45,905 bases of DNA. Origin: a virus (lineage: Duplodnaviria; Heunggongvirae; Uroviricota; Caudoviricetes). A program made the position numbers and the translations under genes. Positions 1 through 45,905 of this stretch are shown here, piece after piece. The stretch is taken from positions 1 through 45,905 of the IMG/VR virus record IMGVR_UViG_643348547_000010; one strand, given 5' to 3'. The notes under the pieces are model-generated. The model worked only from the letters and a program-made list of their open reading frames with translations. It had not been told where the DNA came from and searched no databases. How positions within the stretch are numbered: the first letter of the stretch is position 1; every line of letters begins with the position of its first letter.

Positions 1-367
1 ATGAAGAAAGTTTTTCTTTGCGCCATCTTAGCCTCCTTAAGCTATCCGGCTATCGCCTCATCATTGCAGGATCAACTCTCTGCTGTCGCAGAAGCGGAAC
101 AGCAAGGTAAAAATGAAGAGCAAAGGCAGCATGACGAATGGGTCGCGGAGCGCAACAGGGAAATCCAGCAAGAGAAGCAACGTCGCGCAAACGCCCAGGC
201 CGCCGCTAACAAAAGAGCGGCAACGGCAGCGGTAAATAAGAAAGCTCGTCAGGATAAACTGGACGCCGAAGCCTCTGCGGATAAAAAACGCGATCAAAGT
301 TATGAAGATGAGCTACGCAGCTTAGAGATTCAGAAACAAAAACTGGCGCTGGCGAAAGAAGAAGCCC
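1..367 (+). pseudogene. Secreted coiled-coil protein gene, 5' portion, interrupted by IS629 (continues at 3948)
   Basis: ORF starts at 1 with signal-peptide-like N-terminus (MKKVFLCAILASLSYPAIA), Lys/Glu/Gln-rich body; reading frame runs into IS629 left end at 368. Confidence 0.6.
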
Positions 368-421
368 TGAACCGCCCCGGGAATCCTGGAGACTAAACTT
401 CCTGAGAAAGAGGTAAACAGG

Positions 422-748
422 ATGACTAAAAATACTCGTTTTTCCCCCGAAGTCCGTCAACGGGCAGTCCGTATGGTTCTGGAAAGTCAGGGCGAATATG
501 ACTCACAATGGGCGACAATTTGTTCCATTGCCCCAAAGATTGGCTGTACACCGGAGACTCTGCGTGTCTGGGTACGCCAGCATGAGCGGGATACCGGAGG
601 CGGTGATGGCGGGCTCACCACCGCTGAACGTCAGCGTCTGAAAGAGCTGGAACGTGAAAATCGTGAACTGCGCCGCAGTAACGATATCCTTCGCCAGGCT
701 TCCGCTTATTTTGCGAAGGCGGAGTTCGACCGCCTCTGGAAAAAGTGA
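422..748 (+). CDS. IS629 OrfA (IS3-family transposase N-terminal HTH protein)
   Basis: 108-aa [25 protein letters not shown]..., near-identical to orfA of the copies at 14287 and 15893-16219. Confidence 0.9.
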
Positions 749-1162
749 TGCCACTGCTGGATAAGCTGCGTAAGCTGTACGGGGTCGGACCGGTATGCAG
801 TGAACTACATATTGCCCCGTCAACGTATTACCACTGTCAGCAACAGCGACATCATCCTGATAAACGCAGTGCCCGTGCGCAGCGCGATGACTGGCTGAAG
901 AAAGAGATACTGCGCGTATACGATGGGAATCATCAGGTATACGGTGTGCGTAAAGTCTGGCGTCAGTTGTTACGGGAAGGAATCAGGGTAGCCAGATGTA
1001 CAGTGGCGCGCCTCATGGCGGTTATGGGACTTGCCGGTGTTCTCCGGGGTAAAAAGGTCCGCACTACCGTCAGCCGGAAAGCCGTTGCCGCAGGCGACCG
1101 CGTAAACCGTCAGTTTGTGGCAGAACGTCCTGACCAGTTGTGGGTGGCTGATTTTACTTACG
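745..1162 (+). pseudogene. IS629 orfB, 5' part, interrupted by group II intron
   Basis: Translation identical to intact OrfB (14610-15500) up to ...QLWVADFTY, then diverges exactly at the intron 5' end. Confidence 0.8.
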
Positions 1163-1818
1163 GTGTGCCCGGAGTTCAGGGCGGGCATGGATGCTTAAAT
1201 GAACCGCGAGTCTGTCTGGAATATTGAACCGGTAACTCACGATGAGAAACCCAACAATCCCACCGGGTGTGACGGTGGAGAACCTGAGCGGCAGTGACCT
1301 GCGGCATGCCCGCAGGGTGATGTAACCCGCTGACAACGGGGATTGAGGCGAGATCACTAAGCCGAGATGATCCTCAAGGTTAAGTACTGAAAGGCTGAAG
1401 AACATGAACCCGTTAATCCGCCTCTGTGGGTTGAAAACGTCACCACGGCCTACGTGATCTGACAGGCCGTGCAGGAGGAACTGGCAGTGATACGTAAGCA
1501 CTGCCGGTCGAAGGTGTTTTGACATGTATGCGAAACACCGGGGCAGCAGCGTCTATCACGCTTGCGTTGCTGACTTCTGCCAACTTGCGGCAAGCAAGGA
1601 TAAAGAGTGCGACGGGCAGCCTCCTCAGTATGCCTGAGTCCAGGCAGGTAAACCGGGGAAGGTCAGCGACGGATGTTAAGGGGGCATGGCTCCGATGACG
1701 CGCTGGCTGGCGGAGCTTCCGTAGTAGTCCGCGATGGGGAAAGCCCATTACATGGCGAAGGGAAGCAGTTTGAATGTGTTTGCGACGTGAATTAACTGAC
1801 CTAACGAGGTGAAGACCT

Positions 1819-3342
1819 TTGATAATCAGCGAAATGCAACGCAAGCTTGCCACATGGGCAGCCACCGATCCGTCCCTACGGATTCAACGGCTGCTGCGTC
1901 TAATAACACAACCAGAATGGCTGGCTGAAGCGGCGCGGATCACGCTTTCATCAAAGGGGGCCCATACCCCCGGCGTTGATGGCGTGAACAAAACAATGCT
2001 ACAGGCCAGACTGGCTGTTGAGCTGCAAATCCTCAGGGATGAATTACTCTCAGGCCACTACCAGCCCTTGCCCGCCAGACGGGTTTACATCCCTAAAAGC
2101 AACGGCAAACTGCGACCACTGGGTATCCCCGCGTTGCGGGATCGTATTGTTCAGCGGGCCATGCTGATGGCGATGGAGCCGATATGGGAGAGTGATTTTC
2201 ATACGCTCTCATATGGCTTCCGGCCTGAGCGCAGTGTCCACCACGCGATCCGCACGGTGAAATTACAGCTCACAGACTGCGGTGAAACCCGGGGACGCTG
2301 GGTGATTGAAGGCGACCTGTCCAGTTACTTCGACACCGTACATCATCGACTGCTGATGAAGGCTGTACGCCGCAGGATCAGTGACGCACGTTTCATGACT
2401 CTGCTGTGGAAAACCATCAAGGCGGGACATATCGATGTCGGTCTCTTTCGGGCGGCCAGTGAAGGTGTGCCACAGGGCGGTGTTATATCGCCGCTATTAT
2501 CGAACATCATGCTGAATGAGTTCGATCAATACCTGCATGAGCGCTACCTGAGCGGGAAAGCCAGAAAAGATCGGTGGTACTGGAATAACAGTATCCAACG
2601 GGGCCGAAGTACGGCGGTCAGAGAAAACTGGCAGTGGAAACCCGCGGTGGCGTACTGCCGCTATGCCGATGATTTTGTCCTCATCGTCAAAGGCACCAAA
2701 GCACAGGCGGAAGCCATCAGGGAGGAGTGTCGGGGTGTGCTCGAAGGCAGTCTGAAACTCAGGCTGAACATGGATAAGACTAAAATCACCCATGTTAATG
2801 ACGGCTTTATCTTTCTGGGGCACAGGATCATTCGCAAACGCAGTCGTTATGGCGAGATGCGAGTGGTCTCAACGATCCCGCAGGAGAAAGCCAGAAACTT
2901 CGCCGCATCGCTGACAGCACTGTTATCAGGCAACTACAGTGAAAGCAAAGTCGATATGGCTGAACAACTCAACCGAAAACTGAAAGGCTGGGCCATGTTC
3001 TATCAGTTCGTTGATTTTAAGGCCAAAGTCTTCAGTTATATCGACCGTGTCGTGTTCTGGAAGCTGGCTCACTGGCTGGCCCGCAAATACCGTACAGGTA
3101 TCGCTTCCCTGATGAGGTGGTGGTGTAAATCACCGAAACCGGGTCAGAGCAAAACGTGGGTTTTATTTGGTAAAACCAATCACGGCAAGCTCAGCGGCGA
3201 AATACTGTACCGGTTGGTGGGGCAAGGCAAGAAGCTGTTCCGCTGGCGGCTACCCGAAGGTAATCCCTATCTGAGGACGGAGACCAGAAACACGTATACA
3301 TCGCGCTTTACAGAAGTGGCAATGGCGTTCGCCAGCATTTAA
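1819..3342 (+). CDS. Group II intron-encoded reverse transcriptase/maturase
   Basis: 507-aa ORF with RT palm motifs (FDTVHHRLL, YADDFVLIV) and C-terminal maturase-like region; no HNH/En motifs visible. Confidence 0.9.
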   Translation: MIISEMQRKLATWAATDPSLRIQRLLRLITQPEWLAEAARITLSSKGAHTPGVDGVNKTMLQARLAVELQILRDELLSGHYQPLPARRVYIPKSNGKLRPLGIPALRDRIVQRAMLMAMEPIWESDFHTLSYGFRPERSVHHAIRTVKLQLTDCGETRGRWVIEGDLSSYFDTVHHRLLMKAVRRRISDARFMTLLWKTIKAGHIDVGLFRAASEGVPQGGVISPLLSNIMLNEFDQYLHERYLSGKARKDRWYWNNSIQRGRSTAVRENWQWKPAVAYCRYADDFVLIVKGTKAQAEAIREECRGVLEGSLKLRLNMDKTKITHVNDGFIFLGHRIIRKRSRYGEMRVVSTIPQEKARNFAASLTALLSGNYSESKVDMAEQLNRKLKGWAMFYQFVDFKAKVFSYIDRVVFWKLAHWLARKYRTGIASLMRWWCKSPKPGQSKTWVLFGKTNHGKLSGEILYRLVGQGKKLFRWRLPEGNPYLRTETRNTYTSRFTEVAMAFASI

Positions 3343-3347
3343 ATGGA

Positions 3348-3381
3348 GAGCCGGATGCGCTGAAAGGTGCACGTCCGGTTC
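3348..3381 (+). ncRNA. Group II intron domain V
   Basis: GAGCCGGATGCGCTGAAAGGTGCACGTCCGGTTC: 34-nt hairpin with AGC triad and GNRA-type loop, located just after the IEP stop and followed by a short domain VI-like hairpin. Confidence 0.8.
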
Positions 3382-3404
3382 GGGGAGGAGAGGCAGGGAA
3401 ATAG

Positions 3405-3905
<501 letters not shown>

Positions 3906-3947
3906 GTTCACAGATAAAACACTCTCCAGGAAACCCGGGGCGGTTCA

Positions 3948-4124
3948 GCCCGCGTTAAGCGAGAAAACGAATTTATCGATCAGGAACTGAAGCACAAAGC
4001 TGCGCAAACCGATGTGGTGCAATCTGAAGCTGACGCAAACAGAAATATGACTGAAGGCGGTCGCGATCTGATGAAAAGCGTGGGCAAAGCAGAAGAGAAC
4101 AAATCGGACAGCTGGTTTAATTAA
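3948..4124 (+). pseudogene. Secreted coiled-coil protein gene, 3' portion (downstream of IS629)
   Basis: Removing the IS and one GCCC copy joins 1-367 to this segment in frame (...KEEARVKRENEFIDQELKHK...SDSWFN stop at 4122-4124). Confidence 0.55.
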
Positions 4125-4163
4125 TCGATGTAAGTAACTTCAAGCCTATAATTCTTGAAGATA

Positions 4164-4196
4164 AAAAACCCTCTGTAGTAACAGAGGGTTTTGTTC
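4164..4196. terminator. Hairpin with flanking A- and T-runs (bidirectional terminator-like) between converging genes
   Basis: AAAAAACCCTCTGTAGTAACAGAGGGTTTTGTT. Confidence 0.55.
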
Positions 4197-4343
4197 ATTC
4201 ATAGTGCAGGGATCAAAATCATTCCCACTCAATTATTTACGATAACCATAACCAATTGAGTGATAACATTTTTCCAAATCTCAATTTTTCCCGTACCGTT
4301 TTATATACCGTCACCGGAAATCAGTACCATGAAAAATGCCATG

Positions 4344-4826
4344 CTATCTGGTCAAAGTGTCGTACTGTTTTTCGCAGACTCTTCCGGCTTCGGCTGCCCG
4401 GTCAGCATACTCTGCCAGTTGTCTGTTTCTCTCGAGAGATTTGCTGAGCACGTCGGCAAGCAAAACTCCGGTGTCTGCGGCTGACGACCCAGCGCCGACA
4501 ATGGCGTTATACTGCCTGAGCTGCTCACGGATGGCAAAGAGTTGTTGCTGCAACCGGCCAGCGCTAGCGGCAGCATCAAGAGCATCATTGCGCGCCTGGT
4601 CGATTCTCTGCTGAGCTTCACGTTCATTGGTCACTTTCTCCTGTTCGTAGTACTGACGAACTTTGTCTTCTTCGGCTTTGCGGTCTTCTTCCGCCTGAGC
4701 ATACCCGGCATCGTACTGGCGACTGCCGTGTATATTCCAGGCAACCACTCCTGATATGACCAGAACAGCAAGCACTGCCACGATAAGAAACTGTTTCCAG
4801 TATGCTTTTACGAATGCCCAGATCAT
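4344..4826 (-). CDS. Rz-like i-spanin
   Basis: 160 aa, N-terminal TM segment then charged coiled-coil periplasmic region; immediately downstream of endolysin. Confidence 0.75.
4352..4588 (-). CDS. Rz1-like o-spanin lipoprotein, embedded in Rz in the +1 frame
   Basis: Lipobox LALAGC after short signal ([14 protein letters not shown]), Pro-rich mature part; start chosen at internal Met of the track ORF 4352-4627. Confidence 0.6.
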   Translation of the reverse strand: MMLLMLPLALAGCSNNSLPSVSSSGSITPLSALGRQPQTPEFCLPTCSANLSRETDNWQSMLTGQPKPEESAKNSTTL

Positions 4827-5452
4827 ACCGCCAGCACCTTACTGGCAGTGATGTACCGCGCTCGCCGGTCGTCGATGCCGTTCCGGCCACCATTGATAAT
4901 CAGAGTTACACGTGCAATATCGCCGGTATACTTCATGCAGCCTTTGCTGACGAAGAACCACGCCGCGCTACGAGCCGCATATTCGTCCTGCGCCAGCAGT
5001 TCAGGGCTCTCCAGCAGGTCAACCTTCAGACCGTTTCCGCAATCACGATAGTTATTCAAACCGGTAATCTGGATAAGTCCGCGCCCTCGGTAATTCCAGC
5101 CATCACCAGGGGCATTGTTCCCCATGCGTTTGCTGTATACCAGATTTGCGATCGCGCGCTGGCGCTCAAGTGGCAATGGTGGTTCACCAGCACGGCGCCC
5201 CAGTGCATTAGCCTGCCCCTGAGTGAGACGCCCAGCCCGAACGAAGTTAGCCAGTCCGCTGACACTGTAGTTGAAATTCTCCTGCAACCTGGTGAAGCCC
5301 CCAGACTCATGCCCGGCTTGAGCAATAAACATTGCCTGATCTTCTGCTTTGCTGATACCAAACTCTTTCATCGCAGAAGTTATATGCGAGAACCAGCGTG
5401 CGGCCAGTGCCTCGCTGATACCAGCAGCTCGCTGGAATTGTTTAATCTCCAT
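4823..5452 (-). CDS. Endolysin, glycoside hydrolase family 19-like
   Basis: Start taken at [13 protein letters not shown]... (RBS GAGG upstream); motif [12 protein letters not shown] typical of GH19 phage endolysins. Confidence 0.8.
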
Positions 5453-5750
5453 GTTTAGACCTCGATACTTTAAAAATTTGAACGACGTTACCGCGCGTTT
5501 TAATAACCGCAGCCAGCATGACAGCGTTGATAATGACCTCAGATAAATCCACAGCCATTGGCGTACGTAACCAGATTGCATAGGCGACTCGAACAGGAAT
5601 ACTGGCCGCAGCAACAATCAGGAAATAAGCAAGCCATCCTCCCCACCTTCGATGTTGAGAGCCGTTACGCCGGAATGTGACAACGCGAATTGCTATGCCA
5701 GTGCAAATAACTGCATTAGTGATAAGCAAAAAAAACTCATGCGTTACCAT
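5442..5750 (-). CDS. Holin/antiholin-like small membrane protein
   Basis: 102 aa with 2-3 hydrophobic segments, overlapping the endolysin start. Confidence 0.5.
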
Positions 5751-6141
5751 CGTCTTTTCTCCCCGGAATTAACTCGCGTGGATTATCGGAACGGTGATAG
5801 AGCCATATACCAATACGCACAGCGACAATTGCTGACACGAATGCGCCTGCAGAGAAAACAATCCCTTTTTCAAAAGAGTCCTGCGTGATGGTAGGGATCA
5901 GGCTGGCTATGCCGATAAGAATTGATGCTGCTGGTTTGTAAAAGAGAAGGCCGCAAAGAAAGCTGAGCATCGACAGGAGCACCCGGCGACGGATGGGGTA
6001 CTCTACTGCAGAGGTAACAAAAATTACCGCCCCAGCCAAAGCCCCTAAAGCAACCTCCGGAGGGACACCTGCAATAACTGCAGCAAGAGAACCAAAACTA
6101 AGCAACTGATTTAATTGCTCACTTGTTACTTGAGCAGACAT
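5737..6141 (-). CDS. Holin-like membrane protein
   Basis: 134 aa, several hydrophobic helices, first gene of lysis cluster. Confidence 0.5.
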   Translation of the reverse strand: MSAQVTSEQLNQLLSFGSLAAVIAGVPPEVALGALAGAVIFVTSAVEYPIRRRVLLSMLSFLCGLLFYKPAASILIGIASLIPTITQDSFEKGIVFSAGAFVSAIVAVRIGIWLYHRSDNPRELIPGRKDDGNA

Positions 6142-6422
6142 ACTTTCTCCTGTTTACTATCTATAAGCCAGTCAATTATTGATGACTAAACCCGCATAGT
6201 AAACCATATATGAATCATTATTGTTCCATATCATATATCTCAATAAAAGTACTAATGATTTTACAGAACGAGCCAGCAGAGTGGGGGCAGTTGTACAGGA
6301 ACCATAGACTTAATTTTGTATTTAATAATGCTATGGTGTAATAAACCTGAACATGTATTTAAAATACGTACTGATTCATGATAGAATTCAAAGATAACTT
6401 TTCACCAACTCCGTTTTTGATA

Positions 6423-6449
6423 CCCGCAATATTTTGCGGGCTTTTTTTT
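6423..6449. terminator. GC hairpin plus T8 run abutting the tailspike stop codon
   Basis: CCCGCAATATTTTGCGGGCTTTTTTTT; the U-run is on the plus strand, so it is a better plus-strand than minus-strand terminator. Confidence 0.4.
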
Positions 6450-9400
6450 AACGTTCTTCCAGAGACTGAACCCGCTCTTTTATCTTATCCATTTCTCTGC
6501 GCTGCCATGCTGCCTCGATATAGAATAAGAGATCAGGTCTGACCCCCCATCTAGATCCTGCTGGCGTTATTTCAACGCGCTCAATGATGTCTTCTATTAC
6601 CATCACTGGATTATCATCCTCATCAACAATGATGCTCCCGTCATTATCAGTCAGCGGCATTTCCCTTTGGCCAGTAATGACGTCATCATATACTGCGGGA
6701 TAATCGTCATAGCAAAGAAAGGCATAGCGGCATGTTGTGCTTTCTTCTTCCATGAGTCCGTGAGAAATAAGAACATCACGAAGTTGCTGCGCGATTACAC
6801 CATGATGTATCCTCGCCCCTTCTTCCCCCTTTATAGCGACAGCGTTCAGCCATTTATAAGCGATATACCTGACGTCACCCCAGGCATCCAGCAATGCTTC
6901 GTCAGGAGAGACCGGCTCTGTCTTTAATGTTCCGTCACTGGTAACCACAGGATTGGAGCCAAGATAAACTGTCGAGAACCTGTTTCCCGGACCACCAAGA
7001 GCATTTACATTATCAAGATAAGGTTTAACATCTCCGTTCTCAAAAAGATGTTCGAGTGCGTTATATACCGCGCGACGTGGAGTACTGCTTCCGGAACCAT
7101 GCAACGTTATCATTGCACCATCTGCTGAAGACGTTGTTTCACCGCCGCTAACGATTAATCTCTGAGCGGTAACATCATCAGACGGTACTTTCTTCGCAAT
7201 AATGGCGTAATTACCCTCAAGTTTGACTTCCGCGCGAACTTGTCCTGATGTACCTGCATGGACAGTCAGTGACTGGACGGCAACATCATCTGTGAAATCA
7301 ACGGGTACAGGAACCGTCCTCACGCCTGACGTCGACATAAAAGTAGGAAGCGTTCTGTTAGGAGTGGCTCCGTAGACAAAATCCCTTGAAACAAATTCTT
7401 CCTGTTTAATTTTCACCCTGAAACAATACAAATCAGCCGGGTGACCATCGTGAACATAAGGATATTTTCTGTTGTTATCCCCTATGCTCCATGGGTTTAG
7501 AAAGTCTTCCCCACCGAAAATGTAGTACAGCCAGTTGTCTTTGATACAAACTGAACCAACACCAACCGCAGAGTTAACTATTCCGCCCTGATAAATCTGA
7601 TCAGTAACATTAACCCACTCTACATTATCCAGACTCCACTCATTGACGTTAACTCTGGTCATAAATGTTCTTGGATAATTTCCTGCATAACGGTTATCAG
7701 GTTCTCCTCCTTCCCACTCACCAAATGCGCGCTCACTGCCAAAAATAATCAGCTCATCGCCAACTTTGGCAAAAGGAAGGTTTGAGTGATGAACATTATT
7801 TGGGAAGCGAAGAGAATTCCATGATGTACCTAAATCAGAGCTTCTGTGCAATGAACTACCGGGTTGAGTACTTAATGTCCCCCTGGTCGTCAGATACAGA
7901 ATGCCATCATAATATTTTACACATGGCTCAGATGCATTCGCCTCATATTCTACAGGTATGCGTCTGCGAACAAAGCTACCAGGAGAACCGAAAGCATCAG
8001 AGAAATAGAGTATCCCAAGCTCGCGTGGACCAATATCACCATTATGGTAGCCAACAGCAAAACTGTTATCGCTAATCGTCGCAAAACTGTGAATCTCAGT
8101 AACAGGAGTGCTTCCGTCAACAAAAGAAGGAATAGTTCCAAGACTGGTTTTTCTCCATGGTGACGAGTGAAATGATGTGCCAAAACTCCAGTATCTACCC
8201 TCGTTATTCTGATCCACATCCTGGGTATTTTGCGTCGTAACTGTAAAGGTATTTTTATCAATAACAGTAGTCACCGTCATATTCCCGGTAACACCTGTAA
8301 CACCAGAGTTTGAGAAGTTGACAAAATCACCAGCAAATAATCCGTGATCAGTAATGCGAATATAAGCGACTTGCTGATTTGCTGCTTTCGTTATACCACC
8401 ATAAACGCGAAGGCTGCGACTCATTGGGCGATCCCACAACTCTGCAACCTGCAGTTTATTTCCTCTCACGGTCCGCGTCTCAATTACAGCAAAAAGGCGA
8501 TTTCTGACAACCCCCATACTCATGCAGTGATAGTTAACTGTGGGATAGTTTTCATGTAAATCTGTAAGCCATTCCGGCGTTGTCCAGGTCTTCCCGTCAT
8601 CTCCTGAGCGAACCCATGCAACATGGAGGTTATTTACACCATGGCGGTCTCCAGCCATAAAAGGCGCATAGATGACATTGTCATATACAAACGTTTTATC
8701 CTGCGTCCAGGCGTTGTACCACGGTGTATCTGTAATTTTAAATAACTCTCCCTGGATAAAATCTTCAGAAGCATAAAAAAGAGGCTGGCCCGGTATTCTC
8801 TCAAATAAAAAACGAGCATTTTTAAATCGACTGACATCCGGAAGAGTTGATACTTTAAAAGTAAGCCCTAATCCGTCAATTTTATAACCTGGAGATGAGG
8901 CTTCAAGGCACGCGCTTATTGCAGTGGAATCGTCATTTATACCATCACCAACAGCTCCAAAATCTTTGGGGCTAATAGCATCACGCATTTTATCCTGGAA
9001 CGTTCGGTACACAGCCCCAGAACCATACTGAATAAACCAACCAAAACCACCAACAACTCCGGCGATTGCAGCATCGACATAATTACGCATTGAGCGATTA
9101 TTTACAGCGTCCTGCTCAAATGATGGATCTGCAAGGTTAGAAATTTTGTTTTGCTTTGCATCGTAATATTTTGCAAGCAAAGATGGTTTCATCAATGCAC
9201 GTCTGAACCACCCAAAACATTGCTGGATCAGCATCGTCAGGTAGTCAAAGGCATCTTCATGCACTTCGGGGAAAAATTTTCCCTGATTGCGAAGGTCTGT
9301 GTCCTGCACTACATCAAGCACACGATCTATCGTAATTCGCCATCCAGTAGCAAGCGGAGACGGAAGAACCACAGAACCGCCACTATAAGTGCCCGCCACA

Positions 9401-9567
9401 GTTACCGTATAACCGGTATCCAGGACCAATTCTGTTACGTTCCCGTTCAGGTCAGACACCTGAACAACCAGGTCTGATTTTCTGAAAATTCGAAAAGTAT
9501 ACGGAAACGATGTCGTAACGCCGTTACCGGTGTATTCGTTGTGGTCAACTTCGGTTGAGACCGTCAT
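6448..9567 (-). CDS. Tail fibre/tailspike: T7 gp17-like N-terminal adaptor, glycosidase-like body with Asp-box motifs, C-terminal intramolecular chaperone (peptidase S74-like)
   Basis: N-terminus MTVSTEVDHNEYTGNGVTTSFPYTF... and NLADPSFEQDAVNNRS resemble tail-fibre N-domains; DFGAVGDGINDDSTAI beta-helix-type motif; Asp-boxes SGDDGKTW and SSDLGTSW; C-terminal ...SDGTLKTEP...HHGVIAQQL... chaperone-like. Confidence 0.8.
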   Translation of the reverse strand: MTVSTEVDHNEYTGNGVTTSFPYTFRIFRKSDLVVQVSDLNGNVTELVLDTGYTVTVAGTYSGGSVVLPSPLATGWRITIDRVLDVVQDTDLRNQGKFFPEVHEDAFDYLTMLIQQCFGWFRRALMKPSLLAKYYDAKQNKISNLADPSFEQDAVNNRSMRNYVDAAIAGVVGGFGWFIQYGSGAVYRTFQDKMRDAISPKDFGAVGDGINDDSTAISACLEASSPGYKIDGLGLTFKVSTLPDVSRFKNARFLFERIPGQPLFYASEDFIQGELFKITDTPWYNAWTQDKTFVYDNVIYAPFMAGDRHGVNNLHVAWVRSGDDGKTWTTPEWLTDLHENYPTVNYHCMSMGVVRNRLFAVIETRTVRGNKLQVAELWDRPMSRSLRVYGGITKAANQQVAYIRITDHGLFAGDFVNFSNSGVTGVTGNMTVTTVIDKNTFTVTTQNTQDVDQNNEGRYWSFGTSFHSSPWRKTSLGTIPSFVDGSTPVTEIHSFATISDNSFAVGYHNGDIGPRELGILYFSDAFGSPGSFVRRRIPVEYEANASEPCVKYYDGILYLTTRGTLSTQPGSSLHRSSDLGTSWNSLRFPNNVHHSNLPFAKVGDELIIFGSERAFGEWEGGEPDNRYAGNYPRTFMTRVNVNEWSLDNVEWVNVTDQIYQGGIVNSAVGVGSVCIKDNWLYYIFGGEDFLNPWSIGDNNRKYPYVHDGHPADLYCFRVKIKQEEFVSRDFVYGATPNRTLPTFMSTSGVRTVPVPVDFTDDVAVQSLTVHAGTSGQVRAEVKLEGNYAIIAKKVPSDDVTAQRLIVSGGETTSSADGAMITLHGSGSSTPRRAVYNALEHLFENGDVKPYLDNVNALGGPGNRFSTVYLGSNPVVTSDGTLKTEPVSPDEALLDAWGDVRYIAYKWLNAVAIKGEEGARIHHGVIAQQLRDVLISHGLMEEESTTCRYAFLCYDDYPAVYDDVITGQREMPLTDNDGSIIVDEDDNPVMVIEDIIERVEITPAGSRWGVRPDLLFYIEAAWQRREMDKIKERVQSLEER

Positions 9568-9670
9568 GTTAAATCTCCAGATAGTCGCAGCACCCGTTGC
9601 GCCGCATATCTGGTTATTCTATTACCTGAAAAACCATATATGGATAAAAAGACTATAAATACCAATAGAT

Positions 9671-9687
9671 ATTACCTTTCGGGTAAT
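9671..9687. promoter_or_regulatory. Operator-like 17-bp palindrome (site A)
   Basis: ATTACCTTTCGGGTAAT, intergenic, upstream of 9763 gene. Confidence 0.5.
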
Positions 9688-9762
9688 TTGCAAAACGTGC
9701 TGGATAGCAAACAAATTATTTGTTACTGTATAAACATACAGTTATTGCATGGAGAAGATAAG

Positions 9763-10020
9763 ATGCAGCAGTATCACTATCCACTGGAAGACGGATTTAC
9801 CGAAAGGATTCACACGCCGGGAGGCGTCAGGTCACTGGTGGAGGGATCGCACTTGATGAAATTACTCCGGGATCTCGATAAGGATGGATTTAATGTCGAT
9901 GGCCCACTTGCCGAACTGACTGCACTGATTAACTACGTCACCAGCTCACAGATGTCTATGCAGGATCTGCAAACACATCTCGACTATTGTGCCGAACAAT
10001 TACGAAAACAAACCAGATAA
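9763..10020 (+). CDS. Small protein paralogous to the C-terminal domain of the antirepressor at 10338-10994
   Basis: Start at internal ATG with GGAGAAG RBS; about 45 percent identity by eye to the last 80 aa of the AntA-like protein (shared ...IH-P-GV..L.E.S.LM.LL..L..DG..V.G..AELT....Y...LQTH..Y). Confidence 0.5.
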   Translation: MQQYHYPLEDGFTERIHTPGGVRSLVEGSHLMKLLRDLDKDGFNVDGPLAELTALINYVTSSQMSMQDLQTHLDYCAEQLRKQTR

Positions 10021-10023
10021 GGT

Positions 10024-10052
10024 TTGCAATTACCAAATAGAGTGCTTATATT
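10024..10052 (+). promoter_or_regulatory. Sigma70-like promoter TTGCAA-N17-TATATT
   Basis: Hexamers at 10024-10029 and 10047-10052; operator site B begins 27 bp after the -35 start. Confidence 0.45.
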
Positions 10053-10067
10053 TACCTTTGCGGTAAA
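10051..10067. promoter_or_regulatory. Operator-like 17-bp palindrome (site B)
   Basis: TTTACCTTTGCGGTAAA overlapping the -10/+1 of the promoter above. Confidence 0.5.
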
Positions 10068-10180
10068 TTTACATCGCACTCCTCTTGTGCCATAGTAATC
10101 GGGCACTGGCAAAATCCAGTGCCGGGATTGGTCTCCCGGATTACTAAGTGGCGCATACCACGCCAGACGTGGTTTTTTTA
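10059..10180 (+). ncRNA. Candidate structured leader or small RNA upstream of antirepressor gene
   Basis: About 120 nt between promoter/operator and an intrinsic terminator; contains stem-loops CACTGG...CCAGTG and CCGGGA...TCCCGG; no convincing ORF (track ORF 10119-10310 starts at GTG with no RBS). Confidence 0.3.
10158..10180 (+). terminator. Intrinsic terminator
   Basis: CCACGCCAGACGTGG followed by T7. Confidence 0.6.
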
Positions 10181-10337
10181 TGCGTATAGCACAGTCATGC
10201 CAGAATTATGGTGGGCTGAATGGGGGTCCGAAAGGACGCCGGTACCACTTAGGCCGGTAAGACCAACTCCGTTCAGTTCACCACCATCTGATTGGTCTCA
10301 GCGGTGGTGATGTAATTCGCTAAGTGGAGACGCCATC

Positions 10338-10994
10338 ATGAACGCTCAACTCATCCCCGTATTCAACGGCACTATCGCCAACGAAACCACTCTTCTCGTT
10401 AATGCTCGCGATTTACATACTTTTCTTGGGGTAGGTAAACGCTTTGCATCGTGGATTACAGAACGCATTGCTGAATATGGTTTCGTTGAAAATCAGGACT
10501 ATATTTTGGTTTCCCCAAATCGGGAAATCAAAGGTCGAGGAGGCGATCGCCGTAGCAAAGACTATCACCTCACCCTCGATACGGCCAAAGAAACTGCGAT
10601 GGTCGAGCGCAACGAAAAAGGCCGCCAGATACGCCGATACTTCATTGAATGCGAGAAACGTTTAAGACAACAAGAAACAAAGGTGGAGAAGGTCTTGTCA
10701 GGCTTCATGCCCGCCATTATGGAGGCGATCAAACTGGAAGACAAAAAAGAATACAGTGCCCCACTGAAGCCAGGCTACCGTAGCCTGATTCATTCGCCGT
10801 CTGGTGTTCTCGGCCTGACGGAGAACTCACTGCTGATGAATCTGCTGAACCAGTTGCAGGAAGACGGGCACGATGTATCGGGCGCGGCGGCGGAACTGAC
10901 CACCATGTTCTGCTACATCGTCGGTGTGAGCAAATGCCTGCGTGATATCCAGACGCACGCGGAGTACATCAACGACAAGGCAGGATTCTTCTGA
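10338..10994 (+). CDS. Antirepressor, AntA-like N-terminal domain plus C-terminal domain
   Basis: N-terminal DLHTFLGVGKRFASWITERIAEYGFVENQDYIL pattern typical of AntA/AntB-type antirepressors; RBS GGAG upstream. Confidence 0.7.
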   Translation: MNAQLIPVFNGTIANETTLLVNARDLHTFLGVGKRFASWITERIAEYGFVENQDYILVSPNREIKGRGGDRRSKDYHLTLDTAKETAMVERNEKGRQIRRYFIECEKRLRQQETKVEKVLSGFMPAIMEAIKLEDKKEYSAPLKPGYRSLIHSPSGVLGLTENSLLMNLLNQLQEDGHDVSGAAAELTTMFCYIVGVSKCLRDIQTHAEYINDKAGFF

Positions 10995-11039
10995 CAGAAC
11001 GGCGGCACAGGGATGTGCCTTTAAATAATTCTGTACAGA

Positions 11040-11068
11040 TTGCAGACTGGGGGTGAATAGCGTACTAT
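11040..11068 (+). promoter_or_regulatory. Sigma70-like promoter TTGCAG-N17-TACTAT
   Basis: Hexamers at 11040-11045 and 11063-11068; site C begins 27 bp after the -35 start. Confidence 0.4.
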
Positions 11069-11083
11069 TACCTCACGGGTGAT
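11067..11083. promoter_or_regulatory. Operator-like 17-bp palindrome (site C)
   Basis: ATTACCTCACGGGTGAT. Confidence 0.45.
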
Positions 11084-11119
11084 CCATAGCGATTAGGCAC
11101 CGATACAGGAGGAGCCCAC

Positions 11120-11152
11120 ATGAGAAAATTTGACGAGTACGAAGGCGTTTAA
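11120..11152 (+). other. Mini-ORF (10 codons, MRKFDEYEGV) with strong Shine-Dalgarno, between two operator sites
   Basis: AGGAGGA at 11107-11113, ATG at 11120, stop TAA at 11150-11152. Confidence 0.25.
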
Positions 11153-11167
11153 CATTCGGATAGTTCA

Positions 11168-11184
11168 TTTACCCTAATGGTAAA
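11168..11184. promoter_or_regulatory. Operator-like 17-bp palindrome (site D)
   Basis: TTTACCCTAATGGTAAA. Confidence 0.5.
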
Positions 11185-11223
11185 TCCCGCTTAAAGAAGC
11201 ATCTATATATTATGAGGTGATGT

Positions 11224-11859
11224 ATGCCACAACAACTGCTGAATCCGGCAAAGGTAACTGAGGTTTTCGCTCATCTGAACGAAACTCCAGACAACCGCGC
11301 CCTGTATTCAGAGTTAGTGAACGGCAACGATGTCACATCTGATGTCAAAGGCGTTTCTCTGGCTCCTGGATACCGCGTTGTCCGTGTAGACGATCGTAAG
11401 AAAGGCGAGATTCCACAGGCGCACTTTGAACTGTCATTGATAAATGACCTCACCGAAGAGGTAGTGTATTACAATCGTGTCATTATCCAGCCTGACAGCT
11501 ATCTTAACTGCCGTCCTGTCACGCAGATATTGGTATGGAGAACCCAGAAGCCTAAGCATCGTGCTGTGCTTCATGATTTCGCCGGCATCATCTTCATGAA
11601 CTACCTCTTGGAACGGTACGATATCATCGTGTCAGATCGCAACCAGACTCATGAAGGCATGTCGTTCTGGCAGGCTCGCATGTATGACGCACTGGAACTT
11701 GGCCTCCACCTCTATGGTTACGACATGATGACATGCGAGCTGATAGAGATGAATAACGAGGAAGAGCTTGAGAAAGGTGAAACCTGGTTGTGGGGTGATG
11801 CGGAAAACTTCCAAAACAGATTGGCCATAATTTCAAAGCATAAGCTGCCAATAAAATAG
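11224..11859 (+). CDS. Hypothetical protein (accessory gene in antirepressor island)
   Basis: 211-aa ORF with RBS (GAGGTGA), followed by a strong terminator; no family recognised. Confidence 0.6.
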   Translation: MPQQLLNPAKVTEVFAHLNETPDNRALYSELVNGNDVTSDVKGVSLAPGYRVVRVDDRKKGEIPQAHFELSLINDLTEEVVYYNRVIIQPDSYLNCRPVTQILVWRTQKPKHRAVLHDFAGIIFMNYLLERYDIIVSDRNQTHEGMSFWQARMYDALELGLHLYGYDMMTCELIEMNNEEELEKGETWLWGDAENFQNRLAIISKHKLPIK

Positions 11860-11865
11860 TTCTTT

Positions 11866-11888
11866 AAGCCCGCGGCGCGGGCTTTTTT
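11866..11888 (+). terminator. Intrinsic terminator
   Basis: AAGCCCGCGGCGCGGGCTTTTTT. Confidence 0.7.
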
Positions 11889-11961
11889 GTGTCTGCGGAT
11901 TCCCGCCCGGGTGGCGGTGGCATTCGTTAAAAACAAGGCCGCGAAAGCGGCCTGTGACATG

Positions 11962-12342
11962 TCACGCAACGCAATTATTACCGCGCCATGTAACATTTTT
12001 AATAATCTTATCAGCACCAAACTCAACGTAAACAGAGCAACTGAAATGGAGTGTATAACCGCCATCAGTTGTTGCGTATGTGTTTGAATATATAGTATTA
12101 CCAATTAGATTAGACGTAGTATTATACGTTGTGGTTTGTGGTACGTTATAACTACCAGAGCTTGAGTAAACATACACTCTGTTTCCATCTGGAGATGTAA
12201 GCTCTCCCTGAGGATACCCCCACTGCTGAACCATTGCGTCTATACTCTGCCCGCGCCACGTAAGCATATTTCTTTCAAACTGTGCAGCTGACTGGCATCC
12301 AACGAGAAGCATAAATCCAAAAATCAAAAATACTTTTCTCAT
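11962..12342 (-). CDS. Lipoprotein (possible superinfection-exclusion type accessory gene)
   Basis: Start at MRKVFLIFGFMLLVGCQSAA (lipobox LLVGC); Ser/Thr/Asn-rich mature part. Confidence 0.55.
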   Translation of the reverse strand: MRKVFLIFGFMLLVGCQSAAQFERNMLTWRGQSIDAMVQQWGYPQGELTSPDGNRVYVYSSSGSYNVPQTTTYNTTSNLIGNTIYSNTYATTDGGYTLHFSCSVYVEFGADKIIKNVTWRGNNCVA

Positions 12343-12389
12343 AATTACCCCTATCATGGAAAAACAGCACCAATCCACAAATTAACTAG

Positions 12390-12578
12390 TTATTTTATTA
12401 TTCTTCCGAACAATACAATTCCGAATACTACAAAGCCGAACCATGCCGCTGCACGCAACAGAGATTCCAATTGAAACCCATTTTTATCAAAATGTATGAA
12501 TAGCATAAAAACGCTGCACATATTAGTACAATAAAAGTTATTTGAACCATCATATCTCCTTTTATTGCGGAGTGACAT
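12390..12578 (-). CDS. Small hypothetical protein with C-terminal hydrophobic segment
   Basis: 62-aa ORF only; overlaps the end of the upstream gene. Confidence 0.3.
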   Translation of the reverse strand: MSLRNKRRYDGSNNFYCTNMCSVFMLFIHFDKNGFQLESLLRAAAWFGFVVFGIVLFGRIIK

Positions 12579-14232
12579 CCTGTGGTCGCCACCAGTATGT
12601 CTGGTTAAACTCTTTCTTCGAACGTTGCTCCATTTTACGCAAATAGCCTGGTGAAAAATACTCCTGCATCTGGTTAAAGATCATGTGATCGAGAGCCGCC
12701 TTCAAGTACCAGAGATTCGCACCAGGCATCAAACCTTTCCCCAGCTTCACCAGATCACCACCAGTCTGCTCACTCTTCCCTTCCACAGCATTTAACGGTA
12801 TGCCCTGAGCAATCTTCACTACGTCATCAACCAGACCAGCTACCGGGCCAAGCATCGACGCCAGCGCGCCGCTTCCGTACCTAGTGTGATCTGACAATAA
12901 AAAGTCACCGTAAAGGCCAAGACCACCACCTTTCAGTAGAGCACCAAGCCAGAATTTTGCGGCATCTTCTCCTGTCATCTCTCGAGGATTACGACCAGAC
13001 GCAAGGTCGTTAAGTTGCTGCGACAAAGCGCCAAGAATGGTCGTACTGGCAATAAACGTCGCAATATATGCCGCACGCCCACCAGCAGACGGCATACCCA
13101 TAGCGCGTGACCAGTGACGCATAACAACCGAGATAGGGAACGATTTAAACAGGAAAACACTTCTCGTTAATTCACCTTTCCATGTTCCACGCTGAATACC
13201 AGAACCGGTTATCAGTTGCTCACGTGCTCCCGGTGTAATAACAGCCATATCAACTTCTTCAGTTACGGCACCGAGCAGTTTACGCATTGCCTCAAATTTC
13301 ACGCGTTCAGGCTCACCAAGATGTTTAACTGCTGAATCAGGGATACGCATAATGCTTTCCGGTGTCAGCATCGTATTATTACCGTTCCCCCAGTCCTCCT
13401 GTTTCGCCAGCTTCCATACGCTCCAGTCTGTGTCAGTAATCCCTTTGCTTTTCAGGATACGAAAATCAGAGTCATCGAGGCTACGAAGGTCTGGTGTCCG
13501 TGACACTACTTCTCCCAGGCTTCCCATCATGGTTACGCCATAGGCGCGCTTGTGCGCATCTGACCATGCTGTAAGCCCACTGGCACGCATTACCGCCGTT
13601 GCCGCCCAACGAGACACTGACGGCCCCATATTATCCATCGCCCAGCGGTTAACGCTGCCAAGTAGAGATTCCATCGCCAGACCAGCGCGGCGCGCCCGCG
13701 CAAGTTCTGTACGGTTCGTTGGGTCCATAGCTTCAAGCTGGTTGCGGAATAACTGGTTCATTGGAAGGTTGGTAACCTTCGCAGACAGATACATGGTTCC
13801 AAGATCAGAGAACGATGACAGCAACGCGGATCCGAGTCTGCTGGCAACCAGCCAGTTGCGGATATTGTCAGACCATCGCGCGATGTGCGGATTCGCTACA
13901 GGCTGTGTCTTTCCGGAAATAAAGTTGTACAGATTCTCTGTGTTGTTCGCCAGCCGCTCGACTTTACCGGTTTTACTCGGGTTAGCTGTTGCCGTTTCTG
14001 CCTTCACCTGATCAAGAAGAGAGCGGAAAACATGATCGGGGTTTGGGCCATATGTTTCCACCAGTGCAATATCTTTACTGATACCTTCCAGGTGACCGAC
14101 CATGATTTCCCATAGAGAGCGATCGCCATAAAGTTGCTGATATTGCAGATAGGAATCTGCATCTTTGAAATGTATCTGTCGTGATGCATTACCACGGTTA
14201 GCACGTGCGCCGGAAATTCGCATTCCGGTATC
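12562..14232 (-). pseudogene. Internal virion (ejection/core) protein gene, C-terminal portion, separated from its 5' part by IS629 copies
   Basis: 557 codons of phage sequence downstream of IS629 left end; the track ORF (12562-14325) starts inside the IS. Confidence 0.7.
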
Positions 14233-14286
14233 TGAACCGCCCCGGGAATCCTGGAGACTAAACTTCCTGAGAAAGAGGTAAACAGG

Positions 14287-14613
14287 ATGACTAAAAATAC
14301 TCGTTTTTCCCCCGAAGTCCGTCAACGGGCAGTCCGTATGGTTCTGGAAAGTCAGAGCGAATATGACTCACAATGGGCGACAATTTGTTCCATTGCTCCA
14401 AAGATTGGCTGTACGCCGGAGACTCTGCGTGTCTGGGTTCGCCAGCATGAGCGGGATACCGGGGGCGGTGATGGAGGGCTCACCACCGCTGAACGTCAGC
14501 GTCTGAAAGAGCTGGAACGTGAAAATCGTGAACTGCGCCGCAGTAACGATATCCTTCGCCAGGCTTCCGCTTATTTTGCGAAGGCGGAGTTCGACCGCCT
14601 CTGGAAAAAATGA
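14287..14613 (+). CDS. IS629 OrfA
   Basis: 108-aa ORF, same protein as 422-748 apart from one residue. Confidence 0.9.
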
Positions 14614-15500
14614 TGCCACTGCTGGATAAGCTGCGTGAGCAGTACGGGGTCGGACCGCTATGCAGCGAACTGCATATTGCCCCGTCAACGTATTACCACT
14701 GTCAGCAACAGCGACATCATCCGGATAAACGCAGTGCCCGTGCGCAGCGCGATGACTGGCTGAAGAAAGAGATACAGCGCGTATACGATGAAAATCACAA
14801 GGTATACGGTGTGCGTAAAGTCTGGCGTCAGTTGTTACGGGAAGGTATCAGAGTGGCCAGATGCACTGTGGCACGTCTCATGGCGGTTATGGGACTTGCC
14901 GGTGTTCTCCGGGGTAAAAAGGTCCGTACGACCATCAGCCGGAAAGCCGTTGCCGCAGGCGACCGCGTAAACCGTCAGTTCGTGGCAGAACGACCTGACC
15001 AGCTGTGGGTGGCTGATTTTACTTACGTCAGCACATGGCGGGGCTTCGTCTATGTGGCGTTCATCATTGATGTGTTTGCCGGATACATCGTGGGGTGGCG
15101 GGTCTCATCGTCCATGGAAACGACATTCGTGCTGGATGCACTGGAGCAGGCGTTATGGGCCCGTCGACCGTCCGGCACGGTCCATCACAGTGATAAAGGT
15201 TCTCAGTATGTATCGCTGGCCTACACACAGCGGCTTAAGGAAGCCGGATTACTGGCATCAACAGGAAGTACAGGCGACTCGTATGACAACGCGATGGCGG
15301 AGAGCATCAATGGTCTTTACAAAGCGGAGGTAATACACCGTAAGAGCTGGAAAAACCGTGCAGAAGTGGAACTGGCCACACTCACGTGGGTGGACTGGTA
15401 TAACAATCGACGATTGCTGGAAAGGCTGGGCCATACTCCTCCGGCAGAAGCAGAAAAAGCTTATTATGCTTCCATCGGAAACGATGATCTGGCAGCCTGA
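14610..15500 (+). CDS. IS629 OrfB (DDE transposase catalytic part)
   Basis: 296-aa ORF overlapping orfA in the -1 frame as in IS3-family elements. Confidence 0.9.
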
Positions 15501-15542
15501 GTTCACAGATAAAACACTCTCCAGGAAACCCGGGGCGGTTCA

Positions 15543-15896
15543 GTCGCCTGCGGCAACGGCTTTCCGGCTGATGGTCGTACGGACCTTTTTACCCCGGAGA
15601 ACACCGGCAAGTCCCATAACCGCCATGAGACGTGCCACAGTGCATCTGGCCACTCTGATACCTTCCCGTAACAACTGACGCCAGACTTTACGCACACCGT
15701 ATACCTTGTGATTTTCATCGTATACGCGCTGTATCTCTTTCTTCAGCCAGTCATCGCGCTGCGCACGGGCACTGCGTTTATCCGGATGATGTCGCTGTTG
15801 CTGACAGTGGTAATACGTTGACGGGGCAATATGCAGTTCGCTGCATAGCGGTCCGACCCCGTACTGCTCACGCAGCTTATCCAGCAGTGGCATCAT
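15543..15896 (-). pseudogene. IS629 orfB, truncated
   Basis: Encodes first 117 aa of OrfB then runs into the neighbouring IS end. Confidence 0.8.
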
Positions 15897-16219
15897 TTTT
15901 TCCAGAGGCGGTCGAACTCCGCCTTCGCAAAATAAGCGGAAGCCTGGCGAAGGATATCGTTACTGCGGCGCAGTTCACGATTTTCACGTTCCAGCTCTTT
16001 CAGACGCTGACGTTCAGCGGTGGTGAGCCCTCCATCACCGCCCCCGGTATCCCGCTCATGCTGGCGAACCCAGACACGCAGAGTCTCCGGCGTACAGCCA
16101 GTCTTTGGAGCAATGGAACAAATTGTCGCCCATTGTGAGTCATATTCGCTCTGACTTTCCAGAACCATACGGACTGCCCGTTGACGGACTTCGGGGGAAA
16201 AACGAGTATTTTTAGTCAT
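15893..16219 (-). CDS. IS629 OrfA (in truncated copy)
   Basis: 108-aa ORF matching the other orfA copies. Confidence 0.85.
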
Positions 16220-16273
16220 CCTGTTTACCTCTTTCTCAGGAAGTTTAGTCTCCAGGATTCCCGGGGCGGTTCA

Positions 16274-17076
16274 GTAAGCTTATTCAGCCCACCAGTAGCG
16301 ATCGTGTTATAAGCCTCTCCAAGAAATGAAGACAACTCGGCATCGTTCATCAGTTGTCCATCGGCTCGGATATAATATTTGCGATCCAGCTTACCTATAA
16401 CATCGCTAACCCACTTATCCTTTGATACTGCCCCAACCTTTTCCATAGAATGATGTTGAGGGATCCCCCAGTTTTCGAGATAGCCAATGTCCCCACCAGC
16501 ATCATTAAACCGGCGGCGCAGCAGCTCTGTAACTTCTCTCCACGCCTTAGCACCGTTTCTTGCTTTAGCATTGCCAGTATTTTGCCCCCGCATTTCATAT
16601 ACCAGGTCACGTACGCCCGCTTCATCTTCAAACAGACCAAAAAAGCGAGGATCAACTGCTTCGAATGCCTCCTGCAATTGACTCAATGCATAATCACGGG
16701 TGGCTTTTGTTCTGGATTCAACAGAGAGGAAATTAGATTTACCGTCTGCATTAAAAGCTATAGTACGGTTAAGAGCGCCAAGTTTCCCATCAGCCCCTTG
16801 ATAGCTATTGATAAATTTATCCAATCTCTGACGTGCGGCTATAGTGAGAGCCACACGACGTTTCTTTAATGTCGCTTCTCGCTGTAATTCTTCAGATGCC
16901 AATTGTGCTGCACGATACAACCGTTCTGATTCGGAAAGTTGTCGCCACGACATCGGGTCATCACGAGCAATGGAGCGCATATTTCGATAAATGCGGTCTT
17001 CAATGTTCTGTATTTCTCGCGCCGTTAACGTGCGCTGCGCCGCCTGCTGGACCGCTTGTATACATTCCTGTCTCAT
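16274..17076 (-). pseudogene. Internal virion (ejection/core) protein gene, N-terminal portion, truncated by IS629
   Basis: Track ORF 16225-17076 reads from phage sequence into the IS end (last 16 residues IS-derived). Confidence 0.7.
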
Positions 17077-17081
17077 TTAAT

Positions 17082-18884
17082 TTAACCTCTCAAGAAACAC
17101 GCCACAGCAACATCAAACAGGCTGGAATCCTGTATTGCCTGCTCACTTTCCCTGTTCGCTTCATCCAGTACTTCACGCGCACTGCGCGATTGTGGATTAC
17201 CATCATCATCCAGCACGGTGATTATCATGTCCGGAGATTCAAGCAGCGAGTCTTCAGCTATACGCAGATCAATATCTCCTGCCGGATCTGCCATCATTTT
17301 TTGTTCTGTCTGTTGCAATATCTTACCGGGCTCAAAAGGAGCTACTTCGTCTGGCGTCCTGACCTCTGCTGTTTTATAGAATGAAACAGCCTGAGCATTA
17401 AGTTCACTTTCTGCCTGCTGTCGTCGTGCCAGTTCTGCTCGAGCTTCAAAAAACTGACCTCCAGGCTCGTGCGGCGCCAACGCGTTACGGGAAAATTCCA
17501 GGCGTTCTTGTGCCTGCCGGATTCGTTGGTCAATATCGCGAATTCTGGCCTGTTTATCTGATCGAGCACGAGACAAAGCTTTACCGCTACCAGTTGGCTC
17601 TTCTGCAAGAATTTGTGCGCGCTGTTCAGTGAGATTGTCGATAATTCGTTGGCTATTAGCGATTTCAGACTGGTAAACCTGTCTATCGCCACGCGACAAA
17701 AGCTGCGCGGCCTGTTCTTCAAGCAACCGATTTTCTATAGCGCGCGCCGTTTTTCCATCATCTACAGATGACAGAGCCTCATTAACTGCCTGAGAAAGCA
17801 GACTCTTGTGCCCAGGGATTTCACTGAAAGATGCAGACTCAACAATGCTGGCAACGTCTACAGGTCTCCCCTGGCTAACATCAGACATGGCTTTTCGCAG
17901 AGCCTGAATGTGAGAATTACGCGAAAGCACGTTGATCGGCACGCCAGGAGCAATATCAATTTCAGCATGATGAGCGGCATTCGCCGCCAGTGCAGCATCG
18001 ATATCAACTGGTGAAAAATTTGGTGCGCTTGTAGACTCGCCGCGAGAGTTAATAAATCTGCCGACACCACCAAACGCCACCCCAAGAACAGCATCAATAG
18101 CAATTGCCTGTCGATCCAACACATCATACTGGTTAGCCATTTCGCTATAGCCACCATCACGAAGCGTTTTTGCAGTAAGCCCACGCTGTGCCATACCGAA
18201 CGCAATATTTGTACCTGCGGCATAGGCAATATCTGGCGTTGCACGTACTGCTGTTGCTGCGGCGCGTCGCACTGAACTTTCACCCGTCCGCGCAAGCTGA
18301 GCCGCCACACCTTCCGCCAGCGCACCACCAGCACGTAACCCGAGGCTCATAGGGATCAGTGTTCCGGCACCAGCAGTAATACCCTGCACTAATCCCGCTT
18401 CCTGCGCCGTCCTGAAATCAACACCCTGTGCTGTAAGCCGTTCAAACTCAGAAAAACCCTGTAGAGAAGTTACCGCCGCAGCACCTCCGACCGGACCACC
18501 GAGCGTTGTACCGACAACAGCCTGCCCGCCCATATCGAACAACCCATAAAGGACCTGCCCGGCGGTTCCGGTTGTCGCGGCATCAGGCGTCAGCCGCTTA
18601 ACCTGCTGCTCTGCTAGTTTTCTCTGCTCAGCAATGTATGAAACTGAAGTGTCATTGATCGAGGTGTTTTCGTTAACAAACTGAGCAATCGGGGATACGA
18701 TTTTATCCATCCCTGCCCATAGCAACTGATCTGGCTTTGCCACCAGCCCGGAGTACAAACCAGACAATGCCGCTCCTACAGCATTGTCGAAAAAACCAAC
18801 ATCGCTGTTAAAGCCAGCTGGATTTGATGCTGCTTCGTCAAGCTGCTGATTCTGGTTTACTGGATTAAGGCCAAAGTAACTCAT
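17082..18884 (-). CDS. Internal virion protein (Gly/Ala-rich, coiled-coil C-terminal half)
   Basis: 600-aa ORF in the gp14/15/16-like block between nozzle and tail fibre genes. Confidence 0.65.
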   Translation of the reverse strand: MSYFGLNPVNQNQQLDEAASNPAGFNSDVGFFDNAVGAALSGLYSGLVAKPDQLLWAGMDKIVSPIAQFVNENTSINDTSVSYIAEQRKLAEQQVKRLTPDAATTGTAGQVLYGLFDMGGQAVVGTTLGGPVGGAAAVTSLQGFSEFERLTAQGVDFRTAQEAGLVQGITAGAGTLIPMSLGLRAGGALAEGVAAQLARTGESSVRRAAATAVRATPDIAYAAGTNIAFGMAQRGLTAKTLRDGGYSEMANQYDVLDRQAIAIDAVLGVAFGGVGRFINSRGESTSAPNFSPVDIDAALAANAAHHAEIDIAPGVPINVLSRNSHIQALRKAMSDVSQGRPVDVASIVESASFSEIPGHKSLLSQAVNEALSSVDDGKTARAIENRLLEEQAAQLLSRGDRQVYQSEIANSQRIIDNLTEQRAQILAEEPTGSGKALSRARSDKQARIRDIDQRIRQAQERLEFSRNALAPHEPGGQFFEARAELARRQQAESELNAQAVSFYKTAEVRTPDEVAPFEPGKILQQTEQKMMADPAGDIDLRIAEDSLLESPDMIITVLDDDGNPQSRSAREVLDEANRESEQAIQDSSLFDVAVACFLRG

Positions 18885-21394
18885 TGCGGAATATCTCCGG
18901 AGAATCTCTGACGCTTCTGTGTCAGATTAAGAACAACGGGAGAACCATCATCTTTCAGCAGATAACCAGTACCAAGTTTCACCAGGTACTGACTATCGCC
19001 GTAACTTTGCAAACCATACTGACCAGGCGGTGTTTTTATCCCGGAGCCGACAACTTGTTCATTCCAAGCCTGATTAACCTGCTTATCGAATTGCTCTGCA
19101 GACATTCCCCACGGCAAAAGGACATTCCCCATTCCGTTATAGTCATGCACGCCACCTGTAGCTACGTTAACAGCCTGTTTCCAGACATCATTGTCAATTT
19201 CGCCTGATACCACGCCTTTTTTCGCCATCACACCAGCGTAATAATCCTTTGCGATCTCGTATGCCATTGATGCGCCCTGAGCGTCACCAGCAAATGCATC
19301 CTTCACCATGTCAGAAAACTCAAGGCGAAGATCAGCATCTTTAGGCATCGGAATACCTTTCGCATCATCAGTACCTTTACGAGCCGCCGCGCCAGCAAGA
19401 ATTGTCTGCGCAGCGGTTTCAGGAGACACGGAAACATCCGGATTAAACCAGTTTTTTTCTGCCAAAATACCACCAGGCTTATCCATCAGTATCCCGGCAA
19501 CGGCAGCAGATGGAGCGTTGGCACTGATCTGCTGTAGTGCTGACATATACACCTGCCCACCACCAGTGCTCTGCCTGATGGTATCGAGATATGCTGCCTG
19601 TTGGGAAACTGGAGCATCACGAAAGAAAACACCGATCTGATTGGCCTCGTCTTTGGAAAAGAACGTCAGTGGAGTGCCATATGACTTAGCAAGGTCACTG
19701 ACCTGAGCGGCACGCAAGGCAACGCTCTGTCCAAAGTTATCCTTATTGCTCATGTCGATAGGCTTTGCCTGTCCGGAGGCAAGAGAGAACTGCACAGGAT
19801 CCGACTGCCGCTGCTTTATCACCTGATTTGCAGCCGAAACAACGTTGTCATAAAGAGTTGCGCGTGCCGCATACCCCTCCCCTGTATCACCAGTATCCGG
19901 GCGTAATTGCTCAACATATGCTGTAATGCTGCTTGTCGGCATGTTGCGGAAAGAGCCTATATACTGTCCGGCGATCTGCGTATTCTTAAACTCGGTATAT
20001 CGCAGGTTTCCTTCTCTGACTCCATAAGCTGCAATAAAATCATCCTCACCAGGTGGGTTAGGAAATTCAATGCCACGCATATACGCAGCCGTCGCATCGC
20101 GAACCCGGCTGTCGAGCATCGTTTTATATTCAGCCTGCTGTTGTCTGGCTAGTGCATCAGTCTGTCGCAACACGCTGGCCTGATCTGATTCACTTAAAGC
20201 ATCGAACCAGGCTATACCGGTATAACGTTTATTTTTTGTCGGTAGCTGAGAAAGCCCCAGCGCAGCACTAACACCTGCAGTTAACTGCTGATCACTGTAT
20301 GGCTGGCTACCGTTTTCATGATGGATAATGGCTGCACAAAGCGCCTTCAGGGTATCAGGATTTGATGCATCGAGAGGCTCATCAGCAGAAACGCCAAGTT
20401 GTTCGCACACTGCTTTGATATACGACATAGTGTCATTTTTATCAGTAGGCGGTGCCCAGCGATTAATTATCTCGCTGACGGTATCAATACCCTGCCGCTG
20501 ATACGACATCAGGTTCCGCCCTAATGCACGAATACCGTGTTCAGGGGTTTCGAATTTGGCAAAGCGACCATCATCACCAGTCTGCCCAACCCACGGATTA
20601 GTTTTGCTGTATTCAAGATTGCCGGGGTTATTGTTGCGTATACCGCGGGTACGATCGGAAGAGCCACTATCTGCTACAGCACGGCGATAACCAGCAGCAG
20701 TATCGCTTAACTCGCCGTTTTGCTGTCTTACCTGAAGATAGTTTGCTCCAATAGCATTTTGAGCAGTTGCTTTTGCTGTTGCTTCTTTAAACTCGATTTT
20801 CTTGGCCTGGATTTGCTCGTCACTCCAGCCATGTGCAATGCCGTAATCCTCAATTTGCTGGAAAGTTTGCTTATTAGCCAATACGTATGCGGCGTTGTCG
20901 CCATACAATGCTGCGGCATTTTTACCATTGTTCAGCAGCGTAGCCTGAAACTGGCCTTCTTCGTAGGCATTTATTTGCCCTATCTCGTGCCGCCCGGCCT
21001 GCGTAGTGAACTGAATGCGCTGCTGCTGCGCCTGCTGCATGAAAGCATTACGAGCCTGTTCATCCGGCAGCGACATAGCCAGTTGTTCGACCTGAGCATC
21101 AAACTGCTGCGTATACTCCTGACCTTTTCCAATAGCATTTTTCCCTTTCAGGTTAAGCAAACCTGTTTCAGGGTTATTCAGCAGATCGCTGCTTATCTGG
21201 CTTAAGCTAAGAGAAGCATCCTGAGCCATAGCAACATTCGCACGCTGTTTTGCCTGCGCAATAATACCTGCATATTGCTCTGCAACATCGCCAAGTACAT
21301 CACCGACATTTGGTGTCTGAAACGATGAGAATCCCTGCGTCGAAATCCCTCTGCTCTGAACCTGACGGCCCGATGTTGTTGGTACAACTGGCAT
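18881..21394 (-). CDS. Internal virion core protein (T7 gp15-like position) with a conserved globular domain
   Basis: 837-aa ORF; gene order after gp14-like gene; contains GIRNNNPGNLEY motif region. Confidence 0.7.
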   Translation of the reverse strand: MPVVPTTSGRQVQSRGISTQGFSSFQTPNVGDVLGDVAEQYAGIIAQAKQRANVAMAQDASLSLSQISSDLLNNPETGLLNLKGKNAIGKGQEYTQQFDAQVEQLAMSLPDEQARNAFMQQAQQQRIQFTTQAGRHEIGQINAYEEGQFQATLLNNGKNAAALYGDNAAYVLANKQTFQQIEDYGIAHGWSDEQIQAKKIEFKEATAKATAQNAIGANYLQVRQQNGELSDTAAGYRRAVADSGSSDRTRGIRNNNPGNLEYSKTNPWVGQTGDDGRFAKFETPEHGIRALGRNLMSYQRQGIDTVSEIINRWAPPTDKNDTMSYIKAVCEQLGVSADEPLDASNPDTLKALCAAIIHHENGSQPYSDQQLTAGVSAALGLSQLPTKNKRYTGIAWFDALSESDQASVLRQTDALARQQQAEYKTMLDSRVRDATAAYMRGIEFPNPPGEDDFIAAYGVREGNLRYTEFKNTQIAGQYIGSFRNMPTSSITAYVEQLRPDTGDTGEGYAARATLYDNVVSAANQVIKQRQSDPVQFSLASGQAKPIDMSNKDNFGQSVALRAAQVSDLAKSYGTPLTFFSKDEANQIGVFFRDAPVSQQAAYLDTIRQSTGGGQVYMSALQQISANAPSAAVAGILMDKPGGILAEKNWFNPDVSVSPETAAQTILAGAAARKGTDDAKGIPMPKDADLRLEFSDMVKDAFAGDAQGASMAYEIAKDYYAGVMAKKGVVSGEIDNDVWKQAVNVATGGVHDYNGMGNVLLPWGMSAEQFDKQVNQAWNEQVVGSGIKTPPGQYGLQSYGDSQYLVKLGTGYLLKDDGSPVVLNLTQKRQRFSGDIPQ

Positions 21395-21406
21395 CTTATT
21401 ATCCCC

Positions 21407-21946
21407 TTATCGACCGGTTGGAGTGCCAACAGCAGCAGAAATCGGCGCAGCCTTCTGAGAGAACGGGCTCCACGTTCCGCCGCCCATCTGGTATGCACCG
21501 TATGCTTTTAGTGGTGCCGTTAACAAAGTGCTGGTCATCGATGATTTAGCAGCCGACTGAGCAGCAGCCCCCTGTGCCTGAGCATTCATTCCCTGAACCT
21601 GATACCCATATGCCTCACGCTGAGCATTATTCACTGTCGTTAACGCATCAAGAGTGCCGAACTGAGCATTATCCGCAAAAACGTCAAGAGCTGTTCCGCT
21701 ACTTAATTCCGCACCGGTAGCCCCCATAGTGGCCGCCGCAGTGCCTGAGCGTTGACGCATTTCACGACGACGCTGATCCGCTTCAATATTCCCACGATTG
21801 ATTGAATCCTGTGCCTGAGCTTCAGCAATTTCAGCATTCCGATCAGCTATGGCTGACTGGTATTTTGCCTGCTTGCTCTGGCTGTACATTGACGCGGCTG
21901 TGGATGCCACTGTGACGGCAACCAAAGCGATGGCTGGGTTACACAT
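21407..21946 (-). CDS. Internal virion protein, T7 gp14-like
   Basis: 179 aa, N-terminus MCNPAIALVAVTVASTAAS... and Ala/Gln-rich composition resemble gp14-type proteins. Confidence 0.6.
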   Translation of the reverse strand: MCNPAIALVAVTVASTAASMYSQSKQAKYQSAIADRNAEIAEAQAQDSINRGNIEADQRRREMRQRSGTAAATMGATGAELSSGTALDVFADNAQFGTLDALTTVNNAQREAYGYQVQGMNAQAQGAAAQSAAKSSMTSTLLTAPLKAYGAYQMGGGTWSPFSQKAAPISAAVGTPTGR

Positions 21947-22410
21947 TATTTTCTCTCCATGTGAAATCTGTGGAAATTAAGACCAAGAGCACCATAAGGC
22001 GCGGCTTCTTCAAGCCTGAATCCAAGCCAGTGCAGCCATGCTTTGGCAACATGGTTTCGCTCGTCGACGTAGTTTTCCAGGCGCGGATAAACTGCCAGCA
22101 TCTGCTGCAATACAGGGCGGCAGTGGCGAAGAAATGTCTTCTGATATTTTTCAATACGGCTGGTTCCTACCAGCCAGGGCGTACCATTGCCACCGATCAT
22201 TGACGCCGGAGATACGCCAAACATGGTTACCAGTTCTCCGTTCGCAAATCCTGACCAGGCCATAGTCGCAGTACGCAGACCAACACGCAGCGCATCTTCG
22301 GTAGTCATCAGTGATACCGCATACAGTTCGTCAATATCAGCCTGACGAACATCCGGCAAAATCATCTGAAGATGCTCTTCGGTTGCGGGAATAATTTGAA
22401 CATCGATCAT
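21946..22410 (-). CDS. Virion protein (T7 gp13-like position)
   Basis: 154-aa ORF between nozzle and gp14-like genes; translationally coupled. Confidence 0.5.
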   Translation of the reverse strand: MIDVQIIPATEEHLQMILPDVRQADIDELYAVSLMTTEDALRVGLRTATMAWSGFANGELVTMFGVSPASMIGGNGTPWLVGTSRIEKYQKTFLRHCRPVLQQMLAVYPRLENYVDERNHVAKAWLHWLGFRLEEAAPYGALGLNFHRFHMERK

Positions 22411-24881
22411 CAGAACCCACCAACAGTAAGGCGAGGAATAACGGCAAGAACAGACAGCGGCAACGGATCAAGCTGACGGATTTTTACACGTCCGTTTTTG
22501 CCCCAGTTACTGTCCAGTTTCACTTCTACTTTTCCGGTAGCATCATCAACAGGATCATCGTAGAACTCGAATTCACGCTGTGGATATTCGTACCATTTAC
22601 CGCCGGGCGTAGTCGCCCAGATGCCGCGACTGGCATTCACAACCAGAGTAACGGACGGGATCACCTGTTTTTTGTCCAGCAGCGTTTCCTGTCCGTTAAT
22701 GTTGATATCCAGTGTTTCGAATTCAGCAGTTATTGGCAGGCCGATGTGCACTACAGCCCCCGGTGATTCCAGCGTGACGGCACCTCCGGAAACCACTTTC
22801 TGTGGTTCCACGTTCGCATCAGAGAGAATGTTTACGGTCTGGCCTTCAAGATGAGACAGGCCTCCAAATGTCCGGCGCGCCATCTGCCAGTTCGTGGTGG
22901 CCACATTCCTGAGGGATGGCGGGACGTTCCTGTTAGCACGAACCACTACAGCGGTATTGCTGGTTACAGAAATAATGTCGCAACGTAATTCTTTTGACAC
23001 CTCATCGCCAGTATCAGGATCAGTTCCGGTATAAGGGAACTGTAGTTGCGCGCCGACATCACTACTGGTGAAGTACGCACCACCAGAAACACTGATTGTA
23101 TATTCCGCGCGGTAATCCCATTCGCCAGAACCACCAGTGATGATCATCGTTCTGTCAGACGTATTTCTTCCATCATAGCTAAGGCCAGAATCAACAAAGA
23201 AAGCATCTTCATCGCTGGTAAATAAACGGCTGGACAGTCGCTCGATGTATCTCACTGTTTGCCCGTTAACGGTTCGGTTAACGACGAAATACACCGCATC
23301 TTCATTGCCTTCGCTGATACTGCATGTGCTTTCATATTTTCCGGTACTGGATTGTGGTGCCCATGCAAAAACCTGCTGATCACGCAAATAGGTCATCACC
23401 AGTAATTTACCGTCATCACGGATGCAGAAGGCGCTGGAGTAAGGGACTATTGAGAAGCACCAGTCAACAATGCTGTGCTTCTGAAAAAGATGATTGGCAA
23501 GGATAGTAAGGTCGTTCCCCTGATAGCCGTCAACATCGAATGAGTAGGCCAGATCACGGACAACACTGCCTTTCTCCTGGACGAACAGAGCAATATTCGC
23601 CACGGCAATTGGTGGGACATTGCTCGAGCCATTTGATCCCTGAGAGCTGAATGCAAATGATGATGGGGTAAGCACTTTGTTCTGGTCGCCAGTGATGACG
23701 TACTCACCTCCGGAAGTCAGCGCCACCAGCGAACCAACATCAATCAGGTGACGGATCTCATTAACCTGACGCCCGGCATAGGTGTAGATAATTCTGTCGT
23801 CATCCTGCGTAGGATTGCTTTTGCCAAAATCCTTATAATCCCCAGTACGGCTGGCCCAGATAGTCTGAGGGAACGCAGTCGATGCGGCGAAGTAAAGACG
23901 CTGTTGATAATAAACAACAGTGCCAGGATAACCATTAACACTGTTCCAGGCATATTTAGCCCATTTATAGCTGGCATTATCCTCGCCAACGACCTGCGAA
24001 GGGATATAGGAAATCACCTCGGCAGTTGCAGTAGTGCCATTTGCAGCAGTGATACGGGCAATGCCAAAACCACTGTGCAGATACTCCCACTCAATGCCAG
24101 TATCATCATCACCGGATCCGCCCCAGCCATCCCATGATGTGCCTTCTGTATGCGAAGGGCGCAAAGTACCTGTTTTGCCTGCTGTAACGGCGCGATAGTA
24201 GTTACTGTCTGCACGGCGAATATCGCCAATCGACGTACTCTTACTGGTTTCCCATACAGGTACTGAATCCACTGCAGGCTGTTCCAGATAGAACAATTTG
24301 CCTACCTGCTCCGCGCCAAAAATAGAGACGCTTGCCGTTAACGTAATTGTCCCGGTGCTGGCGCTGGCATAAACCGTCACTGACTCATCAATATTGATAT
24401 CTTCAAATGGCCCGTTCTTCGTTACCACATCAACCAGTTGCCAGTTGTCATGCGCATAGCGACGCAACTCTTTCGGCGGGTATGCCGGATGAACAAGCGT
24501 AAGCACGTCTGCGCTTTGCGTGAATTTAATTCGGAACAGATCGGCTTCAGTATATGGCGTGGCAATTTCATAAATAACATTGCTGCTGTTCAGCACCAAC
24601 GCACCATCTTTGATAACGCGCATGTACTGGTGTCCGAACTCCAGAGCATAAGTCTGAACCGTCGAGAACTGGAACGGGATCAGGCGGCATTTCCGATTTG
24701 GGTATTTGGCGGCACCGACAAAACGCGTACCAGGTCGATTCTCAACTCCGCCATACTGCCGCACGATAAAGTTATCGCACTTGCGCAATGCCACCTGGTA
24801 CTTCGCCATGTCGATACGACCGTACAACGACGGTCCAATCTCACCACCGGCAAAGCTGGGCTGGATCCAACTGATAGCCAT
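22410..24881 (-). CDS. Tail tubular protein B / nozzle (T7 gp12-like)
   Basis: 823 aa; N-terminus MAISWIQPSFAGGEIGPSLYGR resembles gp12-type N-termini; position after adaptor gene. Confidence 0.7.
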   Translation of the reverse strand: MAISWIQPSFAGGEIGPSLYGRIDMAKYQVALRKCDNFIVRQYGGVENRPGTRFVGAAKYPNRKCRLIPFQFSTVQTYALEFGHQYMRVIKDGALVLNSSNVIYEIATPYTEADLFRIKFTQSADVLTLVHPAYPPKELRRYAHDNWQLVDVVTKNGPFEDINIDESVTVYASASTGTITLTASVSIFGAEQVGKLFYLEQPAVDSVPVWETSKSTSIGDIRRADSNYYRAVTAGKTGTLRPSHTEGTSWDGWGGSGDDDTGIEWEYLHSGFGIARITAANGTTATAEVISYIPSQVVGEDNASYKWAKYAWNSVNGYPGTVVYYQQRLYFAASTAFPQTIWASRTGDYKDFGKSNPTQDDDRIIYTYAGRQVNEIRHLIDVGSLVALTSGGEYVITGDQNKVLTPSSFAFSSQGSNGSSNVPPIAVANIALFVQEKGSVVRDLAYSFDVDGYQGNDLTILANHLFQKHSIVDWCFSIVPYSSAFCIRDDGKLLVMTYLRDQQVFAWAPQSSTGKYESTCSISEGNEDAVYFVVNRTVNGQTVRYIERLSSRLFTSDEDAFFVDSGLSYDGRNTSDRTMIITGGSGEWDYRAEYTISVSGGAYFTSSDVGAQLQFPYTGTDPDTGDEVSKELRCDIISVTSNTAVVVRANRNVPPSLRNVATTNWQMARRTFGGLSHLEGQTVNILSDANVEPQKVVSGGAVTLESPGAVVHIGLPITAEFETLDININGQETLLDKKQVIPSVTLVVNASRGIWATTPGGKWYEYPQREFEFYDDPVDDATGKVEVKLDSNWGKNGRVKIRQLDPLPLSVLAVIPRLTVGGF

Positions 24882-25489
24882 CAGGACAACCTCGCAATGG
24901 TAAACTCGTCAACCGGTGGCAGTGGTTCCTGTGATTCATTCTGGCTATGCGAGCCAGCACTAAGAATCACGCGATTGTACATATTGAGGGCAAACGTACC
25001 GAGGTCTGCATTCCCAGTCAGCGCCATGTTAATAGCTGCCGCAAGACGCCAGGCCAACGCCTCCATAAAAATGGCATCAAACATGTTCACATCTGAAACG
25101 CGAGAGACATACTTGAGCCATGCCTGCGGCTGGTCTGTGTAGATCAACTTTCCTGTTCCGTTGGTGTCTGCACCAACTTCGTACTGAACGCGCATTGCTG
25201 CTGTTGGATTGCGTACACCAGGAAGCATAATTTCAGTAATGCGCAGACAATCTGACGGGTACTGGTACGCATATTCCCAGTCAGGCGGTGGATTGCTCGT
25301 ATCTGCAAGCGCCACGCGTTTGGTAGCAAAGTTCCAGTCAAAATCAGAAAGCACAGCATCACGGCAGGCCTCAAAGTGCAGCGAACATTCCCCCGCTTCC
25401 TTGCTGGCTTCCGTCAGGCTGTTAATGCTGCGGCTGTTGCCAATATTGGACAGCGCACGATTACAGATCTCTACTACAGAGGCCATCAC
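24881..25489 (-). CDS. Tail tubular protein A / adaptor (T7 gp11-like)
   Basis: 202 aa; N-terminal SVVEICNRALSNIGNSRSINSL pattern like gp11-type adaptors. Confidence 0.65.
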   Translation of the reverse strand: MMASVVEICNRALSNIGNSRSINSLTEASKEAGECSLHFEACRDAVLSDFDWNFATKRVALADTSNPPPDWEYAYQYPSDCLRITEIMLPGVRNPTAAMRVQYEVGADTNGTGKLIYTDQPQAWLKYVSRVSDVNMFDAIFMEALAWRLAAAINMALTGNADLGTFALNMYNRVILSAGSHSQNESQEPLPPVDEFTIARLS

Positions 25490-25815
25490 TCACCTCCGTT
25501 ACCGTACAGAGTTTCAGCCGCTGATTTTTCTACATCCCCGGAAACAGGAGCGATCGCCATATCAGTGATCTGCAGATCGGCGCTGCGATTAACACCATCG
25601 TCAGTTTCTCTGGCAGACAGGCCTCGAATAACAGCCTTTGCAGTTATCATCACTTCTGTTCCGACGCCCTGAGGTTGCGCCTTCAGCTTATTCAATGTGT
25701 CGTTATTAAGAGTGATGCACAGCCCCCACGGGTATTCATCGCGAGTTCTGGTTTCTCCGCTCTCATCCTGGTAGCTGTCAGTGCCGGTTTTGAGGTTTAC
25801 GAGTTCCATATACAC
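25486..25815 (-). CDS. Hypothetical virion-module protein
   Basis: 109-aa ORF, coupled to downstream gene. Confidence 0.5.
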   Translation of the reverse strand: MYMELVNLKTGTDSYQDESGETRTRDEYPWGLCITLNNDTLNKLKAQPQGVGTEVMITAKAVIRGLSARETDDGVNRSADLQITDMAIAPVSGDVEKSAAETLYGNGGE

Positions 25816-25859
25816 TCCTGCAATAAAGGGGCCGAAGCCCCTTGTCTGATCCGCGAGGC

Positions 25860-26204
25860 TTACACGCCCAGTTCTTTACGCTTATCTGCGATCTTCTCGC
25901 GGAGCGTTTCGGCTTTGGCGTTATGGTGTGGCTTCTCGTTAAAGAGCAATTCGTACTCTTCACGGAGCTTATCCAGTTCACCATCATCTGACACGTCGTT
26001 GATGATTTTGGTGCTGGTTGCTGCCATTGACACCTTTCCTGCAACTTTTGCTTTTGCCTGTCTGGCTGCATCGTTAACAGGTTCCAGTGCGCTACCAGGC
26101 TCACCTTCGTATTCGATTTCTGCCCCCTCCGGCCACAGAGTGTTATGGATATGAGAGAGGCGCAGAACGCGGTATCTTGGTTTCTCACCTGACATCGATA
26201 TCAC
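25860..26204 (-). CDS. Hypothetical virion-module protein
   Basis: 114-aa ORF. Confidence 0.5.
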   Translation of the reverse strand: MISMSGEKPRYRVLRLSHIHNTLWPEGAEIEYEGEPGSALEPVNDAARQAKAKVAGKVSMAATSTKIINDVSDDGELDKLREEYELLFNEKPHHNAKAETLREKIADKRKELGV

Positions 26205-26205
26205 C

Positions 26206-26643
26206 TTAACCAGTTACTTTTGAGCGGATCGGATACGGCGTATTGGCATCAACATCAAGACTGATACCAGCAGTGAATTCGCCAGCCGTTAGTGGGCCAG
26301 TTGCGACGGAGTAGTTAACACGCAGATATCGCTGAACACCGGCAGGCACCTTTGCAGAAACAACTCGTTTACCTGCTGTCAGGGCGGTCTTTGCCAGTGC
26401 GCCACTATCATAAATAGTGGTCCATGAGCTGTTATTCTCACTCGTCTGCAACTGGATGTTTACAGTTGCATCACCGCTTGCTGCGGCGGCTGTGTTAACC
26501 AGCGCCCAAAACTCAAGCGGGTAACCCACGCCGATATCACGACGTTTTCCGTCAATTGGACCGAGATCGATTACGTCAGTAGAAGCCGCGGTATTCGTAA
26601 CCGCCTGAGCTTCGGAGAACATCAACAGTTTGTCGGTGATCAT
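26206..26643 (-). CDS. Probable capsid-associated protein (decoration or minor capsid)
   Basis: 145-aa ORF directly downstream of major capsid gene. Confidence 0.5.
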   Translation of the reverse strand: MITDKLLMFSEAQAVTNTAASTDVIDLGPIDGKRRDIGVGYPLEFWALVNTAAAASGDATVNIQLQTSENNSSWTTIYDSGALAKTALTAGKRVVSAKVPAGVQRYLRVNYSVATGPLTAGEFTAGISLDVDANTPYPIRSKVTG

Positions 26644-26694
26644 CTTCTTTCTCCATTAGTGGGTCTGTTACGACCCACAGGTTAATAACAGGCG

Positions 26695-27687
26695 TTACAC
26701 CACGCGGGCTTCTGTTTCCAGAAGCGCATCAGTTTCACGGATTGGTACACCACGGAATGAAGTCCACCACTCGCCTTCTGTCTCTTTTACGCTGATAGCC
26801 AGAGATGTTTTCTCCAGAGACTGCAGATCAAGAGCCTGGCCTACAGTGCGGTTCATGTAGAACACCGGGCGGCCCATGCCACGGTTTGGAATGCGATGTA
26901 GTGCTTTAACCATCAACTTCGCAATATTTGCGGCAGAGGATGGTTCTGAAAGATTGCTGACATCGATGTTTGCAATGCGAACAACATAACGCCAGTCACG
27001 CAGAGCAAGTCCGTTATCCCATTTGTAATGGGTGCGATAGCCTTCGTACTTGCCGCCATTAGCATCTTCCAGTGTCACCTGGCCTTTATCTTCCATCTGG
27101 ATGCCAGCCTTCTGCCCTTTCGGGAAGATGCCATGCACGGTGTTTTCGCCCCACACCACTAACCAGATTGAGGTGTTATCTGTACCCGTGCCACCAGCAT
27201 CAATGATGTTCTGAGCATTACCCGCAGACAGGCTGGAATAGCGGGAGGACAGTCCCATAAACTGCTGAGGGTTAACGCTGGAATCACCATAAAACAGCGT
27301 CTGCGCCATCTGCTGATTCATCGCTTCAATAAATGCGCGGTCTTCAGACAGGCGGAATTCGGCGGTATTGCCGTTCAGATCAGCCAGTGACTTATCGACT
27401 TCCGCATAGGTTTCCAGCATGCCAACGGAATCGGTTACCTGCACTGTGGTTGATTTGCTTGGCTGTACGCCATAGTTCAGCAAACGCCAGGTAGCTGAAG
27501 GTAAACCAGAACGAATGGTGGTTCGGTGTCCGGTAGGAAGGTTCCCTTCAACAAAAGGCATATCCTGAAGGATTGGGTTGGTTTGACTGAGAAGCTCGAT
27601 AATCTTATCGACTTTCCCGTTTGGATCGACGCGCTTACCCCAGTCAGCCAGCGTTAGCGCAGTTAAGCCTTTAACAGCCATTGTCAT
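26695..27687 (-). CDS. Major capsid protein
   Basis: 330 aa, position after scaffold gene, size and composition typical of podovirus HK97-fold capsid proteins. Confidence 0.75.
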   Translation of the reverse strand: MTMAVKGLTALTLADWGKRVDPNGKVDKIIELLSQTNPILQDMPFVEGNLPTGHRTTIRSGLPSATWRLLNYGVQPSKSTTVQVTDSVGMLETYAEVDKSLADLNGNTAEFRLSEDRAFIEAMNQQMAQTLFYGDSSVNPQQFMGLSSRYSSLSAGNAQNIIDAGGTGTDNTSIWLVVWGENTVHGIFPKGQKAGIQMEDKGQVTLEDANGGKYEGYRTHYKWDNGLALRDWRYVVRIANIDVSNLSEPSSAANIAKLMVKALHRIPNRGMGRPVFYMNRTVGQALDLQSLEKTSLAISVKETEGEWWTSFRGVPIRETDALLETEARVV

Positions 27688-27695
27688 TTCCTCTC

Positions 27696-28397
27696 TTATT
27701 TGCCATAGAGCACTTCGGCCGCACTACGCTGGCCTTCATTACCACCGGTGACCATGCCATCTTCAGACATCGCCTTTCCGATTTTCACGAACGTTTTGAC
27801 CAGATCAGGGTGATTACCCAGCCCGGTGGTGTTCAGATATTCTTTGAGTTCAGGTGTCCCGAACTGGTCAAGCGCACGCTGTGCGGCGCTAAGGTTAGAA
27901 ATCAACTTGTCGCCACCGATTTCTTTGTCGGCTTTTACATCCGCAGCCCACTGCTCGGTTGTTTTCTGCCAGGCTTCTGCCTGGCGCTGCTGAACACCTG
28001 CCAGAATCTTCGGATAAGCATCAACCAGCTTTTGCGCTTGCTCGTTGGTCAGGTTTAGTTCTCGCGCCACCGGCTCGAATTCCTTCAACGCTTCTGTATC
28101 CAGCTCTACGCCTTCGGCAGCCTGAAACTCGTACTTTTCAGGCGCACCCTCTGGTTTATCGCCGTCCTTTTTTTCATCCTGCTTATCGTTTTCAGGCTTT
28201 TTGTCATCAGCAGGTTTATCGCCATCAGCAACAGGTTGTGGCTTATCACCTTCCTGTTGTGATGGATCACCAACTGGAGCAGGGTTATCACCTGCAGGCG
28301 CTGACGGTTCTGACGCAGCCGGAGCTGCTCCACCATCGACTGGTTGCTCATTGCAAAGACGGCGATACAGCAAACGCTCAAATAAATTCATGATCAC
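27696..28397 (-). CDS. Scaffolding protein
   Basis: Highly acidic, Pro/Ala/Asp/Lys low-complexity N-terminal half and helical C-terminal half, between portal and capsid genes. Confidence 0.7.
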   Translation of the reverse strand: MIMNLFERLLYRRLCNEQPVDGGAAPAASEPSAPAGDNPAPVGDPSQQEGDKPQPVADGDKPADDKKPENDKQDEKKDGDKPEGAPEKYEFQAAEGVELDTEALKEFEPVARELNLTNEQAQKLVDAYPKILAGVQQRQAEAWQKTTEQWAADVKADKEIGGDKLISNLSAAQRALDQFGTPELKEYLNTTGLGNHPDLVKTFVKIGKAMSEDGMVTGGNEGQRSAAEVLYGK

Positions 28398-28690
28398 TCC
28401 TGTTCACTGGCCTCTTTGGCCATCTTCAAATACTGTTCAGGGCAATGCGCCATAACGCGCTGAAACAGTTCCAGCGCCAGATTGCGTTGCCCCTCATTAA
28501 ATGCCATTGCCATAGCGTCCATCGGTGAGATAGCGGAAAACACACGGCCTTTCTCCAGCACTGACCAGACAACGCGACGCCCCTGTTCACTGCTCATGAC
28601 AAAGCGAATGTCATCAATTTCACGCTGTGCCATGTCACGTTGATTACGGGCGTTTTCTTCTTTCAGTTGATCGTCTTCGTAATCTGTCAT
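28394..28690 (-). CDS. Hypothetical protein between portal and scaffold genes
   Basis: 98-aa ORF, coupled to flanking genes. Confidence 0.5.
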   Translation of the reverse strand: MTDYEDDQLKEENARNQRDMAQREIDDIRFVMSSEQGRRVVWSVLEKGRVFSAISPMDAMAMAFNEGQRNLALELFQRVMAHCPEQYLKMAKEASEQE

Positions 28691-30366
28691 TGTGATTGCC
28701 CACCCTGACCACTAACTGCATTCGCCATAGCTGACAAAACACTCGGATCCGAAGTTTTAGCTTCGCTTAGCGTCTTGGCACCCTGTGCCGCCACCATCCC
28801 CATCGCCATCATTTGTTGCTGCTGTTGTTGCTGTGCCCGTTGCTGGCGAGCCTGCTCAACCTGTTCCTGCGGAACAATGACGGTTGGAGACACTCCGGAC
28901 ATATCAGCGAATGCATCGATCGCCTGATCAACGTTGAGTTTGTCGAGAGCTTCTGGTTTCGCTTGCGCAAGTTGACCAATGAAGTTGACCGTAGACGCCA
29001 GACTGGACAGGCCGATAGACTTCTGCGCCTGAGCCATGACGGAAATGTATTCGACCTTCAGGGGCATACCTTCCATCGCGTCAGGCGGTGGCGGCAGCAT
29101 GTTTTTACGCACCATCATCGAGAAAGCGCGGTCAATGAGAGGATTAAGACATTCGTCGTTCAGACGCTCCAGAACCGGCCCCAACATCAGAAGTTTTTCT
29201 TCTTTCATTTCGATCACCGCTTCAACAGGCATCGAGCGGGTATTGATGTTCTGCAACATCATGAACAGATCGACAAAGTAGGCGCTGTTAATGATTTGAC
29301 GGGTGTCCTGAATGTCTGCCACCAAATCTGCTGTACTGGGGTTAACCAGATAAGCAGGCCTGAAACCATCCTGACCAGTAATCTGATCGATATACGTGAT
29401 GTCGCCAGGAAGAAGGGAGGCACGCTGATTCTTGAGGGAAGTCGGAGCAACCATCGGCGGATTGGTGGCTTTATCAATCAACTGCGACTTGCGCTTCTGG
29501 AGAAGCTGCAATGCCTTAACAGGTCCAAGCGCCAGCATACCCGGGCATGATGATCCATAAACATCTTCGCCGTTAACTTCCCAGCGCGGAGCCATAATTG
29601 GAAACTCATCGAATCCGGACTCACGCAACAACTTGTCGTTATCGCCACCAACCTCGTAATAAACCGATTTGAATGGCTTGTTCTTGCTATCCAGCTTCGA
29701 TGTATCGCGGTCAATGTTCGGGTAAACCGAATGCATCACTTCAATCCACTTCTCGTAGGTGCCGCTTTCCCACATGCTTTTTACGGATTCGCTGACGTTA
29801 TTTAGCCCGAACTCCTGAACAAGCTGACGAACAGTCATAGAGAACTTGCGGAAACAGGTGTCCACACTGCCACGAGGTGAGTTAGCCAGGTAGTAACTGC
29901 CTATCGGGAATGGCATTGTGCGAATGATGTCCTCGTCATCCTCCAGCACCGCCATTGCACCAGTGCTGTATGTGCCGAGGCTTCCGTATAACTGCGGAAG
30001 GGACTGGTAGAGATTCGAATTATTGAACATATCGTTCATGCGGTTCTGAACTGCCTCAAGCCACAACTTAACAGGGCCATAGTCCATCATTTCAGGATCT
30101 GGCGTAGCCAGGCGAAACCACGGACGGGCGGGGCTTGTTATGCCTGACATCATGCCGCTGGCAAGAGTGCGCGCCGCCATAGTCCCGGTCGAATCAATAA
30201 TGCGTGTATTGCGTCGATCGTTACGGTTAACCTCAGAAGTCAGAAAGCGGGAACCACGCGGGTTGATGTAATCACTCAACTCGCGCCAGTGCGGCTCGAA
30301 CGACTGACGCTCGCTTTCAAGTTGTGCGAACTGTTTGTTCAATCGCTCTTTAGTTGTTTCCGCCAT
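28687..30366 (-). CDS. Portal (head-tail connector) protein, T7 gp8-like
   Basis: 559 aa; Gln-rich low-complexity C-terminus (...QQRAQQQQQQQMMAMGMVAAQGAK...) like T7-type portals. Confidence 0.85.
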   Translation of the reverse strand: MAETTKERLNKQFAQLESERQSFEPHWRELSDYINPRGSRFLTSEVNRNDRRNTRIIDSTGTMAARTLASGMMSGITSPARPWFRLATPDPEMMDYGPVKLWLEAVQNRMNDMFNNSNLYQSLPQLYGSLGTYSTGAMAVLEDDEDIIRTMPFPIGSYYLANSPRGSVDTCFRKFSMTVRQLVQEFGLNNVSESVKSMWESGTYEKWIEVMHSVYPNIDRDTSKLDSKNKPFKSVYYEVGGDNDKLLRESGFDEFPIMAPRWEVNGEDVYGSSCPGMLALGPVKALQLLQKRKSQLIDKATNPPMVAPTSLKNQRASLLPGDITYIDQITGQDGFRPAYLVNPSTADLVADIQDTRQIINSAYFVDLFMMLQNINTRSMPVEAVIEMKEEKLLMLGPVLERLNDECLNPLIDRAFSMMVRKNMLPPPPDAMEGMPLKVEYISVMAQAQKSIGLSSLASTVNFIGQLAQAKPEALDKLNVDQAIDAFADMSGVSPTVIVPQEQVEQARQQRAQQQQQQQMMAMGMVAAQGAKTLSEAKTSDPSVLSAMANAVSGQGGQSQ

Positions 30367-30380
30367 TTCAATGACTCCGG

Positions 30381-30587
30381 TTACTGACCAAGCAGCGTTT
30401 TACCGCTGGTATTAGCGGTTGATGTGTCGCCCTGAGAACCGGTAAGCAGCGTAGAACTACGACCAGCAGCAGCGCGACGGCGACGAGTTTCTTCGTCGCG
30501 GGCATCAACAACGGCGGCATCCTGCTCCTGTGGTGCTGCCTGAACTTCTGGTGTTGCAGGCACTGACGGTGAGCTACCCATGCACAT
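30381..30587 (-). CDS. Small hypothetical protein upstream of portal
   Basis: 68-aa ORF, charged and Ala-rich. Confidence 0.35.
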   Translation of the reverse strand: MCMGSSPSVPATPEVQAAPQEQDAAVVDARDEETRRRRAAAGRSSTLLTGSQGDTSTANTSGKTLLGQ

Positions 30588-30655
30588 ATCAATGACTCCG
30601 TACGCAATTAAATTATTACCAATTTAACCATATATGATTTATTTATCGTAGATAG

Positions 30656-30684
30656 TTGACATTTAACGCACGAATTATTACCTT
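30656..30684 (+). promoter_or_regulatory. Possible promoter for the tRNA transcript (TTGACA at 30656-30661)
   Basis: Consensus -35 hexamer; -10 is weak and overlapped by operator site E. Confidence 0.3.
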
Positions 30685-30693
30685 TCAGGTAAG
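30677..30693. promoter_or_regulatory. Operator-like 17-bp palindrome (site E)
   Basis: ATTACCTTTCAGGTAAG. Confidence 0.45.
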
Positions 30694-31014
30694 CAAATGG
30701 TTCATTCCGGTTATTAACCTGACTGGCTTGTCGTTAAATTGAACAGGTGGAGTGAGCTTTTATTTTGAGCAGTACGGCGTATGGCACATGCGCCGATAGC
30801 GGTCTGGATACGTTTAAGGGGCACCCTCCCTTGCTCGAGCAAACGAACCAGGTAGCCGGAATGTGCAAGTCGAGCGGTTTTATTCCGCGCACGGGGATTC
30901 ACCATCCCGGCGATTCGGTGTGACGCCTCGGAAGAGACGAGGGTACAACGATGAGAGCATTTATGGAGCCGCGACAAAGTGTGGCGCCTTAACAGGCTAA
31001 GTGCTCTCAGCGTT

Positions 31015-31091
31015 GTGGCATTAGCTCACTTGGACAGAGCAACCGCCTTCTAAGCGGTTGGTCGCAGGTTCGAATCCTGCATGCCACGCCA
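31015..31091 (+). tRNA. tRNA-Arg (anticodon UCU), phage-encoded
   Basis: Cloverleaf by hand: acceptor GTGGCAT/ATGCCAC, D-arm GCTC/GAGC, anticodon stem ACCGC/GCGGT with loop CTTCTAA, T-arm GCAGG-TTCGAAT-CCTGC, discriminator G, CCA; sequence differs from host argU. Confidence 0.85.
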
Positions 31092-31134
31092 GAATCACGC
31101 CTAAGGACCGTGATGCCAGAAGTTCCAGGGGCTT

Positions 31135-31176
31135 GGCGGTGATGGTTTCCCTTGAAGGACTATCACCGCCCTTTTT
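31135..31176 (+). terminator. Intrinsic terminator downstream of tRNA
   Basis: 9-bp stem GGCGGTGAT/ATCACCGCC followed by TTTTT. Confidence 0.6.
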
Positions 31177-31254
31177 ACAGCAGGACGCCATTGCGATGGC
31201 TTCATGCTGTAAACCAGTACAGCCACGGAAGGCATAACTCATTGCTTCCAGTTC

Positions 31255-31279
31255 GCCCGGTTCGCCGGGCATTTTTTTT
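31255..31279 (+). terminator. Intrinsic terminator
   Basis: GCCCGGTTCGCCGGGC followed by T8. Confidence 0.65.
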
Positions 31280-31387
31280 GGCGTGATACGTCACAATTAT
31301 GATATCGATGCAGATTACGACATACATGAAAAACATGTCATAGTATCTCCTGAGGTTAATCTCGATTCAAAAAGAGGATGATTTATA

Positions 31388-31735
31388 ATGATTAAAATCA
31401 ATAACGTACGTGGTGCTAGCGTTAGCGTCAACGGAGAAGACTTCACTGGTCATCATATTACGATTAACAATGGAAAAGTGATCGTTGATGGTGTCGAAAA
31501 AAATAGCAATCTTGACGGACAGATTAACGTAACAATTAATGGAAGCGTGGAAGGTGTTGAGATTGAAAATGGATCAGTGACTGTAAGCGGTGATGCACAT
31601 TATGTGAAAACTATGTCTGGTGATGTCCATTGTTCCAATGTATTGGGAAATGTAAACACCATGTCTGGAGATGTAATCTGCGAAACTGTTGGTGGAAACG
31701 CCAGCACAATGTCTGGAAATATTATCAAGAAATAA
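31388..31735 (+). CDS. Small repeat-containing protein (beta-strand-rich, bactofilin-like pattern); accessory gene
   Basis: 115 aa with alternating G/V/N pattern and tandem TMSGDV/TMSGNI repeats; strong RBS AAGAGGATG; own terminator. Confidence 0.6.
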   Translation: MIKINNVRGASVSVNGEDFTGHHITINNGKVIVDGVEKNSNLDGQINVTINGSVEGVEIENGSVTVSGDAHYVKTMSGDVHCSNVLGNVNTMSGDVICETVGGNASTMSGNIIKK

Positions 31736-31747
31736 TTATTTAAAAAT

Positions 31748-31779
31748 AAAGCCCGCGCATTTGGCGGGCTTTATTTTAT
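31748..31779 (+). terminator. Intrinsic terminator
   Basis: AAAGCCCGCGCATTTGGCGGGCTTT followed by T-rich run. Confidence 0.65.
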
Positions 31780-31820
31780 CCTCATCAGAGGATATCAACG
31801 ACATTATCCCCAGCAGCGGA

Positions 31821-33296
31821 TTAAGCATAGGGATCGTAATCTGTAATGGCCCTTCCCTGCTGGCTTTGCTGTCCTGGTATATTTATGCGTTTCGAGACCG
31901 GGAAAGCAAACGTCAGCAGTAGCGCATCGCCTTTACCCGGCGAACGCCCAAGCCGCTCCTTGATATCTTCCTTCGGTTCGATAACGATTTTACCGTCCAC
32001 TCGAACTTTGTACTCTGCCGCCGACAGGTCGTCCGCTGTTTCCTGGTCATCCAGCATGCCGCCCAGCCTCAGCCATGTCTTGCATGAGTTGAACATCTCC
32101 CCACGCTTGTTGAGCATCTGCGGGTCAGTAGACGCGCCACCGAACGGAACAAGTTGCCATGTGCGCCCCCAACCGTCACCGATTGACTTCAGACCAGTTC
32201 CGTAACCGAAGTCGATGAACACCGCGTCAGCCTGATACTGGTCTTCAAAGTCAGCGATACGCTTTGCCATAATCAGATCGTCAGTGGTCTTGTTGCCGGT
32301 CCACAGCACCTTACTGTGCAGCCCCTGCCGCAGGTATATCACCGCGTCATCAACACCGGAGTATGCAGGGTCAACGCCGATTATCACCGGAGCATGCGCC
32401 ACCTGCGCAGCGGTTACCACCCGTTTCATTGCCTCATCAGTAAGACCGGTAGGGATAAACTGCAATTCAGATGCATCAGGGAATATGCCGCGCACACGGA
32501 TTTTAACGAAGTCGCTGTCTTCCCCGTAGTCATCAACCCATTTCTGCAACTGCTGTTTGTTAGTGCCTTCCACCGTTCGGCTGTCAATCTGCGCAGTTTT
32601 CCAGCGGTGTTTATATTTGCGGAAACATTCGCGGAAACGTCCGGTATTACGCGTCGGGTTTCCGAACGCCACCCAGATAATCTCAGTGTCTTCGTCCGTT
32701 AGTGCACCCTCGGCAACTTCCCACACCAGATCCGCAATGTTCGACGCTTCATCGAATACCACGATGATGCGTTTGCGCTCGTTGTGTAGTCCGGCGAATG
32801 CCTCAGTGTTGTGCTCAGACCAGGGGATTGCGTCAGCTCGCCACCGCTTGTCGTGTCCAGGATCATTGCTGTACATCGCGGTAGCGGTACAGGTAAACCA
32901 GTCTTTCGTGATAGCAAGGTTCGACCACTTGATAATTTCCGGCCAGGTCTTCGTTCGTAGCTGGTTGTCGGTGTTGGCGGTCACCACGACCTTACAATCC
33001 TCGCAAGTGGACATGCCCCAGTTGATCAGCATTGAGATGAATGCGGATTTACCAATACCGTGACCAGAAGCGCGTGCCAGCATAAGCGGCTGATAGCGCG
33101 TCTCTGGATTCTGCAGGTGATCACGTATCTCTCGGAACGCATCAGCCTGCCACTGACGTGGGCCGGTAGCATGTGCCAGTTCAGTCCCCTCTTCCCCCCA
33201 CGGGAACGCATAGAGGGCATAGCCAAGCGGATCGTGAGTGAACCCTGCAATATCATCGATCAACTGCTCTTCAGGAGATAACGCTGTATCTGTCAC
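31821..33296 (-). CDS. Terminase large subunit
   Basis: 491 aa, Walker A-like ASGHGIGKS, acidic nuclease-type C-terminal half; directly downstream of small subunit. Confidence 0.85.
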   Translation of the reverse strand: MTDTALSPEEQLIDDIAGFTHDPLGYALYAFPWGEEGTELAHATGPRQWQADAFREIRDHLQNPETRYQPLMLARASGHGIGKSAFISMLINWGMSTCEDCKVVVTANTDNQLRTKTWPEIIKWSNLAITKDWFTCTATAMYSNDPGHDKRWRADAIPWSEHNTEAFAGLHNERKRIIVVFDEASNIADLVWEVAEGALTDEDTEIIWVAFGNPTRNTGRFRECFRKYKHRWKTAQIDSRTVEGTNKQQLQKWVDDYGEDSDFVKIRVRGIFPDASELQFIPTGLTDEAMKRVVTAAQVAHAPVIIGVDPAYSGVDDAVIYLRQGLHSKVLWTGNKTTDDLIMAKRIADFEDQYQADAVFIDFGYGTGLKSIGDGWGRTWQLVPFGGASTDPQMLNKRGEMFNSCKTWLRLGGMLDDQETADDLSAAEYKVRVDGKIVIEPKEDIKERLGRSPGKGDALLLTFAFPVSKRINIPGQQSQQGRAITDYDPYA

Positions 33297-33889
33297 TGAT
33301 TACCATCCTGACGTTCTTTGAGTCGCTTCCTGGCTGCTGCTATGCGATCAGCAATTGTCACATTCACATTAACATCCAGACGTTCTTTGAACGCGTTGAC
33401 ATCAACATGCTTACCAATCAGCTCAAGGTTCTTCACCTTGTCAGGCCATTTAATTTTTTTGAGGATTGTCTCTATCGAATCCTCGTTCATGTTCATGATG
33501 GTCGATGACAGATCAAAGCCACTAAGCGTAGTGCGCCAGATTTTCGGCCACTCACGGATTGGTTTAAGGCTCCCATCGTCGTTGAGGATGTCGATCACGT
33601 CCATCTGGTCGATCTCCACCAGGCGCATGAGAACGTAATCAGCACTGACGCGCATTCGTTTGTTGCGCTCCTCCATCAACTCGGCAATCCGTTTTTGAAT
33701 GCGTTCATCGCGCATCATGACACTGGCTTTAACTGCCGCTGTATTTGGGGAGAATCCTGCGTTAATCGCTGCCTGAGTCTGGTTTTCAGGCGTTTTGATG
33801 TATGACTGGCAATAAGCCTCCTGCATTGCTGTTAGTGGCTTAAATTGCGTTGATTTGCGTTTATAGGTTTTAGGTTCAGCAGGCATCAT
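33293..33889 (-). CDS. Terminase small subunit
   Basis: Motif QEAYCQSYIKTPENQTQAAINAGFS typical of terminase small subunits; start moved to ATG at 33889 because a terminator hairpin lies inside the longer track ORF. Confidence 0.7.
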   Translation of the reverse strand: MMPAEPKTYKRKSTQFKPLTAMQEAYCQSYIKTPENQTQAAINAGFSPNTAAVKASVMMRDERIQKRIAELMEERNKRMRVSADYVLMRLVEIDQMDVIDILNDDGSLKPIREWPKIWRTTLSGFDLSSTIMNMNEDSIETILKKIKWPDKVKNLELIGKHVDVNAFKERLDVNVNVTIADRIAAARKRLKERQDGNQ

Positions 33890-33905
33890 AACCACCGTGG
33901 TAATA

Positions 33906-33922
33906 GTTACCGTTGTGGTAAT
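33906..33922. promoter_or_regulatory. Operator-like 17-bp palindrome (site N) upstream of terS
   Basis: GTTACCGTTGTGGTAAT, preceded by GGTAATAGTTACC. Confidence 0.45.
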
Positions 33923-33932
33923 AGTACCATGC

Positions 33933-33958
33933 AAAATAAAGCCGCCATAGTTGGCGGC
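33933..33958 (-). terminator. Intrinsic terminator upstream of terS
   Basis: Minus-strand hairpin GCCGCCAACTATGGCGGC followed by TTTATTTT. Confidence 0.5.
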
Positions 33959-34007
33959 AGTATTCAAAACCCATCAAATTCATCATGCATAATCTACTCG
34001 TGACATG

Positions 34008-34346
34008 TCACACTATTAATTTCGTTTCATGCCAGCCTTTAGTCACCCAGCATTGCGAGTCACCATTACACGGGCATGAATTAACTGGAACTCTCTCGCC
34101 GCACTTACCGCAACATTTTCTGCTGATCGATTTTATACGCCCGCGCACGCGTGCATCATCCTGGCGGATCAGCAGCGCGATGTACTCGGCCATTTCATAG
34201 GGATCGCGACCAGGGCGCCGGGCGGCGCAGTTCCGCGCCAGCATTTCCTGCTCCTGCTTATCCAGCACCAGTTCAATTTTGCGCTCACCAGATGCAGCTT
34301 GTCTGGCTCTCTGAGCGGCTTTGCGCTCTGCTGCTGATTTAGCCAT
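34008..34346 (-). CDS. Hypothetical Cys-rich protein (possible zinc-binding regulator)
   Basis: 112 aa; basic N-terminus, C-terminal CCGKCG...CPC...C cluster. Confidence 0.5.
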   Translation of the reverse strand: MAKSAAERKAAQRARQAASGERKIELVLDKQEQEMLARNCAARRPGRDPYEMAEYIALLIRQDDARVRGRIKSISRKCCGKCGERVPVNSCPCNGDSQCWVTKGWHETKLIV

Positions 34347-34701
34347 TCTGATTTTCCTGCATCATGAGAAATACAATCATGGCGGCGCGGAGAACATTTT
34401 CATGCTCATGCTCCCAAATAGGGTTGGCAGAAGCACCGTGCAAACCGCTTTCGTTCCAGTCCCAGAGAATGTTAACTCCGTTATCAGCAATAATCGGCCA
34501 TGCATCTGCTGGGTTTGCGCATGGGTTAAAGGATCCGCGCTCAACTTCTACTTCAACTGCGTCTCCGTTTACAATGTCTCCCACAAATGAGATAAACACC
34601 ATCGCGCCATTCTCACCTTCTTTGTAATCCGGTGATCCGTTATGAATGGCTTCGAATACCGCCACGTTAATTTCAAAATCACTTAACTGTGAATAGTCCA
34701 T
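34339..34701 (-). CDS. Hypothetical acidic protein
   Basis: Start at MDYSQLSDFEIN... overlapping upstream stop (ATGA). Confidence 0.5.
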   Translation of the reverse strand: MDYSQLSDFEINVAVFEAIHNGSPDYKEGENGAMVFISFVGDIVNGDAVEVEVERGSFNPCANPADAWPIIADNGVNILWDWNESGLHGASANPIWEHEHENVLRAAMIVFLMMQENQNG

Positions 34702-35414
34702 CACTTCACCTCCTGCGGCGGTTCTGGTAGCGGCATCCAGTGTGATGGTATCCACGACGCACCAGGTATTACCCACCCATCATTAGCGTCAGGATGCCCC
34801 GGGATGTAAGTCGCCCATTTCATTCGCCAGTCACCTTTCCTGTCAAACTCCCTGGCAACAAGAACGGCTGTTTTGGTATCCGGCATTCGCTCACTACAGC
34901 TTATCCAACCATCCGGAGTTACCGGAGAGCTGGTTGACGCTTCCGGGATTTTCCGAAAATTATTGGTTGACGAATCTTTATTTTCCCGAAAGTTTCCGGA
35001 CTGAAGCATGGCTTCGCGGCAATCGTTCCAGCCTGTAGCGTATGCAGCCGCTTTGCTGCTGCCTTCAACTGGCGCATCCTGCCAATACATTTCATCCGGC
35101 ACTACCGGCGCTGGCAAGGCAGCGTGATAGTAGAGTGGCATAGTTTTGTACAGTGGTTCGCCAGGACTTCCGTCAACCTGATTCCATTCTTCAACCCAGG
35201 CATCAACAACCGCTTTGCTGGTTGATACATGTTCTTCTGAATCTACATTTTGTCCTGATATACAGAACATAACTGCCTCTGCTTCCAGCGATGCCAGAGC
35301 AATTCGTGCCAGTTCTTCCGCTTCTTCTGCTGGCAGTACAACGTTGCTACCAGGTCCGTATGTTTCGCGCCACTGCTTGATTGTCAGCAGTCGCTCTTTG
35401 GTTATAGTGGTCAT
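34701..35414 (-). CDS. DUF551-type phage protein
   Basis: C-terminus ...VLVAREFDRKGDWRMKWATY...WMPLPEPPQ matches the DUF551 pattern common in enterobacterial prophages. Confidence 0.6.
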   Translation of the reverse strand: MTTITKERLLTIKQWRETYGPGSNVVLPAEEAEELARIALASLEAEAVMFCISGQNVDSEEHVSTSKAVVDAWVEEWNQVDGSPGEPLYKTMPLYYHAALPAPVVPDEMYWQDAPVEGSSKAAAYATGWNDCREAMLQSGNFRENKDSSTNNFRKIPEASTSSPVTPDGWISCSERMPDTKTAVLVAREFDRKGDWRMKWATYIPGHPDANDGWVIPGASWIPSHWMPLPEPPQEVK

Positions 35415-35424
35415 TTGTTAATCC

Positions 35425-36180
35425 TTAAACTGCTAGTTGCAATTGCATTTCAAAGCGGTCGCGTTGTTCACAATACGCAAGAGAACCAGGGCTATTGTGT
35501 GCCTCAATCCGTTCTACCATTAATGCTGCTCGTGTCTCTTTACTTGCAGGTGCATAAGCCCCAGACCAGGCTTTATCAATACCGATGTTTCGAGCGACGT
35601 TCGTACTATCTGCGCTGGCTAAGGGTAATTTTGTGAATATCAGCGGATTTAACATGCGCAACCCATGTAGTTTCGTAACCGGCTGACCATACTCATCAAC
35701 AATGTGACGAATCAGGTCTTTCATTCTGGCTACCGCAAGAGTTGGGCGCTTTACGTCATAGTCGCCACAACTACCGATAGCCACTCGCGGAAACTCATTG
35801 CACAAATGAATAAATCGCTCGTCACTTTCATTCATGTGCCACACTGGAACGCCAGCTAGTTTTCCGTGAGGCCACTCATTCAGAAGCGCATCATTTTCTT
35901 CCTCTCCGCCATCAATAACATCAGGGATAATGGCAAAATCGAATCCTGGGTGATTCTTCCAGCGAGCAACAAACTCGTAGTAATCGCTCCAGTCGATTTT
36001 GTTTTTGCCAGCTGCTTTCCAGGCGGTGAATGCACCGTTGTCCAGCGCGAACGACTGACAGTATTCAGCCGCGAGATTGATCTGGCCTGAATGCGCAAAA
36101 CTGATAAACGCATGTCGCCCTTTCCATGCTCTCATGGCGCACGTATCAGGAGTAATAGGCCCACCGTGATAGTGAATCAT
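35425..36180 (-). CDS. Hypothetical enzyme-like protein (possible TGT/DpdA-like fold)
   Basis: 251-aa ORF; motifs LDNGAF, VAIGSCGD and DSTNVARN loosely resemble the three conserved blocks of tRNA-guanine transglycosylases; low confidence in function. Confidence 0.5.
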   Translation of the reverse strand: MIHYHGGPITPDTCAMRAWKGRHAFISFAHSGQINLAAEYCQSFALDNGAFTAWKAAGKNKIDWSDYYEFVARWKNHPGFDFAIIPDVIDGGEEENDALLNEWPHGKLAGVPVWHMNESDERFIHLCNEFPRVAIGSCGDYDVKRPTLAVARMKDLIRHIVDEYGQPVTKLHGLRMLNPLIFTKLPLASADSTNVARNIGIDKAWSGAYAPASKETRAALMVERIEAHNSPGSLAYCEQRDRFEMQLQLAV

Positions 36181-36181
36181 C

Positions 36182-36748
36182 TCACTCTCCTTTGATGCGA
36201 ATGCCAGCGACGCGTAATGCGTGTTCTAGGTCAATCAGGTAAAGCCAACTGCCATTTTCTTTAGGTATCATGACATGTCGCTCATCTGCATTTATCGGGT
36301 GTCCATATCGAAGGTCGTAGCGAGTCGGTAATTGAACTTCCCGCGCTTCCAGTTCAGCAATACGCTTCTCTGCGGCCTCTGCCCTGCATTGTTCCCGTTG
36401 GAACATTTTGTGGGTGCGGTCGAGCGCCTCAAGTCTGGCTGCTGATGTTTTCTCTTCTGCTTCAAGCTCAACGCGCAGCTTCCCAACCGTAAGCGCAATA
36501 TCCTCGTTCTCCTGGTCGCGGCGTTTGATGTATTGCTGGTTTCTTTCCCGTTCATCCAGTAGTGCCAGCACGGTTTCTGGTCCGGTCAGAAATTTGAAGG
36601 CATTGAGCGCATCAATATCCACACCGTAATCTTTAAGTTCCTGTTCACTTAACAAATCATCATCAGCTGGCAACATTAACAGGCGTTCCATTGCTGGAAT
36701 TGCACGTTCCGCCACCTCACGCAGTGACTGGTAATTAATTTCGCTCAC
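36182..36748 (-). CDS. Hypothetical coiled-coil protein
   Basis: 188-aa ORF, early region. Confidence 0.5.
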   Translation of the reverse strand: MSEINYQSLREVAERAIPAMERLLMLPADDDLLSEQELKDYGVDIDALNAFKFLTGPETVLALLDERERNQQYIKRRDQENEDIALTVGKLRVELEAEEKTSAARLEALDRTHKMFQREQCRAEAAEKRIAELEAREVQLPTRYDLRYGHPINADERHVMIPKENGSWLYLIDLEHALRVAGIRIKGE

Positions 36749-37320
36749 TGGTTGCCTCCTTTGCGAAGCTGTTCAGCAATACTTACGCATATCTCTGCGC
36801 CTCTAATCAGCCCCGGAACGTTCTTGTTTGGCCCAACTTCACCATCAACAAAATCAATCATCGCGTTACGAGCCATATCCACGCCCTGCGCCCGCACTTC
36901 AGCCAGGCATTTGCGAAACTCGGAAACGTACTGTTCGACGCTCATTCCCCAGCTAAGTGGACATTCATTGAATGTTTCGCCTTCGTGCTCTTCATCAGGT
37001 AGCTCTTTGGTAAAGAACTCACGTTCAATGGCGTGGAGTGTGTCAGCAAAACGACGTAAGTTACTCAAACCTGTCGTAATGGAGAATTCAGGAGCATCAC
37101 ATCCGACGCCCATCTGCTGATAAACGGCGGTTTTGAAGGCCTTAAGCCCAGCATTCTCCGCCGCCAGCGCATTAGCACGCACCAGTTGCACTTCCAGTTG
37201 CGTTGCCAAATCGCTGATCAGCTTTGCCACACTGCGCATATCAACGGCACCACATTCTGCTTTCAGTTCCGAAGCCATCTCATGCCCGGCGGAAACTAAC
37301 CCTTTGATATTACTTTCCAT
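36745..37320 (-). CDS. Hypothetical protein
   Basis: 191-aa ORF, early region. Confidence 0.5.
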   Translation of the reverse strand: MESNIKGLVSAGHEMASELKAECGAVDMRSVAKLISDLATQLEVQLVRANALAAENAGLKAFKTAVYQQMGVGCDAPEFSITTGLSNLRRFADTLHAIEREFFTKELPDEEHEGETFNECPLSWGMSVEQYVSEFRKCLAEVRAQGVDMARNAMIDFVDGEVGPNKNVPGLIRGAEICVSIAEQLRKGGNQ

Positions 37321-37381
37321 CTTTACCCTCGCTTATCCACATAACTTATTGATTACATTGATAACTAAAAAGATCGTCGAT

Positions 37382-37726
37382 TCAGAACTCTTCGATGTTC
37401 CAGCCACCACCTGCTTTCTTTGGCTTAACCGTTACCCCGATGATTCGGAACGGATACTGATCTGCGGCGACTTTGGTTTTCACCCTGGCGTCGTCGGTCC
37501 AGAAACCTTTCACTTCGTGCAGTTCCATCTCTCCGGTGGCGAGCATCACAGCGAAATCTGGCGTATAGAACGTGTTGTCAGCTAACCGCAGCTTGATACC
37601 CTCGAATCGATACCAGGCGATTTCCCCTGCACGTTTACGCAGCTCAAGGTGCTGGCAATACGCAGATTCAGTTTTGTTCATCTGGCCTGTTTTGAGTCGA
37701 CCAAGAGCCTGTATCTGTTTTTTCAT
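37382..37726 (-). CDS. Small PD-(D/E)xK-like protein (DUF1064-like, possible resolvase/nuclease)
   Basis: 114 aa with D...E.K arrangement (FYTPDF ... ELHEVKG). Confidence 0.5.
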   Translation of the reverse strand: MKKQIQALGRLKTGQMNKTESAYCQHLELRKRAGEIAWYRFEGIKLRLADNTFYTPDFAVMLATGEMELHEVKGFWTDDARVKTKVAADQYPFRIIGVTVKPKKAGGGWNIEEF

Positions 37727-37728
37727 GA

Positions 37729-37745
37729 TTTACCTCTAAGGTAAT
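37729..37745. promoter_or_regulatory. Operator-like 17-bp palindrome (site O), overlapping RBS of 37382-37726 gene
   Basis: TTTACCTCTAAGGTAAT. Confidence 0.45.
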
Positions 37746-37790
37746 TAAAAACCACATAAGACACGAAATCAATAGATTTTAGAATATTTT

Positions 37791-37807
37791 ATTACCCGCC
37801 AGGTAAT
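37791..37807. promoter_or_regulatory. Operator-like 17-bp palindrome (site F)
   Basis: ATTACCCGCCAGGTAAT. Confidence 0.5.
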
Positions 37808-37843
37808 CATTGAAACGTAAAAAAATGCGCTATCGCGCTGGTA

Positions 37844-38626
37844 TTACTTGATAAATCCTGCCGCCTTTCCCCGCCTGTATTCCTCCATCAGCCACTGCGC
37901 CGGTGTTATTCCCCCCAGGGTGGCGGCGTTAGGCATGCACCCGAAACTTCGCCCTGGTGGATGGTAAACGTCTCTCCCTGTATCCGGAGGTGTACTCATG
38001 GGTTCTGGCTTTGCCTGTATGCTGATCACCGGATCGGGTATCTGCTGTCCGGAAGCCACCTTTTTCGCCCAATCATCGAGCAGCCTGCACGCGTGTTTCT
38101 CAACCTCAATCTCGCTAAGCTGGCGCTGATACATTGCACGGCGGGTATCACATACGACCCAGTACATAACCGGATGTCGCCACGGGAATCTTTCGGGACC
38201 ACCAGGATATAAACTTTTTTCCTTGCTGTACCGGTGAAACTCCGCCATCACATCGTCAATGGTGACGCCAAGAACCATCTTGCTGTCTTTACACCACTTG
38301 ATAAATTGCCCTGGCGACGGCCAGAACGGAGACTCACTGGCGCGGGCGTGGCGCATACCAGCGTTAACCTGTTCCATTGTTGTGATCCCATTCTCCAGAA
38401 ACGCAAGCATCCATTGTTTTCGAAATTCGTTTAGCTTTCCTTGCTCGCTGATAGCAGCGATGCTGCCTGGAAATGCAGCCTGTAACTGGACAAACATTTC
38501 GTTGAAAATTCTTGCAACCTGCTCCTTCTTTGCCCTTTCATCGTCAGCAGAAGCAACCGCCGTCGAGTGGTCATGCCCACCACGAAAGCGATCGTACTCA
38601 TTAAGAAGTTCTGGAGTTGATTTCAT
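37844..38626 (-). CDS. Replication protein P-like (helicase loader)
   Basis: Blocks ENGITTMEQVNAGMR and PFWPSPGQF closely match lambda P; start taken at MKSTPELL. Confidence 0.8.
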   Translation of the reverse strand: MKSTPELLNEYDRFRGGHDHSTAVASADDERAKKEQVARIFNEMFVQLQAAFPGSIAAISEQGKLNEFRKQWMLAFLENGITTMEQVNAGMRHARASESPFWPSPGQFIKWCKDSKMVLGVTIDDVMAEFHRYSKEKSLYPGGPERFPWRHPVMYWVVCDTRRAMYQRQLSEIEVEKHACRLLDDWAKKVASGQQIPDPVISIQAKPEPMSTPPDTGRDVYHPPGRSFGCMPNAATLGGITPAQWLMEEYRRGKAAGFIK

Positions 38627-39434
38627 CCCACACCTCATCTATCCAGTCAGTGTTATGCCAGTCAAGGCTCTTTCTGACTTCACCTGATTTCTGTCTACAG
38701 AACTGGATGCGCCTTGCCAGCTTCTGCTCCCACTGTGCCTGATGGTATGCCTTACCCTCAGCCATCCAGTAAATTCTGAACTCTGCAAGTTCCTGTGCCG
38801 TTGGCAGACTGTCCAGGTAGATTCCCTGCAATGAGCTTTTCCGAAGAAAGTCATCTGATGGCTGCCATTGTTCATGCATGACAAATTTGCCTAATTGCCC
38901 TGGCCCACCAGGAGGAACAAAGTTATTCATCACGGCGTTGTTTGCGCCGGGGTCATGAGGAACAGAATCCCCGGTTTTTGTCCTGCTCTCCCTCTCTTGG
39001 TTAAATGACTGGTTATATGACTGGTTCTGGATCCCGTTTTTGGGATCATTCAACATCCCGTTTTTGGGATCATTCAACATCCCGTTTTTGGGTATATTCC
39101 CGTTTTCGGTAACATTACCGTTTTCGGGTTCATTGCCCCCCTCCCGGTTGCCTTTAATGTTCCCGTTTTTGGTTATATTAAGAGAGAAAACCCGCACTCT
39201 TTTTGTCGCTCCCTTTCTCTCTCCGGTATCTGAAATAAGCCCCATTTTCATGAGCGATATAAGCCCGGCCTGCACGGTTTTTTTATTCAGGCAAGTGTCT
39301 TTAACGAGGCGTTCTATGCTGGGGTAGCAGAGGTTATATTCATCGGCTCTGTCAGCCATCGAGAGCAGTATGAGCTTTAATGATGAGCTACCTGGATCTG
39401 TCTCCCAGGCCCAATCTGTTGCATGTCTGCTCAT
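38601..39434 (-). CDS. Replication initiator O-like protein with internal ori iterons
   Basis: N-terminal winged-helix-like region (LKLILLSMADRADEYNLCYPSIERLVKD...), Asn/Gly-rich repeat region encoded by DNA iterons. Confidence 0.7.
   Translation of the reverse strand: MSRHATDWAWETDPGSSSLKLILLSMADRADEYNLCYPSIERLVKDTCLNKKTVQAGLISLMKMGLISDTGERKGATKRVRVFSLNITKNGNIKGNREGGNEPENGNVTENGNIPKNGMLNDPKNGMLNDPKNGIQNQSYNQSFNQERESRTKTGDSVPHDPGANNAVMNNFVPPGGPGQLGKFVMHEQWQPSDDFLRKSSLQGIYLDSLPTAQELAEFRIYWMAEGKAYHQAQWEQKLARRIQFCRQKSGEVRKSLDWHNTDWIDEVWDEINSRTS
39031..39176. repeat. Origin iterons inside the O-like gene
   Basis: ATCCCGTTTTTGGGATCATTCAAC repeated in tandem twice, followed by four degenerate CCCGTTTT(T/C)GG units. 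Confidence 0.6.
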
Positions 39435-39449
39435 GATTAATCTCCGCTA

Positions 39450-39650
39450 TCAGCTTGAGTGTTGTGGGGAGGAATTAATCATGATCTGCTTAATCTCTGC
39501 CCTGATGCGACGGTTTGATTCCATGGTGCACTCAACACAGTGTCCGTTGTAAACCCAGCGTTCACTGTCATGTCCATGCTTACATGGTTTTCCGGTGTAG
39601 TAGCGTTTAAGTCCGCGCTTTGCGGCATCAATACGTGTAATGATTTCCAT
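39450..39650 (-). CDS. Small zinc-ribbon-like protein (CII-position gene)
   Basis: Start at MEIITRIDAAKRGLKRYYTGKPCKHGH...CVEC; two Cys pairs. Confidence 0.45.
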   Translation of the reverse strand: MEIITRIDAAKRGLKRYYTGKPCKHGHDSERWVYNGHCVECTMESNRRIRAEIKQIMINSSPQHSS

Positions 39651-39729
39651 GGTAAGCCCTGTTATTAGTATTGGGATTACGGTCATTTTGTGCTGACACA
39701 AAAAAAAGATCAACCAGATTTGGTTTTTT

Positions 39730-39746
39730 ATTACCTTTGAGGTACG
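39730..39746. promoter_or_regulatory. Operator-like site (site G, weaker right half)
   Basis: ATTACCTTTGAGGTACG. Confidence 0.35.
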
Positions 39747-39756
39747 AATAGATATG

Positions 39757-39778
39757 AAAAGACCGCCGGGTGGCGGTC
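39757..39778 (-). terminator. Intrinsic terminator after Cro-like gene (tR1-like position)
   Basis: Minus-strand hairpin GACCGCC-ACCC-GGCGGTC followed by TTTT. Confidence 0.45.
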
Positions 39779-39800
39779 TACAGAGGGTTGTAGCTGGATA

Positions 39801-40031
39801 TCATGAGTAGAAGAAGTATGCCAGTTCTGCTTTTGAGCGCAGCCATTGTCTTGTTTTACAGGCTTTAAAAAGCCCATTCATCAATACCTTACCTGGCATT
39901 TTGCGCTTACCTGTTAAGTGAGTCTGGATATAGTGACTCGTCGTTCCGGCTTCCTGTGCGAAGGCTTCACGCTCATCCGGAGTAAGTGCAAGCCAGTGCT
40001 TTTTGAAATCGAAATGTCCGTTATCGCTCAT
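39801..40031 (-). CDS. Cro-like HTH regulator
   Basis: 76 aa; HTH-like segment LTPDEREAFAQEAGTTSHYIQTHLTGKR; first gene of leftward early operon, divergent from repressor. Confidence 0.6.
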   Translation of the reverse strand: MSDNGHFDFKKHWLALTPDEREAFAQEAGTTSHYIQTHLTGKRKMPGKVLMNGLFKACKTRQWLRSKAELAYFFYS

Positions 40032-40066
40032 AGCTATTGCCTGATATTTATTTCAGATAATAAATA

Positions 40067-40083
40067 TTCACCCATAAGGTAAC
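40067..40083. promoter_or_regulatory. Operator-like site H in the divergent immunity intergenic region
   Basis: TTCACCCATAAGGTAAC. Confidence 0.45.
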
Positions 40084-40097
40084 AAAAATCAAGGATA

Positions 40098-40114
40098 GTT
40101 ACCTACGGGGTGCA
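40098..40114. promoter_or_regulatory. Operator-like site I (degenerate right half)
   Basis: GTTACCTACGGGGTGCA. Confidence 0.35.
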
Positions 40115-40131
40115 TTTACCTGTTGGGTAAT
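40115..40131. promoter_or_regulatory. Operator-like site J
   Basis: TTTACCTGTTGGGTAAT. Confidence 0.5.
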
Positions 40132-40185
40132 ATTGCTTTAAATTGAATCATCTACTGATTCATATATGAGGCGATTTTCCAGAAA

Positions 40186-40770
40186 ATGAAAAGTATCCAG
40201 GACGTCCGCAGGCAAAATCTCAACGACTTGATCGACCGTGAATTCAATGGTGTTCAGACGCGGATGGCAGAAAAACTTGGAACTCAGGCAAATCTGGTAA
40301 ACCGCTGGGCTCTTGGCAAGAAGGTTATCGGCGACCAGGTTGCACGAAAAATTGAAGCTGCCGCCAATAAACCCCGTAACTGGCTTGATATTGATCGTTC
40401 GCTTTCTCAGGAGGGTTTTCAGCCTGTCGGCCCGAGCGATATAGGTCAGCTGGCGGCTCACAACCTGGAACGCTGGATGAGCGAAAGCCGCGACCTTTCA
40501 ACGCAGGGAAAACTTCACCGCGCATCCGGCGTCGCCCAGGTGACAATCAGTCGCCTGTTAAACAATGAGGTCAGCGTTTCCATTTCCACCCTGGAGAATG
40601 TTGCATCCGCATTCGGGCGTCACGGATATGAACTACTGATTCACCCGCACGACCCTGCGACTATCAACTATGACCGCTCGCGCTACGCATTGTTACCCGA
40701 AACCGAGAAAGCAAAGATCGAAAGTTACATTGAATTTGTCATCAACCAGAACGAAAAAAACAAACAATAA
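40186..40770 (+). CDS. Immunity repressor candidate: double-HTH DNA-binding protein without peptidase domain
   Basis: 194 aa; two Cro/C1-type HTH segments (QTRMAEKLGTQANLVNRWALGKK and VAQVTISRLLNNEVSVSISTLENVASAF); no Ser-Lys S24 motifs; own terminator. Confidence 0.65.
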   Translation: MKSIQDVRRQNLNDLIDREFNGVQTRMAEKLGTQANLVNRWALGKKVIGDQVARKIEAAANKPRNWLDIDRSLSQEGFQPVGPSDIGQLAAHNLERWMSESRDLSTQGKLHRASGVAQVTISRLLNNEVSVSISTLENVASAFGRHGYELLIHPHDPATINYDRSRYALLPETEKAKIESYIEFVINQNEKNKQ

Positions 40771-40791
40771 AATCATACTCTTCAGTAAGTA

Positions 40792-40814
40792 AGCCGCCTT
40801 CTGGCGGCTTTTTT
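40792..40814 (+). terminator. Intrinsic terminator after repressor gene
   Basis: AGCCGCCTTCTGGCGGCT followed by T6. Confidence 0.7.
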
Positions 40815-40826
40815 ATTGCCTATACT

Positions 40827-40843
40827 ATTACCTAATGGGTAAT
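40827..40843. promoter_or_regulatory. Operator-like site K
   Basis: ATTACCTAATGGGTAAT (both half-sites perfect). Confidence 0.5.
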
Positions 40844-40861
40844 TTTTTTAACTCATATCTA

Positions 40862-40890
40862 TTGACATCAAACCAAATACGCATAATTAT
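40862..40890 (+). promoter_or_regulatory. PL-like early promoter (TTGACA at 40862-40867, AT-rich -10 region)
   Basis: Consensus -35; site L begins 27 bp after the -35 start, as at the promoters at 10024 and 11040. Confidence 0.45.
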
Positions 40891-40905
40891 TACCTCAACG
40901 GTAAC
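40889..40905. promoter_or_regulatory. Operator-like site L
   Basis: ATTACCTCAACGGTAAC. Confidence 0.5.
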
Positions 40906-40923
40906 AGACCGAGGTAACAAGTT

Positions 40924-41076
40924 ATGCAGTGGAAAATCATCAACGGTTGGTACTGCGTTACTGCATGCGGATTCATGAGCTGGAAGTTCCGCACCTTACA
41001 GGAAGGCATTAAGTGGGCTTTCGTCAGCAAAGAAGCTCGCGATGTAGCCAACGATAACGAGATATGGGAGGGCTGA
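40924..41076 (+). CDS. Small hypothetical protein (first gene of rightward early operon)
   Basis: 50-codon ORF MQWKIINGWYCVTACGFMSWKF... with RBS GAGGTAA; not in the supplied track (below size cut-off). Confidence 0.35.
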   Translation: MQWKIINGWYCVTACGFMSWKFRTLQEGIKWAFVSKEARDVANDNEIWEG

Positions 41077-41078
41077 TA

Positions 41079-41378
41079 ATGAACGTTAATCAGCAGAAAA
41101 ATCTTCAAAAAATCATGCTGGCATTCGACAAGGACTACCGCCTGTCAGAACAGCTATATGACCGACAAGTTGAACTGATTGAGAGCATCCGACTTCATCA
41201 ACTGTCCTCAACTTTCGACGTTGTAACAGGCAAAGGCGTTCGTCAGGAAGTGCTGGAGGCTGCTAAAGACAGCCCTGAGTTCGAAGAACTGATGGATGCC
41301 TACCGGCGCGAGGCAATGGCAATTATAGCGCGCTGGGATCTGGCGGATCAGCTTGATGGACAGAGGGACGCGGCATGA
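41079..41378 (+). CDS. Hypothetical early protein
   Basis: Start at MNVNQQKNLQKIM...; stop overlaps next start (ATGA). Confidence 0.5.
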   Translation: MNVNQQKNLQKIMLAFDKDYRLSEQLYDRQVELIESIRLHQLSSTFDVVTGKGVRQEVLEAAKDSPEFEELMDAYRREAMAIIARWDLADQLDGQRDAA

Positions 41379-42196
41379 AACCGGGAATTTATTTCGACAT
41401 CAGCAACGAAGACTACCACGCCGGTGACGGCGTGAGTAAGTCGCAACTGGACATGGTTGCCAAGAATCCGGCGCTTCTTAAATGGGTTCAGGCAGCACCA
41501 GAAGACGAAGAGAAAAAGTCTGCACTGGATATGGGAACCGCATTGCACTGTCTGCTTCTGGAGCCTGGAGAATTCGACAAACGCTTCATTGTTTCACCGA
41601 AGTTCGATCGTCGGACGAAACAAGGTAAAGCTGACGAAGAAGCATTTCTTCGTGATGTAGCGGATATGGGGATTACGGTACTTGATGCCGAGCAGTGGCG
41701 GAAACTGGAGCTGATGCGTGATAGCGCAATGGCTCACCCGGCGGCACGCTGGATGCTGGAAGCACCTGGTTACTGCGAAGCATCAATGTACTGGAACGAT
41801 GAAGAGACGGGTGAGTTGTGCCGAATTCGTCCAGACAAATGGCTGAACGAGCACAACGTGATCGTCGACGTGAAAAAGGTTGCAGATATGGACCGTTTTG
41901 CACGTCACATCGAGGAATTCCGCTACCACGTGCAGGACGCAATGTACCGCGAAGGCGCAATGAGGGTTACTGGTCAGCCGCATGGTTTTTTCTTTCTTGC
42001 CGTGAGCGAAAGCATTGATTGTGGTCGGTATCCGGTACGCGTGTTCGGGCTGGATGCGCCGGATGTCGATGCCGGGCACGCTCTGTTCCGCCGGGATCTG
42101 AATACCTATCACGAATGCCGCATCAGCGATGAATGGGGCGGCGTGGAAATTATTAAACGCCCTGAGTGGGCACGCAAACAGGATATGTACGTATGA
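41375..42196 (+). CDS. PD-(D/E)xK exonuclease (RecE/YqaJ-like recombination exonuclease)
   Basis: 273 aa; N-terminal ISNEDYHAGDGVSKSQL pattern; coupled to the RecT gene. Confidence 0.7.
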   Translation: MKPGIYFDISNEDYHAGDGVSKSQLDMVAKNPALLKWVQAAPEDEEKKSALDMGTALHCLLLEPGEFDKRFIVSPKFDRRTKQGKADEEAFLRDVADMGITVLDAEQWRKLELMRDSAMAHPAARWMLEAPGYCEASMYWNDEETGELCRIRPDKWLNEHNVIVDVKKVADMDRFARHIEEFRYHVQDAMYREGAMRVTGQPHGFFFLAVSESIDCGRYPVRVFGLDAPDVDAGHALFRRDLNTYHECRISDEWGGVEIIKRPEWARKQDMYV

Positions 42197-43110
42197 GCAA
42201 CGAAATTGCAATCACCAATGATGTGTTGGCTATTCGGGGAATCGATGAAGTTACATGGAGCGCTCTGAAAAACAGTATTTACCCTGGGGCAAAAGATGAA
42301 TCGGTAATGATGGCAGTCGATTACTGCCGGGCGCGTCAACTCGATCCTCTTCTTAAGCCGGTACACCTGGTACCAATGAGTGTTAAAGACTCGAAGAGTG
42401 GAAAGAATGAATGGCGCGACGTGGTCATGCCTGGCATTGGACTTTATCGCATTCAGGCCTACCGTTCCGGCGATTACGCAGGCGCTAATGAACCTGAGTT
42501 CGGTCCAGATGTAACACAAACGCTTTCAGGAGTGGAGGTTACCTTCCCTCAGTGGTGTAAGTACACCGTCAGCAAGCGAATGGCAAGCGGGGAAATCGTA
42601 GAGTTTAGCGCCAAAGAATACTGGATTGAGAACTATGCAACTGGGGGGCGTGACACATCGGCACCAAATGCCATGTGGAAAAAGCGCCCTTATGCGCAGT
42701 TGGCAAAATGCGCAGAGGCACAGGCATTACGTAAAGCATGGCCGGAGATTGGTCAACAAGCCACAGCTGAGGAAATGGAAGGTAAATATATCGACTCACC
42801 TGACATTATTGAACGTGACGTAACTCCAAGAAGTCAGGCAAAGCACGGCACAGCATCCAGCATGAACAGTCTGATCAACGCTAAAACAGTGAAAAAGCCT
42901 GATGAGCAAACGCGTAAAGCGGATAGCCGTGATCCAGAAGAAATGCTGATGGCCTTTACCAGCGCAGCGATGAATTACAGCACTGTCTCCGAACTGGATA
43001 AGGCTTACAAATACATTGCACAAAAACTTTCAGATGATGACGAACTGCTGGCAAAAGCCACCGACGTTTACAGCGTTCGTCGGGAAGAATTAAACGAAAC
43101 ATCTATGTAA
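42193..43110 (+). CDS. RecT-family single-strand annealing protein
   Basis: Start at MSNEIAITNDV...; block YPGAKDESVMMAVDYCRARQLDPLLKPVHLVPM typical of RecT family. Confidence 0.75.
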   Translation: MSNEIAITNDVLAIRGIDEVTWSALKNSIYPGAKDESVMMAVDYCRARQLDPLLKPVHLVPMSVKDSKSGKNEWRDVVMPGIGLYRIQAYRSGDYAGANEPEFGPDVTQTLSGVEVTFPQWCKYTVSKRMASGEIVEFSAKEYWIENYATGGRDTSAPNAMWKKRPYAQLAKCAEAQALRKAWPEIGQQATAEEMEGKYIDSPDIIERDVTPRSQAKHGTASSMNSLINAKTVKKPDEQTRKADSRDPEEMLMAFTSAAMNYSTVSELDKAYKYIAQKLSDDDELLAKATDVYSVRREELNETSM

Positions 43111-43159
43111 CCACCACCGCGGCGCCACGTGCGCCGCACTGCAACCAAGAGAGGTATTC

Positions 43160-43408
43160 ATGAAAGGTGCATTAGGTAAGAAGGAACTCCTGGCGGTGGT
43201 GCCACTGTCATGGAGCACTATCGACCGTATGGAGCGCGCAGGGGAATTTCCTAAACGCTGGTATATCACCGATAAACGCTGCGCATGGAACCGTGATGAA
43301 GTTGAGCGTTGGCTTGATGAACGTCAGGCAGCAAGCCCGGCAGAGTTCCAGGGTAAAAAGCCTCCTGTTCAGCAACGTGTATATCGTCCCGTGAGCAACG
43401 CTGCATGA
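43160..43408 (+). CDS. AlpA/Xis-like HTH protein (excisionase or regulator)
   Basis: 82 aa; LSWSTIDRMERAGEFPKRWYITDKRCAWNRDEVERWL matches AlpA-type pattern. Confidence 0.7.
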   Translation: MKGALGKKELLAVVPLSWSTIDRMERAGEFPKRWYITDKRCAWNRDEVERWLDERQAASPAEFQGKKPPVQQRVYRPVSNAA

Positions 43409-43517
43409 GTGCGCTGCTAAGGCACTGGAGCAAATGGTCAGGATGGTACTTATTCCTGGCCTCTGTTTCAGCATGGCTTTATCTGCTGGCATTAATTTTC
43501 AGAGAGGGTTGGATTAA

Positions 43518-43817
43518 GTGAGAAAGTTAAGCCGACTTGAAAAATATAACATGAACAAGGTTTCAGTGCGCAGTCCGTCAAAGATTGTCGCCGTTACTCC
43601 TGCGGCGATAGAGATCGAAAAACGCGCGATTGAAAGAGAGAAAAAAGGGCAATTCCGCATTGCCGCTCACCTTTGGCTTCAGTGTATGGATGTTGCTTCT
43701 GGTGATGTTGAACGTGCAAGGATCGCGGTTCGCAGGGACCAATGTATCACAAAAGGTAACGGCCTTCGCCGTGGCGACTATAACGGCATAGGATGTTGTG
43801 GGGTGGTTTATGACTAA
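43518..43817 (+). CDS. Small regulator-like protein (PerC/ANR-like pattern)
   Basis: 99-aa ORF with GTG start and GAGGG RBS; motif FRIAAHLWLQCMDVAS...ERARIAVRRDQC. Confidence 0.4.
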   Translation: MRKLSRLEKYNMNKVSVRSPSKIVAVTPAAIEIEKRAIEREKKGQFRIAAHLWLQCMDVASGDVERARIAVRRDQCITKGNGLRRGDYNGIGCCGVVYD

Positions 43818-44460
43818 GAAATACACACTAATCTATGCAGATCCACCCTGGGTATACCGGGACAAAGCCGCAGATGGTAATCGCGGTGCCGGTTTTAAAT
43901 ATCCGGTTATGAGTGTGCTGGATATCTGCCGCCTTCCTGTGTGGGATTTGACCGCTGAAAACTGTCTGTTGGCCATGTGGTGGGTGCCAACACAACCACT
44001 CGAAGCACTAAAAGTTGTTGAAGCCTGGGGATTTCGTCTGATGACGATGAAGGGCTTCACGTGGATAAAATGTGGTAGTCGACAACCAGATAAACTGGTT
44101 ATGGGTATGGGACACATGACTCGCGCCAATAGTGAAGATTGCCTGTTTGCGGTAAAGGGAAAACTACCTACGCGCATTAATGCAGGGATCGTTCAGTCAT
44201 TTACCGCACCGCGGCTTGAGCATTCAAGAAAGCCAGATATCGTTCGTGAAAAACTTGTGCAATTATTAGGCGATGTTTCTCGCATTGAACTGTTCGCCCG
44301 CCAGACGTCTCATGGCTTCGATGTTTGGGGTAATCAGTGCGAAGACCCGGCAGTGCAACTACACCCTGGATACGCGTTGGATATTGGCGGATTAACAAAT
44401 GCATTCAGCAATGCTCCGCTGTCACCAACAGACATCCAGGGGCGGGAGCGTGCTGCATGA
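43810..44460 (+). CDS. DNA N6-adenine methyltransferase, MT-A70 family
   Basis: Catalytic DPPW motif (LIYADPPWVY); start at ATG 43810 overlapping upstream stop. Confidence 0.8.
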   Translation: MTKKYTLIYADPPWVYRDKAADGNRGAGFKYPVMSVLDICRLPVWDLTAENCLLAMWWVPTQPLEALKVVEAWGFRLMTMKGFTWIKCGSRQPDKLVMGMGHMTRANSEDCLFAVKGKLPTRINAGIVQSFTAPRLEHSRKPDIVREKLVQLLGDVSRIELFARQTSHGFDVWGNQCEDPAVQLHPGYALDIGGLTNAFSNAPLSPTDIQGRERAA

Positions 44461-44651
44461 ACAGGGCATCACCAGCAGATTTAAGAAAATGCCTTGAAAC
44501 TGCAAACATGCTTGCACACAGCGGGATCAGGTTTGTTCCAATTCCCGCTGTCACTGATGCTGAATTTGCAACACTGTCAGCAATATTCGAAAACAAAATT
44601 GAATCACTGGCAGCAGAAGCAGAGATGGAAGAAAATCAGCAGAACTATTAA
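44457..44651 (+). CDS. Small hypothetical protein coupled to the methyltransferase
   Basis: 64 aa; ATG overlaps the methyltransferase stop (ATGA). Confidence 0.45.
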   Translation: MNRASPADLRKCLETANMLAHSGIRFVPIPAVTDAEFATLSAIFENKIESLAAEAEMEENQQNY

Positions 44652-44654
44652 ACG

Positions 44655-45905
44655 TTATTCCCCCGCTATCCACTTCTCAAACTTCGACGGGGAGAACGGA
44701 ATCAGATCCGTATGCTCCCCGTCAATCCATGAATCAATCATATCGGCCCACTGCTGCAACATGTAGGCGCGCTGTCTGGCGTATTCCGCTTTGTTATATA
44801 CGGCGCGCACACCTTTCTGCTCATGTGCCAGAGCCTTTTCAATCCAGTCTGAAGGATAACCAGCCTCATGCAACAACGTACTGGCTGTACGGCGCATATC
44901 GTGTACGGTGAAGCCCTGAATATGCTCACCATCTTCATTTATTATTTTCACCGTTCTGTCGATCAGAGAGTTCAGCGCGGCATTAGATAATGGCTTCCGG
45001 AAATTGTAACGACCAGGAACCAGATATTCACTTCCACCAGCGCACATCTGCAACCCAACCAATATATCCTGTGCCTGTTTAGGCAGGTAAATAACGTGCG
45101 CCCGGCTTCCCTTCATGCGGTCTGAAGGAATTGTCCATGTCCATTTTTTAAAATCTATTTCATCCCACGTTGCATTGGTGAATTCGCCTTTACGAACCAT
45201 AGTGATAAGCACCAGCTTTAAAGCCATTTTCATAGTGCCCATAGCACCAATGGCATCCAGCGTGCGGAAGAACAGGCCAATTTCTTCTGGTGTCAGTGTT
45301 CGCTCTCGTGGTTTAAATATGGCGATAGACGAAGGTTTAATGTCAGCCGCAGGATTAAACAAACCATGACCACGGTCATTGGCGTGACGGTATACGCTGC
45401 TGATGATCTCCCTGGCCTGTACTGCTGTTGCCCGACCACCGCGTTCGACAATCCGGTCACACAAATCACGAACCATCGATGTGGTAATTTCAGCCATCAT
45501 TTTGTTACCAAGAACAGGAAGTATGTCACGGTCGATCACCGCCTGCTTCATTGCGCGGGTACTGTCAGCCAGGATGACGTGTTTCATATAACTGTCGGTA
45601 TGTACCGCAAACGTCTCGGCACCACGAATCTTTTTGATACCGTCACGTTTAGCCGCAGCCGGTGACTGGCCTGCTTTAAGCAGCTTCTTTGCAGCAATCA
45701 GTTCTTCTCGCGCTTCTGCCAGGCTGATACCGTCACGCCCATACTGCCCGATTACCAGTGTTTCGCGGCGACCGTTGATACGGTAGTCATAGCGAAACGA
45801 GACCGTGCCTGACGTAAGCACAGCTACATACAGCCCGTCACGATCGGAGACCTTGTACAGTTTGTCCTGCGGCTTGAGGTTTTTTAATTTTGTATCGGTA
45901 AGCAC
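44655..45905 (-). CDS. int: Tyrosine integrase (P4/CP4-type), 5' end at or beyond the window edge
   Basis: 416-aa ORF; N-terminal LTDTKLKNLKPQDKLYKVSDRDGLYVAV and C-terminal catalytic region (...HDMRRTASTLLHEAGYPSDWIEKALAHE...); reaches the last base of the window. Confidence 0.9.
   Translation of the reverse strand: MLTDTKLKNLKPQDKLYKVSDRDGLYVAVLTSGTVSFRYDYRINGRRETLVIGQYGRDGISLAEAREELIAAKKLLKAGQSPAAAKRDGIKKIRGAETFAVHTDSYMKHVILADSTRAMKQAVIDRDILPVLGNKMMAEITTSMVRDLCDRIVERGGRATAVQAREIISSVYRHANDRGHGLFNPAADIKPSSIAIFKPRERTLTPEEIGLFFRTLDAIGAMGTMKMALKLVLITMVRKGEFTNATWDEIDFKKWTWTIPSDRMKGSRAHVIYLPKQAQDILVGLQMCAGGSEYLVPGRYNFRKPLSNAALNSLIDRTVKIINEDGEHIQGFTVHDMRRTASTLLHEAGYPSDWIEKALAHEQKGVRAVYNKAEYARQRAYMLQQWADMIDSWIDGEHTDLIPFSPSKFEKWIAGE

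What the first reader, a model, noticed from the sequence alone, without database searches (positions are those of the whole stretch)
6448..9567. Tailspike domain architecture points to a glycan-degrading receptor-binding protein with an autocleaving chaperone
The 1039-aa protein combines a T7 gp17-like N-terminal attachment domain, a DFGAVGDG-type motif typical of right-handed beta-helix depolymerases, two Asp-box (SxDxGxTW) motifs typical of sialidase-like beta-propellers, and a C-terminal region matching the intramolecular chaperone domain that self-cleaves in endosialidases, K5 lyase and T5 L-shaped fibres. The receptor is probably a surface polysaccharide (capsule or O-antigen), but the specificity cannot be read from sequence.
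Basis: partly seen in the sequence, partly recalled or inferred. Interest (0 to 1): 0.5.

Follow-up and report, generated by a model that had tools for sequence, protein, structure and literature searches.

The report
K1-capsule endosialidase tailspike of a prophage
This gene encodes a well-known kind of phage tail enzyme, an endosialidase that binds and cuts the polysialic-acid K1 capsule of E. coli and trims off its own folding helper; near-identical copies are already deposited, annotated and described in print.

Summary
It is a phage endosialidase tailspike. Residues 205-876 match the four Pfam endosialidase domains (E down to 1.7e-232) and are 65.7% identical to the crystallised K1F enzyme endoNF. 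The active-site residues and the Ser877/Lys882 self-cleavage pair are conserved.

Residues 234-1030 are 98.7% identical to the CUS-3 endosialidase, which GenBank annotates with direct-assay evidence. A phage with a 99.5%-identical protein, vB_EcoP_ZX5, plaques on a K1 strain.

There is no right-handed beta-helix. DFGAVGDG opens the endosialidase N-terminal extension, and K1E has DFGAKGDG. The N-terminal anchor is the epsilon15/phiV10 type. It resembles T7 gp17 only in fold and does not reach the Pfam family threshold.

The gene is a mosaic: a phiV10-like anchor joined to a CUS-3-like catalytic and chaperone module. It occurs in 71 of 5426 complete E. coli genomes, where RefSeq annotates it as an endosialidase. 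The ZX5 paper already describes the domain layout.

In this window an insertion sequence splits a virion structural gene, so the prophage is probably defective.

Verdict: ordinary and already known.

The parts
6448..9567 (-). Complete tailspike gene (1039 aa plus stop). Predicted masses: precursor 115.7 kDa, mature part 97.1 kDa, released C-terminal fragment 18.6 kDa.
   Evidence: ORF list and translation; masses; 100% nt identity to E. coli GN02050 WP_016236143.1.
9058..9567 (-). N-terminal virion-anchor domain, aa 1-170: a beta-sandwich at about aa 9-82 followed by a helix. It is the epsilon15/phiV10 (Uetakevirus) type.
   Evidence: 97% aa identity to the phiv142-3 tail fibre over aa 1-198. 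66-70% identity to the tailspikes of phages VB_ST_E15 and SPN1S and of an O157 typing phage. PDB Dpo31/8ck1 at E 1.3e-31. AF2 model with pLDDT 85-91 for aa 11-80. Foldseek hits to podovirus fibre N-termini, including T7 gp17.
8956..9057 (-). Neck/linker, aa 171-204. It is shared with GH28-type phiV10-like spikes and ends in the start of the DFG motif.
   Evidence: Alignment with phiv142-3.
8941..8964 (-). DFGAVGDG motif, aa 202-209. It lies in a roughly 37-residue segment that is homologous in endosialidases and in pectate-lyase-like beta-helix spikes.
   Evidence: Motif position. hhalign of an endosialidase profile against the phiv142-3 spike: probability 97.3%, 37 columns only. Reciprocal sub-threshold Pfam cross-hits.
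8869..8973 (-). Mosaic junction, aa 199-233. It is 43% identical to each 'parent'. Upstream the gene is phiV10-like and downstream it is CUS-3-like.
   Evidence: blastn breakpoints at gene nt 596 and nt 699. Codon alignment. Identities. The segment was found only in the same 71 E. coli genomes.
8755..8955 (-). Endosialidase N-terminal extension, aa 205-271.
   Evidence: PF12218, E 6e-32.
7405..8754 (-). Catalytic six-bladed beta-propeller, aa 272-721. It contains Asp-boxes at 8584-8607 and 7819-7842. Active-site residues are H309 (8641-8643), R515 (8023-8025), E547 (7927-7929), R562 (7882-7884) and R613 (7729-7731).
   Evidence: PF12217, E 1.7e-232. PDB 1v0e/3gvl, E = 0. Residue mapping onto endoNF H350, R549, E581, R596 and R647; the residue list comes from PMC12632334.
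8173..8421 (-). Beta-barrel domain inserted in the propeller, aa 383-465. In endoNF this domain holds a polysialic-acid binding site.
   Evidence: PF12195, E 3.2e-46. The binding sites of endoNF are summarised in PMC12632334.
6940..7404 (-). Stalk (triple beta-helix region), aa 722-876. It includes R863 (6979-6981), the counterpart of endoNF R897.
   Evidence: PF12219, E 8.4e-78. Residue mapping. The role of R897 is taken from PMC8326128.
6451..6939 (-). C-terminal intramolecular chaperone / Peptidase S74 domain, aa 877-1039. The cleavage serine is S877 (6937-6939) and the dyad lysine is K882 (6922-6924).
   Evidence: PF13884, E 1.7e-10. 3gw6, E 2.7e-57. The S911/K916 dyad of endoNF is described in PMC8326128. 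Mapping.
6423..6440 (.). GC-rich hairpin 8 nt after the stop codon. Its T-run reads on the + strand and an A-run reads on the gene strand. It is probably a transcript end.
   Evidence: Terminator-like site; sequence.

Best explanation
The gene encodes the tailspike of an epsilon15/phiV10-like (Uetakevirus) temperate podovirus that is integrated as a prophage next to yfgI in an E. coli chromosome. The protein is an endo-alpha-2,8-sialidase of the endoNF/CUS-3 family (endo-N-acetylneuraminidase; CAZy GH58 from my own knowledge). The mechanism below is inferred by homology to endoNF. Three chains are folded and trimerised with the help of the C-terminal chaperone domain (aa 877-1039). Once the triple-beta-helix stalk has formed, the Ser877/Lys882 dyad, assisted by Arg863, cuts the chain before Ser877. 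This releases an 18.6-kDa fragment and leaves a stable 97-kDa mature spike. The N-terminal beta-sandwich domain (aa 1 to about 170) plugs the trimer into the tail hub. The beta-propeller (H309, R515, E547, R562, R613) cleaves the K1 polysialic-acid capsule. The beta-barrel and stalk provide further polysialic-acid binding sites, so the virion can bind the capsule and tunnel through it to the outer membrane. The gene is a mosaic. A phiV10-type anchor is joined, within a short linker shared by beta-helix spikes and endosialidases, to a catalytic and chaperone module that is 99.3% identical in DNA to that of the unrelated P22-like prophage CUS-3. Shown here: the homology, the conserved residues, the mosaic structure, the distribution and the genomic context. 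Inferred: enzymatic activity, self-cleavage, trimer formation and the recombination history.
For: Pfam finds all four endosialidase domains plus S74 above threshold. In the PDB, endoNF 1v0e/3gvl matches at E = 0 with 65.7% identity over 665 residues, phi92-type 4hiz at 9.4e-271, and the chaperone structure 3gw6 at 2.7e-57. The catalytic residues and cleavage dyad are conserved; the residue lists come from PMC12632334 and PMC8326128. The gene shares 99.3-99.4% nt and 98.7% aa identity with CUS-3 siaK1, which is annotated 'endo-alpha-sialidase activity, IDA, PMID 16689790'. It shares 99.5% aa identity with ORF7 of phage vB_EcoP_ZX5, a plaque-forming Uetakevirus isolated on an O87:H52:K1 host. 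The rest of the window is 97-98% identical to phiV10-like phages. The gene is present in 71 of 5426 complete E. coli genomes, including IHE3034, APEC O1:K1:H7 and O2:K1:H5, and CSF isolates. The anchor domain is homologous to epsilon15-like tailspikes and to Carin-1 Dpo31 D1, which sits at the base of that virion.
Against: No enzymatic or cleavage data exist for this exact protein or for ZX5 ORF7; the ZX5 paper reports domains only. endoNF K410 is Gly369 here, and the stalk residue Q853 is Met819. According to the deep-mutational-scanning paper, K410 is dispensable during infection. In this window the prophage carries an IS insertion in a virion structural gene, so the spike may never be mounted on an infectious particle in this strain. 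The capsule type of the window's own host is not visible in the window.
Confidence: 0.95

Rival explanations
1. One reading: the protein contains a right-handed beta-helix (pectate-lyase-like) depolymerase domain in addition to the sialidase propeller, and its polysaccharide target is unknown.
For: The DFGAVGDG motif is present. There is a sub-threshold Pect-lyase_RHGA_epim hit, E 0.036. The parental-type phiv142-3 spike, with the same motif, does hit PF12708 at 1.3e-11.
Against: The PF12708 hit covers only aa 201-221 and scores 14.3 bits against a cut-off of 27. Homology to the beta-helix spike stops after 37 residues. Residues 205-876 are fully accounted for by endosialidase domains and by the endoNF crystal structure chains. 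All endosialidases examined (K1F, K1E, phi92, CUS-3) carry the GxGDG motif.
Confidence: 0.02
2. In this particular genome the gene is a stranded remnant. The prophage is defective, so the endosialidase no longer acts as a virion receptor-binding protein. At most it is released on lysis, or it serves as a recombination reservoir for other K1 phages.
For: An IS3-family (IS629-like) element plus an inverted partial copy (14232-16274) splits the 824-aa virion structural protein gene, which is intact in GN02050. A second IS, carrying a group II intron, sits at the prophage/host junction.
Against: The tailspike ORF itself is intact and 100% identical to copies in apparently intact prophages. The integrase, lysis and remaining structural genes are present. 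I did not show that the split gene is essential.
Confidence: 0.45
3. The enzyme has a shifted or broader specificity than plain K1. It might prefer, or be blocked by, O-acetylated K1 polysialic acid, or it might also cleave the mixed alpha-2,8/2,9 K92 polymer as endoN92 does.
For: The phi92 enzyme is annotated as cleaving both polymers. The stalk-site residue Q853 is replaced by Met here, and K410 by Gly. The deep-mutational-scanning paper implicates barrel and stalk residues in discriminating among K1 strains.
Against: 98.7% identity to the CUS-3 K1 endosialidase. The ZX5 host is K1. Carrier genomes that are labelled by serotype are K1.
Confidence: 0.1

Closest known systems
Escherichia phage vB_EcoP_ZX5 ORF7 (QTH80017.1; Uetakevirus; PMC9782041)
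   Same: Same length (1039 aa) with only 5 aa differences, and the same flanking genes. The paper already lists the T7-like N-terminus, the endosialidase middle and the intramolecular chaperone C-terminus, and reports a K1 host.
   Different: ZX5 is a free, plaque-forming phage. The window is an integrated copy with IS insertions. The GenBank product name there is only 'tail fiber domain-containing protein'.
CUS-3 endosialidase tailspike siaK1 (ABQ88383.1; P22-like prophage of E. coli K1 RS218)
   Same: The catalytic head, stalk and chaperone are 98.7% identical in protein and 99.3% in DNA over aa 234-1030. Both come from temperate podovirus prophages of K1 strains. Both prophage types co-reside in IHE3034, EC69, N54, MS20659 and OZ546911.
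   Different: CUS-3 has the P22 gp9 Head_binding domain (PF09008) at its N-terminus, whereas the window has the epsilon15-type anchor. The last 10 or so residues and the 3' flank differ. CUS-3 carries neuO downstream; the window does not.
endoNF, the tailspike of phage K1F (PDB 1v0e, 3gvl, 3gw6)
   Same: Same domain order from the N-terminal extension to the chaperone, with 65.7% identity. H350, R549, E581, R596, R647, R897, S911 and K916 are all conserved.
   Different: The K1F anchor is the true T7 gp17 type. The window has a 7-residue insertion (FVDGSTP, aa 482-488), Gly for K410 and Met for Q853.
phiV10/epsilon15-type tailspikes (for example the phiv142-3 tail fibre QGF19612.1)
   Same: The first 198 aa are 97% identical, and the genomic position between the ant region and the lysis genes is the same.
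   Different: After the shared DFGAxGDG linker these proteins continue as a pectate-lyase-like beta-helix (PF12708). They have no S74 chaperone.
Carin-1 Dpo31/Dpo36 tailspike (PDB 28lx, 8ck1; PMC13317679)
   Same: It is the closest solved relative of the anchor: E 1.3e-31 over aa 1-209, and 46% identity in the Foldseek alignment. [quoted passage not shown]
   Different: It comes from a marine Cobetia podovirus and its catalytic domain is unrelated.

Membership tests
Phage endosialidase (endo-N-acetylneuraminidase, endoNF family) | Six-bladed catalytic beta-propeller homologous to endoNF | tested here: met
   PF12217, E 1.7e-232, full profile 1-367. 1v0e/3gvl at E = 0, 65.7% identity.
Phage endosialidase (endo-N-acetylneuraminidase, endoNF family) | Active-site residues equivalent to endoNF H350, R549, E581, R596 and R647 | tested here: met
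   H309, R515, E547, R562 and R613. The residue list comes from PMC12632334.
Phage endosialidase (endo-N-acetylneuraminidase, endoNF family) | Beta-barrel insert and stalk domain carrying the extra polysialic-acid binding sites | tested here: met
   PF12195 at 3.2e-46 and PF12219 at 8.4e-78. R803 and S814 are conserved, and Q853 is replaced by M819. I recalled the site residues from memory; only the residue types at those endoNF positions were checked here.
Phage endosialidase (endo-N-acetylneuraminidase, endoNF family) | Two Asp-boxes in the propeller | tested here: met
   aa 321-328 and 576-583, aligned with SGDDGQTW and SRDIGQTW of endoNF.
Phage endosialidase (endo-N-acetylneuraminidase, endoNF family) | Endo-cleavage of alpha-2,8-polysialic acid | not testable with these tools
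   Direct-assay evidence is annotated only for CUS-3, which is 98.7% identical. The host of the near-identical phage ZX5 is K1.
Peptidase S74 / C-terminal intramolecular chaperone domain | Domain homology | tested here: met
   PF13884, 41.4 bits against a cut-off of 22. 3gw6 at 2.7e-57. Further hits to GA-1 neck appendage 3gud and other spikes.
Peptidase S74 / C-terminal intramolecular chaperone domain | Ser-Lys catalytic dyad (endoNF S911/K916) plus the stalk arginine (R897) | tested here: met
   S877, K882 and R863. Their roles are taken from PMC8326128.
Peptidase S74 / C-terminal intramolecular chaperone domain | Actual autoproteolytic release of the domain | not testable with these tools
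   The predicted fragment is 18.6 kDa. This needs SDS-PAGE and an S877A mutant.
T7 gp17 N-terminal domain (Pfam PF03906) | Score above the family's gathering threshold | tested here: not met
   10.4 bits against 25.2, E 0.51, with no stretch passing. tblastn with the anchor finds no T7-like phage at E <= 1e-5 among the listed hits.
T7 gp17 N-terminal domain (Pfam PF03906) | Same fold as solved gp17 N-termini | tested here: inconclusive
   Foldseek gives 7ey9_a at 2.1e-4, 7boz_a at 4.5e-4, and 7ey7_a with TM 0.57 and rmsd 3.5 over 90 columns. The model's mean pLDDT is only 69 and is good only for aa 11-80. hhalign is collinear but has probability 16%.
epsilon15/phiV10-type (Uetakevirus) tailspike anchor | Sequence homology to the N-termini of tailspikes of epsilon15-like phages, and the matching genome context | tested here: met
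   97% identity to phiv142-3. 66-70% identity to VB_ST_E15, SPN1S and an O157 typing phage. The window backbone is 97-98% identical to phiV10-like phages.
Right-handed beta-helix depolymerase (Pect-lyase_RHGA_epim / pectate lyase 3) | Profile match above threshold that extends into beta-helix coils | tested here: not met
   14.3 bits against 27, aa 201-221 only. Homology to a genuine beta-helix spike ends after 37 residues.

The most novel reading that the evidence does not exclude
The short 'RD..DFGAxGDGxxDDTxAI' segment may be a common joint that lets temperate podoviruses swap whole receptor-destroying modules. It would be a vestige of the first turn of a pectate-lyase-like beta-helix that survives at the front of every endosialidase. 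On this reading, an epsilon15-like lineage used it to replace a GH28-type O-antigen spike with an endosialidase. The module was later homogenised by recombination with the co-resident, unrelated CUS-3 prophage in ST95-type K1 strains. The 35-residue junction, 43% identical to either parent, would be the scar of the older fusion. That would make this a further, separately assembled K1 platform alongside the T7-like, SP6-like and P22-like podovirus platforms reviewed in PMC5380687 (which also lists the siphovirus 63D and the myovirus phi92).
Probability: 0.35. Interest if true: 0.3.

Novelty: already known. Interest (0 to 1): 0.15.

Why it matters
The practical value is limited. The analysis corrects the annotation: the receptor is the K1 capsule, not an 'unknown polysaccharide', and no beta-helix is present. 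It also shows that a second, epsilon15-like family of temperate phages in neonatal-meningitis, uropathogenic and avian-pathogenic K1 E. coli carries essentially the same endosialidase as CUS-3, sometimes in the same chromosome. That is a tidy example of module exchange between unrelated prophages. It may also be useful to anyone who mines prophages for K1-capsule depolymerases or K1-typing reagents. No new biology is implied.

Tried and rejected
- NCBIfam gave no hit for the protein.
- I tried to predict the structure of the endosialidase N-terminal extension from a five-phage alignment, to test whether it is a vestigial beta-helix turn. I used profile-profile comparison instead.
- I looked for a donor of the 35-residue junction segment. 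tblastn against phages and blastn against 5426 E. coli genomes found it only in the same ZX5-type genes, so no donor was identified.
- Three papers I wanted for the endoNF residue roles are not held. I took the residue lists from PMC12632334 and PMC8326128 instead.
- The exosialidase/BNR reading was rejected. BNR_2 is sub-threshold (16.8 bits against 31.4) and lies under the endosialidase propeller hit.
- The opposite-strand ORFs inside the gene (6667-6927, 7782-8075, 8344-8559, 9151-9477) were treated as spurious, because the minus-strand frame is fully explained.
- I did not test the capsule genotype of the carrier genomes directly. I used only the strain labels and the published ZX5 host.
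Full report
**Observation.** The window holds a single uninterrupted ORF at 6448-9567 on the minus strand: ATG start, 1039 codons plus stop. A GGAG lies shortly upstream of the ATG, and a GC-rich hairpin follows 8 nt after the stop.

**What the protein is.** Pfam places five above-threshold domains in a row:

| Domain | Residues | E-value |
|---|---|---|
| End_N_terminal | 205-271 | 6e-32 |
| End_beta_propel | 272-721 | 1.7e-232 |
| End_beta_barrel (inserted in the propeller) | 383-465 | 3.2e-46 |
| End_tail_spike | 722-876 | 8.4e-78 |
| Peptidase_S74 | 877-937 | 1.7e-10 |

- Against solved structures, residues 205-876 match the phage K1F endosialidase endoNF (1v0e, 3gvl) at E = 0, with 437 of 665 aligned residues identical.
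- The C-terminal 180 residues match the endoNF chaperone structure 3gw6 at 2.7e-57.
- I mapped the endoNF numbering through the alignment. The residues reported as catalytically critical are H350, R549, E581, R596 and R647 (PMC12632334). Here they are H309, R515, E547, R562 and R613.
- The self-cleavage dyad S911/K916 and the helper R897 (PMC8326128) are S877, K882 and R863.
- Predicted masses are 115.7 kDa for the precursor, 97.1 kDa for the mature spike and 18.6 kDa for the released domain.

**Specificity.**
- From gene nt 699 to nt 3091 the DNA is 99.3-99.4% identical to siaK1 of prophage CUS-3. This corresponds to 98.7% protein identity over aa 234-1030.
- GenBank annotates siaK1 with endo-alpha-sialidase activity from direct assay, PMID 16689790.
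- The whole gene is 99.7% identical in DNA to ORF7 of the temperate podovirus vB_EcoP_ZX5, with 5 amino-acid differences. That phage was isolated on E. coli YO1, typed O87:H52:K1.
- The target is therefore alpha-2,8-polysialic acid, the K1 capsule.

**The supposed beta-helix.**
- The Pect-lyase_RHGA_epim hit is below threshold (14.3 bits against 27) and spans only aa 201-221.
- An endosialidase profile of this region aligns with the genuine beta-helix spike of phiv142-3 for just 37 residues (probability 97.3%), and the similarity then stops.
- Conversely, the phiv142-3 spike gives a sub-threshold End_N_terminal hit over its first 26 positions.
- K1E (DFGAKGDG), phi92, CUS-3 and K1F all carry the GxGDG motif at the start of their N-terminal extension.
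- The motif is therefore real and is shared with beta-helix depolymerases, but here it opens an endosialidase, not a beta-helix.

**The N-terminal anchor.**
- Pfam Phage_T7_tail is far below threshold (10.4 bits against 25.2).
- By sequence the domain belongs to the epsilon15/phiV10 class. It is 97% identical to phiv142-3 over aa 1-198. It is 66-70% identical to the tailspikes of phages VB_ST_E15 and SPN1S and of an O157 typing phage, with distant relatives in many other podoviruses.
- Its nearest solved relative is Dpo31 of the marine podovirus Carin-1 (E 1.3e-31). [quoted passage not shown]
- An AlphaFold model built from 22 homologues is confident for the beta-sandwich (pLDDT 85-91 for aa 11-80) and poor elsewhere.
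- Foldseek retrieves fibre and spike N-termini from podovirus tail complexes, including T7 gp17 (7ey9_a at 2.1e-4, 7boz_a at 4.5e-4, 7ey7_a with TM 0.57).
- hhalign against T7 gp17 is collinear but weak, at probability 16%.
- 'T7 gp17-like' is thus acceptable as a description of the fold, but not as family membership.

**Context and mosaic origin.**
- The window runs from the host gene yfgI (1-367) to the start codon of a tyrosine integrase (44655-45905).
- Outside its IS insertions it is a phiV10-like prophage, 97-98% identical to phiv142-3, phiV10, ZX5 and HEMP4.
- The spike gene sits between the ant/C4 immunity region and the holin-endolysin genes, as in its relatives.
- Gene nt 1-596 follows phiv142-3, and nt 699-3091 follows CUS-3, a P22-like Lederbergvirus. 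The last 29 nt and the 3' flank follow ZX5 but not CUS-3.
- The 35 residues in between (aa 199-233) are only 43% identical to either parent.
- That junction occurs, at 99% identity or more, in exactly 71 of 5426 complete E. coli genomes. These are the same 71 that carry the full-length gene. They include IHE3034, APEC O1:K1:H7 and O2:K1:H5 strains, and CSF isolates.
- RefSeq already names the product 'endosialidase catalytic beta-propeller domain-containing protein'.
- At least five genomes (IHE3034, EC69, N54, MS20659, OZ546911) carry both this gene and a CUS-3-type spike. Recombination between co-resident prophages is therefore a plausible route for the near-identity of the catalytic modules. 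This is an inference.

**State of this copy.**
- Compared with the intact prophage of strain GN02050, the window has two insertions.
- An IS3-family, IS629-like element lies at 367-3948 and is itself interrupted by a group II intron. The evidence is an RT/maturase ORF at 1819-3342, an Rfam Intron_gpII match at 3346-3432, and ALIL frameshift pseudoknots.
- A second IS copy plus an inverted partial copy lies at 14232-16274. It splits the 824-aa virion structural protein gene (phrog_684) into two ORFs.
- The tailspike gene is intact, but the prophage in this window is probably unable to make infectious particles.

**Comparison with the literature and novelty.**
- The ZX5 paper (PMC9782041) already states that ORF7 has a T7-like tail-fibre N-terminus, an endosialidase middle and an intramolecular-chaperone C-terminus.
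- Module exchange among K1 phages (T7-like K1F, SP6-like K1E and K1-5, P22-like CUS-3) is textbook material (PMC5380687).
- The present gene adds nothing new in kind. At most, its epsilon15-like platform and its near-identity to CUS-3 have not been emphasised in print. A text search for endosialidase together with Uetakevirus, phiV10 or epsilon15 found only the ZX5 paper and general reviews.
- I rate it as already known, with low interest.

Noticed in passing
window 14232-16274: An IS3-family (IS629-like) element (14232-15543; OrfA 14287-14613, OrfB 14610-15500) plus an inverted partial copy (15543-16274) is inserted in the 824-aa virion structural protein gene (phrog_684). The gene is split into ORFs 16225-17076 and 12562-14325, so the prophage is probably defective.
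   Followed up: partly
window 367-3948: Another IS629-like copy lies at the prophage/host (yfgI) junction. It is interrupted at about 1162/3424 by a group II intron. The evidence is the RT-maturase ORF at 1819-3342 (RVT_1 + GIIM) and an Rfam Intron_gpII match at 3346-3432.
   Followed up: partly
window 10103-10288 (+), upstream of ant at 10338-10994: Rfam finds isrK (10103-10179) and C4 antisense RNA (10204-10288) just upstream of the anti-repressor gene. This looks like a P1/P7-style immI antisense control module in an epsilon15-like prophage, divergent from the tailspike gene.
   Followed up: no
window 31015-31091 (+): A tRNA-Arg (anticodon TCT) is encoded inside the prophage, as in phiV10 relatives.
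   Followed up: no
window 8869-8973 (aa 199-233 of the spike): The junction segment between the phiV10-like and CUS-3-like parts is only 43% identical to either. It has no closer relative in 50,697 phage records or 5426 E. coli genomes, apart from the same gene, so its source is unknown.
   Followed up: yes
E. coli IHE3034 NC_017628.1 at 2,717,358 and 2,886,645; also EC69, N54, MS20659, OZ546911: Several K1 strains are double lysogens. They carry both the P22-like CUS-3 spike and this epsilon15-like spike, whose endosialidase modules are about 99% identical in the copies compared here. Three genomes even have two copies of the junction segment.
   Followed up: partly
window 8023-8122 region (aa 482-488): There is a seven-residue insertion, FVDGSTP, relative to endoNF in a propeller loop. 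Because this region is near-identical to CUS-3, the insertion is also present there. Its significance is unknown.
   Followed up: no

Follow-up and report, generated by a model that had tools for sequence, protein, structure and literature searches.

A second-immunity-like island with two putative Rep-targeting antirepressors in an epsilon15/phiV10-like prophage of Escherichia coli IAI39

What is the function of a short run of plus-strand genes set into the minus-strand virion operon of a prophage, and which of them could trigger its induction? The case considered here lies in a window of 45,905 nucleotides, corresponding to NC_011750.1:2747065-2792969 of Escherichia coli IAI39 (E. coli K1). 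The window holds an epsilon15/phiV10-like prophage whose relatives are the Uetakevirus phages phiV10, phiv142-3 and epsilon15. As IS elements split one of its virion genes the IAI39 prophage is defective, and selection on its switch may be relaxed. Between the tailspike gene (6448-9567, minus strand) and the virion genes that run from 12562 (minus strand) we recovered the three plus-strand genes that an earlier note had described as interrupting the operon: a small ant of 85 aa (9763-10020), a large ant of 218 aa (10338-10994) and a cargo gene of 211 aa (11224-11859). Neither the ORFs called in the island nor its RefSeq annotation include any further gene, and hence no arc or mnt. The evidence supports the island as an antirepressor module of the immunity-I (second immunity) kind, and it is the strongest candidate in the prophage for a trigger of induction; the mechanisms found in it are of already-known kinds, none of them new. 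The reading that we consider likely is that of two antirepressors sharing one Rep-targeting domain but placed under separate controls, followed by a cargo gene.

A scan for TTACC-N5-GGTAA with at most one mismatch identified 14 sites in the window, as against 0.91 +/- 1.06 in 100 shuffles of it, none of which reached 14. By annotation, 12 of the 14 are intergenic; the remaining two (33889 and 33907) lie inside the gene for the small terminase subunit, in its N-terminal part as annotated; the start of this gene is probably mis-set. Pairs of sites lie on either side of the repressor gene (40068/40116 and 40828/40890) and four lie in the island (9672, 10052, 11068 with one mismatch, and 11169), so that each island gene is indeed preceded by the operator-like palindrome of the immunity region. 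The same palindromes are labeled as repressor-binding sites in the GenBank record of epsilon15. The repressor Rep itself (194 aa; 40186..40770, plus strand) matches chain 5D50_A, “Repressor”, along its full length (aa 1-190; E 4e-42), and is by this match a homologue of the Rep of phage SPC32H. The SPC32H Rep-Ant system (PDB entries 5D50 and 5D4Z) is the subject of Kim & Ryu (2013, J Virol) and of Kim et al. (2016, PNAS). The Pfam search of Rep recovered an HTH_3 domain at aa 106-147 and, more weakly, another HTH-like region at aa 21-61, with no Peptidase_S24 or other cleavage domain, in agreement with the earlier description of a repressor lacking one. Non-cleaved repressors of Salmonella phages are inactivated by SOS/LexA-controlled antirepressors, according to a review (PMC7380047) that refers to the work of Kim and Ryu (2013) on SPC32H, and a tetrameric Ant binds two Rep dimers and breaks up the Rep tetramer (PMC9638917). 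Rep is the presumed target of both antirepressors of the island.

The 85-aa protein matches PDB 5D50_E, “Anti-repressor protein”, with an E-value of 4.1e-47 over 83 aa and is 88% identical to SPC32H ant (tblastn), which sits at the matching genomic position with the same upstream arrangement of operator and LexA box. Sequence comparison thus identifies the small Ant as an orthologue of the characterised SPC32H Ant, in place of the mere side paralogue that it had been taken for. A putative LexA (SOS) box, TACTGTATAAACATACAGTT (9724..9743, plus strand), lies 20 bp before its start codon and agrees with the E. coli consensus at 17 of 20 positions; its core, CTGTATAAACATACAG (9726-9741), is a perfect CTGT-N8-ACAG. 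A box is found at the same place in seven related phages including SPC32H, and those of phiV10, phiv142-3, TL-2011b, epsilon15 and Tyrion differ from that of the window in spacer bases only. Further upstream is the putative Rep operator O1, ATATTACCTTTCGGGTAATTT (9669..9689), adjoining a -35-like TTGCAA of a candidate small-ant promoter (9688-9716). Like the LexA box, O1 is kept amid variable flanking sequence in six relatives, and it is present in SPC32H as well; its epsilon15 counterpart (19895-19911) is annotated “protein_bind repressor”, and it may also serve a divergent tailspike promoter. SPC32H belongs to the same phage group (Uetakevirus), has ant between the tailspike gene and the last virion gene as in the window, and shows the identical upstream order of Rep operator, -35-like TTGCA, LexA box and Shine-Dalgarno. 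The two systems differ in that their Rep proteins, though homologous over the full length, show an identity of only some 42-45% (the 42% being the value for epsilon15 Rep), and in that SPC32H carries the small ant alone, with no IsrK/C4 leader, large Ant or cargo gene; moreover, SPC32H is a Salmonella phage, whereas the window is an E. coli K1 prophage disrupted by IS elements.

These features suggest a scheme in which host LexA would occupy the box before the small-ant start codon until DNA damage removes it, upon which Ant would be made. If it behaves like its SPC32H homologue, the small Ant would then bind the non-cleavable Rep and strip it from the TTACC-N5-GGTAA operators genome-wide. Hence, the likely SOS trigger is the 85-aa small Ant and not the AntA protein encoded by the large ant. 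The earlier note had likewise sought the trigger in this island; on a reading along its lines, the AntA protein would be the trigger, in a layout like that of P22 immI, with Rep simply repressing all three genes through the palindrome. The AntA domain is real (see below), every island gene has an operator upstream, and the location between ejection or internal-protein genes and tailspike is that of P22 immI. Nonetheless, we regard this reading as very improbable: induction cannot begin with an antirepressor that its own target keeps fully repressed, the SOS box precedes the gene for the 85-aa SPC32H Ant orthologue rather than the AntA gene, and the latter stands behind a C4 RNA leader. Further, epsilon15 and SPC32H both lack the large Ant, and SPC32H is reportedly SOS-inducible through its small Ant alone. 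As for P22 immI (mnt-arc-ant, sar), the likeness holds for the position and for the status of an accessory second immunity region with an antirepressor; however, the background is that of a Uetakevirus, the leader is of the isrK plus C4 type, and mnt, arc and sar are all lacking, with no Rfam match to sar RNA (RF00262) in the window.

Profile search recovered the AntA-like domain predicted for 10338-10994: Pfam PF08346 matches aa 21-92 of its 218-aa product with 95.2 bits (E 3.6e-27; cut-off 27). The C-terminal portion, in contrast to the N-terminus, belongs with the small Ant: aa 137-213 match 5D50_E (E 4.3e-14), the two island proteins are about 40% identical over 78 aa, as expected of the paralogues that they had been proposed to be, and both match phrog_450. 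Based on these alignments, the large Ant joins an AntA N-domain to a C-domain like the SPC32H Ant (aa ~137-213). Uetakevirus relatives carry this C-domain behind N-domains of the AntA, Bro-N or P22-Ant kind, and one of them, TL-2011b, has it in a true Arc/sar/Ant module whose sar was found by Rfam. The AntA N-domain, for its part, is followed by different C-termini in some 800 phage records and is shared with Stx phages. The truncation of the large Ant in phiV10 suggests that its gene is dispensable.

Upstream of the large ant, the putative Rep operator O2, TATTTACCTTTGCGGTAAATT (10049..10069), adjoins the -35 element of a candidate plus-strand leader promoter (consensus scan: TTTACA at 10068-10073 and CATAGT at 10091-10096, the latter with a TG upstream). 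O2 and this -35/-10 block are conserved in phiV10, TL-2011b, Tyrion and phiv142-3. Within the 272 bp from the site at 10052 to the start codon lies a structured RNA leader that the earlier note had missed, all elements of which are on the plus strand. The first is an IsrK-like short RNA at 10103..10180 (Rfam RF01394 isrK, model positions 1-77; 67.7 bits, gathering score 50), over which c4-a1b1 (RF03163) also matches at 39.9 bits, under its gathering score of 46.7. Terminator prediction places an intrinsic terminator at its end (10157-10180; stem 10157-10173 followed by a T run). Next comes a C4-type antisense RNA at 10204..10288 (RF01695 C4; 61.2 bits, gathering score 45), with loop a' CCACTTAG (10245-10252) and bulge b' AGACCAA (10260-10266). 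Exact complements of both, 8 nt for a' and 7 nt for b', occur twice: upstream, within the IsrK-like RNA, as b1 TTGGTCT (10128-10134) and a1 CTAAGTGG (10144-10151), and again in a target on the large-ant mRNA (10292..10329), as b2 TTGGTCT in a hairpin loop (10292-10298) and a2 CTAAGTGG (10320-10327), which overlaps the large-ant Shine-Dalgarno GGAG (10326-10329).

To assess these pairings we compared 96 non-identical related leaders, with 21 a' loops and 8 b' types among them. A downstream complement of at least 7 nt is present in 89% of the leaders for a' and in 100% for b', as against 11-14% for mismatched pairings; the median distance from the end of a2 to the next ATG is 10 nt; and the close relatives alone fall into three specificity types with compensatory changes. 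The pairing of the C4 loops with their target sites is thus supported by compensatory changes across the leaders. By eye, we saw no ORF with a Shine-Dalgarno between C4 and the large ant and no conserved orf45-like or icd-like frame in the leader, the open frame across C4 differing between the window and phiV10; Rfam gave no match to isrJ in the window.

Judged by these elements, control of the large ant is of the phage P1 immI or Gifsy-1 IsrK/AnrP type and not of the P22 type. P1 places the expression of Ant under the control of C1 and of the C4 RNA (PMC8201110; PMC8546580). The P1/P7 immI operon (c4-icd-ant1/ant2) shares with the window a C4-family RNA to be processed out of the antirepressor leader, two loops a'/b' that pair with a site pair at the ribosome-binding site and with an upstream duplicate of it, and an operator of the main repressor at the operon promoter; further, the many C4 specificity types among the relatives of the window recall the heteroimmunity of P1 and P7. 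On the other hand, the window has no counterpart of icd, the ORF between c4 and ant that is translationally coupled to ant in P1, and its a2 coincides with the Shine-Dalgarno of ant; an intrinsic terminator splits a1/b1 from C4, the antirepressor is a chimera of AntA with an SPC32H-Ant-like domain, and the phage is an integrated podovirus rather than a plasmid myovirus. Gifsy-1 of Salmonella (isrK-orf45-anrP-isrJ; Hershko-Shalev et al. 2016, PMC4825925) likewise has an IsrK-family RNA with its own terminator upstream of the antirepressor gene, and there, as in the scheme proposed for the window, the antirepressor mRNA arises from read-through and is translationally silent unless relieved. A stable processed RNA downstream of IsrK is a further common feature, STnc1160 in Gifsy-1 and the predicted C4 in the window. 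However, the window has neither a conserved frame like orf45, which anrP translation requires, nor an isrJ match, and the outcome in Gifsy-1, unlike in the window, is AntQ toxicity in a lambdoid prophage.

Combining the two precedents, the large ant would be transcribed from the O2-adjacent promoter through the IsrK-like RNA, C4 and the ant ribosome-binding site. The IsrK-like RNA would end at its own terminator, and C4 would be carried on read-through transcripts; it would pair with b2/a2 and block translation of the large ant as in P1 immI. Bearing the same two sites, the IsrK-like RNA could act as a decoy that frees the ribosome-binding site. Translation of anrP increases more than 100-fold when Gifsy-1 IsrK is provided in trans (PMC4825925), although the authors of that study account for IsrK action by structural switching and by translational coupling through the upstream ORF orf45, not by titration of a C4-like RNA.

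The earlier note had also held that the operators would tie antirepressor expression to the main repressor or to a dedicated regulator. The operator is indeed shared, yet its presence alone does not imply repression of the antirepressors by Rep. Single sites whose right arms adjoin a -35-like hexamer are seen in O1 (TTGCAA), O2 (TTTACA) and the rep-side operator at 40116 (TTGCTT), unlike at the candidate early promoters, where two operators 62 bp from each other take a -61/+1 arrangement. Were both antirepressor promoters fully repressed by Rep, loss of LexA could not induce. An alternative is that Rep acts positively or neutrally at O1/O2 and, from about -44, keeps C4 RNA supplied in the lysogen, much as lambda CI at OR2 activates PRM. 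The SPC32H Ant is reportedly made in lysogens although Rep is present, and reportedly inducible there despite O1, which we find in SPC32H too. We nevertheless deem such a role unlikely, as overlap with a -35 element usually represses and the promoters were placed only by eye and by consensus scans, whose matches, as the scan tool itself warns, are no evidence of function.

The preferred reading of two separately controlled antirepressors gives the large Ant the part of a second, SOS-independent route to derepression or of an anti-immunity function on infection. A related possibility, to which we assign a lesser though appreciable chance, is that it serves an incoming or induced phage as an anti-immunity or crosstalk weapon against the repressors of co-resident prophages or of a resident relative and not its own Rep, with the C4 type setting a second immunity specificity as in P1 versus P7. 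The at least 21 a' and 8 b' C4 types in many combinations look like diversifying immunity specificities, the AntA N-domain is found in Stx phages too, and the phiV10 homologue is annotated as “putative anti-immunity protein”. Trans-acting antirepressors are also documented in Gifsy phages (PMC3121763 as summarised in PMC7380047). Set against this is the C-domain, a paralogue of the Rep-binding small Ant, which stays constant while the N-domains are swapped in phages with this Rep and so points to this Rep family as the target. With an identity of only about 40% between this domain and the small Ant, binding of the large Ant to Rep is not assured. The two readings are in any case mutually compatible.

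The 211-aa protein gave no Pfam, NCBIfam or PADLOC family match and belongs only to the unnamed phrog_1349; hence, the view that it has no recognisable family holds at the level of named sequence families. Its predicted structure, by contrast, contains the GNAT core fold, suggesting a divergent GNAT-like (acyl-CoA N-acyltransferase) protein that differs from the superfamily in an extra N-terminal helical segment and in lacking a sequence-profile match to the GNAT Pfam families. Its gene is a rare, swappable cargo, present at the island slot in 13 of 5426 complete E. coli genomes, with other small genes occupying the slot in relatives. Two putative Rep operators stand upstream, O3 CTATTACCTCACGGGTGATCC (11065..11085, one mismatch), overlapping a weak candidate -10 TACTAT (11063-11068) picked by eye below the promoter-scan threshold, and O4 CATTTACCCTAATGGTAAATC (11166..11186), 40 bp upstream of the gene. 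Because of these operators, the gene is probably silent in the lysogen and would be derepressed together with the prophage.

Expression only on derepression, the GNAT-like fold, the rarity of the gene and the differing content of the slot would all suit an active acetyltransferase acting as an anti-defence or host-takeover factor, for which the GNAT-type anti-CRISPR AcrVA5 and the GNAT-fold Mom of phage Mu are phage precedents. We find this doubtful, the alternative being an inert cargo or a CoA-binding regulator. The nearest structural match, the GNAT-like domain of ICL2/Rv1916, is regulatory and non-catalytic. By eye, the beta4-alpha3 loop reads RTQKPKHR in the alignment, has no glycines and shows no evident Q/R-x-x-G-x-G/A motif, the canonical acetyl-CoA pyrophosphate-binding signature, while a conserved Q141-T-x-x-G145 is seen where the next helix begins. 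Also against it are the missing PADLOC match and the homologues in Erwinia and Photorhabdus, which are lone chromosomal genes outside prophages.

More tentatively, the SPC32H-Ant fold may be a portable Rep-targeting warhead, deployed alone under LexA and also on swappable N-domains (AntA, Bro-N, P22-Ant-N) under IsrK/C4 or Arc/sar, with the IsrK-like RNA as a sponge for C4 and the Rep-controlled GNAT-like cargo as a new anti-defence factor of the acetyltransferase type. If so, one repressor would integrate several independent induction signals, and an IsrK-like decoy would unify the P1 c4 and Gifsy-1 IsrK models. Past the cargo gene, the island ends at a predicted intrinsic terminator on the plus strand, AAGCCCGCGGCGCGGGCTT followed by a T run (11866..11890).

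The window sequence is identical to a segment of the chromosome of E. coli IAI39 (O7:K1; NC_011750.1:2747065-2792969) and, as judged from its sequence, is an integrated epsilon15/phiV10-like podovirus (Uetakevirus). The P22-like background implied by an earlier note on this DNA was rejected: the phage records nearest to the island are those of phiv142-3, phiV10, TL-2011b and ZX5, and the gene order of the window agrees with that of epsilon15. The positional analogy to the P22 immI region is valid, with the island flanked by the last virion/internal-protein genes on one side and the tailspike gene on the other. The tailspike gene (6448-9567, minus strand) encodes a full K1 endosialidase (End_beta_propel, E 1.7e-232, plus an S74 chaperone domain), such that an epsilon15-like prophage in a K1 strain carries a K1 endosialidase tailspike.

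The island was correctly delimited in that note and its regulatory role rightly guessed. It comprises three real, RefSeq-annotated plus-strand ORFs at 9763-10020 (85 aa, here the small Ant), 10338-10994 (218 aa, the large Ant) and 11224-11859 (211 aa). The common operator-like palindrome proposed for it also proved real: allowing up to one mismatch, TTACC-N5-GGTAA occurs at 14 sites in the window, where 0.91 would be expected (0/100 shuffles). Four of these are in the island, namely 9672, 10052, 11068 and 11169 (O1 to O4), and two pairs flank the repressor gene on either side (40068/40116 and 40828/40890); the remainder, at 30678, 33889/33907, 37730/37792 and 39731, precede other transcription units. 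The same motif is present at equivalent positions in phiV10, phiv142-3, TL-2011b, Tyrion and epsilon15, where the GenBank record labels these palindromes as repressor-binding sites, and the half-sites are unchanged in all the Uetakevirus relatives examined, including epsilon15, whose repressor is only 42% identical. The terminase small-subunit gene is annotated from a TTG at 33967, so that the operators at 33889 and 33907 fall within its N-terminal part; their equivalents in epsilon15 and phiv142-3 are upstream of the start codon, and the true start is probably an ATG near 33885.

The small “hypothetical” gene appears, by homology, to be a characterised antirepressor of the SPC32H Ant type. 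Its product matches chain E of PDB 5D50, the “Anti-repressor protein” of Salmonella phage SPC32H (E 4e-47), and is 88% identical to the SPC32H counterpart in tblastn, while the 194-aa prophage repressor (Rep; 40186-40770) matches chain A of the same structure over its full length (E 4e-42). As had been supposed, Rep is devoid of a cleavage domain: Pfam gives only HTH domains, and an S24 peptidase was not found. In SPC32H, too, ant lies between the tailspike gene and the last virion gene, and it is preceded by the same order of elements, i.e., a Rep operator, TTGCA, a LexA box and a Shine-Dalgarno sequence. In the window the LexA box, TACTGTATAAACATACAGTT (9724-9743), contains a perfect CTGT-N8-ACAG, and both it and O1 are kept in 6/6 relatives examined, with the spacer and neighbouring bases differing. 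This pattern has three matches in the window against 0.76 expected, of which only that at 9726 has an AT-rich spacer; those at 26665 and 31207, both without one, look like chance occurrences. A point mutation in the LexA box reportedly makes SPC32N constitutively lytic. The earlier note placed the induction trigger in the island and saw its antirepressor in the AntA gene; given the SPC32H Ant homologue and its upstream LexA box, the likely trigger is the small ant gene and not the AntA gene. The review PMC7380047, citing Kim and Ryu (2013), describes LexA-controlled antirepressors as inactivating repressors through protein-protein contact, and PMC9638917 describes an Ant tetramer to which two dimers of Rep bind, the Rep tetramer being broken up.

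The operators look like two different architectures for one repressor. At the candidate early promoters they are paired 62 bp apart, one over the predicted start site and one near -61, as in the pair 40828/40890 (40828-40904), which accompanies a TTGACA-17-CATAAT promoter, and the pair 37730/37792 (37730-37806), which has the same centre-to-centre spacing. A lone operator directly next to a -35-like hexamer is found at three places: the small ant promoter, the promoter of the large ant leader and the immunity region on its rep side. O1 cannot mediate complete repression, because the small Ant must be inducible with Rep present. Rep at O1 may repress in part, giving positive feedback once some Ant has been made; it may act on the divergent tailspike promoter instead, or may even stimulate transcription. 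Promoter consensus scans were near background (8 found against 5.9 expected), and the promoters assigned to the small ant and 211-aa genes are uncertain.

The large Ant is a chimera. The suspected AntA domain is a clear profile match (PF08346, E 3.6e-27), and the small Ant is, as the earlier note had it, a paralogue, specifically of the C-terminal 80 residues of the large one (~40% identity; both match phrog_450); residues 137-213 of the latter also match SPC32H Ant (E 4e-14). Three kinds of N-domain precede this C-terminal module, which is 75-83% identical (60% in Tyrion gp20). In the window and phiv142-3 the N-domain is AntA; in TL-2011b gp46, Tyrion gp20 and the frameshift-truncated phiV10 gp23 it is Bro-N; and TL-2011b gp42, whose gene has an Arc-like gene and a sar RNA ahead of it, carries a P22-type Ant N-region. 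The AntA N-domain itself is found with unrelated C-termini in ~800 phage records, of which just two show it at full length. The simplest reading of these sequences is that the C-domain would provide specificity for the Rep family, with the N-domains being interchangeable. TL-2011b carries this C-terminal domain in three antirepressor genes within 31060-35520, gp47 (the small one), gp46 (the Bro-N fusion, behind an IsrK/C4 leader) and gp42, with a YafO-type toxin gene among them. In phiV10 (19646-20230), gp23 is frameshifted inside the Ant-like C-domain, and this truncation suggests that the second antirepressor is dispensable.

The 317 bp separating the small and large ant genes contain three RNA elements by Rfam, which the earlier note overlooked: an isrK match at 10103-10179 (plus strand, 67.7 bits, gathering 50), a C4 antisense RNA at 10204-10288 (plus strand, 61.2 bits, gathering 45) and a sub-threshold c4-a1b1 motif at 10090-10142 (39.9 vs 46.7). 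In the leader promoter the -35 TTTACA (10068-10073) abuts O2, and the -10 is of the extended type (TG-n-CATAGT, up to 10096); four lineages keep this block. The IsrK-like RNA ends at an intrinsic terminator (stem 10157-10173 followed by a T run). The C4 hairpin loop a' (CCACTTAG, 10245-10252) is the exact complement of CTAAGTGG, which is present at 10144-10151 (a1) and 10320-10327 (a2), the latter copy overlapping the GGAG Shine-Dalgarno sequence 8 nt ahead of the ant ATG. Likewise, the C4 bulge b' (AGACCAA, 10260-10266) is the exact complement of TTGGTCT at 10128-10134 (b1) and 10292-10298 (b2). The P1/P7 immI operon shows the same arrangement of a'/b', a1/b1 and a2/b2. When the read-through leader is folded to minimum free energy (z = -5.0), b1/a1 pair with b'/a' in cis.

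The same IsrK and C4 leader precedes the large antirepressor genes of phiV10, TL-2011b, Tyrion and phiv142-3; none was found in epsilon15. Three specificity types are seen among these and the window, with compensatory changes in loop and target. The window and phiv142-3 have a' CCACUUAG with a1/a2 CUAAGUGG and b' AGACCAA with b1/b2 UUGGUCU; phiV10 and TL-2011b have a' CCUUUUAG with a1/a2 CUAAAAGG and b' ACGCCAA with b1/b2 UUGGCGU; Tyrion has a' CCUUUGUAG with a2 CUACAAAGG and a1 CUACAGAGG, and b' AGACCAA with b1/b2 UUGGUCU. A pattern scan of IMG/VR recovered at least 120 further leaders, and the 96 non-identical ones that we analysed hold 21 a' loops and 8 b' types. Scoring a complement of at least 7 nt, and using a C4 of a different type as the control, the downstream complement was observed for a' in 89% (control 11%) and for b' in 100% (14%), and the upstream complement for a' in 72% (13%) and for b' in 92% (14%). 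In these leaders the end of the downstream a site lies a median of 10 nt ahead of the next ATG, a distance that puts the a site on the ribosome-binding site. Such a leader is found in ~432 of 5426 complete E. coli genomes (~8%).

We propose that transcription would start from ~10103, with most transcripts ending at the terminator to yield the IsrK-like RNA, and those reading through yielding C4 plus the ant mRNA. C4 would then mask the ant ribosome-binding site, and the IsrK-like RNA could compete for C4 because it has the same two target sites. The experiments on Gifsy-1, in which anrP translation rises more than 100-fold when IsrK is provided in trans and a stable processed RNA, STnc1160, downstream of IsrK is in part complementary to it (PMC4825925), are consistent with such competition in the window leader. 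The authors of PMC4825925 account for the IsrK effect by orf45 and structure switching. Gifsy-1 has orf45, whereas a conserved orf45-like or icd-like frame was not found by eye in the window leader; a conserved peptide of either kind across C4 was rejected, as the open frame, inspected by eye, varies between C4 types. We suggest, as a modestly new idea, that IsrK-type RNAs are decoys titrating C4-type antisense RNAs.

No individual mechanism here is new, the components all belonging to described families (SPC32H Rep/Ant, C4/IsrK RNA control and the AntA domain). What appears modestly new is the presence of two (in TL-2011b, three) differently controlled putative antirepressors built on one Rep-targeting domain. 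This would explain the induction of widespread E. coli and Salmonella podovirus prophages carrying a non-cleavable repressor, gives functions to genes that RefSeq names “hypothetical”, and joins three literatures usually kept apart, those on SPC32H Ant, P1 c4 and Gifsy-1 IsrK. It also offers a lesson for annotation, in that the long 5' leader of an annotated “Ant” gene can be a functional RNA.

The 211-aa protein was said to have no recognisable family, which holds for sequence searches: it has no match in Pfam, NCBIfam or PADLOC, only the unnamed phrog_1349, and no meaningful match among PDB sequences. It does not hold for the predicted fold, which is GNAT-like in a confident AlphaFold2 model (34-sequence alignment; pLDDT 84.6, pTM 0.80). 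Its status as a Rep-controlled orphan with this predicted fold is a further modestly new point. No canonical acetyl-CoA loop motif is apparent, and catalysis is therefore uncertain. Searches of phage records with tblastn gave one weak match (30% identity), and its family in Enterobacterales counts 94 proteins. The gene is rare cargo, found at the island slot in 13/5426 complete E. coli genomes, with other small genes occupying the slot in relatives. In Erwinia amylovora and Photorhabdus its homologues stand alone on the chromosome, away from prophages: the Erwinia gene has a glutathione peroxidase gene on one side and a gene for an HU/IHF-type DNA-binding protein on the other, and the Photorhabdus gene adjoins LuxR-type regulators and an RtxA toxin gene. 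With O3 and O4 upstream and a strong terminator downstream, it looks to be a self-contained cassette, and is probably silent in the lysogen. By eye, a ten-codon ORF (MRKFDEYEGV, 11121-11153, plus strand) preceded by a good Shine-Dalgarno sequence is seen ahead of the 211-aa gene, in the stretch from O3 to O4; it may encode a leader peptide or be a remnant.

The island is separated from the virion genes by a second cargo gene (11962-12342), which is on the minus strand, opposite to the island genes. It encodes a small lipoprotein (lipobox LLVGC; the functionally unannotated family phrog_3716) and is followed by a terminator of its own (11953-11936). The prophage itself is defective. A gp17-like virion structural gene is divided into two pieces (12562-14235 and 16270-17076) by IS3-family elements at 14236-16269, with an IS3 copy at 14287-15500 and a partial IS3411 at 15543-16219, and infectious particles probably cannot be made from this prophage. 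Insertions are also nested in its left flank (window 1-4124), where a DUF5384 gene is broken by an IS3 element that is itself broken by a group II intron (ltrA 1834-3342; Rfam Intron_gpII 3346-3432).

Follow-up and report, generated by a model that had tools for sequence, protein, structure and literature searches.

The 45,905-nucleotide stretch analysed here (IMGVR_UViG_643348547_000010, hereafter the window) contains a phiV10/epsilon15-like prophage (Uetakevirus), located at guaA in E. coli IAI39. We confirmed in it a family of 17-bp palindromes of the form ATTACC-N5-GGTAAT, which, judging from sequence comparisons, very probably serve as operators for the prophage's lysogeny repressor, Rep. 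This reading draws on direct observation of the sites, their positions, conservation and geometry, and of the homology of Rep and the antirepressor Ant. The system is a known one that is re-encountered here, because the record of phage epsilon15 annotates the same sites and the Rep/Ant pair has a solved structure. The original prediction, which described operator-like sites of a multi-site phage repressor instead of a lone OL/OR pair, agrees with the enrichment, the intergenic restriction and the conservation of the motif.

The exact motif occurs three times in the window (0.00 expected). With two or fewer mismatches, 16 matches were found (3 exact and 13 with up to two mismatches, three intragenic ones included), compared with 1.25 ± 0.95 in shuffled sequences; none of 100 shuffles reached 16, and the motif is well above background. 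Twelve of the 14 coordinates originally proposed (9671, 10051, 11067, 11168, 30677, 33906, 37729, 37791, 39730, 40115, 40827 and 40889) match with zero to two mismatches, 40067 matches with three, and 40098 is weak; 33888, which adjoins 33906, was missing from that list. The sequence ATTACCTAATGGGTAAT is an example of these 17-mers. Conservation is weak at the outer end of both half-sites (0.43 bit at the outermost base), and the core is TTACC-N5-GGTAA. In a position weight matrix that is partly circular, as it was derived from the sites themselves, every one of the 14 sites that score at least 14 bits is non-coding, and the top coding score in the window is 11.6 bits. Non-coding DNA makes up approximately 9% of the window. 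Because only 8.9% of its 17-mers are fully non-coding, the location of 14 of 14 strong sites in non-coding DNA corresponds to P ~2e-15, which bears out the proposed intergenic enrichment. With the PGAP annotation, in which 33888 and 33906 are counted inside terS, P is still ~1.5e-11. The intragenic matches are as follows.

5782, 34655 and 42473: intragenic matches with low scores, consistent with chance expectation

We compared seven genomes, namely this prophage, phiV10, epsilon15, SPC32H, Tyrion, BUCT554 and BUCT711. Each of the six relatives has 14–18 motif matches (~1 expected) at the same ~10 genome positions, so the sites recur at orthologous positions in six other Uetakeviruses, as the original prediction supposed. 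In three aligned intergenic regions, the half-sites TTACC/GGTAA are invariant and the geometry of -35, -10 and operator is fixed, whereas the 5-bp spacers and flanks vary. It is very improbable that the palindrome is only a passenger of a duplicated promoter cassette, or a compositional accident, with no protein bound. A common layout and the sequence ATCTATTGA are indeed shared by two early promoter regions, but the observed count exceeds all shuffles, the half-sites stay invariant while spacers and flanks have diverged in phages whose Rep proteins are only ~42–45% identical, and sites are present at terS, int and portal, where no cassette exists. Recognition by a host transcription factor instead of a phage protein appears equally hard to credit. 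The phages infect related hosts (Escherichia, Salmonella, Klebsiella and Enterobacter) and share an identical motif, which is all that speaks for a host factor; the phage immunity region has a cluster of the sites in a classic three-operator arrangement, and we know of no E. coli regulator with this consensus.

The sites and promoter-like sequences between 37729 and 40905, apart from those of the rep-cro region, are as follows.

37729-37745: predicted Rep operator, overlapping the -10/+1 region and the Shine-Dalgarno sequence of the DUF1064 unit
37744-37772, minus strand: promoter-like TTGATT-17-TTTAAT; its -35 core TATTGA is invariant in seven phages
37791-37807: predicted Rep operator (perfect), the upstream partner of 37729 at a distance of 62 bp, with 18 bp between its end and the -35
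39685-39713, minus strand: promoter-like TTGATC-17-CAAAAT of the replication-gene unit, a weaker call
39730-39746: predicted Rep operator that closely follows the cro-like terminator and precedes the -35 at 39713 by 16 bp
40827-40843: predicted Rep operator (perfect), upstream partner, with 18 bp between its end and the -35
40862-40890, plus strand: early promoter TTGACA-17-AATTAT of the recombination operon
40889-40905: predicted Rep operator, overlapping -10/+1, 62 bp from 40827

The predicted distance of 27 bp from the -35 hexamer to the site is exact at 10024, 11040 and 40862, and a fourth promoter, on the minus strand, has the same geometry (-35 TTGATT at 37772-37767, -10 at 37749-37744, site at 37729). 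In four promoters, the final two nucleotides of the -10 hexamer are also the first two of the site, and two of the four have a partner site ending 18 bp upstream of the -35. Of 14 pairs in the seven genomes, 13 have a spacing of 62 bp.

The region that separates the divergent rep and cro-like genes has three further sites.

40115-40131: predicted O1-like operator, 55 bp upstream of the rep start
40098-40114: degenerate O2-like site with four mismatches and 8 bits (within the background range), called from positional orthology only
40067-40083: predicted O3-like operator with three mismatches and 14 bits, overlapping the cro-side promoter
40085 (TTGTTA) to 40057 (TATTAT), minus strand: cro-side promoter
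40186-40770, plus strand: rep, lysogeny repressor by homology, proposed binder of all sites
39801-40031, minus strand: Cro-like HTH protein (76 aa; phrog_35 transcriptional repressor), possible second binder at the rep-cro sites

The spacings between 40115, 40098 (weak) and 40067 are 17 and 31, and the epsilon15 counterparts are at 33340, 33357 and 33387. By position, the O2-like site corresponds to well-matching sites in epsilon15 (33357), SPC32H (34406) and BUCT711 (6401/6418), which are exactly 17 bp away from the rep-proximal one.

The product of 40186-40770, one of the originally proposed binders, can be named Rep with reasonable assurance from its 100% identity to phiV10 p40 and its homology to SPC32H Rep. 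In a phmmer search of the PDB, its sole homologues were the SPC32H Rep entries (5D50_A, E 4e-42, query residues 1–190 on chain residues 2–197), and this full-length homology spans the N-terminal DNA-binding, middle and C-terminal domains. Rep is ~42% identical to epsilon15 gp38 and likewise ~42% to SPC32H Rep. Despite an overall identity of ~42–45%, the N-terminal domain has kept the hexapeptide NLVNRW unchanged, paralleling the invariant half-site. A Pfam scan of Rep returned HTH-type families only and no Peptidase_S24 (autocleavage) domain. The "double-HTH" label given to this protein is misleading, since HTH_3 covers only residues 106–147; in the SPC32H structure, according to PMC9986798, the matching region serves dimerisation, and DNA is bound by the N-terminal domain. 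SPC32H Rep is described in secondary accounts (PMC9638917 and PMC9986798) as a tetramer on palindromic DNA that is disassembled by Ant. PMC9986798, published in 2023, says of the structural mechanism by which this Rep represses that it "has not been extensively characterized". The repressor of phage ZX5 is reported to be sequence-identical to phiV10 ORF40; its overexpression blocked the lytic cycle, abolished free phage and lowered lysis-gene transcripts by >99.9% (PMC9782041).

The Cro-like protein was also a proposed candidate, and it might bind instead of Rep, or additionally at a subset such as the rep-cro sites, which we consider rather unlikely. Its phrog_35 match is a "transcriptional repressor", one of the three sites between the two divergent genes covers the cro-side promoter, and its HTH segment AGTTSHYIQ-HLT is, like the motif, invariant in the seven phages. 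Because this HTH is also genus-invariant, sequence covariation cannot separate Rep from Cro. However, a lytic-phase Cro on every site would silence the early, late, int and ant units needed for lytic growth, in epsilon15 the sites are annotated as those of the repressor, and overexpression of Rep alone silences lysis genes (PMC9782041). Such use of the sites by Cro would parallel the operator sharing of lambda CI and Cro.

Further predicted Rep operators are found around the antirepressor gene and in the cargo island.

9671-9687: predicted Rep operator (perfect) in the divergent tailspike/ant intergenic region, 39 bp upstream of the LexA box; half-sites invariant in six phages
9726-9741, plus strand: LexA box CTGTATAAACATACAG upstream of ant; CTGT/ACAG arms invariant in six phages
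9763-10020, plus strand: ant, small antirepressor (~86 aa); PDB 5D50_E, E 4e-47, ~88% identity
10024-10052, plus strand: promoter-like TTGCAA-17-TATATT, predicted to drive an isrK-like RNA, a C4-like RNA and antA
10051-10067: predicted Rep operator, overlapping -10/+1 of the 10024 promoter; orthologues at phiV10 20496 and Tyrion 21392
11040-11068, plus strand: promoter-like TTGCAG-17-TACTAT, preceding a cargo gene
11067-11083: predicted Rep operator, overlapping -10/+1 of the 11040 promoter
11168-11184: predicted Rep operator, with the cargo gene 11224-11859 following 40 bp downstream

The ant gene lies between the tail genes and the tailspike gene, the same position as ant of SPC32H.

The late units and int have sites as well.

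41-57 bp upstream of the int start codon, outside the window: extra conserved site
30677-30693: predicted Rep operator, 90 bp upstream of the gp3-like/portal late unit (minus strand); orthologues in six of six relatives
33888-33904: predicted Rep operator with two or fewer mismatches, abutting the terS ATG (33886)
33906-33922: predicted Rep operator, second of the adjacent pair, between the terminator 33958-33941 and terS

The site at 30677 had been labelled a tRNA promoter site, but the tRNA-Arg gene (31015-31091, plus strand) begins ~320 bp away. For terS, the PGAP start is a TTG at 33967 that would read across the rho-independent terminator, and the ATG at 33886 matches the terS start of epsilon15. 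Upstream of the lysis cassette, no site was found in this prophage, whereas five of the six relatives examined have one (BUCT711 does not). The sites at 9671, 30677, the terS pair and 39730 overlap no recognisable sigma-70 core promoter; therefore, promoter occlusion cannot be the whole mechanism.

The sites were originally likened to stoperators. The gp71 stoperators of mycobacteriophage L5 are asymmetric 13-mers, oriented with transcription, at which elongation is blocked. The resemblance in distribution holds, with many copies of one short repressor site dispersed in short intergenic gaps of early and late regions, whereas the mechanism appears different, as the sites here are two-fold symmetric and at least four lie on promoter -10/+1 regions like classical operators. 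An L5-type action, in which Rep bound inside a unit or at its start would stop RNA polymerase during elongation, is consistent with the terS pair, which lies between its terminator and the ATG without a convincing sigma-70 promoter, with 39730 directly after the cro-like terminator, and with the genome-wide dispersal. Nevertheless, we judge it improbable, since palindromic sites cannot be orientation-dependent, at least four sites start on the -10 hexamer of well-formed promoters, and strong sites are absent from genes and from deep within operons.

We infer that Rep is the protein on these sites and that it occludes promoters. Rep would be a non-cleavable tetramer with an N-terminal HTH DNA-binding domain, and in the lysogen it would sit at or beside the start of almost every phage transcription unit: rep/cro (three sites), the early recombination operon, replication, the DUF1064/nin-like unit, terS, gp3/portal, tailspike/ant, the two accessory antirepressor/cargo promoters and, just outside the window, int. 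At the four promoters where the operator covers the last two -10 bases and the transcription start, Rep should block RNA polymerase, either at binding or at open-complex formation. At the paired sites, whose centres are 62 bp (approximately six helical turns) apart, one tetramer could hold both and clamp the promoter. Induction would proceed by antirepression, in which the SOS response inactivates LexA, the ant promoter is freed, and Ant binds Rep, which would then leave all operators at once.

The closest known system is that of epsilon15 (GenBank AY150271; Kropinski et al. 2007), which has the same palindrome, genus and gene order. Its record places "protein_bind: repressor, lysogeny" on seven palindromes, which are its seven zero-mismatch matches, and this annotation may be bioinformatic only. 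Shared positions are upstream of terS, gp3/portal and the early recombination operon, within the ant/tailspike region, and past the replication genes. The epsilon15 annotation is confined to the seven perfect copies and leaves the imperfect rep-cro triple, the 62-bp partners and the int and lysis sites unmarked. Compared with epsilon15, this prophage has two extra cargo-island sites (11067 and 11168) and lacks the lysis-cassette site. The Rep-Ant switch of SPC32H (PDB 5D50/5D4Z; Kim & Ryu 2013; Kim et al. 2016) has a homologous Rep and an Ant that is 88% identical. The placement of ant, the LexA box upstream of it and the same motif at the same positions are all shared, whereas Rep differs, with ~42% identity.

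In phage P1, the C1 repressor acts on many dispersed operators, several of them over promoters, and an antirepressor counters it, with a c4-ant module in immI; the operators are asymmetric 17-mers of the C1 consensus type ATTGCTCTAATAAATTT. Similarly, in the window, a promoter with a predicted Rep operator is followed by a C4-type antisense RNA and by a gene of the AntA family. However, the motif here is a different, symmetric sequence, and C1 was not returned for Rep by the PDB or phage-record search. In lambda, the tripartite operators OR and OL are shared by CI and Cro, and CI undergoes RecA-stimulated self-cleavage. The present sites are likewise two-fold symmetric and 17 bp long, with three between the divergent repressor and cro-like genes and the strongest nearest rep. 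In contrast to lambda, Rep has no S24 domain, an Ant homologue and a LexA box being present instead, the half-site spacing differs, and the operators also guard late, int and accessory units.

Two aspects are possibly undescribed, although we suggest this only tentatively: a single operator specificity throughout the genus and a fixed 62-bp "promoter clamp". The former would mean that phages of Escherichia, Salmonella, Klebsiella and Enterobacter use one operator despite Rep identities of ~42–45%, and it predicts cross-immunity. Temperate phage groups usually diversify in immunity. The latter would mean that one Rep tetramer bridges the -10/+1 operator and its 62-bp upstream partner in a very small loop, and that the same repressor directly gates the late, int and accessory units. 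A protein-bridged loop of 62 bp is tight, and this counts against the proposed bridging. The portal-unit site and a half-site on a late -10-like element are also 62 bp apart.

The ATTACC-N5-GGTAAT palindromes predicted in the window form a real motif family, as indicated by their excess over shuffled DNA and their restriction to non-coding DNA. Three exact copies occur in the window against none in 100 dinucleotide-preserving shuffles, and matches with at most two mismatches number 16 against 1.25 ± 0.95 expected. A weight matrix derived from 13 sites of the motif itself gives 14 sites at 14–23 bits, all non-coding, and a top coding match of 11.6 bits, a separation that is partly circular because the matrix was made from the same sites. 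Fully non-coding 17-mers make up 8.9% of the window, so that the non-coding position of 14 out of 14 sites has a P value of ~2e-15. The information is concentrated in TTACC-N5-GGTAA, with weak conservation at the outermost base of each half-site. Twelve of the 14 sites in the original prediction were recovered with two mismatches or fewer, and 40067 with three. The site at 40098 is weak (four mismatches, 8 bits); its score rules it out as an independent site, and we retained it as a positional orthologue only. The list had overlooked a site at 33888, and the label of a tRNA promoter for 30677 is ruled out by distance and strand.

The window is 100% identical to positions 2747065–2792969 of the E. 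coli IAI39 chromosome, and from ~4.3 kb to its right end it holds a phiV10/epsilon15-type prophage (genus Uetakevirus) that has inserted at the guaA 3′ end, in reversed orientation relative to the phiV10 record. Conservation in related prophages, on which the original prediction was staked, was observed in six other genomes: phiV10, epsilon15 and SPC32H have 15, 18 and 18 motif matches, the Enterobacter phages Tyrion and BUCT554 have 16 and 15, and the Klebsiella phage BUCT711 has 14, where about one per genome is expected by chance. The shared positions are at terS, gp3/portal, ant/tailspike, int, the early recombination operon and rep-cro, after cro, and after the replication genes. Five of the six relatives have a further site ahead of the lysis cassette (BUCT711 lacks it), which is absent from the window prophage (6142–6447). 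A sixteenth site was located on the locus that continues to the right of the window:

L007 111–127 (41–57 bp past the right end of the window): int-side Rep-type site TATACCTTTAAGGTAAT

This places it 41–57 bp ahead of the int start, in the interval that separates int from the attL core at the guaA end. Because this site is kept in all six relatives, the regulon reaches beyond the window. In alignments of three intergenic regions, the half-sites and the promoter-operator geometry are invariant, the 5-bp spacers are variable and the flanks have diverged. The distance between paired sites is 62 bp in 13 of 14 pairs from the seven genomes, the exception being 63 bp in BUCT711. Such a pattern marks a protein-binding site under selection and contradicts readings of the palindromes as a repeat without function or as the target of a host factor. 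The prediction thereby withstands the sequence-based refutation tests proposed with it.

The proposed rule that the operator starts 27 bp after the −35 hexamer is exact at 10024, 11040 and 40862. Each of these promoters consists of a −35 hexamer, a 17-bp spacer and a −10 hexamer, with the operator starting on the final two −10 bases. A fourth promoter of the same design is found on the minus strand:

37772–37767, minus strand: −35 hexamer TTGATT
37749–37744, minus strand: −10 hexamer TTTAAT
37729: operator, whose right arm doubles as the Shine-Dalgarno sequence of the DUF1064 gene

Two of the promoters, 40862 and 37772, have a further operator whose end lies 18 bp upstream of the −35 hexamer, giving a distance of 62 bp between the operator centres. 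The 39730 site, whose downstream partner has decayed, is 16 bp upstream of a weaker −35/−10 pair. In the rep/cro-like intergenic region there are three sites, spaced 17 and 31 bp apart, of which the rep-proximal one is strong and the cro-proximal one overlaps a minus-strand promoter-like element. No clear sigma-70 core promoter was found under the terS pair, 30677, 9671 or 39730.

The terS pair (33888 and 33906, 18 bp apart) occupies the gap from a terminator to the terS start codon. PGAP places both sites within terS. The terS start of PGAP and phiV10 (TTG 33967, 224 aa) crosses a rho-independent terminator and two operators, and ATG 33886 aligns with the terS starts of epsilon15 and Tyrion. 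Judged from the sequence, TTG 33967 is probably wrong, a correction provided by the operator and terminator analysis. We regard 33888 and 33906 as intergenic because the TTG start crosses the terminator and ATG 33886 matches the epsilon15 start. A search for a sigma-70 promoter of terS itself found none. The sites had been called stoperator-like, and their likeness to the L5 stoperators holds for the distribution only. At the terS pair alone does a stoperator mechanism fit; the symmetry of the sites and the four classical promoter operators among them argue against it.

The 194-aa product of 40186–40770 is a full-length homologue of the SPC32H repressor Rep (PDB 5D50 chain A, E 4e-42). The literature on that structure describes three domains in Rep, with DNA binding at the N terminus, dimerisation in the middle, and tetramerisation plus Ant binding at the C terminus; the SPC32H Rep tetramer binds palindromic DNA and is disassembled by the antirepressor Ant (PMC9986798; PMC9638917). 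The earlier description of a double-HTH repressor overstated the DNA-binding content, as the Pfam HTH_3 match (residues 106–147) sits in the middle domain. Phages of the phiV10 and epsilon15 types have Rep proteins with 53% identity in the N-terminal domain and 37% in the remainder, and the seven phages all keep the hexapeptide NLVNRW unchanged, in parallel with the invariant half-site. Remoter Rep-like matches (Moraxella, Pseudomonas) share one domain only. The small antirepressor Ant (9763–10020) shares ~88% identity with the 5D50 Ant chain and is far better conserved in the SPC32H comparison than its partner Rep (~42%), and a LexA box at 9726–9741 is invariant in six phages. The epsilon15 GenBank record carries "protein_bind, repressor, lysogeny" on exactly its seven perfect palindromes. 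Overexpression of the ZX5 repressor, reported to be sequence-identical to phiV10 ORF40, abolished free phage and lowered lysis-gene transcripts by >99.9%, although the operators were not mapped there (PMC9782041). Rep is thus very probably the protein that binds the 17-bp palindromes, and by every sequence feature tested the prophage belongs to the epsilon15/SPC32H Rep-Ant system.

The Cro-like protein (39801–40031; phrog_35), also named as a candidate, has an HTH as invariant as the Rep segment and may bind some of the operators as well, with the rep-cro triple as the most plausible case, but Cro on every site would be self-defeating for lytic growth. An attempt to name the binder by covariation of recognition helix and operator failed, because the motif, the NLVNRW segment of Rep and the HTH of the Cro-like protein are all invariant genus-wide. 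Rep has diverged to ~42–45% identity across the genus with a single operator specificity. Seven Uetakeviruses from four host genera have kept the same operator and NLVNRW, which predicts genus-wide cross-immunity. All Uetakeviruses are predicted to have one immunity specificity and a fixed 62-bp paired-operator geometry.

The details of the mechanism are less certain than the assignment of Rep. In the lysogen, Rep tetramers would sit on operators at essentially all transcription units, and an operator over −10/+1 should let Rep exclude RNA polymerase. Since 62 bp is about six helical turns, paired sites lie on the same helix face, and one tetramer may hold both. Upon DNA damage LexA would leave the ant promoter, and Ant would then strip Rep off all operators simultaneously. 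Rep may control ant as well, given the Rep site located 39 bp upstream of the LexA box, and this would create positive feedback. With respect to the 9671 site, the six-phage alignment contained no hexamer pair for the ant promoter that was both convincing and conserved. The terS, 30677, 9671 and 39730 sites may act as roadblocks or pair with weak half-sites. The dispersed-operator regulon of P1 C1 works in the same way. Lambda has a similar three-operator rep/cro region but is induced differently.

The window also contains three copies of another conserved motif, CATATATGGTT (core palindrome CCATATATGG), against 0.2 expected:

6202–6212, minus strand: copy of CATATATGGTT
9632–9642, minus strand: copy of CATATATGGTT
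30626–30636, minus strand: copy of CATATATGGTT

At all three late units of phiV10, SPC32H and Tyrion (lysis cassette, tailspike and gp3/portal), the motif is placed exactly 9 bp upstream of a −10-like hexamer; the window keeps this spacing at tailspike and gp3/portal and not at the lysis cassette. The motif is a candidate late-promoter −30 element or activator site. In the candidate late promoters of portal (30615–30631) and tailspike (9621–9637), the −10-like element includes GGTAAT, which on the gene strand is a perfect Rep half-site. The centre of the portal quasi-site is exactly 62 bp from the full 30677 site; for the tailspike quasi-site the distance to the 9671 site is 50 bp, shorter by about one helical turn. 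The block TATTACC...AACC.(T/C)ATATG in the tailspike-ant intergenic region (9617–9623), invariant in six phages, joins a Rep half-site and the late motif.

The following accessory features were identified, the first three behind the 10024/10051 promoter-operator:

10103–10179: isrK-family sRNA (67.7 bits)
10204–10288: C4 antisense RNA (61.2 bits)
10338–10994: AntA/AntB-family antirepressor gene
11224–11859: cargo gene (phrog_1349, no Pfam match)

The set at 10103–10994 is a c4-ant module resembling immI of P1/P7. AntA/AntB would be a second antirepressor, unrelated to Ant and expressed only after Rep removal. The order within 11040–11859 is a Rep-operator promoter, a 10-codon ORF (11120–11152), a second operator (11168) and the cargo gene, which looks like a moron expressed only upon induction.

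The operator family is already known, because the epsilon15 record annotates the motif and its scattered positions and the repressor-antirepressor pair is structurally solved, with crystal structures of the Rep-Ant switch. As a literal string, the motif matched only unrelated primer sequences in the literature. The full map with imperfect sites, the 62-bp pairing and the single operator specificity may go beyond the epsilon15 annotation, and part of this may be published. A full repressor regulon could be recovered from the sequence of one window, with little new biology; the complete operator map, imperfect sites included, has modest practical value for the phiV10-type prophages commonly found in pathogenic E. 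coli.

The regulatory genes of the prophage are intact, and the repressor is 100% identical to phiV10 p40. The large gene homologous to that of the phiV10 p20 virion protein (12562–17076) is broken by two IS3-family elements (14287–16219), and the prophage is probably defective because of this split. The tailspike/O-antigen module has been swapped for a K1 endosialidase gene (tailspike, 6448–9567). On the host side (1–4124), yfgI is broken by an IS3 bearing a group II intron:

1834–3342: ltrA of the group II intron in the yfgI IS3
3346–3432: Rfam intron domain of the same group II intron

What the first reader, a model, noticed from the sequence alone, without database searches (positions are those of the whole stretch)
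9763..10994. Stand-alone paralog of the antirepressor C-terminal domain
The 85-aa product of 9763-10020 aligns by eye over its whole length with the last about 80 residues of the 218-aa antirepressor (roughly 45 percent identity, shared HxPxGV, LM.LL, DG..V.G..AELT, LQTH blocks). A duplicated, separately expressed interaction domain could act as a decoy or modulator of the antirepressor-repressor interaction.
Basis: seen in the sequence. Interest (0 to 1): 0.5.

Follow-up and report, generated by a model that had tools for sequence, protein, structure and literature searches.

The report
SOS-controlled small antirepressor plus fused paralog
The 85-residue gene is not a decoy: it is the E. coli version of a known small phage protein that DNA damage switches on to knock out the prophage repressor, and the neighbouring 218-residue antirepressor carries an old copy of the same module under separate small-RNA control.

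Summary
The product of 9763-10020 aligns without gaps to residues 137-214 of the 218-aa protein (40% identity, E 4e-16; z = 31 against shuffles).

The interpretation needs correcting. The small protein is 88% identical over 83 aligned residues to the crystallised antirepressor Ant of Salmonella phage SPC32H (PDB 5D50). It sits at the same place in an epsilon15/phiV10-type (Uetakevirus) prophage. A 17/20 LexA box lies upstream, at the position where SPC32H and SPC32N differ by one base. The prophage also encodes the cognate repressor Rep, which has two HTH domains and no detectable peptidase domain (40186-40770). The small protein is therefore the primary SOS-triggered antirepressor, not a decoy. 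It occurs alone in phages that lack the large protein.

The 218-aa protein joins an AntA N-domain to a diverged Ant-type C-domain. It lies behind a P1-type isrK(a1b1)-C4 RNA cassette whose C4 loops complement its ribosome-binding site. In 12 related loci, the 8 with a fused copy have this cassette upstream of each copy, and the 4 without have none. The N-domain swaps (AntA, Bro-N, Rha, ORF6N) while the C-domain stays.

This is an E. coli member of a known system. The small gene is almost always annotated as hypothetical. Interest is modest.

The parts
9672..9686 (.). Rep operator palindrome TTACC-N5-GGTAA, 91 nt upstream of the small ant start and 105 nt upstream of the divergent tailspike start (9567)
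   Evidence: The pattern occurs 10 times in the window against 0.04 expected. It is conserved at -91/-89 in 10 of 12 related loci. The equivalent site is annotated 'protein_bind repressor' in epsilon15.
9724..9743 (.). LexA (SOS) box TACTGTATAAACATACAGTT
   Evidence: It matches the 20-nt E. coli consensus at 17/20 and is the only such site in the window, with 0 in 100 shuffles. CTGT-N8-ACAG sits at -37 in 9 of 12 loci while the spacer varies. SPC32H and SPC32N differ by one base in this box, ACAG to AAAG.
9763..10020 (+). Small antirepressor gene ant (85 aa), with SD GGAG at 9751-9754
   Evidence: 88% identity over 83 aligned residues to PDB 5D50 chain E 'Anti-repressor protein', E 4.1e-47. 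100% identical to an unnamed ORF of phage ZX5 and 88% to SPC32H 'ant'. dN/dS about 0.07.
10024..10096 (+). Two sigma-70-like promoter matches (TTGCAA-17-TATATT and TTTACA-17-TG-CATAGT). The second would start transcription near the isrK 5' end at 10103.
   Evidence: Consensus scan only; inferred, not mapped.
10052..10066 (.). Rep operator TTACCTTTGCGGTAA, lying between and abutting the two promoter-like sites
10103..10179 (+). isrK-type sRNA, equivalent to the a1/b1 target element of C4, ending in an intrinsic terminator (stem 10157-10173 plus a T run). Carries TTGGTCT (10128-10134) and CTAAGTGG (10144-10151).
   Evidence: Rfam isrK 67.7 bits (gathering score 50). c4-a1b1 scores 39.9 bits, below its gathering score of 46.7. 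Terminator; k-mers.
10204..10288 (+). C4-type antisense RNA, with exposed CCACTTAG (10245-10252) and AGACCAA (10260-10266)
   Evidence: Rfam C4 61.2 bits (gathering score 45). Fold; complementarity.
10292..10327 (+). Second copy of the C4 targets in the leader of the large ant: TTGGTCT (10292-10298) and CTAAGTGG (10320-10327). The latter overlaps SD GGAG at 10326-10329.
   Evidence: Exact complements of the C4 loops. TTGGTCT occurs only twice in the 45.9-kb + strand and CTAAGTGG three times.
10338..10994 (+). Large antirepressor (218 aa). AntA N-domain is aa 21-92 (10398-10613); Ant-type C-domain is aa 137-214 (10746-10979).
   Evidence: Pfam AntA 3.6e-27. phrog_377 'anti-repressor Ant' 1e-67. 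C-domain against 5D50_E 4.3e-14. C-domain dN/dS about 0.2.
40186..40770 (+). Prophage repressor Rep (194 aa), the presumed target of both Ant-domain proteins
   Evidence: Matches 5D50_A 'Repressor' at 4e-42 over its full length. Pfam reports only HTH-type families at E <= 0.01 and no S24 peptidase hit. 100% identical to the phiV10 and ZX5 repressors and 41.8% to SPC32H 'rep'. Operators flank it at 40116, 40828 and 40890.

Best explanation
The window holds an epsilon15/phiV10-type (Uetakevirus) prophage whose repressor Rep is probably inactivated by antirepressors rather than by self-cleavage, and the finding covers two of them.

(1) The 85-aa gene is the orthologue of SPC32H Ant. In the lysogen, host LexA sits on the SOS box at 9724-9743 and keeps the gene off. 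DNA damage removes LexA, and Ant is made. By analogy with the solved SPC32H complex, Ant acts as a tetramer that binds two Rep dimers, breaks the DNA-binding Rep tetramer, and so derepresses the TTACC-N5-GGTAA operators.

(2) The 218-aa protein is a fusion of an AntA N-domain with an anciently diverged copy of the same Ant module. It belongs to a separate P1-immI-like unit: a Rep operator in the promoter region, then the isrK/a1b1 RNA with a terminator, then the C4 antisense RNA. The C4 loops pair with the ribosome-binding site of the large ant. The large protein is therefore held off by Rep at transcription and by C4 at translation. It most likely acts as a second, SOS-independent or feed-forward route to the same target, Rep.

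Shown here: homology, the regulatory sequence elements, their conservation and co-occurrence, and purifying selection. Inferred: LexA binding, Ant-Rep binding in this phage, Rep binding by the fused C-domain, and C4 action.
For: Identity of the small protein:
- 88% identity over 83 aligned residues, E 4e-47, to 5D50_E.
- Homologues are annotated 'ant' in SPC32H and SPC32N.
- Same position, next to the tailspike gene, in every locus examined.

Cognate target:
- Rep matches 5D50_A at 4e-42. Pfam reports only HTH-type families for it and no S24 peptidase hit.
- In 50,697 phage records, the records that carry Rep (36 covering at least 80% of the query) and those that carry the Ant domain (34-35) are essentially the same set.

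SOS control:
- The LexA box matches the consensus at 17/20 and is unique in the window.
- It is conserved at -37 in 9 of 12 loci with a variable spacer.
- One of the two SPC32H/SPC32N differences in the locus falls in its ACAG arm. This agrees with my recollection of Kim & Ryu 2013 that a LexA-box mutation makes Ant constitutive.
- Secondary sources describe the mechanism: PMC7380047 and PMC9638917.

Large protein:
- Its C-domain hits 5D50_E at 4e-14 and keeps all 19 invariant columns of the family alignment.
- The fused form was seen only in genomes that also have the small Ant and Rep.
- The C-domain stays 96-99% identical among E. coli phages while the N-domain switches between AntA and Bro-N. 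More distant relatives are fused to Rha or ORF6N.
- ZX5 has an identical Rep. Its ORF4 (Bro-N plus a 98.8% identical C-domain), when overexpressed, lowered lysogen counts about 1000-fold (PMC9782041).

RNA control:
- isrK and C4 score above their Rfam gathering scores.
- Exact complements of the C4 loops overlap the SD of the large ant.
- In 12 related loci, isrK and C4 lie upstream of each fused Ant copy in the 8 loci that have one and are absent from the 4 that do not.
Against: - Rep here is only 41.8% identical to SPC32H Rep, so Ant-Rep binding in this phage is inferred, not shown.
- No sigma-70 promoter for the small ant was found by the consensus scan. A Rep operator lies 91 nt upstream, so the gene may also be repressed by Rep, or that operator may serve the divergent tailspike promoter.
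- The two paralogues are only 40% identical, and the residues that contact Rep could not be checked because no coordinates were available.
- AlphaFold models were poor (pLDDT 43.7 and 68.7).
- The primary SPC32H papers are not in the library. Mechanistic detail therefore rests on PDB titles, GenBank annotation, secondary descriptions and my memory.
- The prophage appears to be interrupted by an IS element, so induction may not yield virions in this strain.
Confidence: 0.85

Rival explanations
1. One reading: the small protein is a decoy or modulator. It would co-assemble with the C-domain of the large antirepressor, or compete with it for Rep, and so tune the large protein's activity rather than act on its own.
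For: The two share a domain that is reported to form tetramers in SPC32H (PMC9638917), so mixed oligomers are conceivable. Both genes are adjacent and on the same strand.
Against: The small gene stands alone in epsilon15, SPC32H, BUCT554, BUCT711 and PAS61, which have no large paralogue, and there it is the named antirepressor. It has its own LexA box, and the large gene has its own promoter-like region, terminator and RNA control. The paralogues are only 37-44% identical and form two separate subfamilies, which argues against obligate co-assembly.
Confidence: 0.08
2. The small protein is the SOS antirepressor, but the fused C-domain does not target the resident Rep. It serves only as an oligomerisation domain, or it is tuned to repressors of other, heteroimmune Uetakevirus prophages. 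In the second case it would be an anti-immunity weapon used on infection, like P22 or P1 Ant.
For: The fused subfamily is clearly diverged from every small Ant (37-44%), although it is conserved within itself (54-99%). It lies in a P1-immI-like cassette. Some prophages carry two such cassettes with different C4 variants (L014 and L015). phiV10's annotators called the protein 'putative anti-immunity protein'.
Against: The ZX5 large protein has a 98.8% identical C-domain, and its overexpression reduced lysogeny of ZX5 itself, whose Rep is identical to the one here. The fused form was never seen outside genomes that carry this Rep family.
Confidence: 0.2
3. The small ORF is a non-functional remnant of a partial duplication of the large gene.
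For: It is annotated 'hypothetical protein' almost everywhere and has no Pfam or NCBIfam family.
Against: dN/dS is about 0.07 at saturating dS. The 85-86-aa length is conserved across Escherichia, Salmonella, Enterobacter, Citrobacter and Klebsiella. The SD and LexA box are conserved. The orthologue's structure is solved.
Confidence: 0.01

Closest known systems
Ant-Rep antirepression switch of Salmonella podophage SPC32H (PDB 5D50/5D4Z; Kim & Ryu, J Virol 2013; Kim et al., PNAS 2016)
   Same: The small protein is 88% identical to the crystallised Ant. It has the same length and the same genomic position beside the tailspike gene. The LexA box is at the same distance from the start codon. The repressor is of the same family, with only HTH-type Pfam matches, and the operator half-sites are the same (TTACC...GGTAA).
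   Different: The repressor is only 41.8% identical to SPC32H Rep. SPC32H and epsilon15 have no second Ant-domain protein and no isrK-C4 cassette. Nothing has been tested experimentally for the small gene of the E. coli phages.
immI region of phages P1/P7 (c4 antisense RNA - icd - ant1/ant2)
   Same: A repressor-controlled promoter is followed by the a1/b1 element, then the C4 RNA, then a second a2/b2 target pair covering a ribosome-binding site upstream of an antirepressor with an AntA-type N-domain. From my own knowledge: P1 also makes a long and a short Ant that share a C-terminal part.
   Different: Here the C4 target overlaps the SD of ant itself, and no convincing icd-like leader ORF is present. 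The C-terminal module is the Uetakevirus Ant fold aimed at a different repressor family. The short form is a separate, anciently diverged gene under LexA control, not an internal start.
Gifsy-1 isrK-orf45-anrP locus of Salmonella (Hershko-Shalev et al. 2016, PMC4825925)
   Same: An IsrK sRNA with its own terminator is followed, by read-through, by a structured RNA (STnc1160) and then an antirepressor gene. That locus contributes to SOS-independent prophage induction. The Rfam isrK model matches at 67.7 bits.
   Different: The orf45 translational coupling shown in Gifsy-1 has no clear counterpart here. The antirepressor C-domain and its target repressor differ. No experiments exist for this locus.
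LexA-controlled antirepressors Tum (coliphage 186) and the Gifsy/Fels-2 antirepressors (Lemire et al. 2011, PMC3121763)
   Same: The logic is the same: a repressor that is not cleaved, and a small antirepressor gene held off by host LexA and released by the SOS response.
   Different: No family link was detected: the small Ant matches no Pfam or NCBIfam family, and the only solved structure resembling its model is 5D50. A direct comparison with Tum was not run.

Membership tests
SPC32H-type small antirepressor Ant (PDB 5D50 chain E; PHROG 450) | Full-length sequence homology to the crystallised 86-aa Ant | tested here: met
   phmmer E 4.1e-47, 88% identity over 83 aligned residues, aa 2-84 against 3-85. 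phrog_450 9e-48.
SPC32H-type small antirepressor Ant (PDB 5D50 chain E; PHROG 450) | Stand-alone protein of about 86 aa, encoded next to and divergent from the tailspike gene of a Uetakevirus genome | tested here: met
   9763-10020 (+) lies beside the tailspike gene at 6448-9567 (-). The same layout is seen in SPC32H, epsilon15, phiV10, ZX5, Tyrion and others.
SPC32H-type small antirepressor Ant (PDB 5D50 chain E; PHROG 450) | LexA box in the ant promoter region | tested here: met
   17/20 match to the consensus at 9724-9743, unique in the window. Same position as in SPC32H, where the SPC32N variant has ACAG changed to AAAG. LexA binding itself was not tested.
SPC32H-type small antirepressor Ant (PDB 5D50 chain E; PHROG 450) | Cognate Rep: a two-domain HTH repressor with no autocleavage domain, homologous to 5D50 chain A | tested here: met
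   40186-40770 matches 5D50_A at 4e-42 over aa 1-190. Pfam reports only HTH-type families and no S24 peptidase hit.
SPC32H-type small antirepressor Ant (PDB 5D50 chain E; PHROG 450) | Physical binding of Ant to Rep, with release of Rep from operator DNA | not testable with these tools
The monomer model was mediocre (pLDDT 68.7) and matched only 5D50.
Ant-domain C-terminal fusion (the 218-aa protein as a member of the same domain family) | Significant homology of the C-terminal 80 residues to Ant, with the family's invariant positions kept | tested here: met
   E 4.3e-14 against 5D50_E. phrog_450 3.8e-36. All 19 invariant columns of alignment A1 are kept.
Ant-domain C-terminal fusion (the 218-aa protein as a member of the same domain family) | Antirepressor activity against the resident Rep | tested here: inconclusive
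   Only indirect evidence. ZX5 ORF4 has a 98.8% identical C-domain and an identical Rep, and its overexpression lowered lysogeny. The fused form strictly co-occurs with Rep.
P1-type immI / C4 antisense control | C4 RNA and the upstream a1/b1 (isrK) element, scoring above Rfam thresholds | tested here: met
   C4 61.2 bits (gathering score 45). isrK 67.7 bits (gathering score 50). The c4-a1b1 model scores 39.9, below its gathering score of 46.7.
P1-type immI / C4 antisense control | A second target pair (a2/b2), complementary to the C4 loops, covering a ribosome-binding site | tested here: met
   TTGGTCT at 10292-10298 and CTAAGTGG at 10320-10327 complement C4 10260-10266 and 10245-10252. The latter overlaps SD GGAG at 10326-10329.
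P1-type immI / C4 antisense control | A leader ORF (icd or orf45) translationally coupled to ant | tested here: not met
   The only ORFs there are a 63-aa GTG ORF ending 28 nt before ant and a 26-aa ORF inside C4. The C4 target covers the SD of ant directly.
Tum / Gifsy-type LexA-controlled antirepressors | Sequence or fold homology to Tum or the Gifsy antirepressors | not tested
   No direct comparison was run. The small Ant has no Pfam or NCBIfam family. Only the regulatory logic is shared.

The most novel reading that the evidence does not exclude
One repressor-binding module is deployed twice in the same prophage under orthogonal sensors: LexA for the free 85-aa form, and Rep plus C4/IsrK RNA for the fused form. 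The two forms might co-assemble into mixed tetramers, or the fused form might be tuned to foreign Uetakevirus repressors. In that case SOS and RNA-borne signals would be integrated at the protein level, or resident relatives would be induced on infection. The freely swappable N-domain (AntA, Bro-N, Rha, ORF6N) would then be a generic effector attached to a repressor-specific adaptor.
Probability: 0.2. Interest if true: 0.55.

Novelty: new member of a known kind. Interest (0 to 1): 0.3.

Why it matters
It gives a name and a mechanism to a gene that is almost always annotated 'hypothetical protein'. There is no Pfam or NCBIfam model for it, and PHROG 450 is labelled 'unknown function'. Yet it is present in phiV10-type prophages that are common in E. 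coli, including O157 typing phages, and a solved structure of the orthologue exists. The work on the E. coli phage ZX5 tested only the large protein and did not consider the small one. The prediction is that the small gene, not the large one, is required for SOS induction of these prophages. The result also shows that the C-terminal part of the large AntA/Bro-N/Rha/ORF6N 'antirepressors' found here is the Ant fold. That makes it the likely repressor-specific part of these modular proteins. This part always travels with an isrK-C4 RNA cassette.

Tried and rejected
- AlphaFold2 of the 218-aa protein with a 17-sequence alignment gave pLDDT 43.7. I did not use it for fold search.
- The small-Ant model reached pLDDT 68.7. 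It matched only 5D50, at TM 0.45. This adds nothing beyond the sequence match; the crystal form is reported to be a tetramer.
- The primary papers (Kropinski 2007, Kim & Ryu 2013, Kim et al. 2016) are not held in the library.
- The RNAduplex output for C4 against its flanks was not used; I ran an exact search for complementary k-mers instead.
- The sigma-70 scan found no promoter for the small ant. My hand-picked hexamers were all weak, so the promoter remains unmapped.
- I rejected the Pfam DUF724 hit to the small protein (17.6 bits against a cut-off of 38.4) and the 7OYC hit to the large one (E 5e-4, covering the linker and the start of the C-domain) as chance matches.
- I rejected the 126-aa extended ORF from ATG 9640, because it runs across the operator and the LexA box.
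- The word-indexed protein search with the small Ant returned only close stand-alone relatives. The fused architectures appeared only in the profile search.
Full report
**Observation.** The region holds two same-strand genes. One is an 85-aa ORF at 9763-10020, which the ORF lister reports as a 126-aa ORF from an upstream ATG at 9640. The other is a 218-aa ORF at 10338-10994.
- BLASTP aligns small aa 2-79 with large aa 137-214 without gaps. It gives 31/78 identities (40%), E 4e-16.
- A Smith-Waterman score of 164 compares with 27 +/- 4.4 (maximum 61) for 2000 shuffles, z = 31.

**What the small protein is.** Pfam and NCBIfam have no family for it, and PHROGs files it under phrog_450, 'unknown function'. 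A search of PDB sequences gives one hit: chain E of 5D50, 'Anti-repressor protein', 86 aa, E 4.1e-47, 88% identity over 83 aligned residues. 5D50 is the 'Rep-Ant complex from Salmonella-temperate phage'.
- tblastn against 50,697 phage records finds the protein in 35 records. These are epsilon15/phiV10-type podophages (Uetakevirus) or close relatives. In SPC32H and SPC32N the gene is annotated 'ant: anti-repressor protein'.
- The window is such a prophage. The flanking DNA matches phiv142-3, phiV10, ZX5 and TL-2011b at 91-95%.
- The small gene lies beside the divergent tailspike gene, as in all relatives.
- It is 100% identical to an unnamed ORF of phage ZX5 and corresponds to phiV10 p24 and epsilon15 gp19.
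- It evolves under strong purifying selection, with dN/dS of 0.06-0.075 at dS of 1.4-2.6.

**Its target.** The ORF at 40186-40770 (194 aa) matches only HTH-type Pfam families, in two separate regions (aa 21-61 and aa 104-148), and gives no S24 peptidase hit. It matches chain A of 5D50, 'Repressor', over its full length at E 4e-42.
- It is 100% identical to the repressors of phiV10 and ZX5 and 41.8% identical to SPC32H 'rep'.
- The palindrome TTACC-N5-GGTAA occurs 10 times in the window against 0.04 expected. It occurs around the repressor gene and at 9672, 10052 and 11169. The equivalent site upstream of epsilon15 gp19 is annotated as a repressor-binding site.
- Across the phage collection, the records carrying Rep (36 covering at least 80% of the query) and those carrying the Ant domain (34-35) are essentially the same set.

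**Its control.** TACTGTATAAACATACAGTT at 9724-9743 ends 19 nt upstream of the start codon. It matches the 20-nt E. coli LexA consensus at 17/20. It is the only such site in the window, with none in 100 shuffles.
- In 9 of 12 related loci, CTGT-N8-ACAG sits at exactly -37 while the AT-rich spacer varies. The three Klebsiella phages have ATGT...ACAG.
- Within the 5.2-kb locus, SPC32H and SPC32N differ at two bases, and one changes ACAG to AAAG in this box. This agrees with my recollection of Kim & Ryu (J Virol 2013): a LexA-box mutation makes Ant constitutive in SPC32N. I could not read that paper.
- Secondary sources state that LexA cleavage leads to Ant synthesis (PMC7380047). [quoted passage not shown]

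The small gene is therefore best read as the SOS-triggered antirepressor of this prophage. I did not locate its promoter. I also could not settle whether the operator at -91 acts on ant, on the divergent tailspike promoter, or on both.

**What the large protein is.** Its N-terminal aa 21-92 are a Pfam AntA domain (3.6e-27). Its aa 137-213 hit 5D50_E at 4.3e-14, and it keeps all 19 invariant columns of a family alignment.
- A profile search of 1.84 billion representative proteins finds a small family: 60 hits at E <= 1e-3. Some members are stand-alone proteins of 80-95 aa. In others the domain is the C-terminal part of longer proteins whose N-domains are AntA, Bro-N, Rha or ORF6N.
- Fused C-domains form their own subfamily. 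They are 54-99% identical to each other but only 37-44% identical to any small Ant, including the co-resident one. The duplication is therefore old.
- Both copies are kept by selection; the fused C-domain has dN/dS of about 0.2.
- Among E. coli phages the C-domain stays 96-99% identical while the N-domain switches between AntA (window, phiv142-3) and Bro-N (phiV10, ZX5, TL-2011b).
- The fused form was never found without the small Ant and Rep. The small Ant does occur alone, in epsilon15, SPC32H, BUCT554, BUCT711 and PAS61.
- The one experiment I found concerns ZX5. Overexpressing its ORF4 (Bro-N plus the 98.8% identical C-domain), with a Rep identical to the one here, lowered prophage counts from 1e9 to 1e6. 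That study did not consider the small ORF (PMC9782041).

**How the large gene is controlled.** Rfam places an isrK sRNA at 10103-10179 and a C4 antisense RNA at 10204-10288, between the two genes. Both score above their gathering scores. The isrK stretch also matches the 'a1, b1 targets of C4' model, below its threshold.
- Promoter-like hexamers at 10024-10052 and 10068-10096 flank the Rep operator at 10052-10066. The second would start transcription at the isrK 5' end. isrK ends in a hairpin followed by a T run.
- Two stretches that the predicted fold of C4 leaves unpaired, CCACTTAG (10245-10252) and AGACCAA (10260-10266), have exact complements twice. One pair is inside isrK (10144-10151 and 10128-10134). 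The other is in the ant leader (10320-10327 and 10292-10298).
- The site at 10320-10327 overlaps the GGAG of the large ant's ribosome-binding site. These k-mers occur 2-3 times in the whole window.

This is the logic of the P1/P7 immI region, as I know it, and of the Gifsy-1 isrK-orf45-anrP locus (PMC4825925). One difference is that no convincing leader ORF is present. In 12 related loci the correlation is complete: the 8 with a fused Ant copy have isrK plus C4 upstream of each copy, two prophages carry two such cassettes, and the 4 with only the small Ant have none.

**Verdict on the interpretation.** The proposed role as a decoy or modulator of the large antirepressor is not supported. The small protein is the self-sufficient, experimentally established antirepressor of this phage group, with its own SOS control. 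The large protein is the derived, optional one. Mixed oligomers remain possible but are untested.

**Novelty.** The small gene is an E. coli member of a known, structurally solved system. The large gene is a known kind of RNA-gated antirepressor. I found three points nowhere in the papers I could read:
- the C-terminal module of these large antirepressors is the Ant fold;
- that module always comes with an isrK-C4 cassette;
- E. coli Uetakevirus prophages therefore carry two, sometimes three, Ant-domain proteins under different controls.

That is a useful annotation and a testable prediction, not a surprise. Interest is 0.3.

**Limits.** Nothing here shows binding, LexA occupancy or RNA action. 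The structure predictions were poor. The primary SPC32H papers were unavailable. The prophage in this window appears to be interrupted by an IS element.

Noticed in passing
window 12562-17076: An IS3-family transposase ORF (14610-15500, with rve and HTH_21 domains) and two ALIL frameshift pseudoknots in opposite orientation (14568-14684 on +, 15822-15938 on -) lie between ORFs 12562-14325 and 16225-17076. Those two ORFs look like the two halves of the roughly 824-aa virion structural gene of phiV10, so the prophage is probably defective.
   Followed up: partly
window 700-3432: A second IS3-type copy (ALIL at 703-819; HTH_21 ORF at 745-1227) is followed by a group II intron reverse transcriptase/maturase ORF (1819-3342) and an Rfam group II intron hit (3346-3432). 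The intron may sit inside the IS element.
   Followed up: partly
window 11169-11859: A third local copy of the Rep operator (TTACCCTAATGGTAA, 11169-11183) precedes a 211-aa ORF (11224-11859). That ORF belongs to phrog_1349, of unknown function, and has no Pfam or NCBIfam match. An ORF of the same length follows the large Ant in another E. coli prophage (L015).
   Followed up: no
window 9640-9762: Many gene callers extend the small ant to 126-127 aa from an upstream ATG; one such cluster has 833 members. The extension runs across the Rep operator and the LexA box and is very likely a mis-call.
   Followed up: yes
L002 (phiV10) 5361-5486: In phiV10 the Ant-type C-domain of the large antirepressor is split over two reading frames (p23 plus the 29-aa p22). 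This is a frameshift or a sequencing error, and it would truncate the presumed Rep-binding module.
   Followed up: partly
L014 7789-8684 and L015 7676-8589: Some E. coli Uetakevirus prophages carry a third Ant-domain protein: a Bro-N fusion on the opposite strand with a 96-99% identical C-domain. It has its own isrK-C4 cassette, and its C4 variant scores differently from the first (77 against 61 bits). This suggests two RNA-immunity specificities in one prophage.
   Followed up: partly
window 31015-31091: A tRNA-Arg (anticodon TCT) gene lies inside the prophage, between the packaging genes and a Rep operator copy at 30678.
   Followed up: no
(cross-phage identities): The small Ant is far more conserved than its target. 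Between the window and SPC32H, Ant is 88% identical and Rep 42%. For the Klebsiella phages the figures are 63% and 45%. The operator half-sites are the same in all of them. This hints at cross-reactive antirepressors within the genus.
   Followed up: no

Follow-up and report, generated by a model that had tools for sequence, protein, structure and literature searches.

Background

The closest described relative of the locus presented here is found in Gifsy-1 of Salmonella Typhimurium (IsrK, STnc1160/'orf45', AnrP). There, the IsrK promoter gives rise to a short terminated sRNA and to a read-through transcript with the antirepressor gene anrP, which is transcribed from the isrK promoter through the terminator and yet not translated (PMC4825925). 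IsrK provided in trans increases anrP translation 139-fold, and the model put forward for Gifsy-1 depends on translational coupling between anrP and a 45-codon ORF overlapping C4 (PMC4825925). In phage P1, C4 is excised from its transcript by RNase P and acts by occlusion of a ribosome site (PMC5320573). The seqA and CI RNAs of P4 have been described as structural homologues of IsrK and C4 (PMC3632133, PMC4825925), and the name 'IsrK-C4 immunity system' is already present in the literature (PMC3632133). This type of module is known from P1/P7 immI, the Gifsy-1 isrK locus, P4 seqA/CI and N15, and the unit described below is not a new one.

We analysed a stretch of 45,905 nt from a virus of the Caudoviricetes, called the window in the following. 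An earlier note had proposed for positions 10024-10180 a promoter overlapped by an operator, from which a transcript of about 120 nt would run through two stem-loops into an intrinsic terminator, and had interpreted this either as a small RNA or as a leader ending in a terminator, with read-through controlling the antirepressor gene. In our view, this stretch is very probably the 5' half of an IsrK–C4 RNA immunity module in an epsilon15/phiV10-like E. coli prophage, with C4 blocking ant and IsrK competing for C4.

Results

The region in front of the antirepressor gene is occupied by two RNAs of known families:

10103-10179, plus strand: IsrK-family small RNA (RF01394), leader of the ant operon, consisting of hairpin 1, hairpin 2, a spacer and an intrinsic terminator
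10204-10288, plus strand: C4 antisense RNA (RF01695) with a long closing stem ending in CACCACCA (10279-10286), a GAAA hairpin, a second hairpin and the single-stranded AGACCAA
10338-10994, plus strand: antirepressor gene ant, 218 aa, the regulated gene (Pfam AntA PF08346, E 3.6e-27; PHROG 377 'anti-repressor Ant', E 1e-67)

The covariance model of isrK matched with 67.7 bits (cut-off 50, E 1.7e-12) and that of C4 with 61.2 bits (cut-off 45, E 1.5e-9), both over their full length (model positions 1-77 of 77 and 1-87 of 87, respectively). The c4-a1b1 target model reached 39.9 bits on the two leader hairpins, which is under its cut-off of 46.7. At E-values up to 5, isrK, C4, c4-a1b1 and one chance-level RsmV (E = 0.31) were the only RNA families matching the region. 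The earlier note had recommended such a search for known phage sRNAs, and its outcome bears out both of the proposed alternatives at once, since by homology to isrK and by the Gifsy-1 precedent (PMC4825925) the unit is a small RNA as well as a terminated leader with read-through control of the antirepressor. The 160 nt between terminator and ant are not empty; they hold the complete C4 RNA, the probable main negative regulator. Between the end of C4 (10288) and the ant ATG (10338) there are 49 nt and no icd gene.

Within the leader, the following elements can be distinguished:

10103-10122, plus strand: hairpin 1, 7-8 bp, loop CAAAAU
10122-10139, plus strand: hairpin 2, 5-6 bp, loop UUGGUC
10149-10165, plus strand: possible anti-terminator hairpin UGGCG/CGCCA, overlapping the 3' end of box 2 as well as the 5' arm and the loop of the terminator
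10157-10179, plus strand: intrinsic terminator ACCACG-CCAGA-CGTGGT followed by T7 (from a scan and the conserved T-run)

The two stem-loops and the clean terminator expected from the earlier note are therefore present, and the leader has the organization typical of isrK: a pair of hairpins at the 5' end, carrying the conserved motifs GCAAAAUC and CGGGAUUG, and downstream of them a Rho-independent terminator. Five of the seven hairpin-1 pairs show compensatory changes among eight loci, and a T-run of 5-8 is located 61-69 nt past GCAAAATC in 101 of 101 parsed related units. The RNA 10059-10180, whose folding had also been suggested as a check, is more stable than its shuffled versions (-51.5 vs -32.1 ± 3.5 kcal/mol; z = -5.56), with 0 of 200 shuffles being equally stable. 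The long helix of the 120-nt isoform (10086-10100 with 10138-10155) is, as judged by eye, not kept in a Klebsiella relative.

Leader and C4 are connected with each other and with the start of ant by two sets of complementary segments. In the following, 'box 1' denotes the box in the loop of hairpin 2 and 'box 2' the Shine-Dalgarno box; these labels are not the a/b lettering of the P1 literature.

10128-10134, plus strand: box 1, copy one (TTGGTCT), hairpin-2 loop; complementary to C4 10260-10266
10144-10151, plus strand: box 2, copy one (CTAAGTGG), between hairpin 2 and the terminator; duplex with C4 10245-10252 of -14.2 kcal/mol
10245-10252, plus strand: loop segment CCACTTAG of the second C4 hairpin, complementary to box 2
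10260-10266, plus strand: single-stranded AGACCAA of C4, complementary to box 1
10292-10298, plus strand: box 1, copy two (TTGGTCT), 3' of C4; complementary to C4 10260-10266
10303-10310, plus strand: conserved GGTGGTGA, complementary to the C4 3' strand TCACCACC (10278-10285)
10320-10327 (feature to 10329), plus strand: box 2, copy two (CTAAGTGG), overlapping the ant Shine-Dalgarno sequence GGAG (10326-10329); duplex of -13.4 kcal/mol

This is the P1-type arrangement: two exposed C4 segments are complementary to two downstream boxes, one of them over the ribosome-binding site, and an extra copy of both boxes lies upstream, in the position of the a1/b1 region (10128-10134 and 10144-10151). Two separate box–antisense–box sets within 10103-10345 were obtained in only 1 of 2000 dinucleotide shuffles. 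When the read-through RNA (10103-10350) is folded to minimum energy, both leader boxes pair with C4 in cis, which matches 'structure A' of Gifsy-1. Moreover, the Gifsy-1 compensatory pairs G28-C162 and G31-C159 (Gifsy-1 numbering) fall exactly on the hairpin-2 loop box and its C4 partner. The GGTGGTG of the element at 10303-10310 shows no variation among the 9 aligned loci; pairing of GGTGGTGA with TCACCACC, if it occurs, would place copy two of box 1 in the loop of a hairpin. C4 has a closing stem and CACCACCA, which might serve as the acceptor-like stem and 3' CCA for processing by RNase P.

Further evidence comes from the comparison of 101 related units, in which the three-part sets of leader box, C4 segment and pre-ant box change together. 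In 99 of the 101 units C4 contains the reverse complement of the 7-mer from the hairpin-2 loop, and in 99 of 101 this 7-mer is repeated after C4, with ten different words being used. For the other set, 45 distinct C4 loops were combined with their own or with foreign partners. On average, a loop binds its own leader with -11.5 kcal/mol and foreign leaders with -6.3 kcal/mol (p = 2e-22); for the ant start region the means are -12.8 (own) and -7.9 kcal/mol (foreign; p = 2e-23). The order isrK, approximately 24 nt, C4, antirepressor gene is found in Gifsy-1, VT2-Sakai, APSE-2, phiP27, a Klebsiella phage and phiV10.

The earlier note had seen no credible ORF in the interval, and this holds, as the small ORFs located there are not conserved. 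The frame that begins at the equivalent of the orf45 start codon (ATG 10208) continues with GTG GGC TGA and comprises three codons only, and across the 101 units the frame from this conserved ATG ranges from 3 to more than 60 codons. For this reason we rejected it as a gene, together with a 63-codon GTG frame (10119-10310) and the frame from ATG 10180. Another small ORF starts with the ATG at 10197 and runs to 10310; it ends 28 nt 5' of the ant ATG, and no Shine-Dalgarno sequence is obvious in front of it.

Two promoter-like sites flank an operator-type palindrome:

10024-10052, plus strand: upstream promoter-like site P1, TTGCAA-N17-TATATT, 9 of 12 consensus positions, predicted start at about 10059
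10050-10068 (core 10052-10066), no strand assigned: operator-type palindrome AT-TTACC-TTTGC-GGTAA-AT, overlapping the -10 of promoter P1 and touching the -35 of promoter P2
10068-10096, plus strand: family-conserved IsrK promoter P2, TTTACA-N17-TGcCATAGT with TG at -15/-14, predicted start at about 10103

Promoter P1 is the one proposed in the earlier note. Its sequence is indeed present, and among 41 distinct epsilon15-like upstream sequences the -35 TTG and the -10 TAnnnT are kept, with a diverged spacer. However, the region has no more promoter-like sites than expected by chance (7 vs 6.0 ± 2.8 in shuffles), and the site is not present in Gifsy-1, VT2-Sakai or APSE-2. From its sequence conservation, P1 appears to be a lineage-specific second promoter, conserved in the epsilon15/phiV10-like group only. 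Promoter P2, in contrast, is a sigma-70-type site at a family-conserved position directly upstream of the Rfam isrK start. In the 101 related units the P2-type -35 (TTGAC[AGTC] or TTTACA) and -10 (TATAT- or CATAG-type) keep a constant distance from isrK model position 1. The start at about 10059 with a transcript of about 120 nt is what P1 predicts, whereas P2 predicts a 77-nt RNA starting near 10103, which is the likely start. That promoter-like hexamers are not enriched over chance, and that both starts are predicted from sequence, are points against the explanation we consider the best one.

The overlap of an operator with the upstream promoter was correctly recognized in the earlier note. 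With at most one mismatch, TTACC-N5-GGTAA occurs at 14 sites in the window (0.91 expected), all 14 of them intergenic, while no site was found with a 6-nt spacer (TTACC-N6-GGTAA). Among 41 relatives the arms of the operator are invariant and its central 5 bp are variable. The operator is a genuine motif, and the prophage repressor is its putative binder:

40186-40770, plus strand: prophage repressor, 194 aa, two helix-turn-helix regions (Pfam HTH_3 and a YdaS-like region)

This protein is 100% identical to the repressors of phiV10 and vB_EcoP_ZX5, and operator pairs lie on both sides of its gene. Overexpression of the ZX5 repressor results in the absence of free phage (PMC9782041). We presume that the 194-aa repressor binds TTACC-N5-GGTAA and that it is also the target of Ant.

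Discussion

Family membership, architecture, complementarities and their co-variation are directly established by the present analysis. How the module might work can be outlined as follows. Transcription would start from one or two promoters with the repressor-type operator between them, and most transcripts would stop at the terminator (10157-10179), giving the short IsrK of about 77 nt when started from the family-conserved promoter. The fraction that reads through would carry both the C4 antisense RNA and the ant mRNA. The exposed C4 segments CCACUUAG and AGACCAA could then pair with UUGGUCU (10292-10298) and with CUAAGUGG (10320-10327), the latter overlapping the ant Shine-Dalgarno sequence, and would in this way block ant translation. 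Since IsrK carries a second copy of both boxes, it would compete for C4, both in cis, as part of the read-through RNA, and in trans, in its short form, and this competition would set a threshold for antirepressor production. Direct occlusion of the ant ribosome site in the phage of the window and the decoy logic are what we infer. Accumulation of the short RNA, read-through, activation by IsrK in trans and processing of C4 by RNase P are assumed by analogy to the Gifsy-1 and P1 literature. Concerning the decoy, single leader-box mutations in Gifsy-1 raise basal translation, which a pure decoy model does not predict.

The sequence allows both a mainly translational action of C4, like that in P1, and an action on termination of the kind described for P4 and N15; of the two, the translation block is better supported. 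It is nevertheless possible, though we would rather bet against it, that the leader is chiefly a C4-sensing transcription attenuator like P4 CI/seqA and the CA RNA of N15, an explanation that is compatible with the main one. The nascent hairpin at 10149-10165 would then compete with the terminator and allow read-through. C4 bound to box 2 (10144-10151) would prevent the competing hairpin, therefore the terminator would form, and C4 would limit its own synthesis and ant transcription. This fits the overlap of the alternative hairpin with both box 2 and the 5' arm of the terminator, and the two conformers are nearly iso-energetic (anti-terminator -25.5, terminator -26.5 kcal/mol). An equivalent hairpin is predicted in the nascent-RNA folds of 69 of 69 distinct related leaders, but relative to shuffles its mean z amounts to only -1.34. 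The control across loci is weak as well (-7.85 kcal/mol for own vs -7.19 for foreign combinations, p = 0.0013), and much of the pairing derives from a shared GC-rich motif and not from co-variation. In Gifsy-1, IsrK in trans lifts a transcriptional fusion 8-fold and the authors themselves suggest a possible CI-like termination role of the downstream RNA; however, the 8-fold effect could equally reflect relief of polarity once translation begins. Because of the weak own-versus-foreign control, the anti-terminator hairpin is only suggestive and was retained solely as a rival to the main explanation.

Since the predicted anti-terminator hairpin overlaps the C4-bound box, the leader might also be a C4-sensing attenuator and a C4-soaking decoy at once. 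In the epsilon15/phiV10-like lineage this would work without an upstream ORF, and two promoters around one operator would give isoforms of about 77 and 120 nt that expose the C4-bound box differently. We offer this combined reading tentatively and regard it as rather doubtful. If it is true, 'orf45' of Gifsy-1 is better read as a C4 RNA, and IsrK would be a general anti-antisense RNA of phage antirepressor switches.

The short RNA could instead be mainly a trans-acting sRNA of the Hfq type for host genes, with its place upstream of ant being incidental. The Rfam family is named 'isrK Hfq binding RNA', and a 3' terminator hairpin with a U-tail is typical of Hfq-binding sRNAs. However, the variable parts of the RNA follow the cognate C4 and the ant start region rather than a host target, and the module accompanies antirepressor genes in phages of unrelated types, which makes this explanation unlikely.

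Even less credit can be given to a literal transfer of the Gifsy-1 model, according to which binding of the short IsrK to the read-through mRNA frees the orf45 ribosome site, with orf45 translation being coupled to ant. Although isrK and C4 of the window are homologous to those of Gifsy-1, where the coupling is experimentally supported (PMC4825925), the ATG at 10208 opens only three codons before the stop, therefore the orf45-coupling model cannot apply literally. The frame length also varies widely among the 101 units, and the ORF 10197-10310 stops upstream of ant and lacks an obvious Shine-Dalgarno sequence. According to a review, the nucleotides of orf45 are conserved and its amino acids vary, a pattern expected of an RNA gene. 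The lack of an orf45-type ORF in the window, together with the co-variation of leader boxes, C4 and the ant ribosome site, favours, as a general scheme, that ant is blocked by C4, for which IsrK competes.

Extremely improbable is a P22 sar-like arrangement, or a mere terminator belonging to the 85-codon gene upstream. The location in front of ant recalls P22 immI and the terminator follows the stop codon of the 85-codon ORF by 137 nt, but hairpins, boxes and terminator are kept in phages without that gene (Gifsy-1, VT2-Sakai, APSE-2), and the sar-like reading was rejected because a scan of the minus strand found no promoter-like site around the ant start (10300-10345) and, with isrK, C4, c4-a1b1 and the chance-level RsmV as the only matches, the region has no match to a sar model. 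The likeness to sar drawn in the earlier note stands in regard to the role, i.e. post-transcriptional silencing of an antirepressor gene adjoining the tailspike gene. It does not stand in regard to the arrangement, since sar is an opposite-strand transcript that spans the ant start and the regulator in the window lies upstream on the same strand.

With Gifsy-1 the unit shares the Rfam families, their order, the spacing of about 24 nt, the antirepressor gene directly after C4, the position of the promoter relative to IsrK position 1 and the pairing of the hairpin-2 loop box with a single-stranded C4 segment. There are also clear differences. The window has no orf45 (three codons), and its boxes are UUGGUCU and CUAAGUGG instead of UUGGCGU and UCACCG. 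It possesses a repressor-type operator and a second upstream promoter, neither of which is present in Gifsy-1, and it has no isrJ after ant and no Q-type antiterminator gene upstream.

The immI region of P1/P7 (c4, icd, ant1/ant2) has the C4 RNA family in common with the window, as well as target boxes both upstream and downstream, the downstream one over a ribosome-binding site. One P1-like phage has the two hairpins and both boxes together with a terminator and C4, and a box of its own lies over the ribosome site of icd. A main-repressor operator is likewise located at the promoter region; in P1 it is Op51 of C1, and in the window it is presumably bound by the prophage repressor. In contrast to the window, which has no icd and carries the box on the ant Shine-Dalgarno sequence, P1 occludes the icd site and controls ant via icd; repressor family, operator sequence and size of the Ant protein differ as well.

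P4 (seqA–CI RNA–seqC) and N15 (CA RNA) also produce processed antisense RNAs from the leader of the operon they control. However, these RNAs act by premature transcription termination, for which the window gives suggestive indications only, and P4 controls replication genes and not an antirepressor. The sRNA-Xcc1 modules (RF02221) in front of ant in Stx and other lambdoid phages show the same succession of promoter, target-displaying hairpin, terminator and structured antisense RNA, with the final target over the ant Shine-Dalgarno sequence and co-variation of the three parts. They represent, however, a separate Rfam family that is in no Rfam clan, and their leader has no isrK match.

The annotation presented here places the antirepressor of epsilon15-like prophages under the type of RNA switch known from P1, P4, N15 and Gifsy-1. 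With 45 distinct C4 loops and ten words for the other box, many boxes are in circulation, and they might define separate immunity classes if the precedent of P1/P7 (PMC5320573) holds. In the two relatives inspected the stretch is unannotated: the phiV10 record contains only a 'terminator' and the RefSeq E. coli record no RNA gene. Over 10020-10345, phiv142-3 shares 99.7% identity with the window. Similar DNA is present in 907 of 5,426 complete E. coli genomes.

IsrK and C4 RNAs upstream of the antirepressor gene

A scan of the entire window with the Rfam covariance models (curated cut-offs: isrK 50, C4 45, c4-a1b1 46.7 bits) gave full-length matches to isrK (RF01394) at 10103-10179 with 67.7 bits and to the C4 antisense RNA (RF01695) at 10204-10288 with 61.2 bits. 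The c4-a1b1 model of upstream C4 targets scored 39.9 bits on the two leader hairpins, just below its cut-off. The unit at 10024-10180, which the earlier note had taken for a small RNA or a terminated leader of the antirepressor gene ant, is therefore an IsrK-family RNA, so that this interpretation was correct in kind. The promoter hexamers TTGCAA-N17-TATATT, the two hairpins, the intrinsic terminator and the downstream ant gene, all listed there, were found in the sequence, and 10059-10180 folds at -51.5 kcal/mol, much more stably than shuffles (-32.1 +/- 3.5 kcal/mol, z = -5.56). The 160-nt gap between terminator and ant is not empty: the overlooked C4 RNA is located there.

The gene downstream of the unit encodes an AntA-domain antirepressor, and the window represents an E. 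coli prophage of the epsilon15/phiV10-like type (Uetakevirus). Phage phiv142-3 shares 99.7% identity with the segment 10020-10345, the other phiV10-group members in the same search share 80-84%, and similar DNA is present in 907 of 5,426 complete E. coli genomes. IsrK and C4 are unmarked in both annotated relatives inspected (n=2). Overall, the family of this element has already been described, curated in Rfam and studied experimentally. Compared with the known module, the differences are modest: there is no upstream ORF, a C4 target lies directly on the ant Shine-Dalgarno sequence, and a repressor-type operator is placed between two predicted promoters.

Features of the unit and its surroundings
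10024-10052: probable promoter TTGCAA-N17-TATATT, only in the epsilon15-like group
10050-10068: operator-type palindrome AT-TTACC-N5-GGTAA-AT, between both promoters
10068-10096: predicted family-conserved promoter TTTACA-N17-CATAGT with TG extension
10103-10122: hairpin 1, 7-8 bp, loop CAAAAU
10122-10139: hairpin 2, 5-6 bp, loop UUGGUC
10128-10134: box 1 UUGGUCU, in the IsrK hairpin-2 loop
10144-10151: box 2 CUAAGUGG, between hairpin 2 and terminator
10157-10179: intrinsic terminator ACCACG-CCAGA-CGTGGT plus seven T
10245-10252: C4 second-hairpin loop segment CCACUUAG, complementary to box 2
10260-10266: C4 single-stranded AGACCAA after the second hairpin, complementary to box 1
10292-10298: second copy of box 1, after C4
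10320-10327: second copy of box 2
10338: ant start codon

Predicted pairing between the boxes and C4

C4 is predicted to fold into a long closing stem ending in CACCACCA, a GAAA hairpin and a second hairpin. The duplexes between boxes and C4 have energies of -12.6 to -18.5 kcal/mol, and the second copy of box 2 overlaps the ant Shine-Dalgarno sequence GGAG (10326-10329). Two such box-antisense-box sets occurred in just one of 2000 dinucleotide shuffles of 10103-10345. In the predicted minimum-energy fold of the read-through RNA, both leader boxes pair with C4 in cis.

For the comparison of relatives, 80 loci were gathered via the Ant protein and 120 via the conserved isrK motif, from which 101 units could be parsed. 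There are ten different box-1 words; the reverse complement of the 7-mer lies within C4 in 99 units, and a second copy follows within 75 nt after C4, likewise in 99. Across 45 distinct versions of the C4 loop, predicted pairing is stronger with the leader of the same unit than with leaders of other units (-11.5 vs -6.3 kcal/mol, p = 2e-22), and so it is with the ant start region of the same unit (-12.8 vs -7.9 kcal/mol, p = 2e-23). The box copies in the leader are therefore under the same selection as those at the ribosome site. Of all the results, this co-variation argues most strongly that the flagged stretch works via C4. In hairpin 1, five of the seven pairs have compensatory changes, and the conserved loop GCAAAAUC of this hairpin is without a partner in C4.

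Downstream of C4, GGTGGTGA (10303-10310) has its complement in the 3' strand of C4 (TCACCACC, 10278-10285), and GGTGGTG is invariant in 9/9 aligned loci; this pairing, if formed, would open the C4 closing stem and present the second box-1 copy in a hairpin loop. Directly 3' of the ant stop codon, the hairpin GGCACA-GGGA-TGTGCC followed by TTT (10998-11019, +) is probably the operon terminator; it matched RsmV at chance level only (E = 0.31).

Predicted promoters and putative repressor operators

Promoter-like hexamers are not enriched in the region (7 found vs 6.0 +/- 2.8 expected), and support for any promoter must therefore come from comparing relatives. All family members have a sigma-70-type site immediately 5' of isrK model position 1, with TTGAC[AGTC] or TTTACA as -35 and a TATAT- or CATAG-type hexamer as -10. 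From the corresponding site at 10068-10096, transcription would be expected to begin near 10103 and give an RNA of 77 nt, as long as Salmonella IsrK. The promoter of the earlier note (10024-10052) is probably a real second one with a start near 10059, as judged from 41 distinct epsilon15-like upstream sequences, where TTG of the -35 and TAnnnT of the -10 are kept and the spacer has diverged.

The arms of the operator palindrome are invariant in relatives and its centre is variable. With at most one mismatch, TTACC-N5-GGTAA occurs 14 times in the window (0.91 expected; 15 bp each, at 9672, 10052, 11068, 11169, 30678, 33889, 33907, 37730, 37792, 39731, 40068, 40116, 40828 and 40890). All these sites are intergenic and several are paired, including pairs on each side of the 194-aa repressor gene (40186-40770, +), a dispersed set that resembles the C1 operators of P1. 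We infer that this repressor binds them. It is 100% identical to the repressors of phiV10 and vB_EcoP_ZX5; overexpression of the ZX5 repressor abolished free phage, and overexpression of the ZX5 antirepressor resulted in fewer lysogens (PMC9782041).

Comparison with Gifsy-1 and proposed mechanism

A counterpart studied by experiment is Gifsy-1 of Salmonella Typhimurium (L085 among our loci), where the antirepressor gene is anrP.

Gifsy-1 module
34316-34240 (-): isrK
34214-34131 (-): C4, full-length Rfam match, 69 bits
34076-33513 (-): anrP

There, the isrK promoter drives anrP transcription past the terminator (280 vs 3 units), the anrP message is untranslated (4 units), supplying IsrK in trans increases translation 139-fold and transcription 8-fold, and G28A/G31A in IsrK together with downstream C162U/C159U define a helix (PMC4825925). 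Numbered on the Gifsy-1 sequence, the pairs G28-C162 and G31-C159 are exactly those of the IsrK hairpin-2 loop (box 1) with the single-stranded segment of C4. The stable RNA STnc1160 and the published 'orf45' coincide with C4.

The Gifsy-1 model requires translation of orf45, whose ATG lies within the 5' stem of C4 and which extends over the start of anrP. After the equivalent ATG of the window (10208), the frame reads GTG GGC TGA; since, moreover, its length across the family is between 3 and over 60 codons and orf45 is, according to a review, conserved in nucleotides but variable in amino acids, the coupling ORF does not belong to the module in general. Gifsy-1 also has isrJ after its antirepressor gene, whereas no isrJ homologue follows ant in the window.

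For the present phage, most transcripts would end at 10179 and yield IsrK, while read-through would yield C4 and ant mRNA. C4 would then occlude the ant ribosome site, a direct occlusion that we infer for this phage, and IsrK might compete for C4. The operator would link the module to the prophage repressor, and since Ant presumably inactivates this repressor, a feedback loop would result. In P1, C4 is excised by RNase P (PMC5320573).

C4 might also promote termination in the leader, as in P4 and N15. A predicted alternative hairpin UGGCG/CGCCA (10149-10165) shares bases with the 3' end of box 2 and with the terminator's 5' arm and loop. The conformer carrying it differs little in energy from the terminator conformer (-25.5 vs -26.5 kcal/mol), and equivalents are predicted in 69/69 distinct leaders; however, its own-versus-foreign control is weak (-7.85 vs -7.19 kcal/mol, p = 0.0013). 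C4-dependent termination is therefore a possibility.

Related modules and further features of the window

According to Rfam, the order isrK, about 24 nt, C4 and antirepressor gene is also found in Gifsy-1, VT2-Sakai, APSE-2, phiP27, a Klebsiella phage and phiV10; in phiP27 the downstream gene is annotated as hypothetical only. The two hairpins, both boxes, a terminator and C4 also occur in a P1-like phage, in which a box covers the ribosome site of icd. An 'IsrK-C4 immunity system' has already been named, with IsrK equated with P4 seqA and C4 with P4 CI, and similar systems have been listed in P1, P7 and N15 (PMC3632133).

Upstream of ant homologues of Stx and other lambdoid phage contigs (L005, L010, L036, L041, L046, L048, L062, L081), by about 40-130 nt, the sRNA-Xcc1 RNA (RF02221), a family without a clan in Rfam, replaces C4. 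These units share the layout of promoter, target-displaying hairpin, terminator, antisense RNA and target over the Shine-Dalgarno sequence, and the three parts change together.

Just 5' of the unit, an 85-codon gene (9763-10020, +; PHROG 450) is a stand-alone copy of the Ant C-terminal domain (40% identity to Ant residues 137-214 across 78 residues), and the operator-type site at 9672 lies in its upstream region. Matches to ALIL pseudoknots, the frameshift elements of IS3-family insertion sequences, are located at 703-819 (+), 14568-14684 (+) and 15822-15938 (-), with 116-120 bits; two identical copies in opposite orientation, approximately 1.1 kb apart, adjoin a 587-codon gene ending at 14325. 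A group II intron catalytic-domain match lies at 3346-3432 (+; 64.9 bits, cut-off 40). The prophage region contains a tRNA-Arg gene (anticodon TCT) at 31015-31091 (+), and Gifsy-1 likewise has a tRNA-Arg gene, approximately 340 nt past anrP. Divergent from the ant region, 6448-9567 (-) encodes a tailspike with an epsilon15-type N-terminus, which in close E. coli relatives is annotated with an endosialidase catalytic beta-propeller domain.
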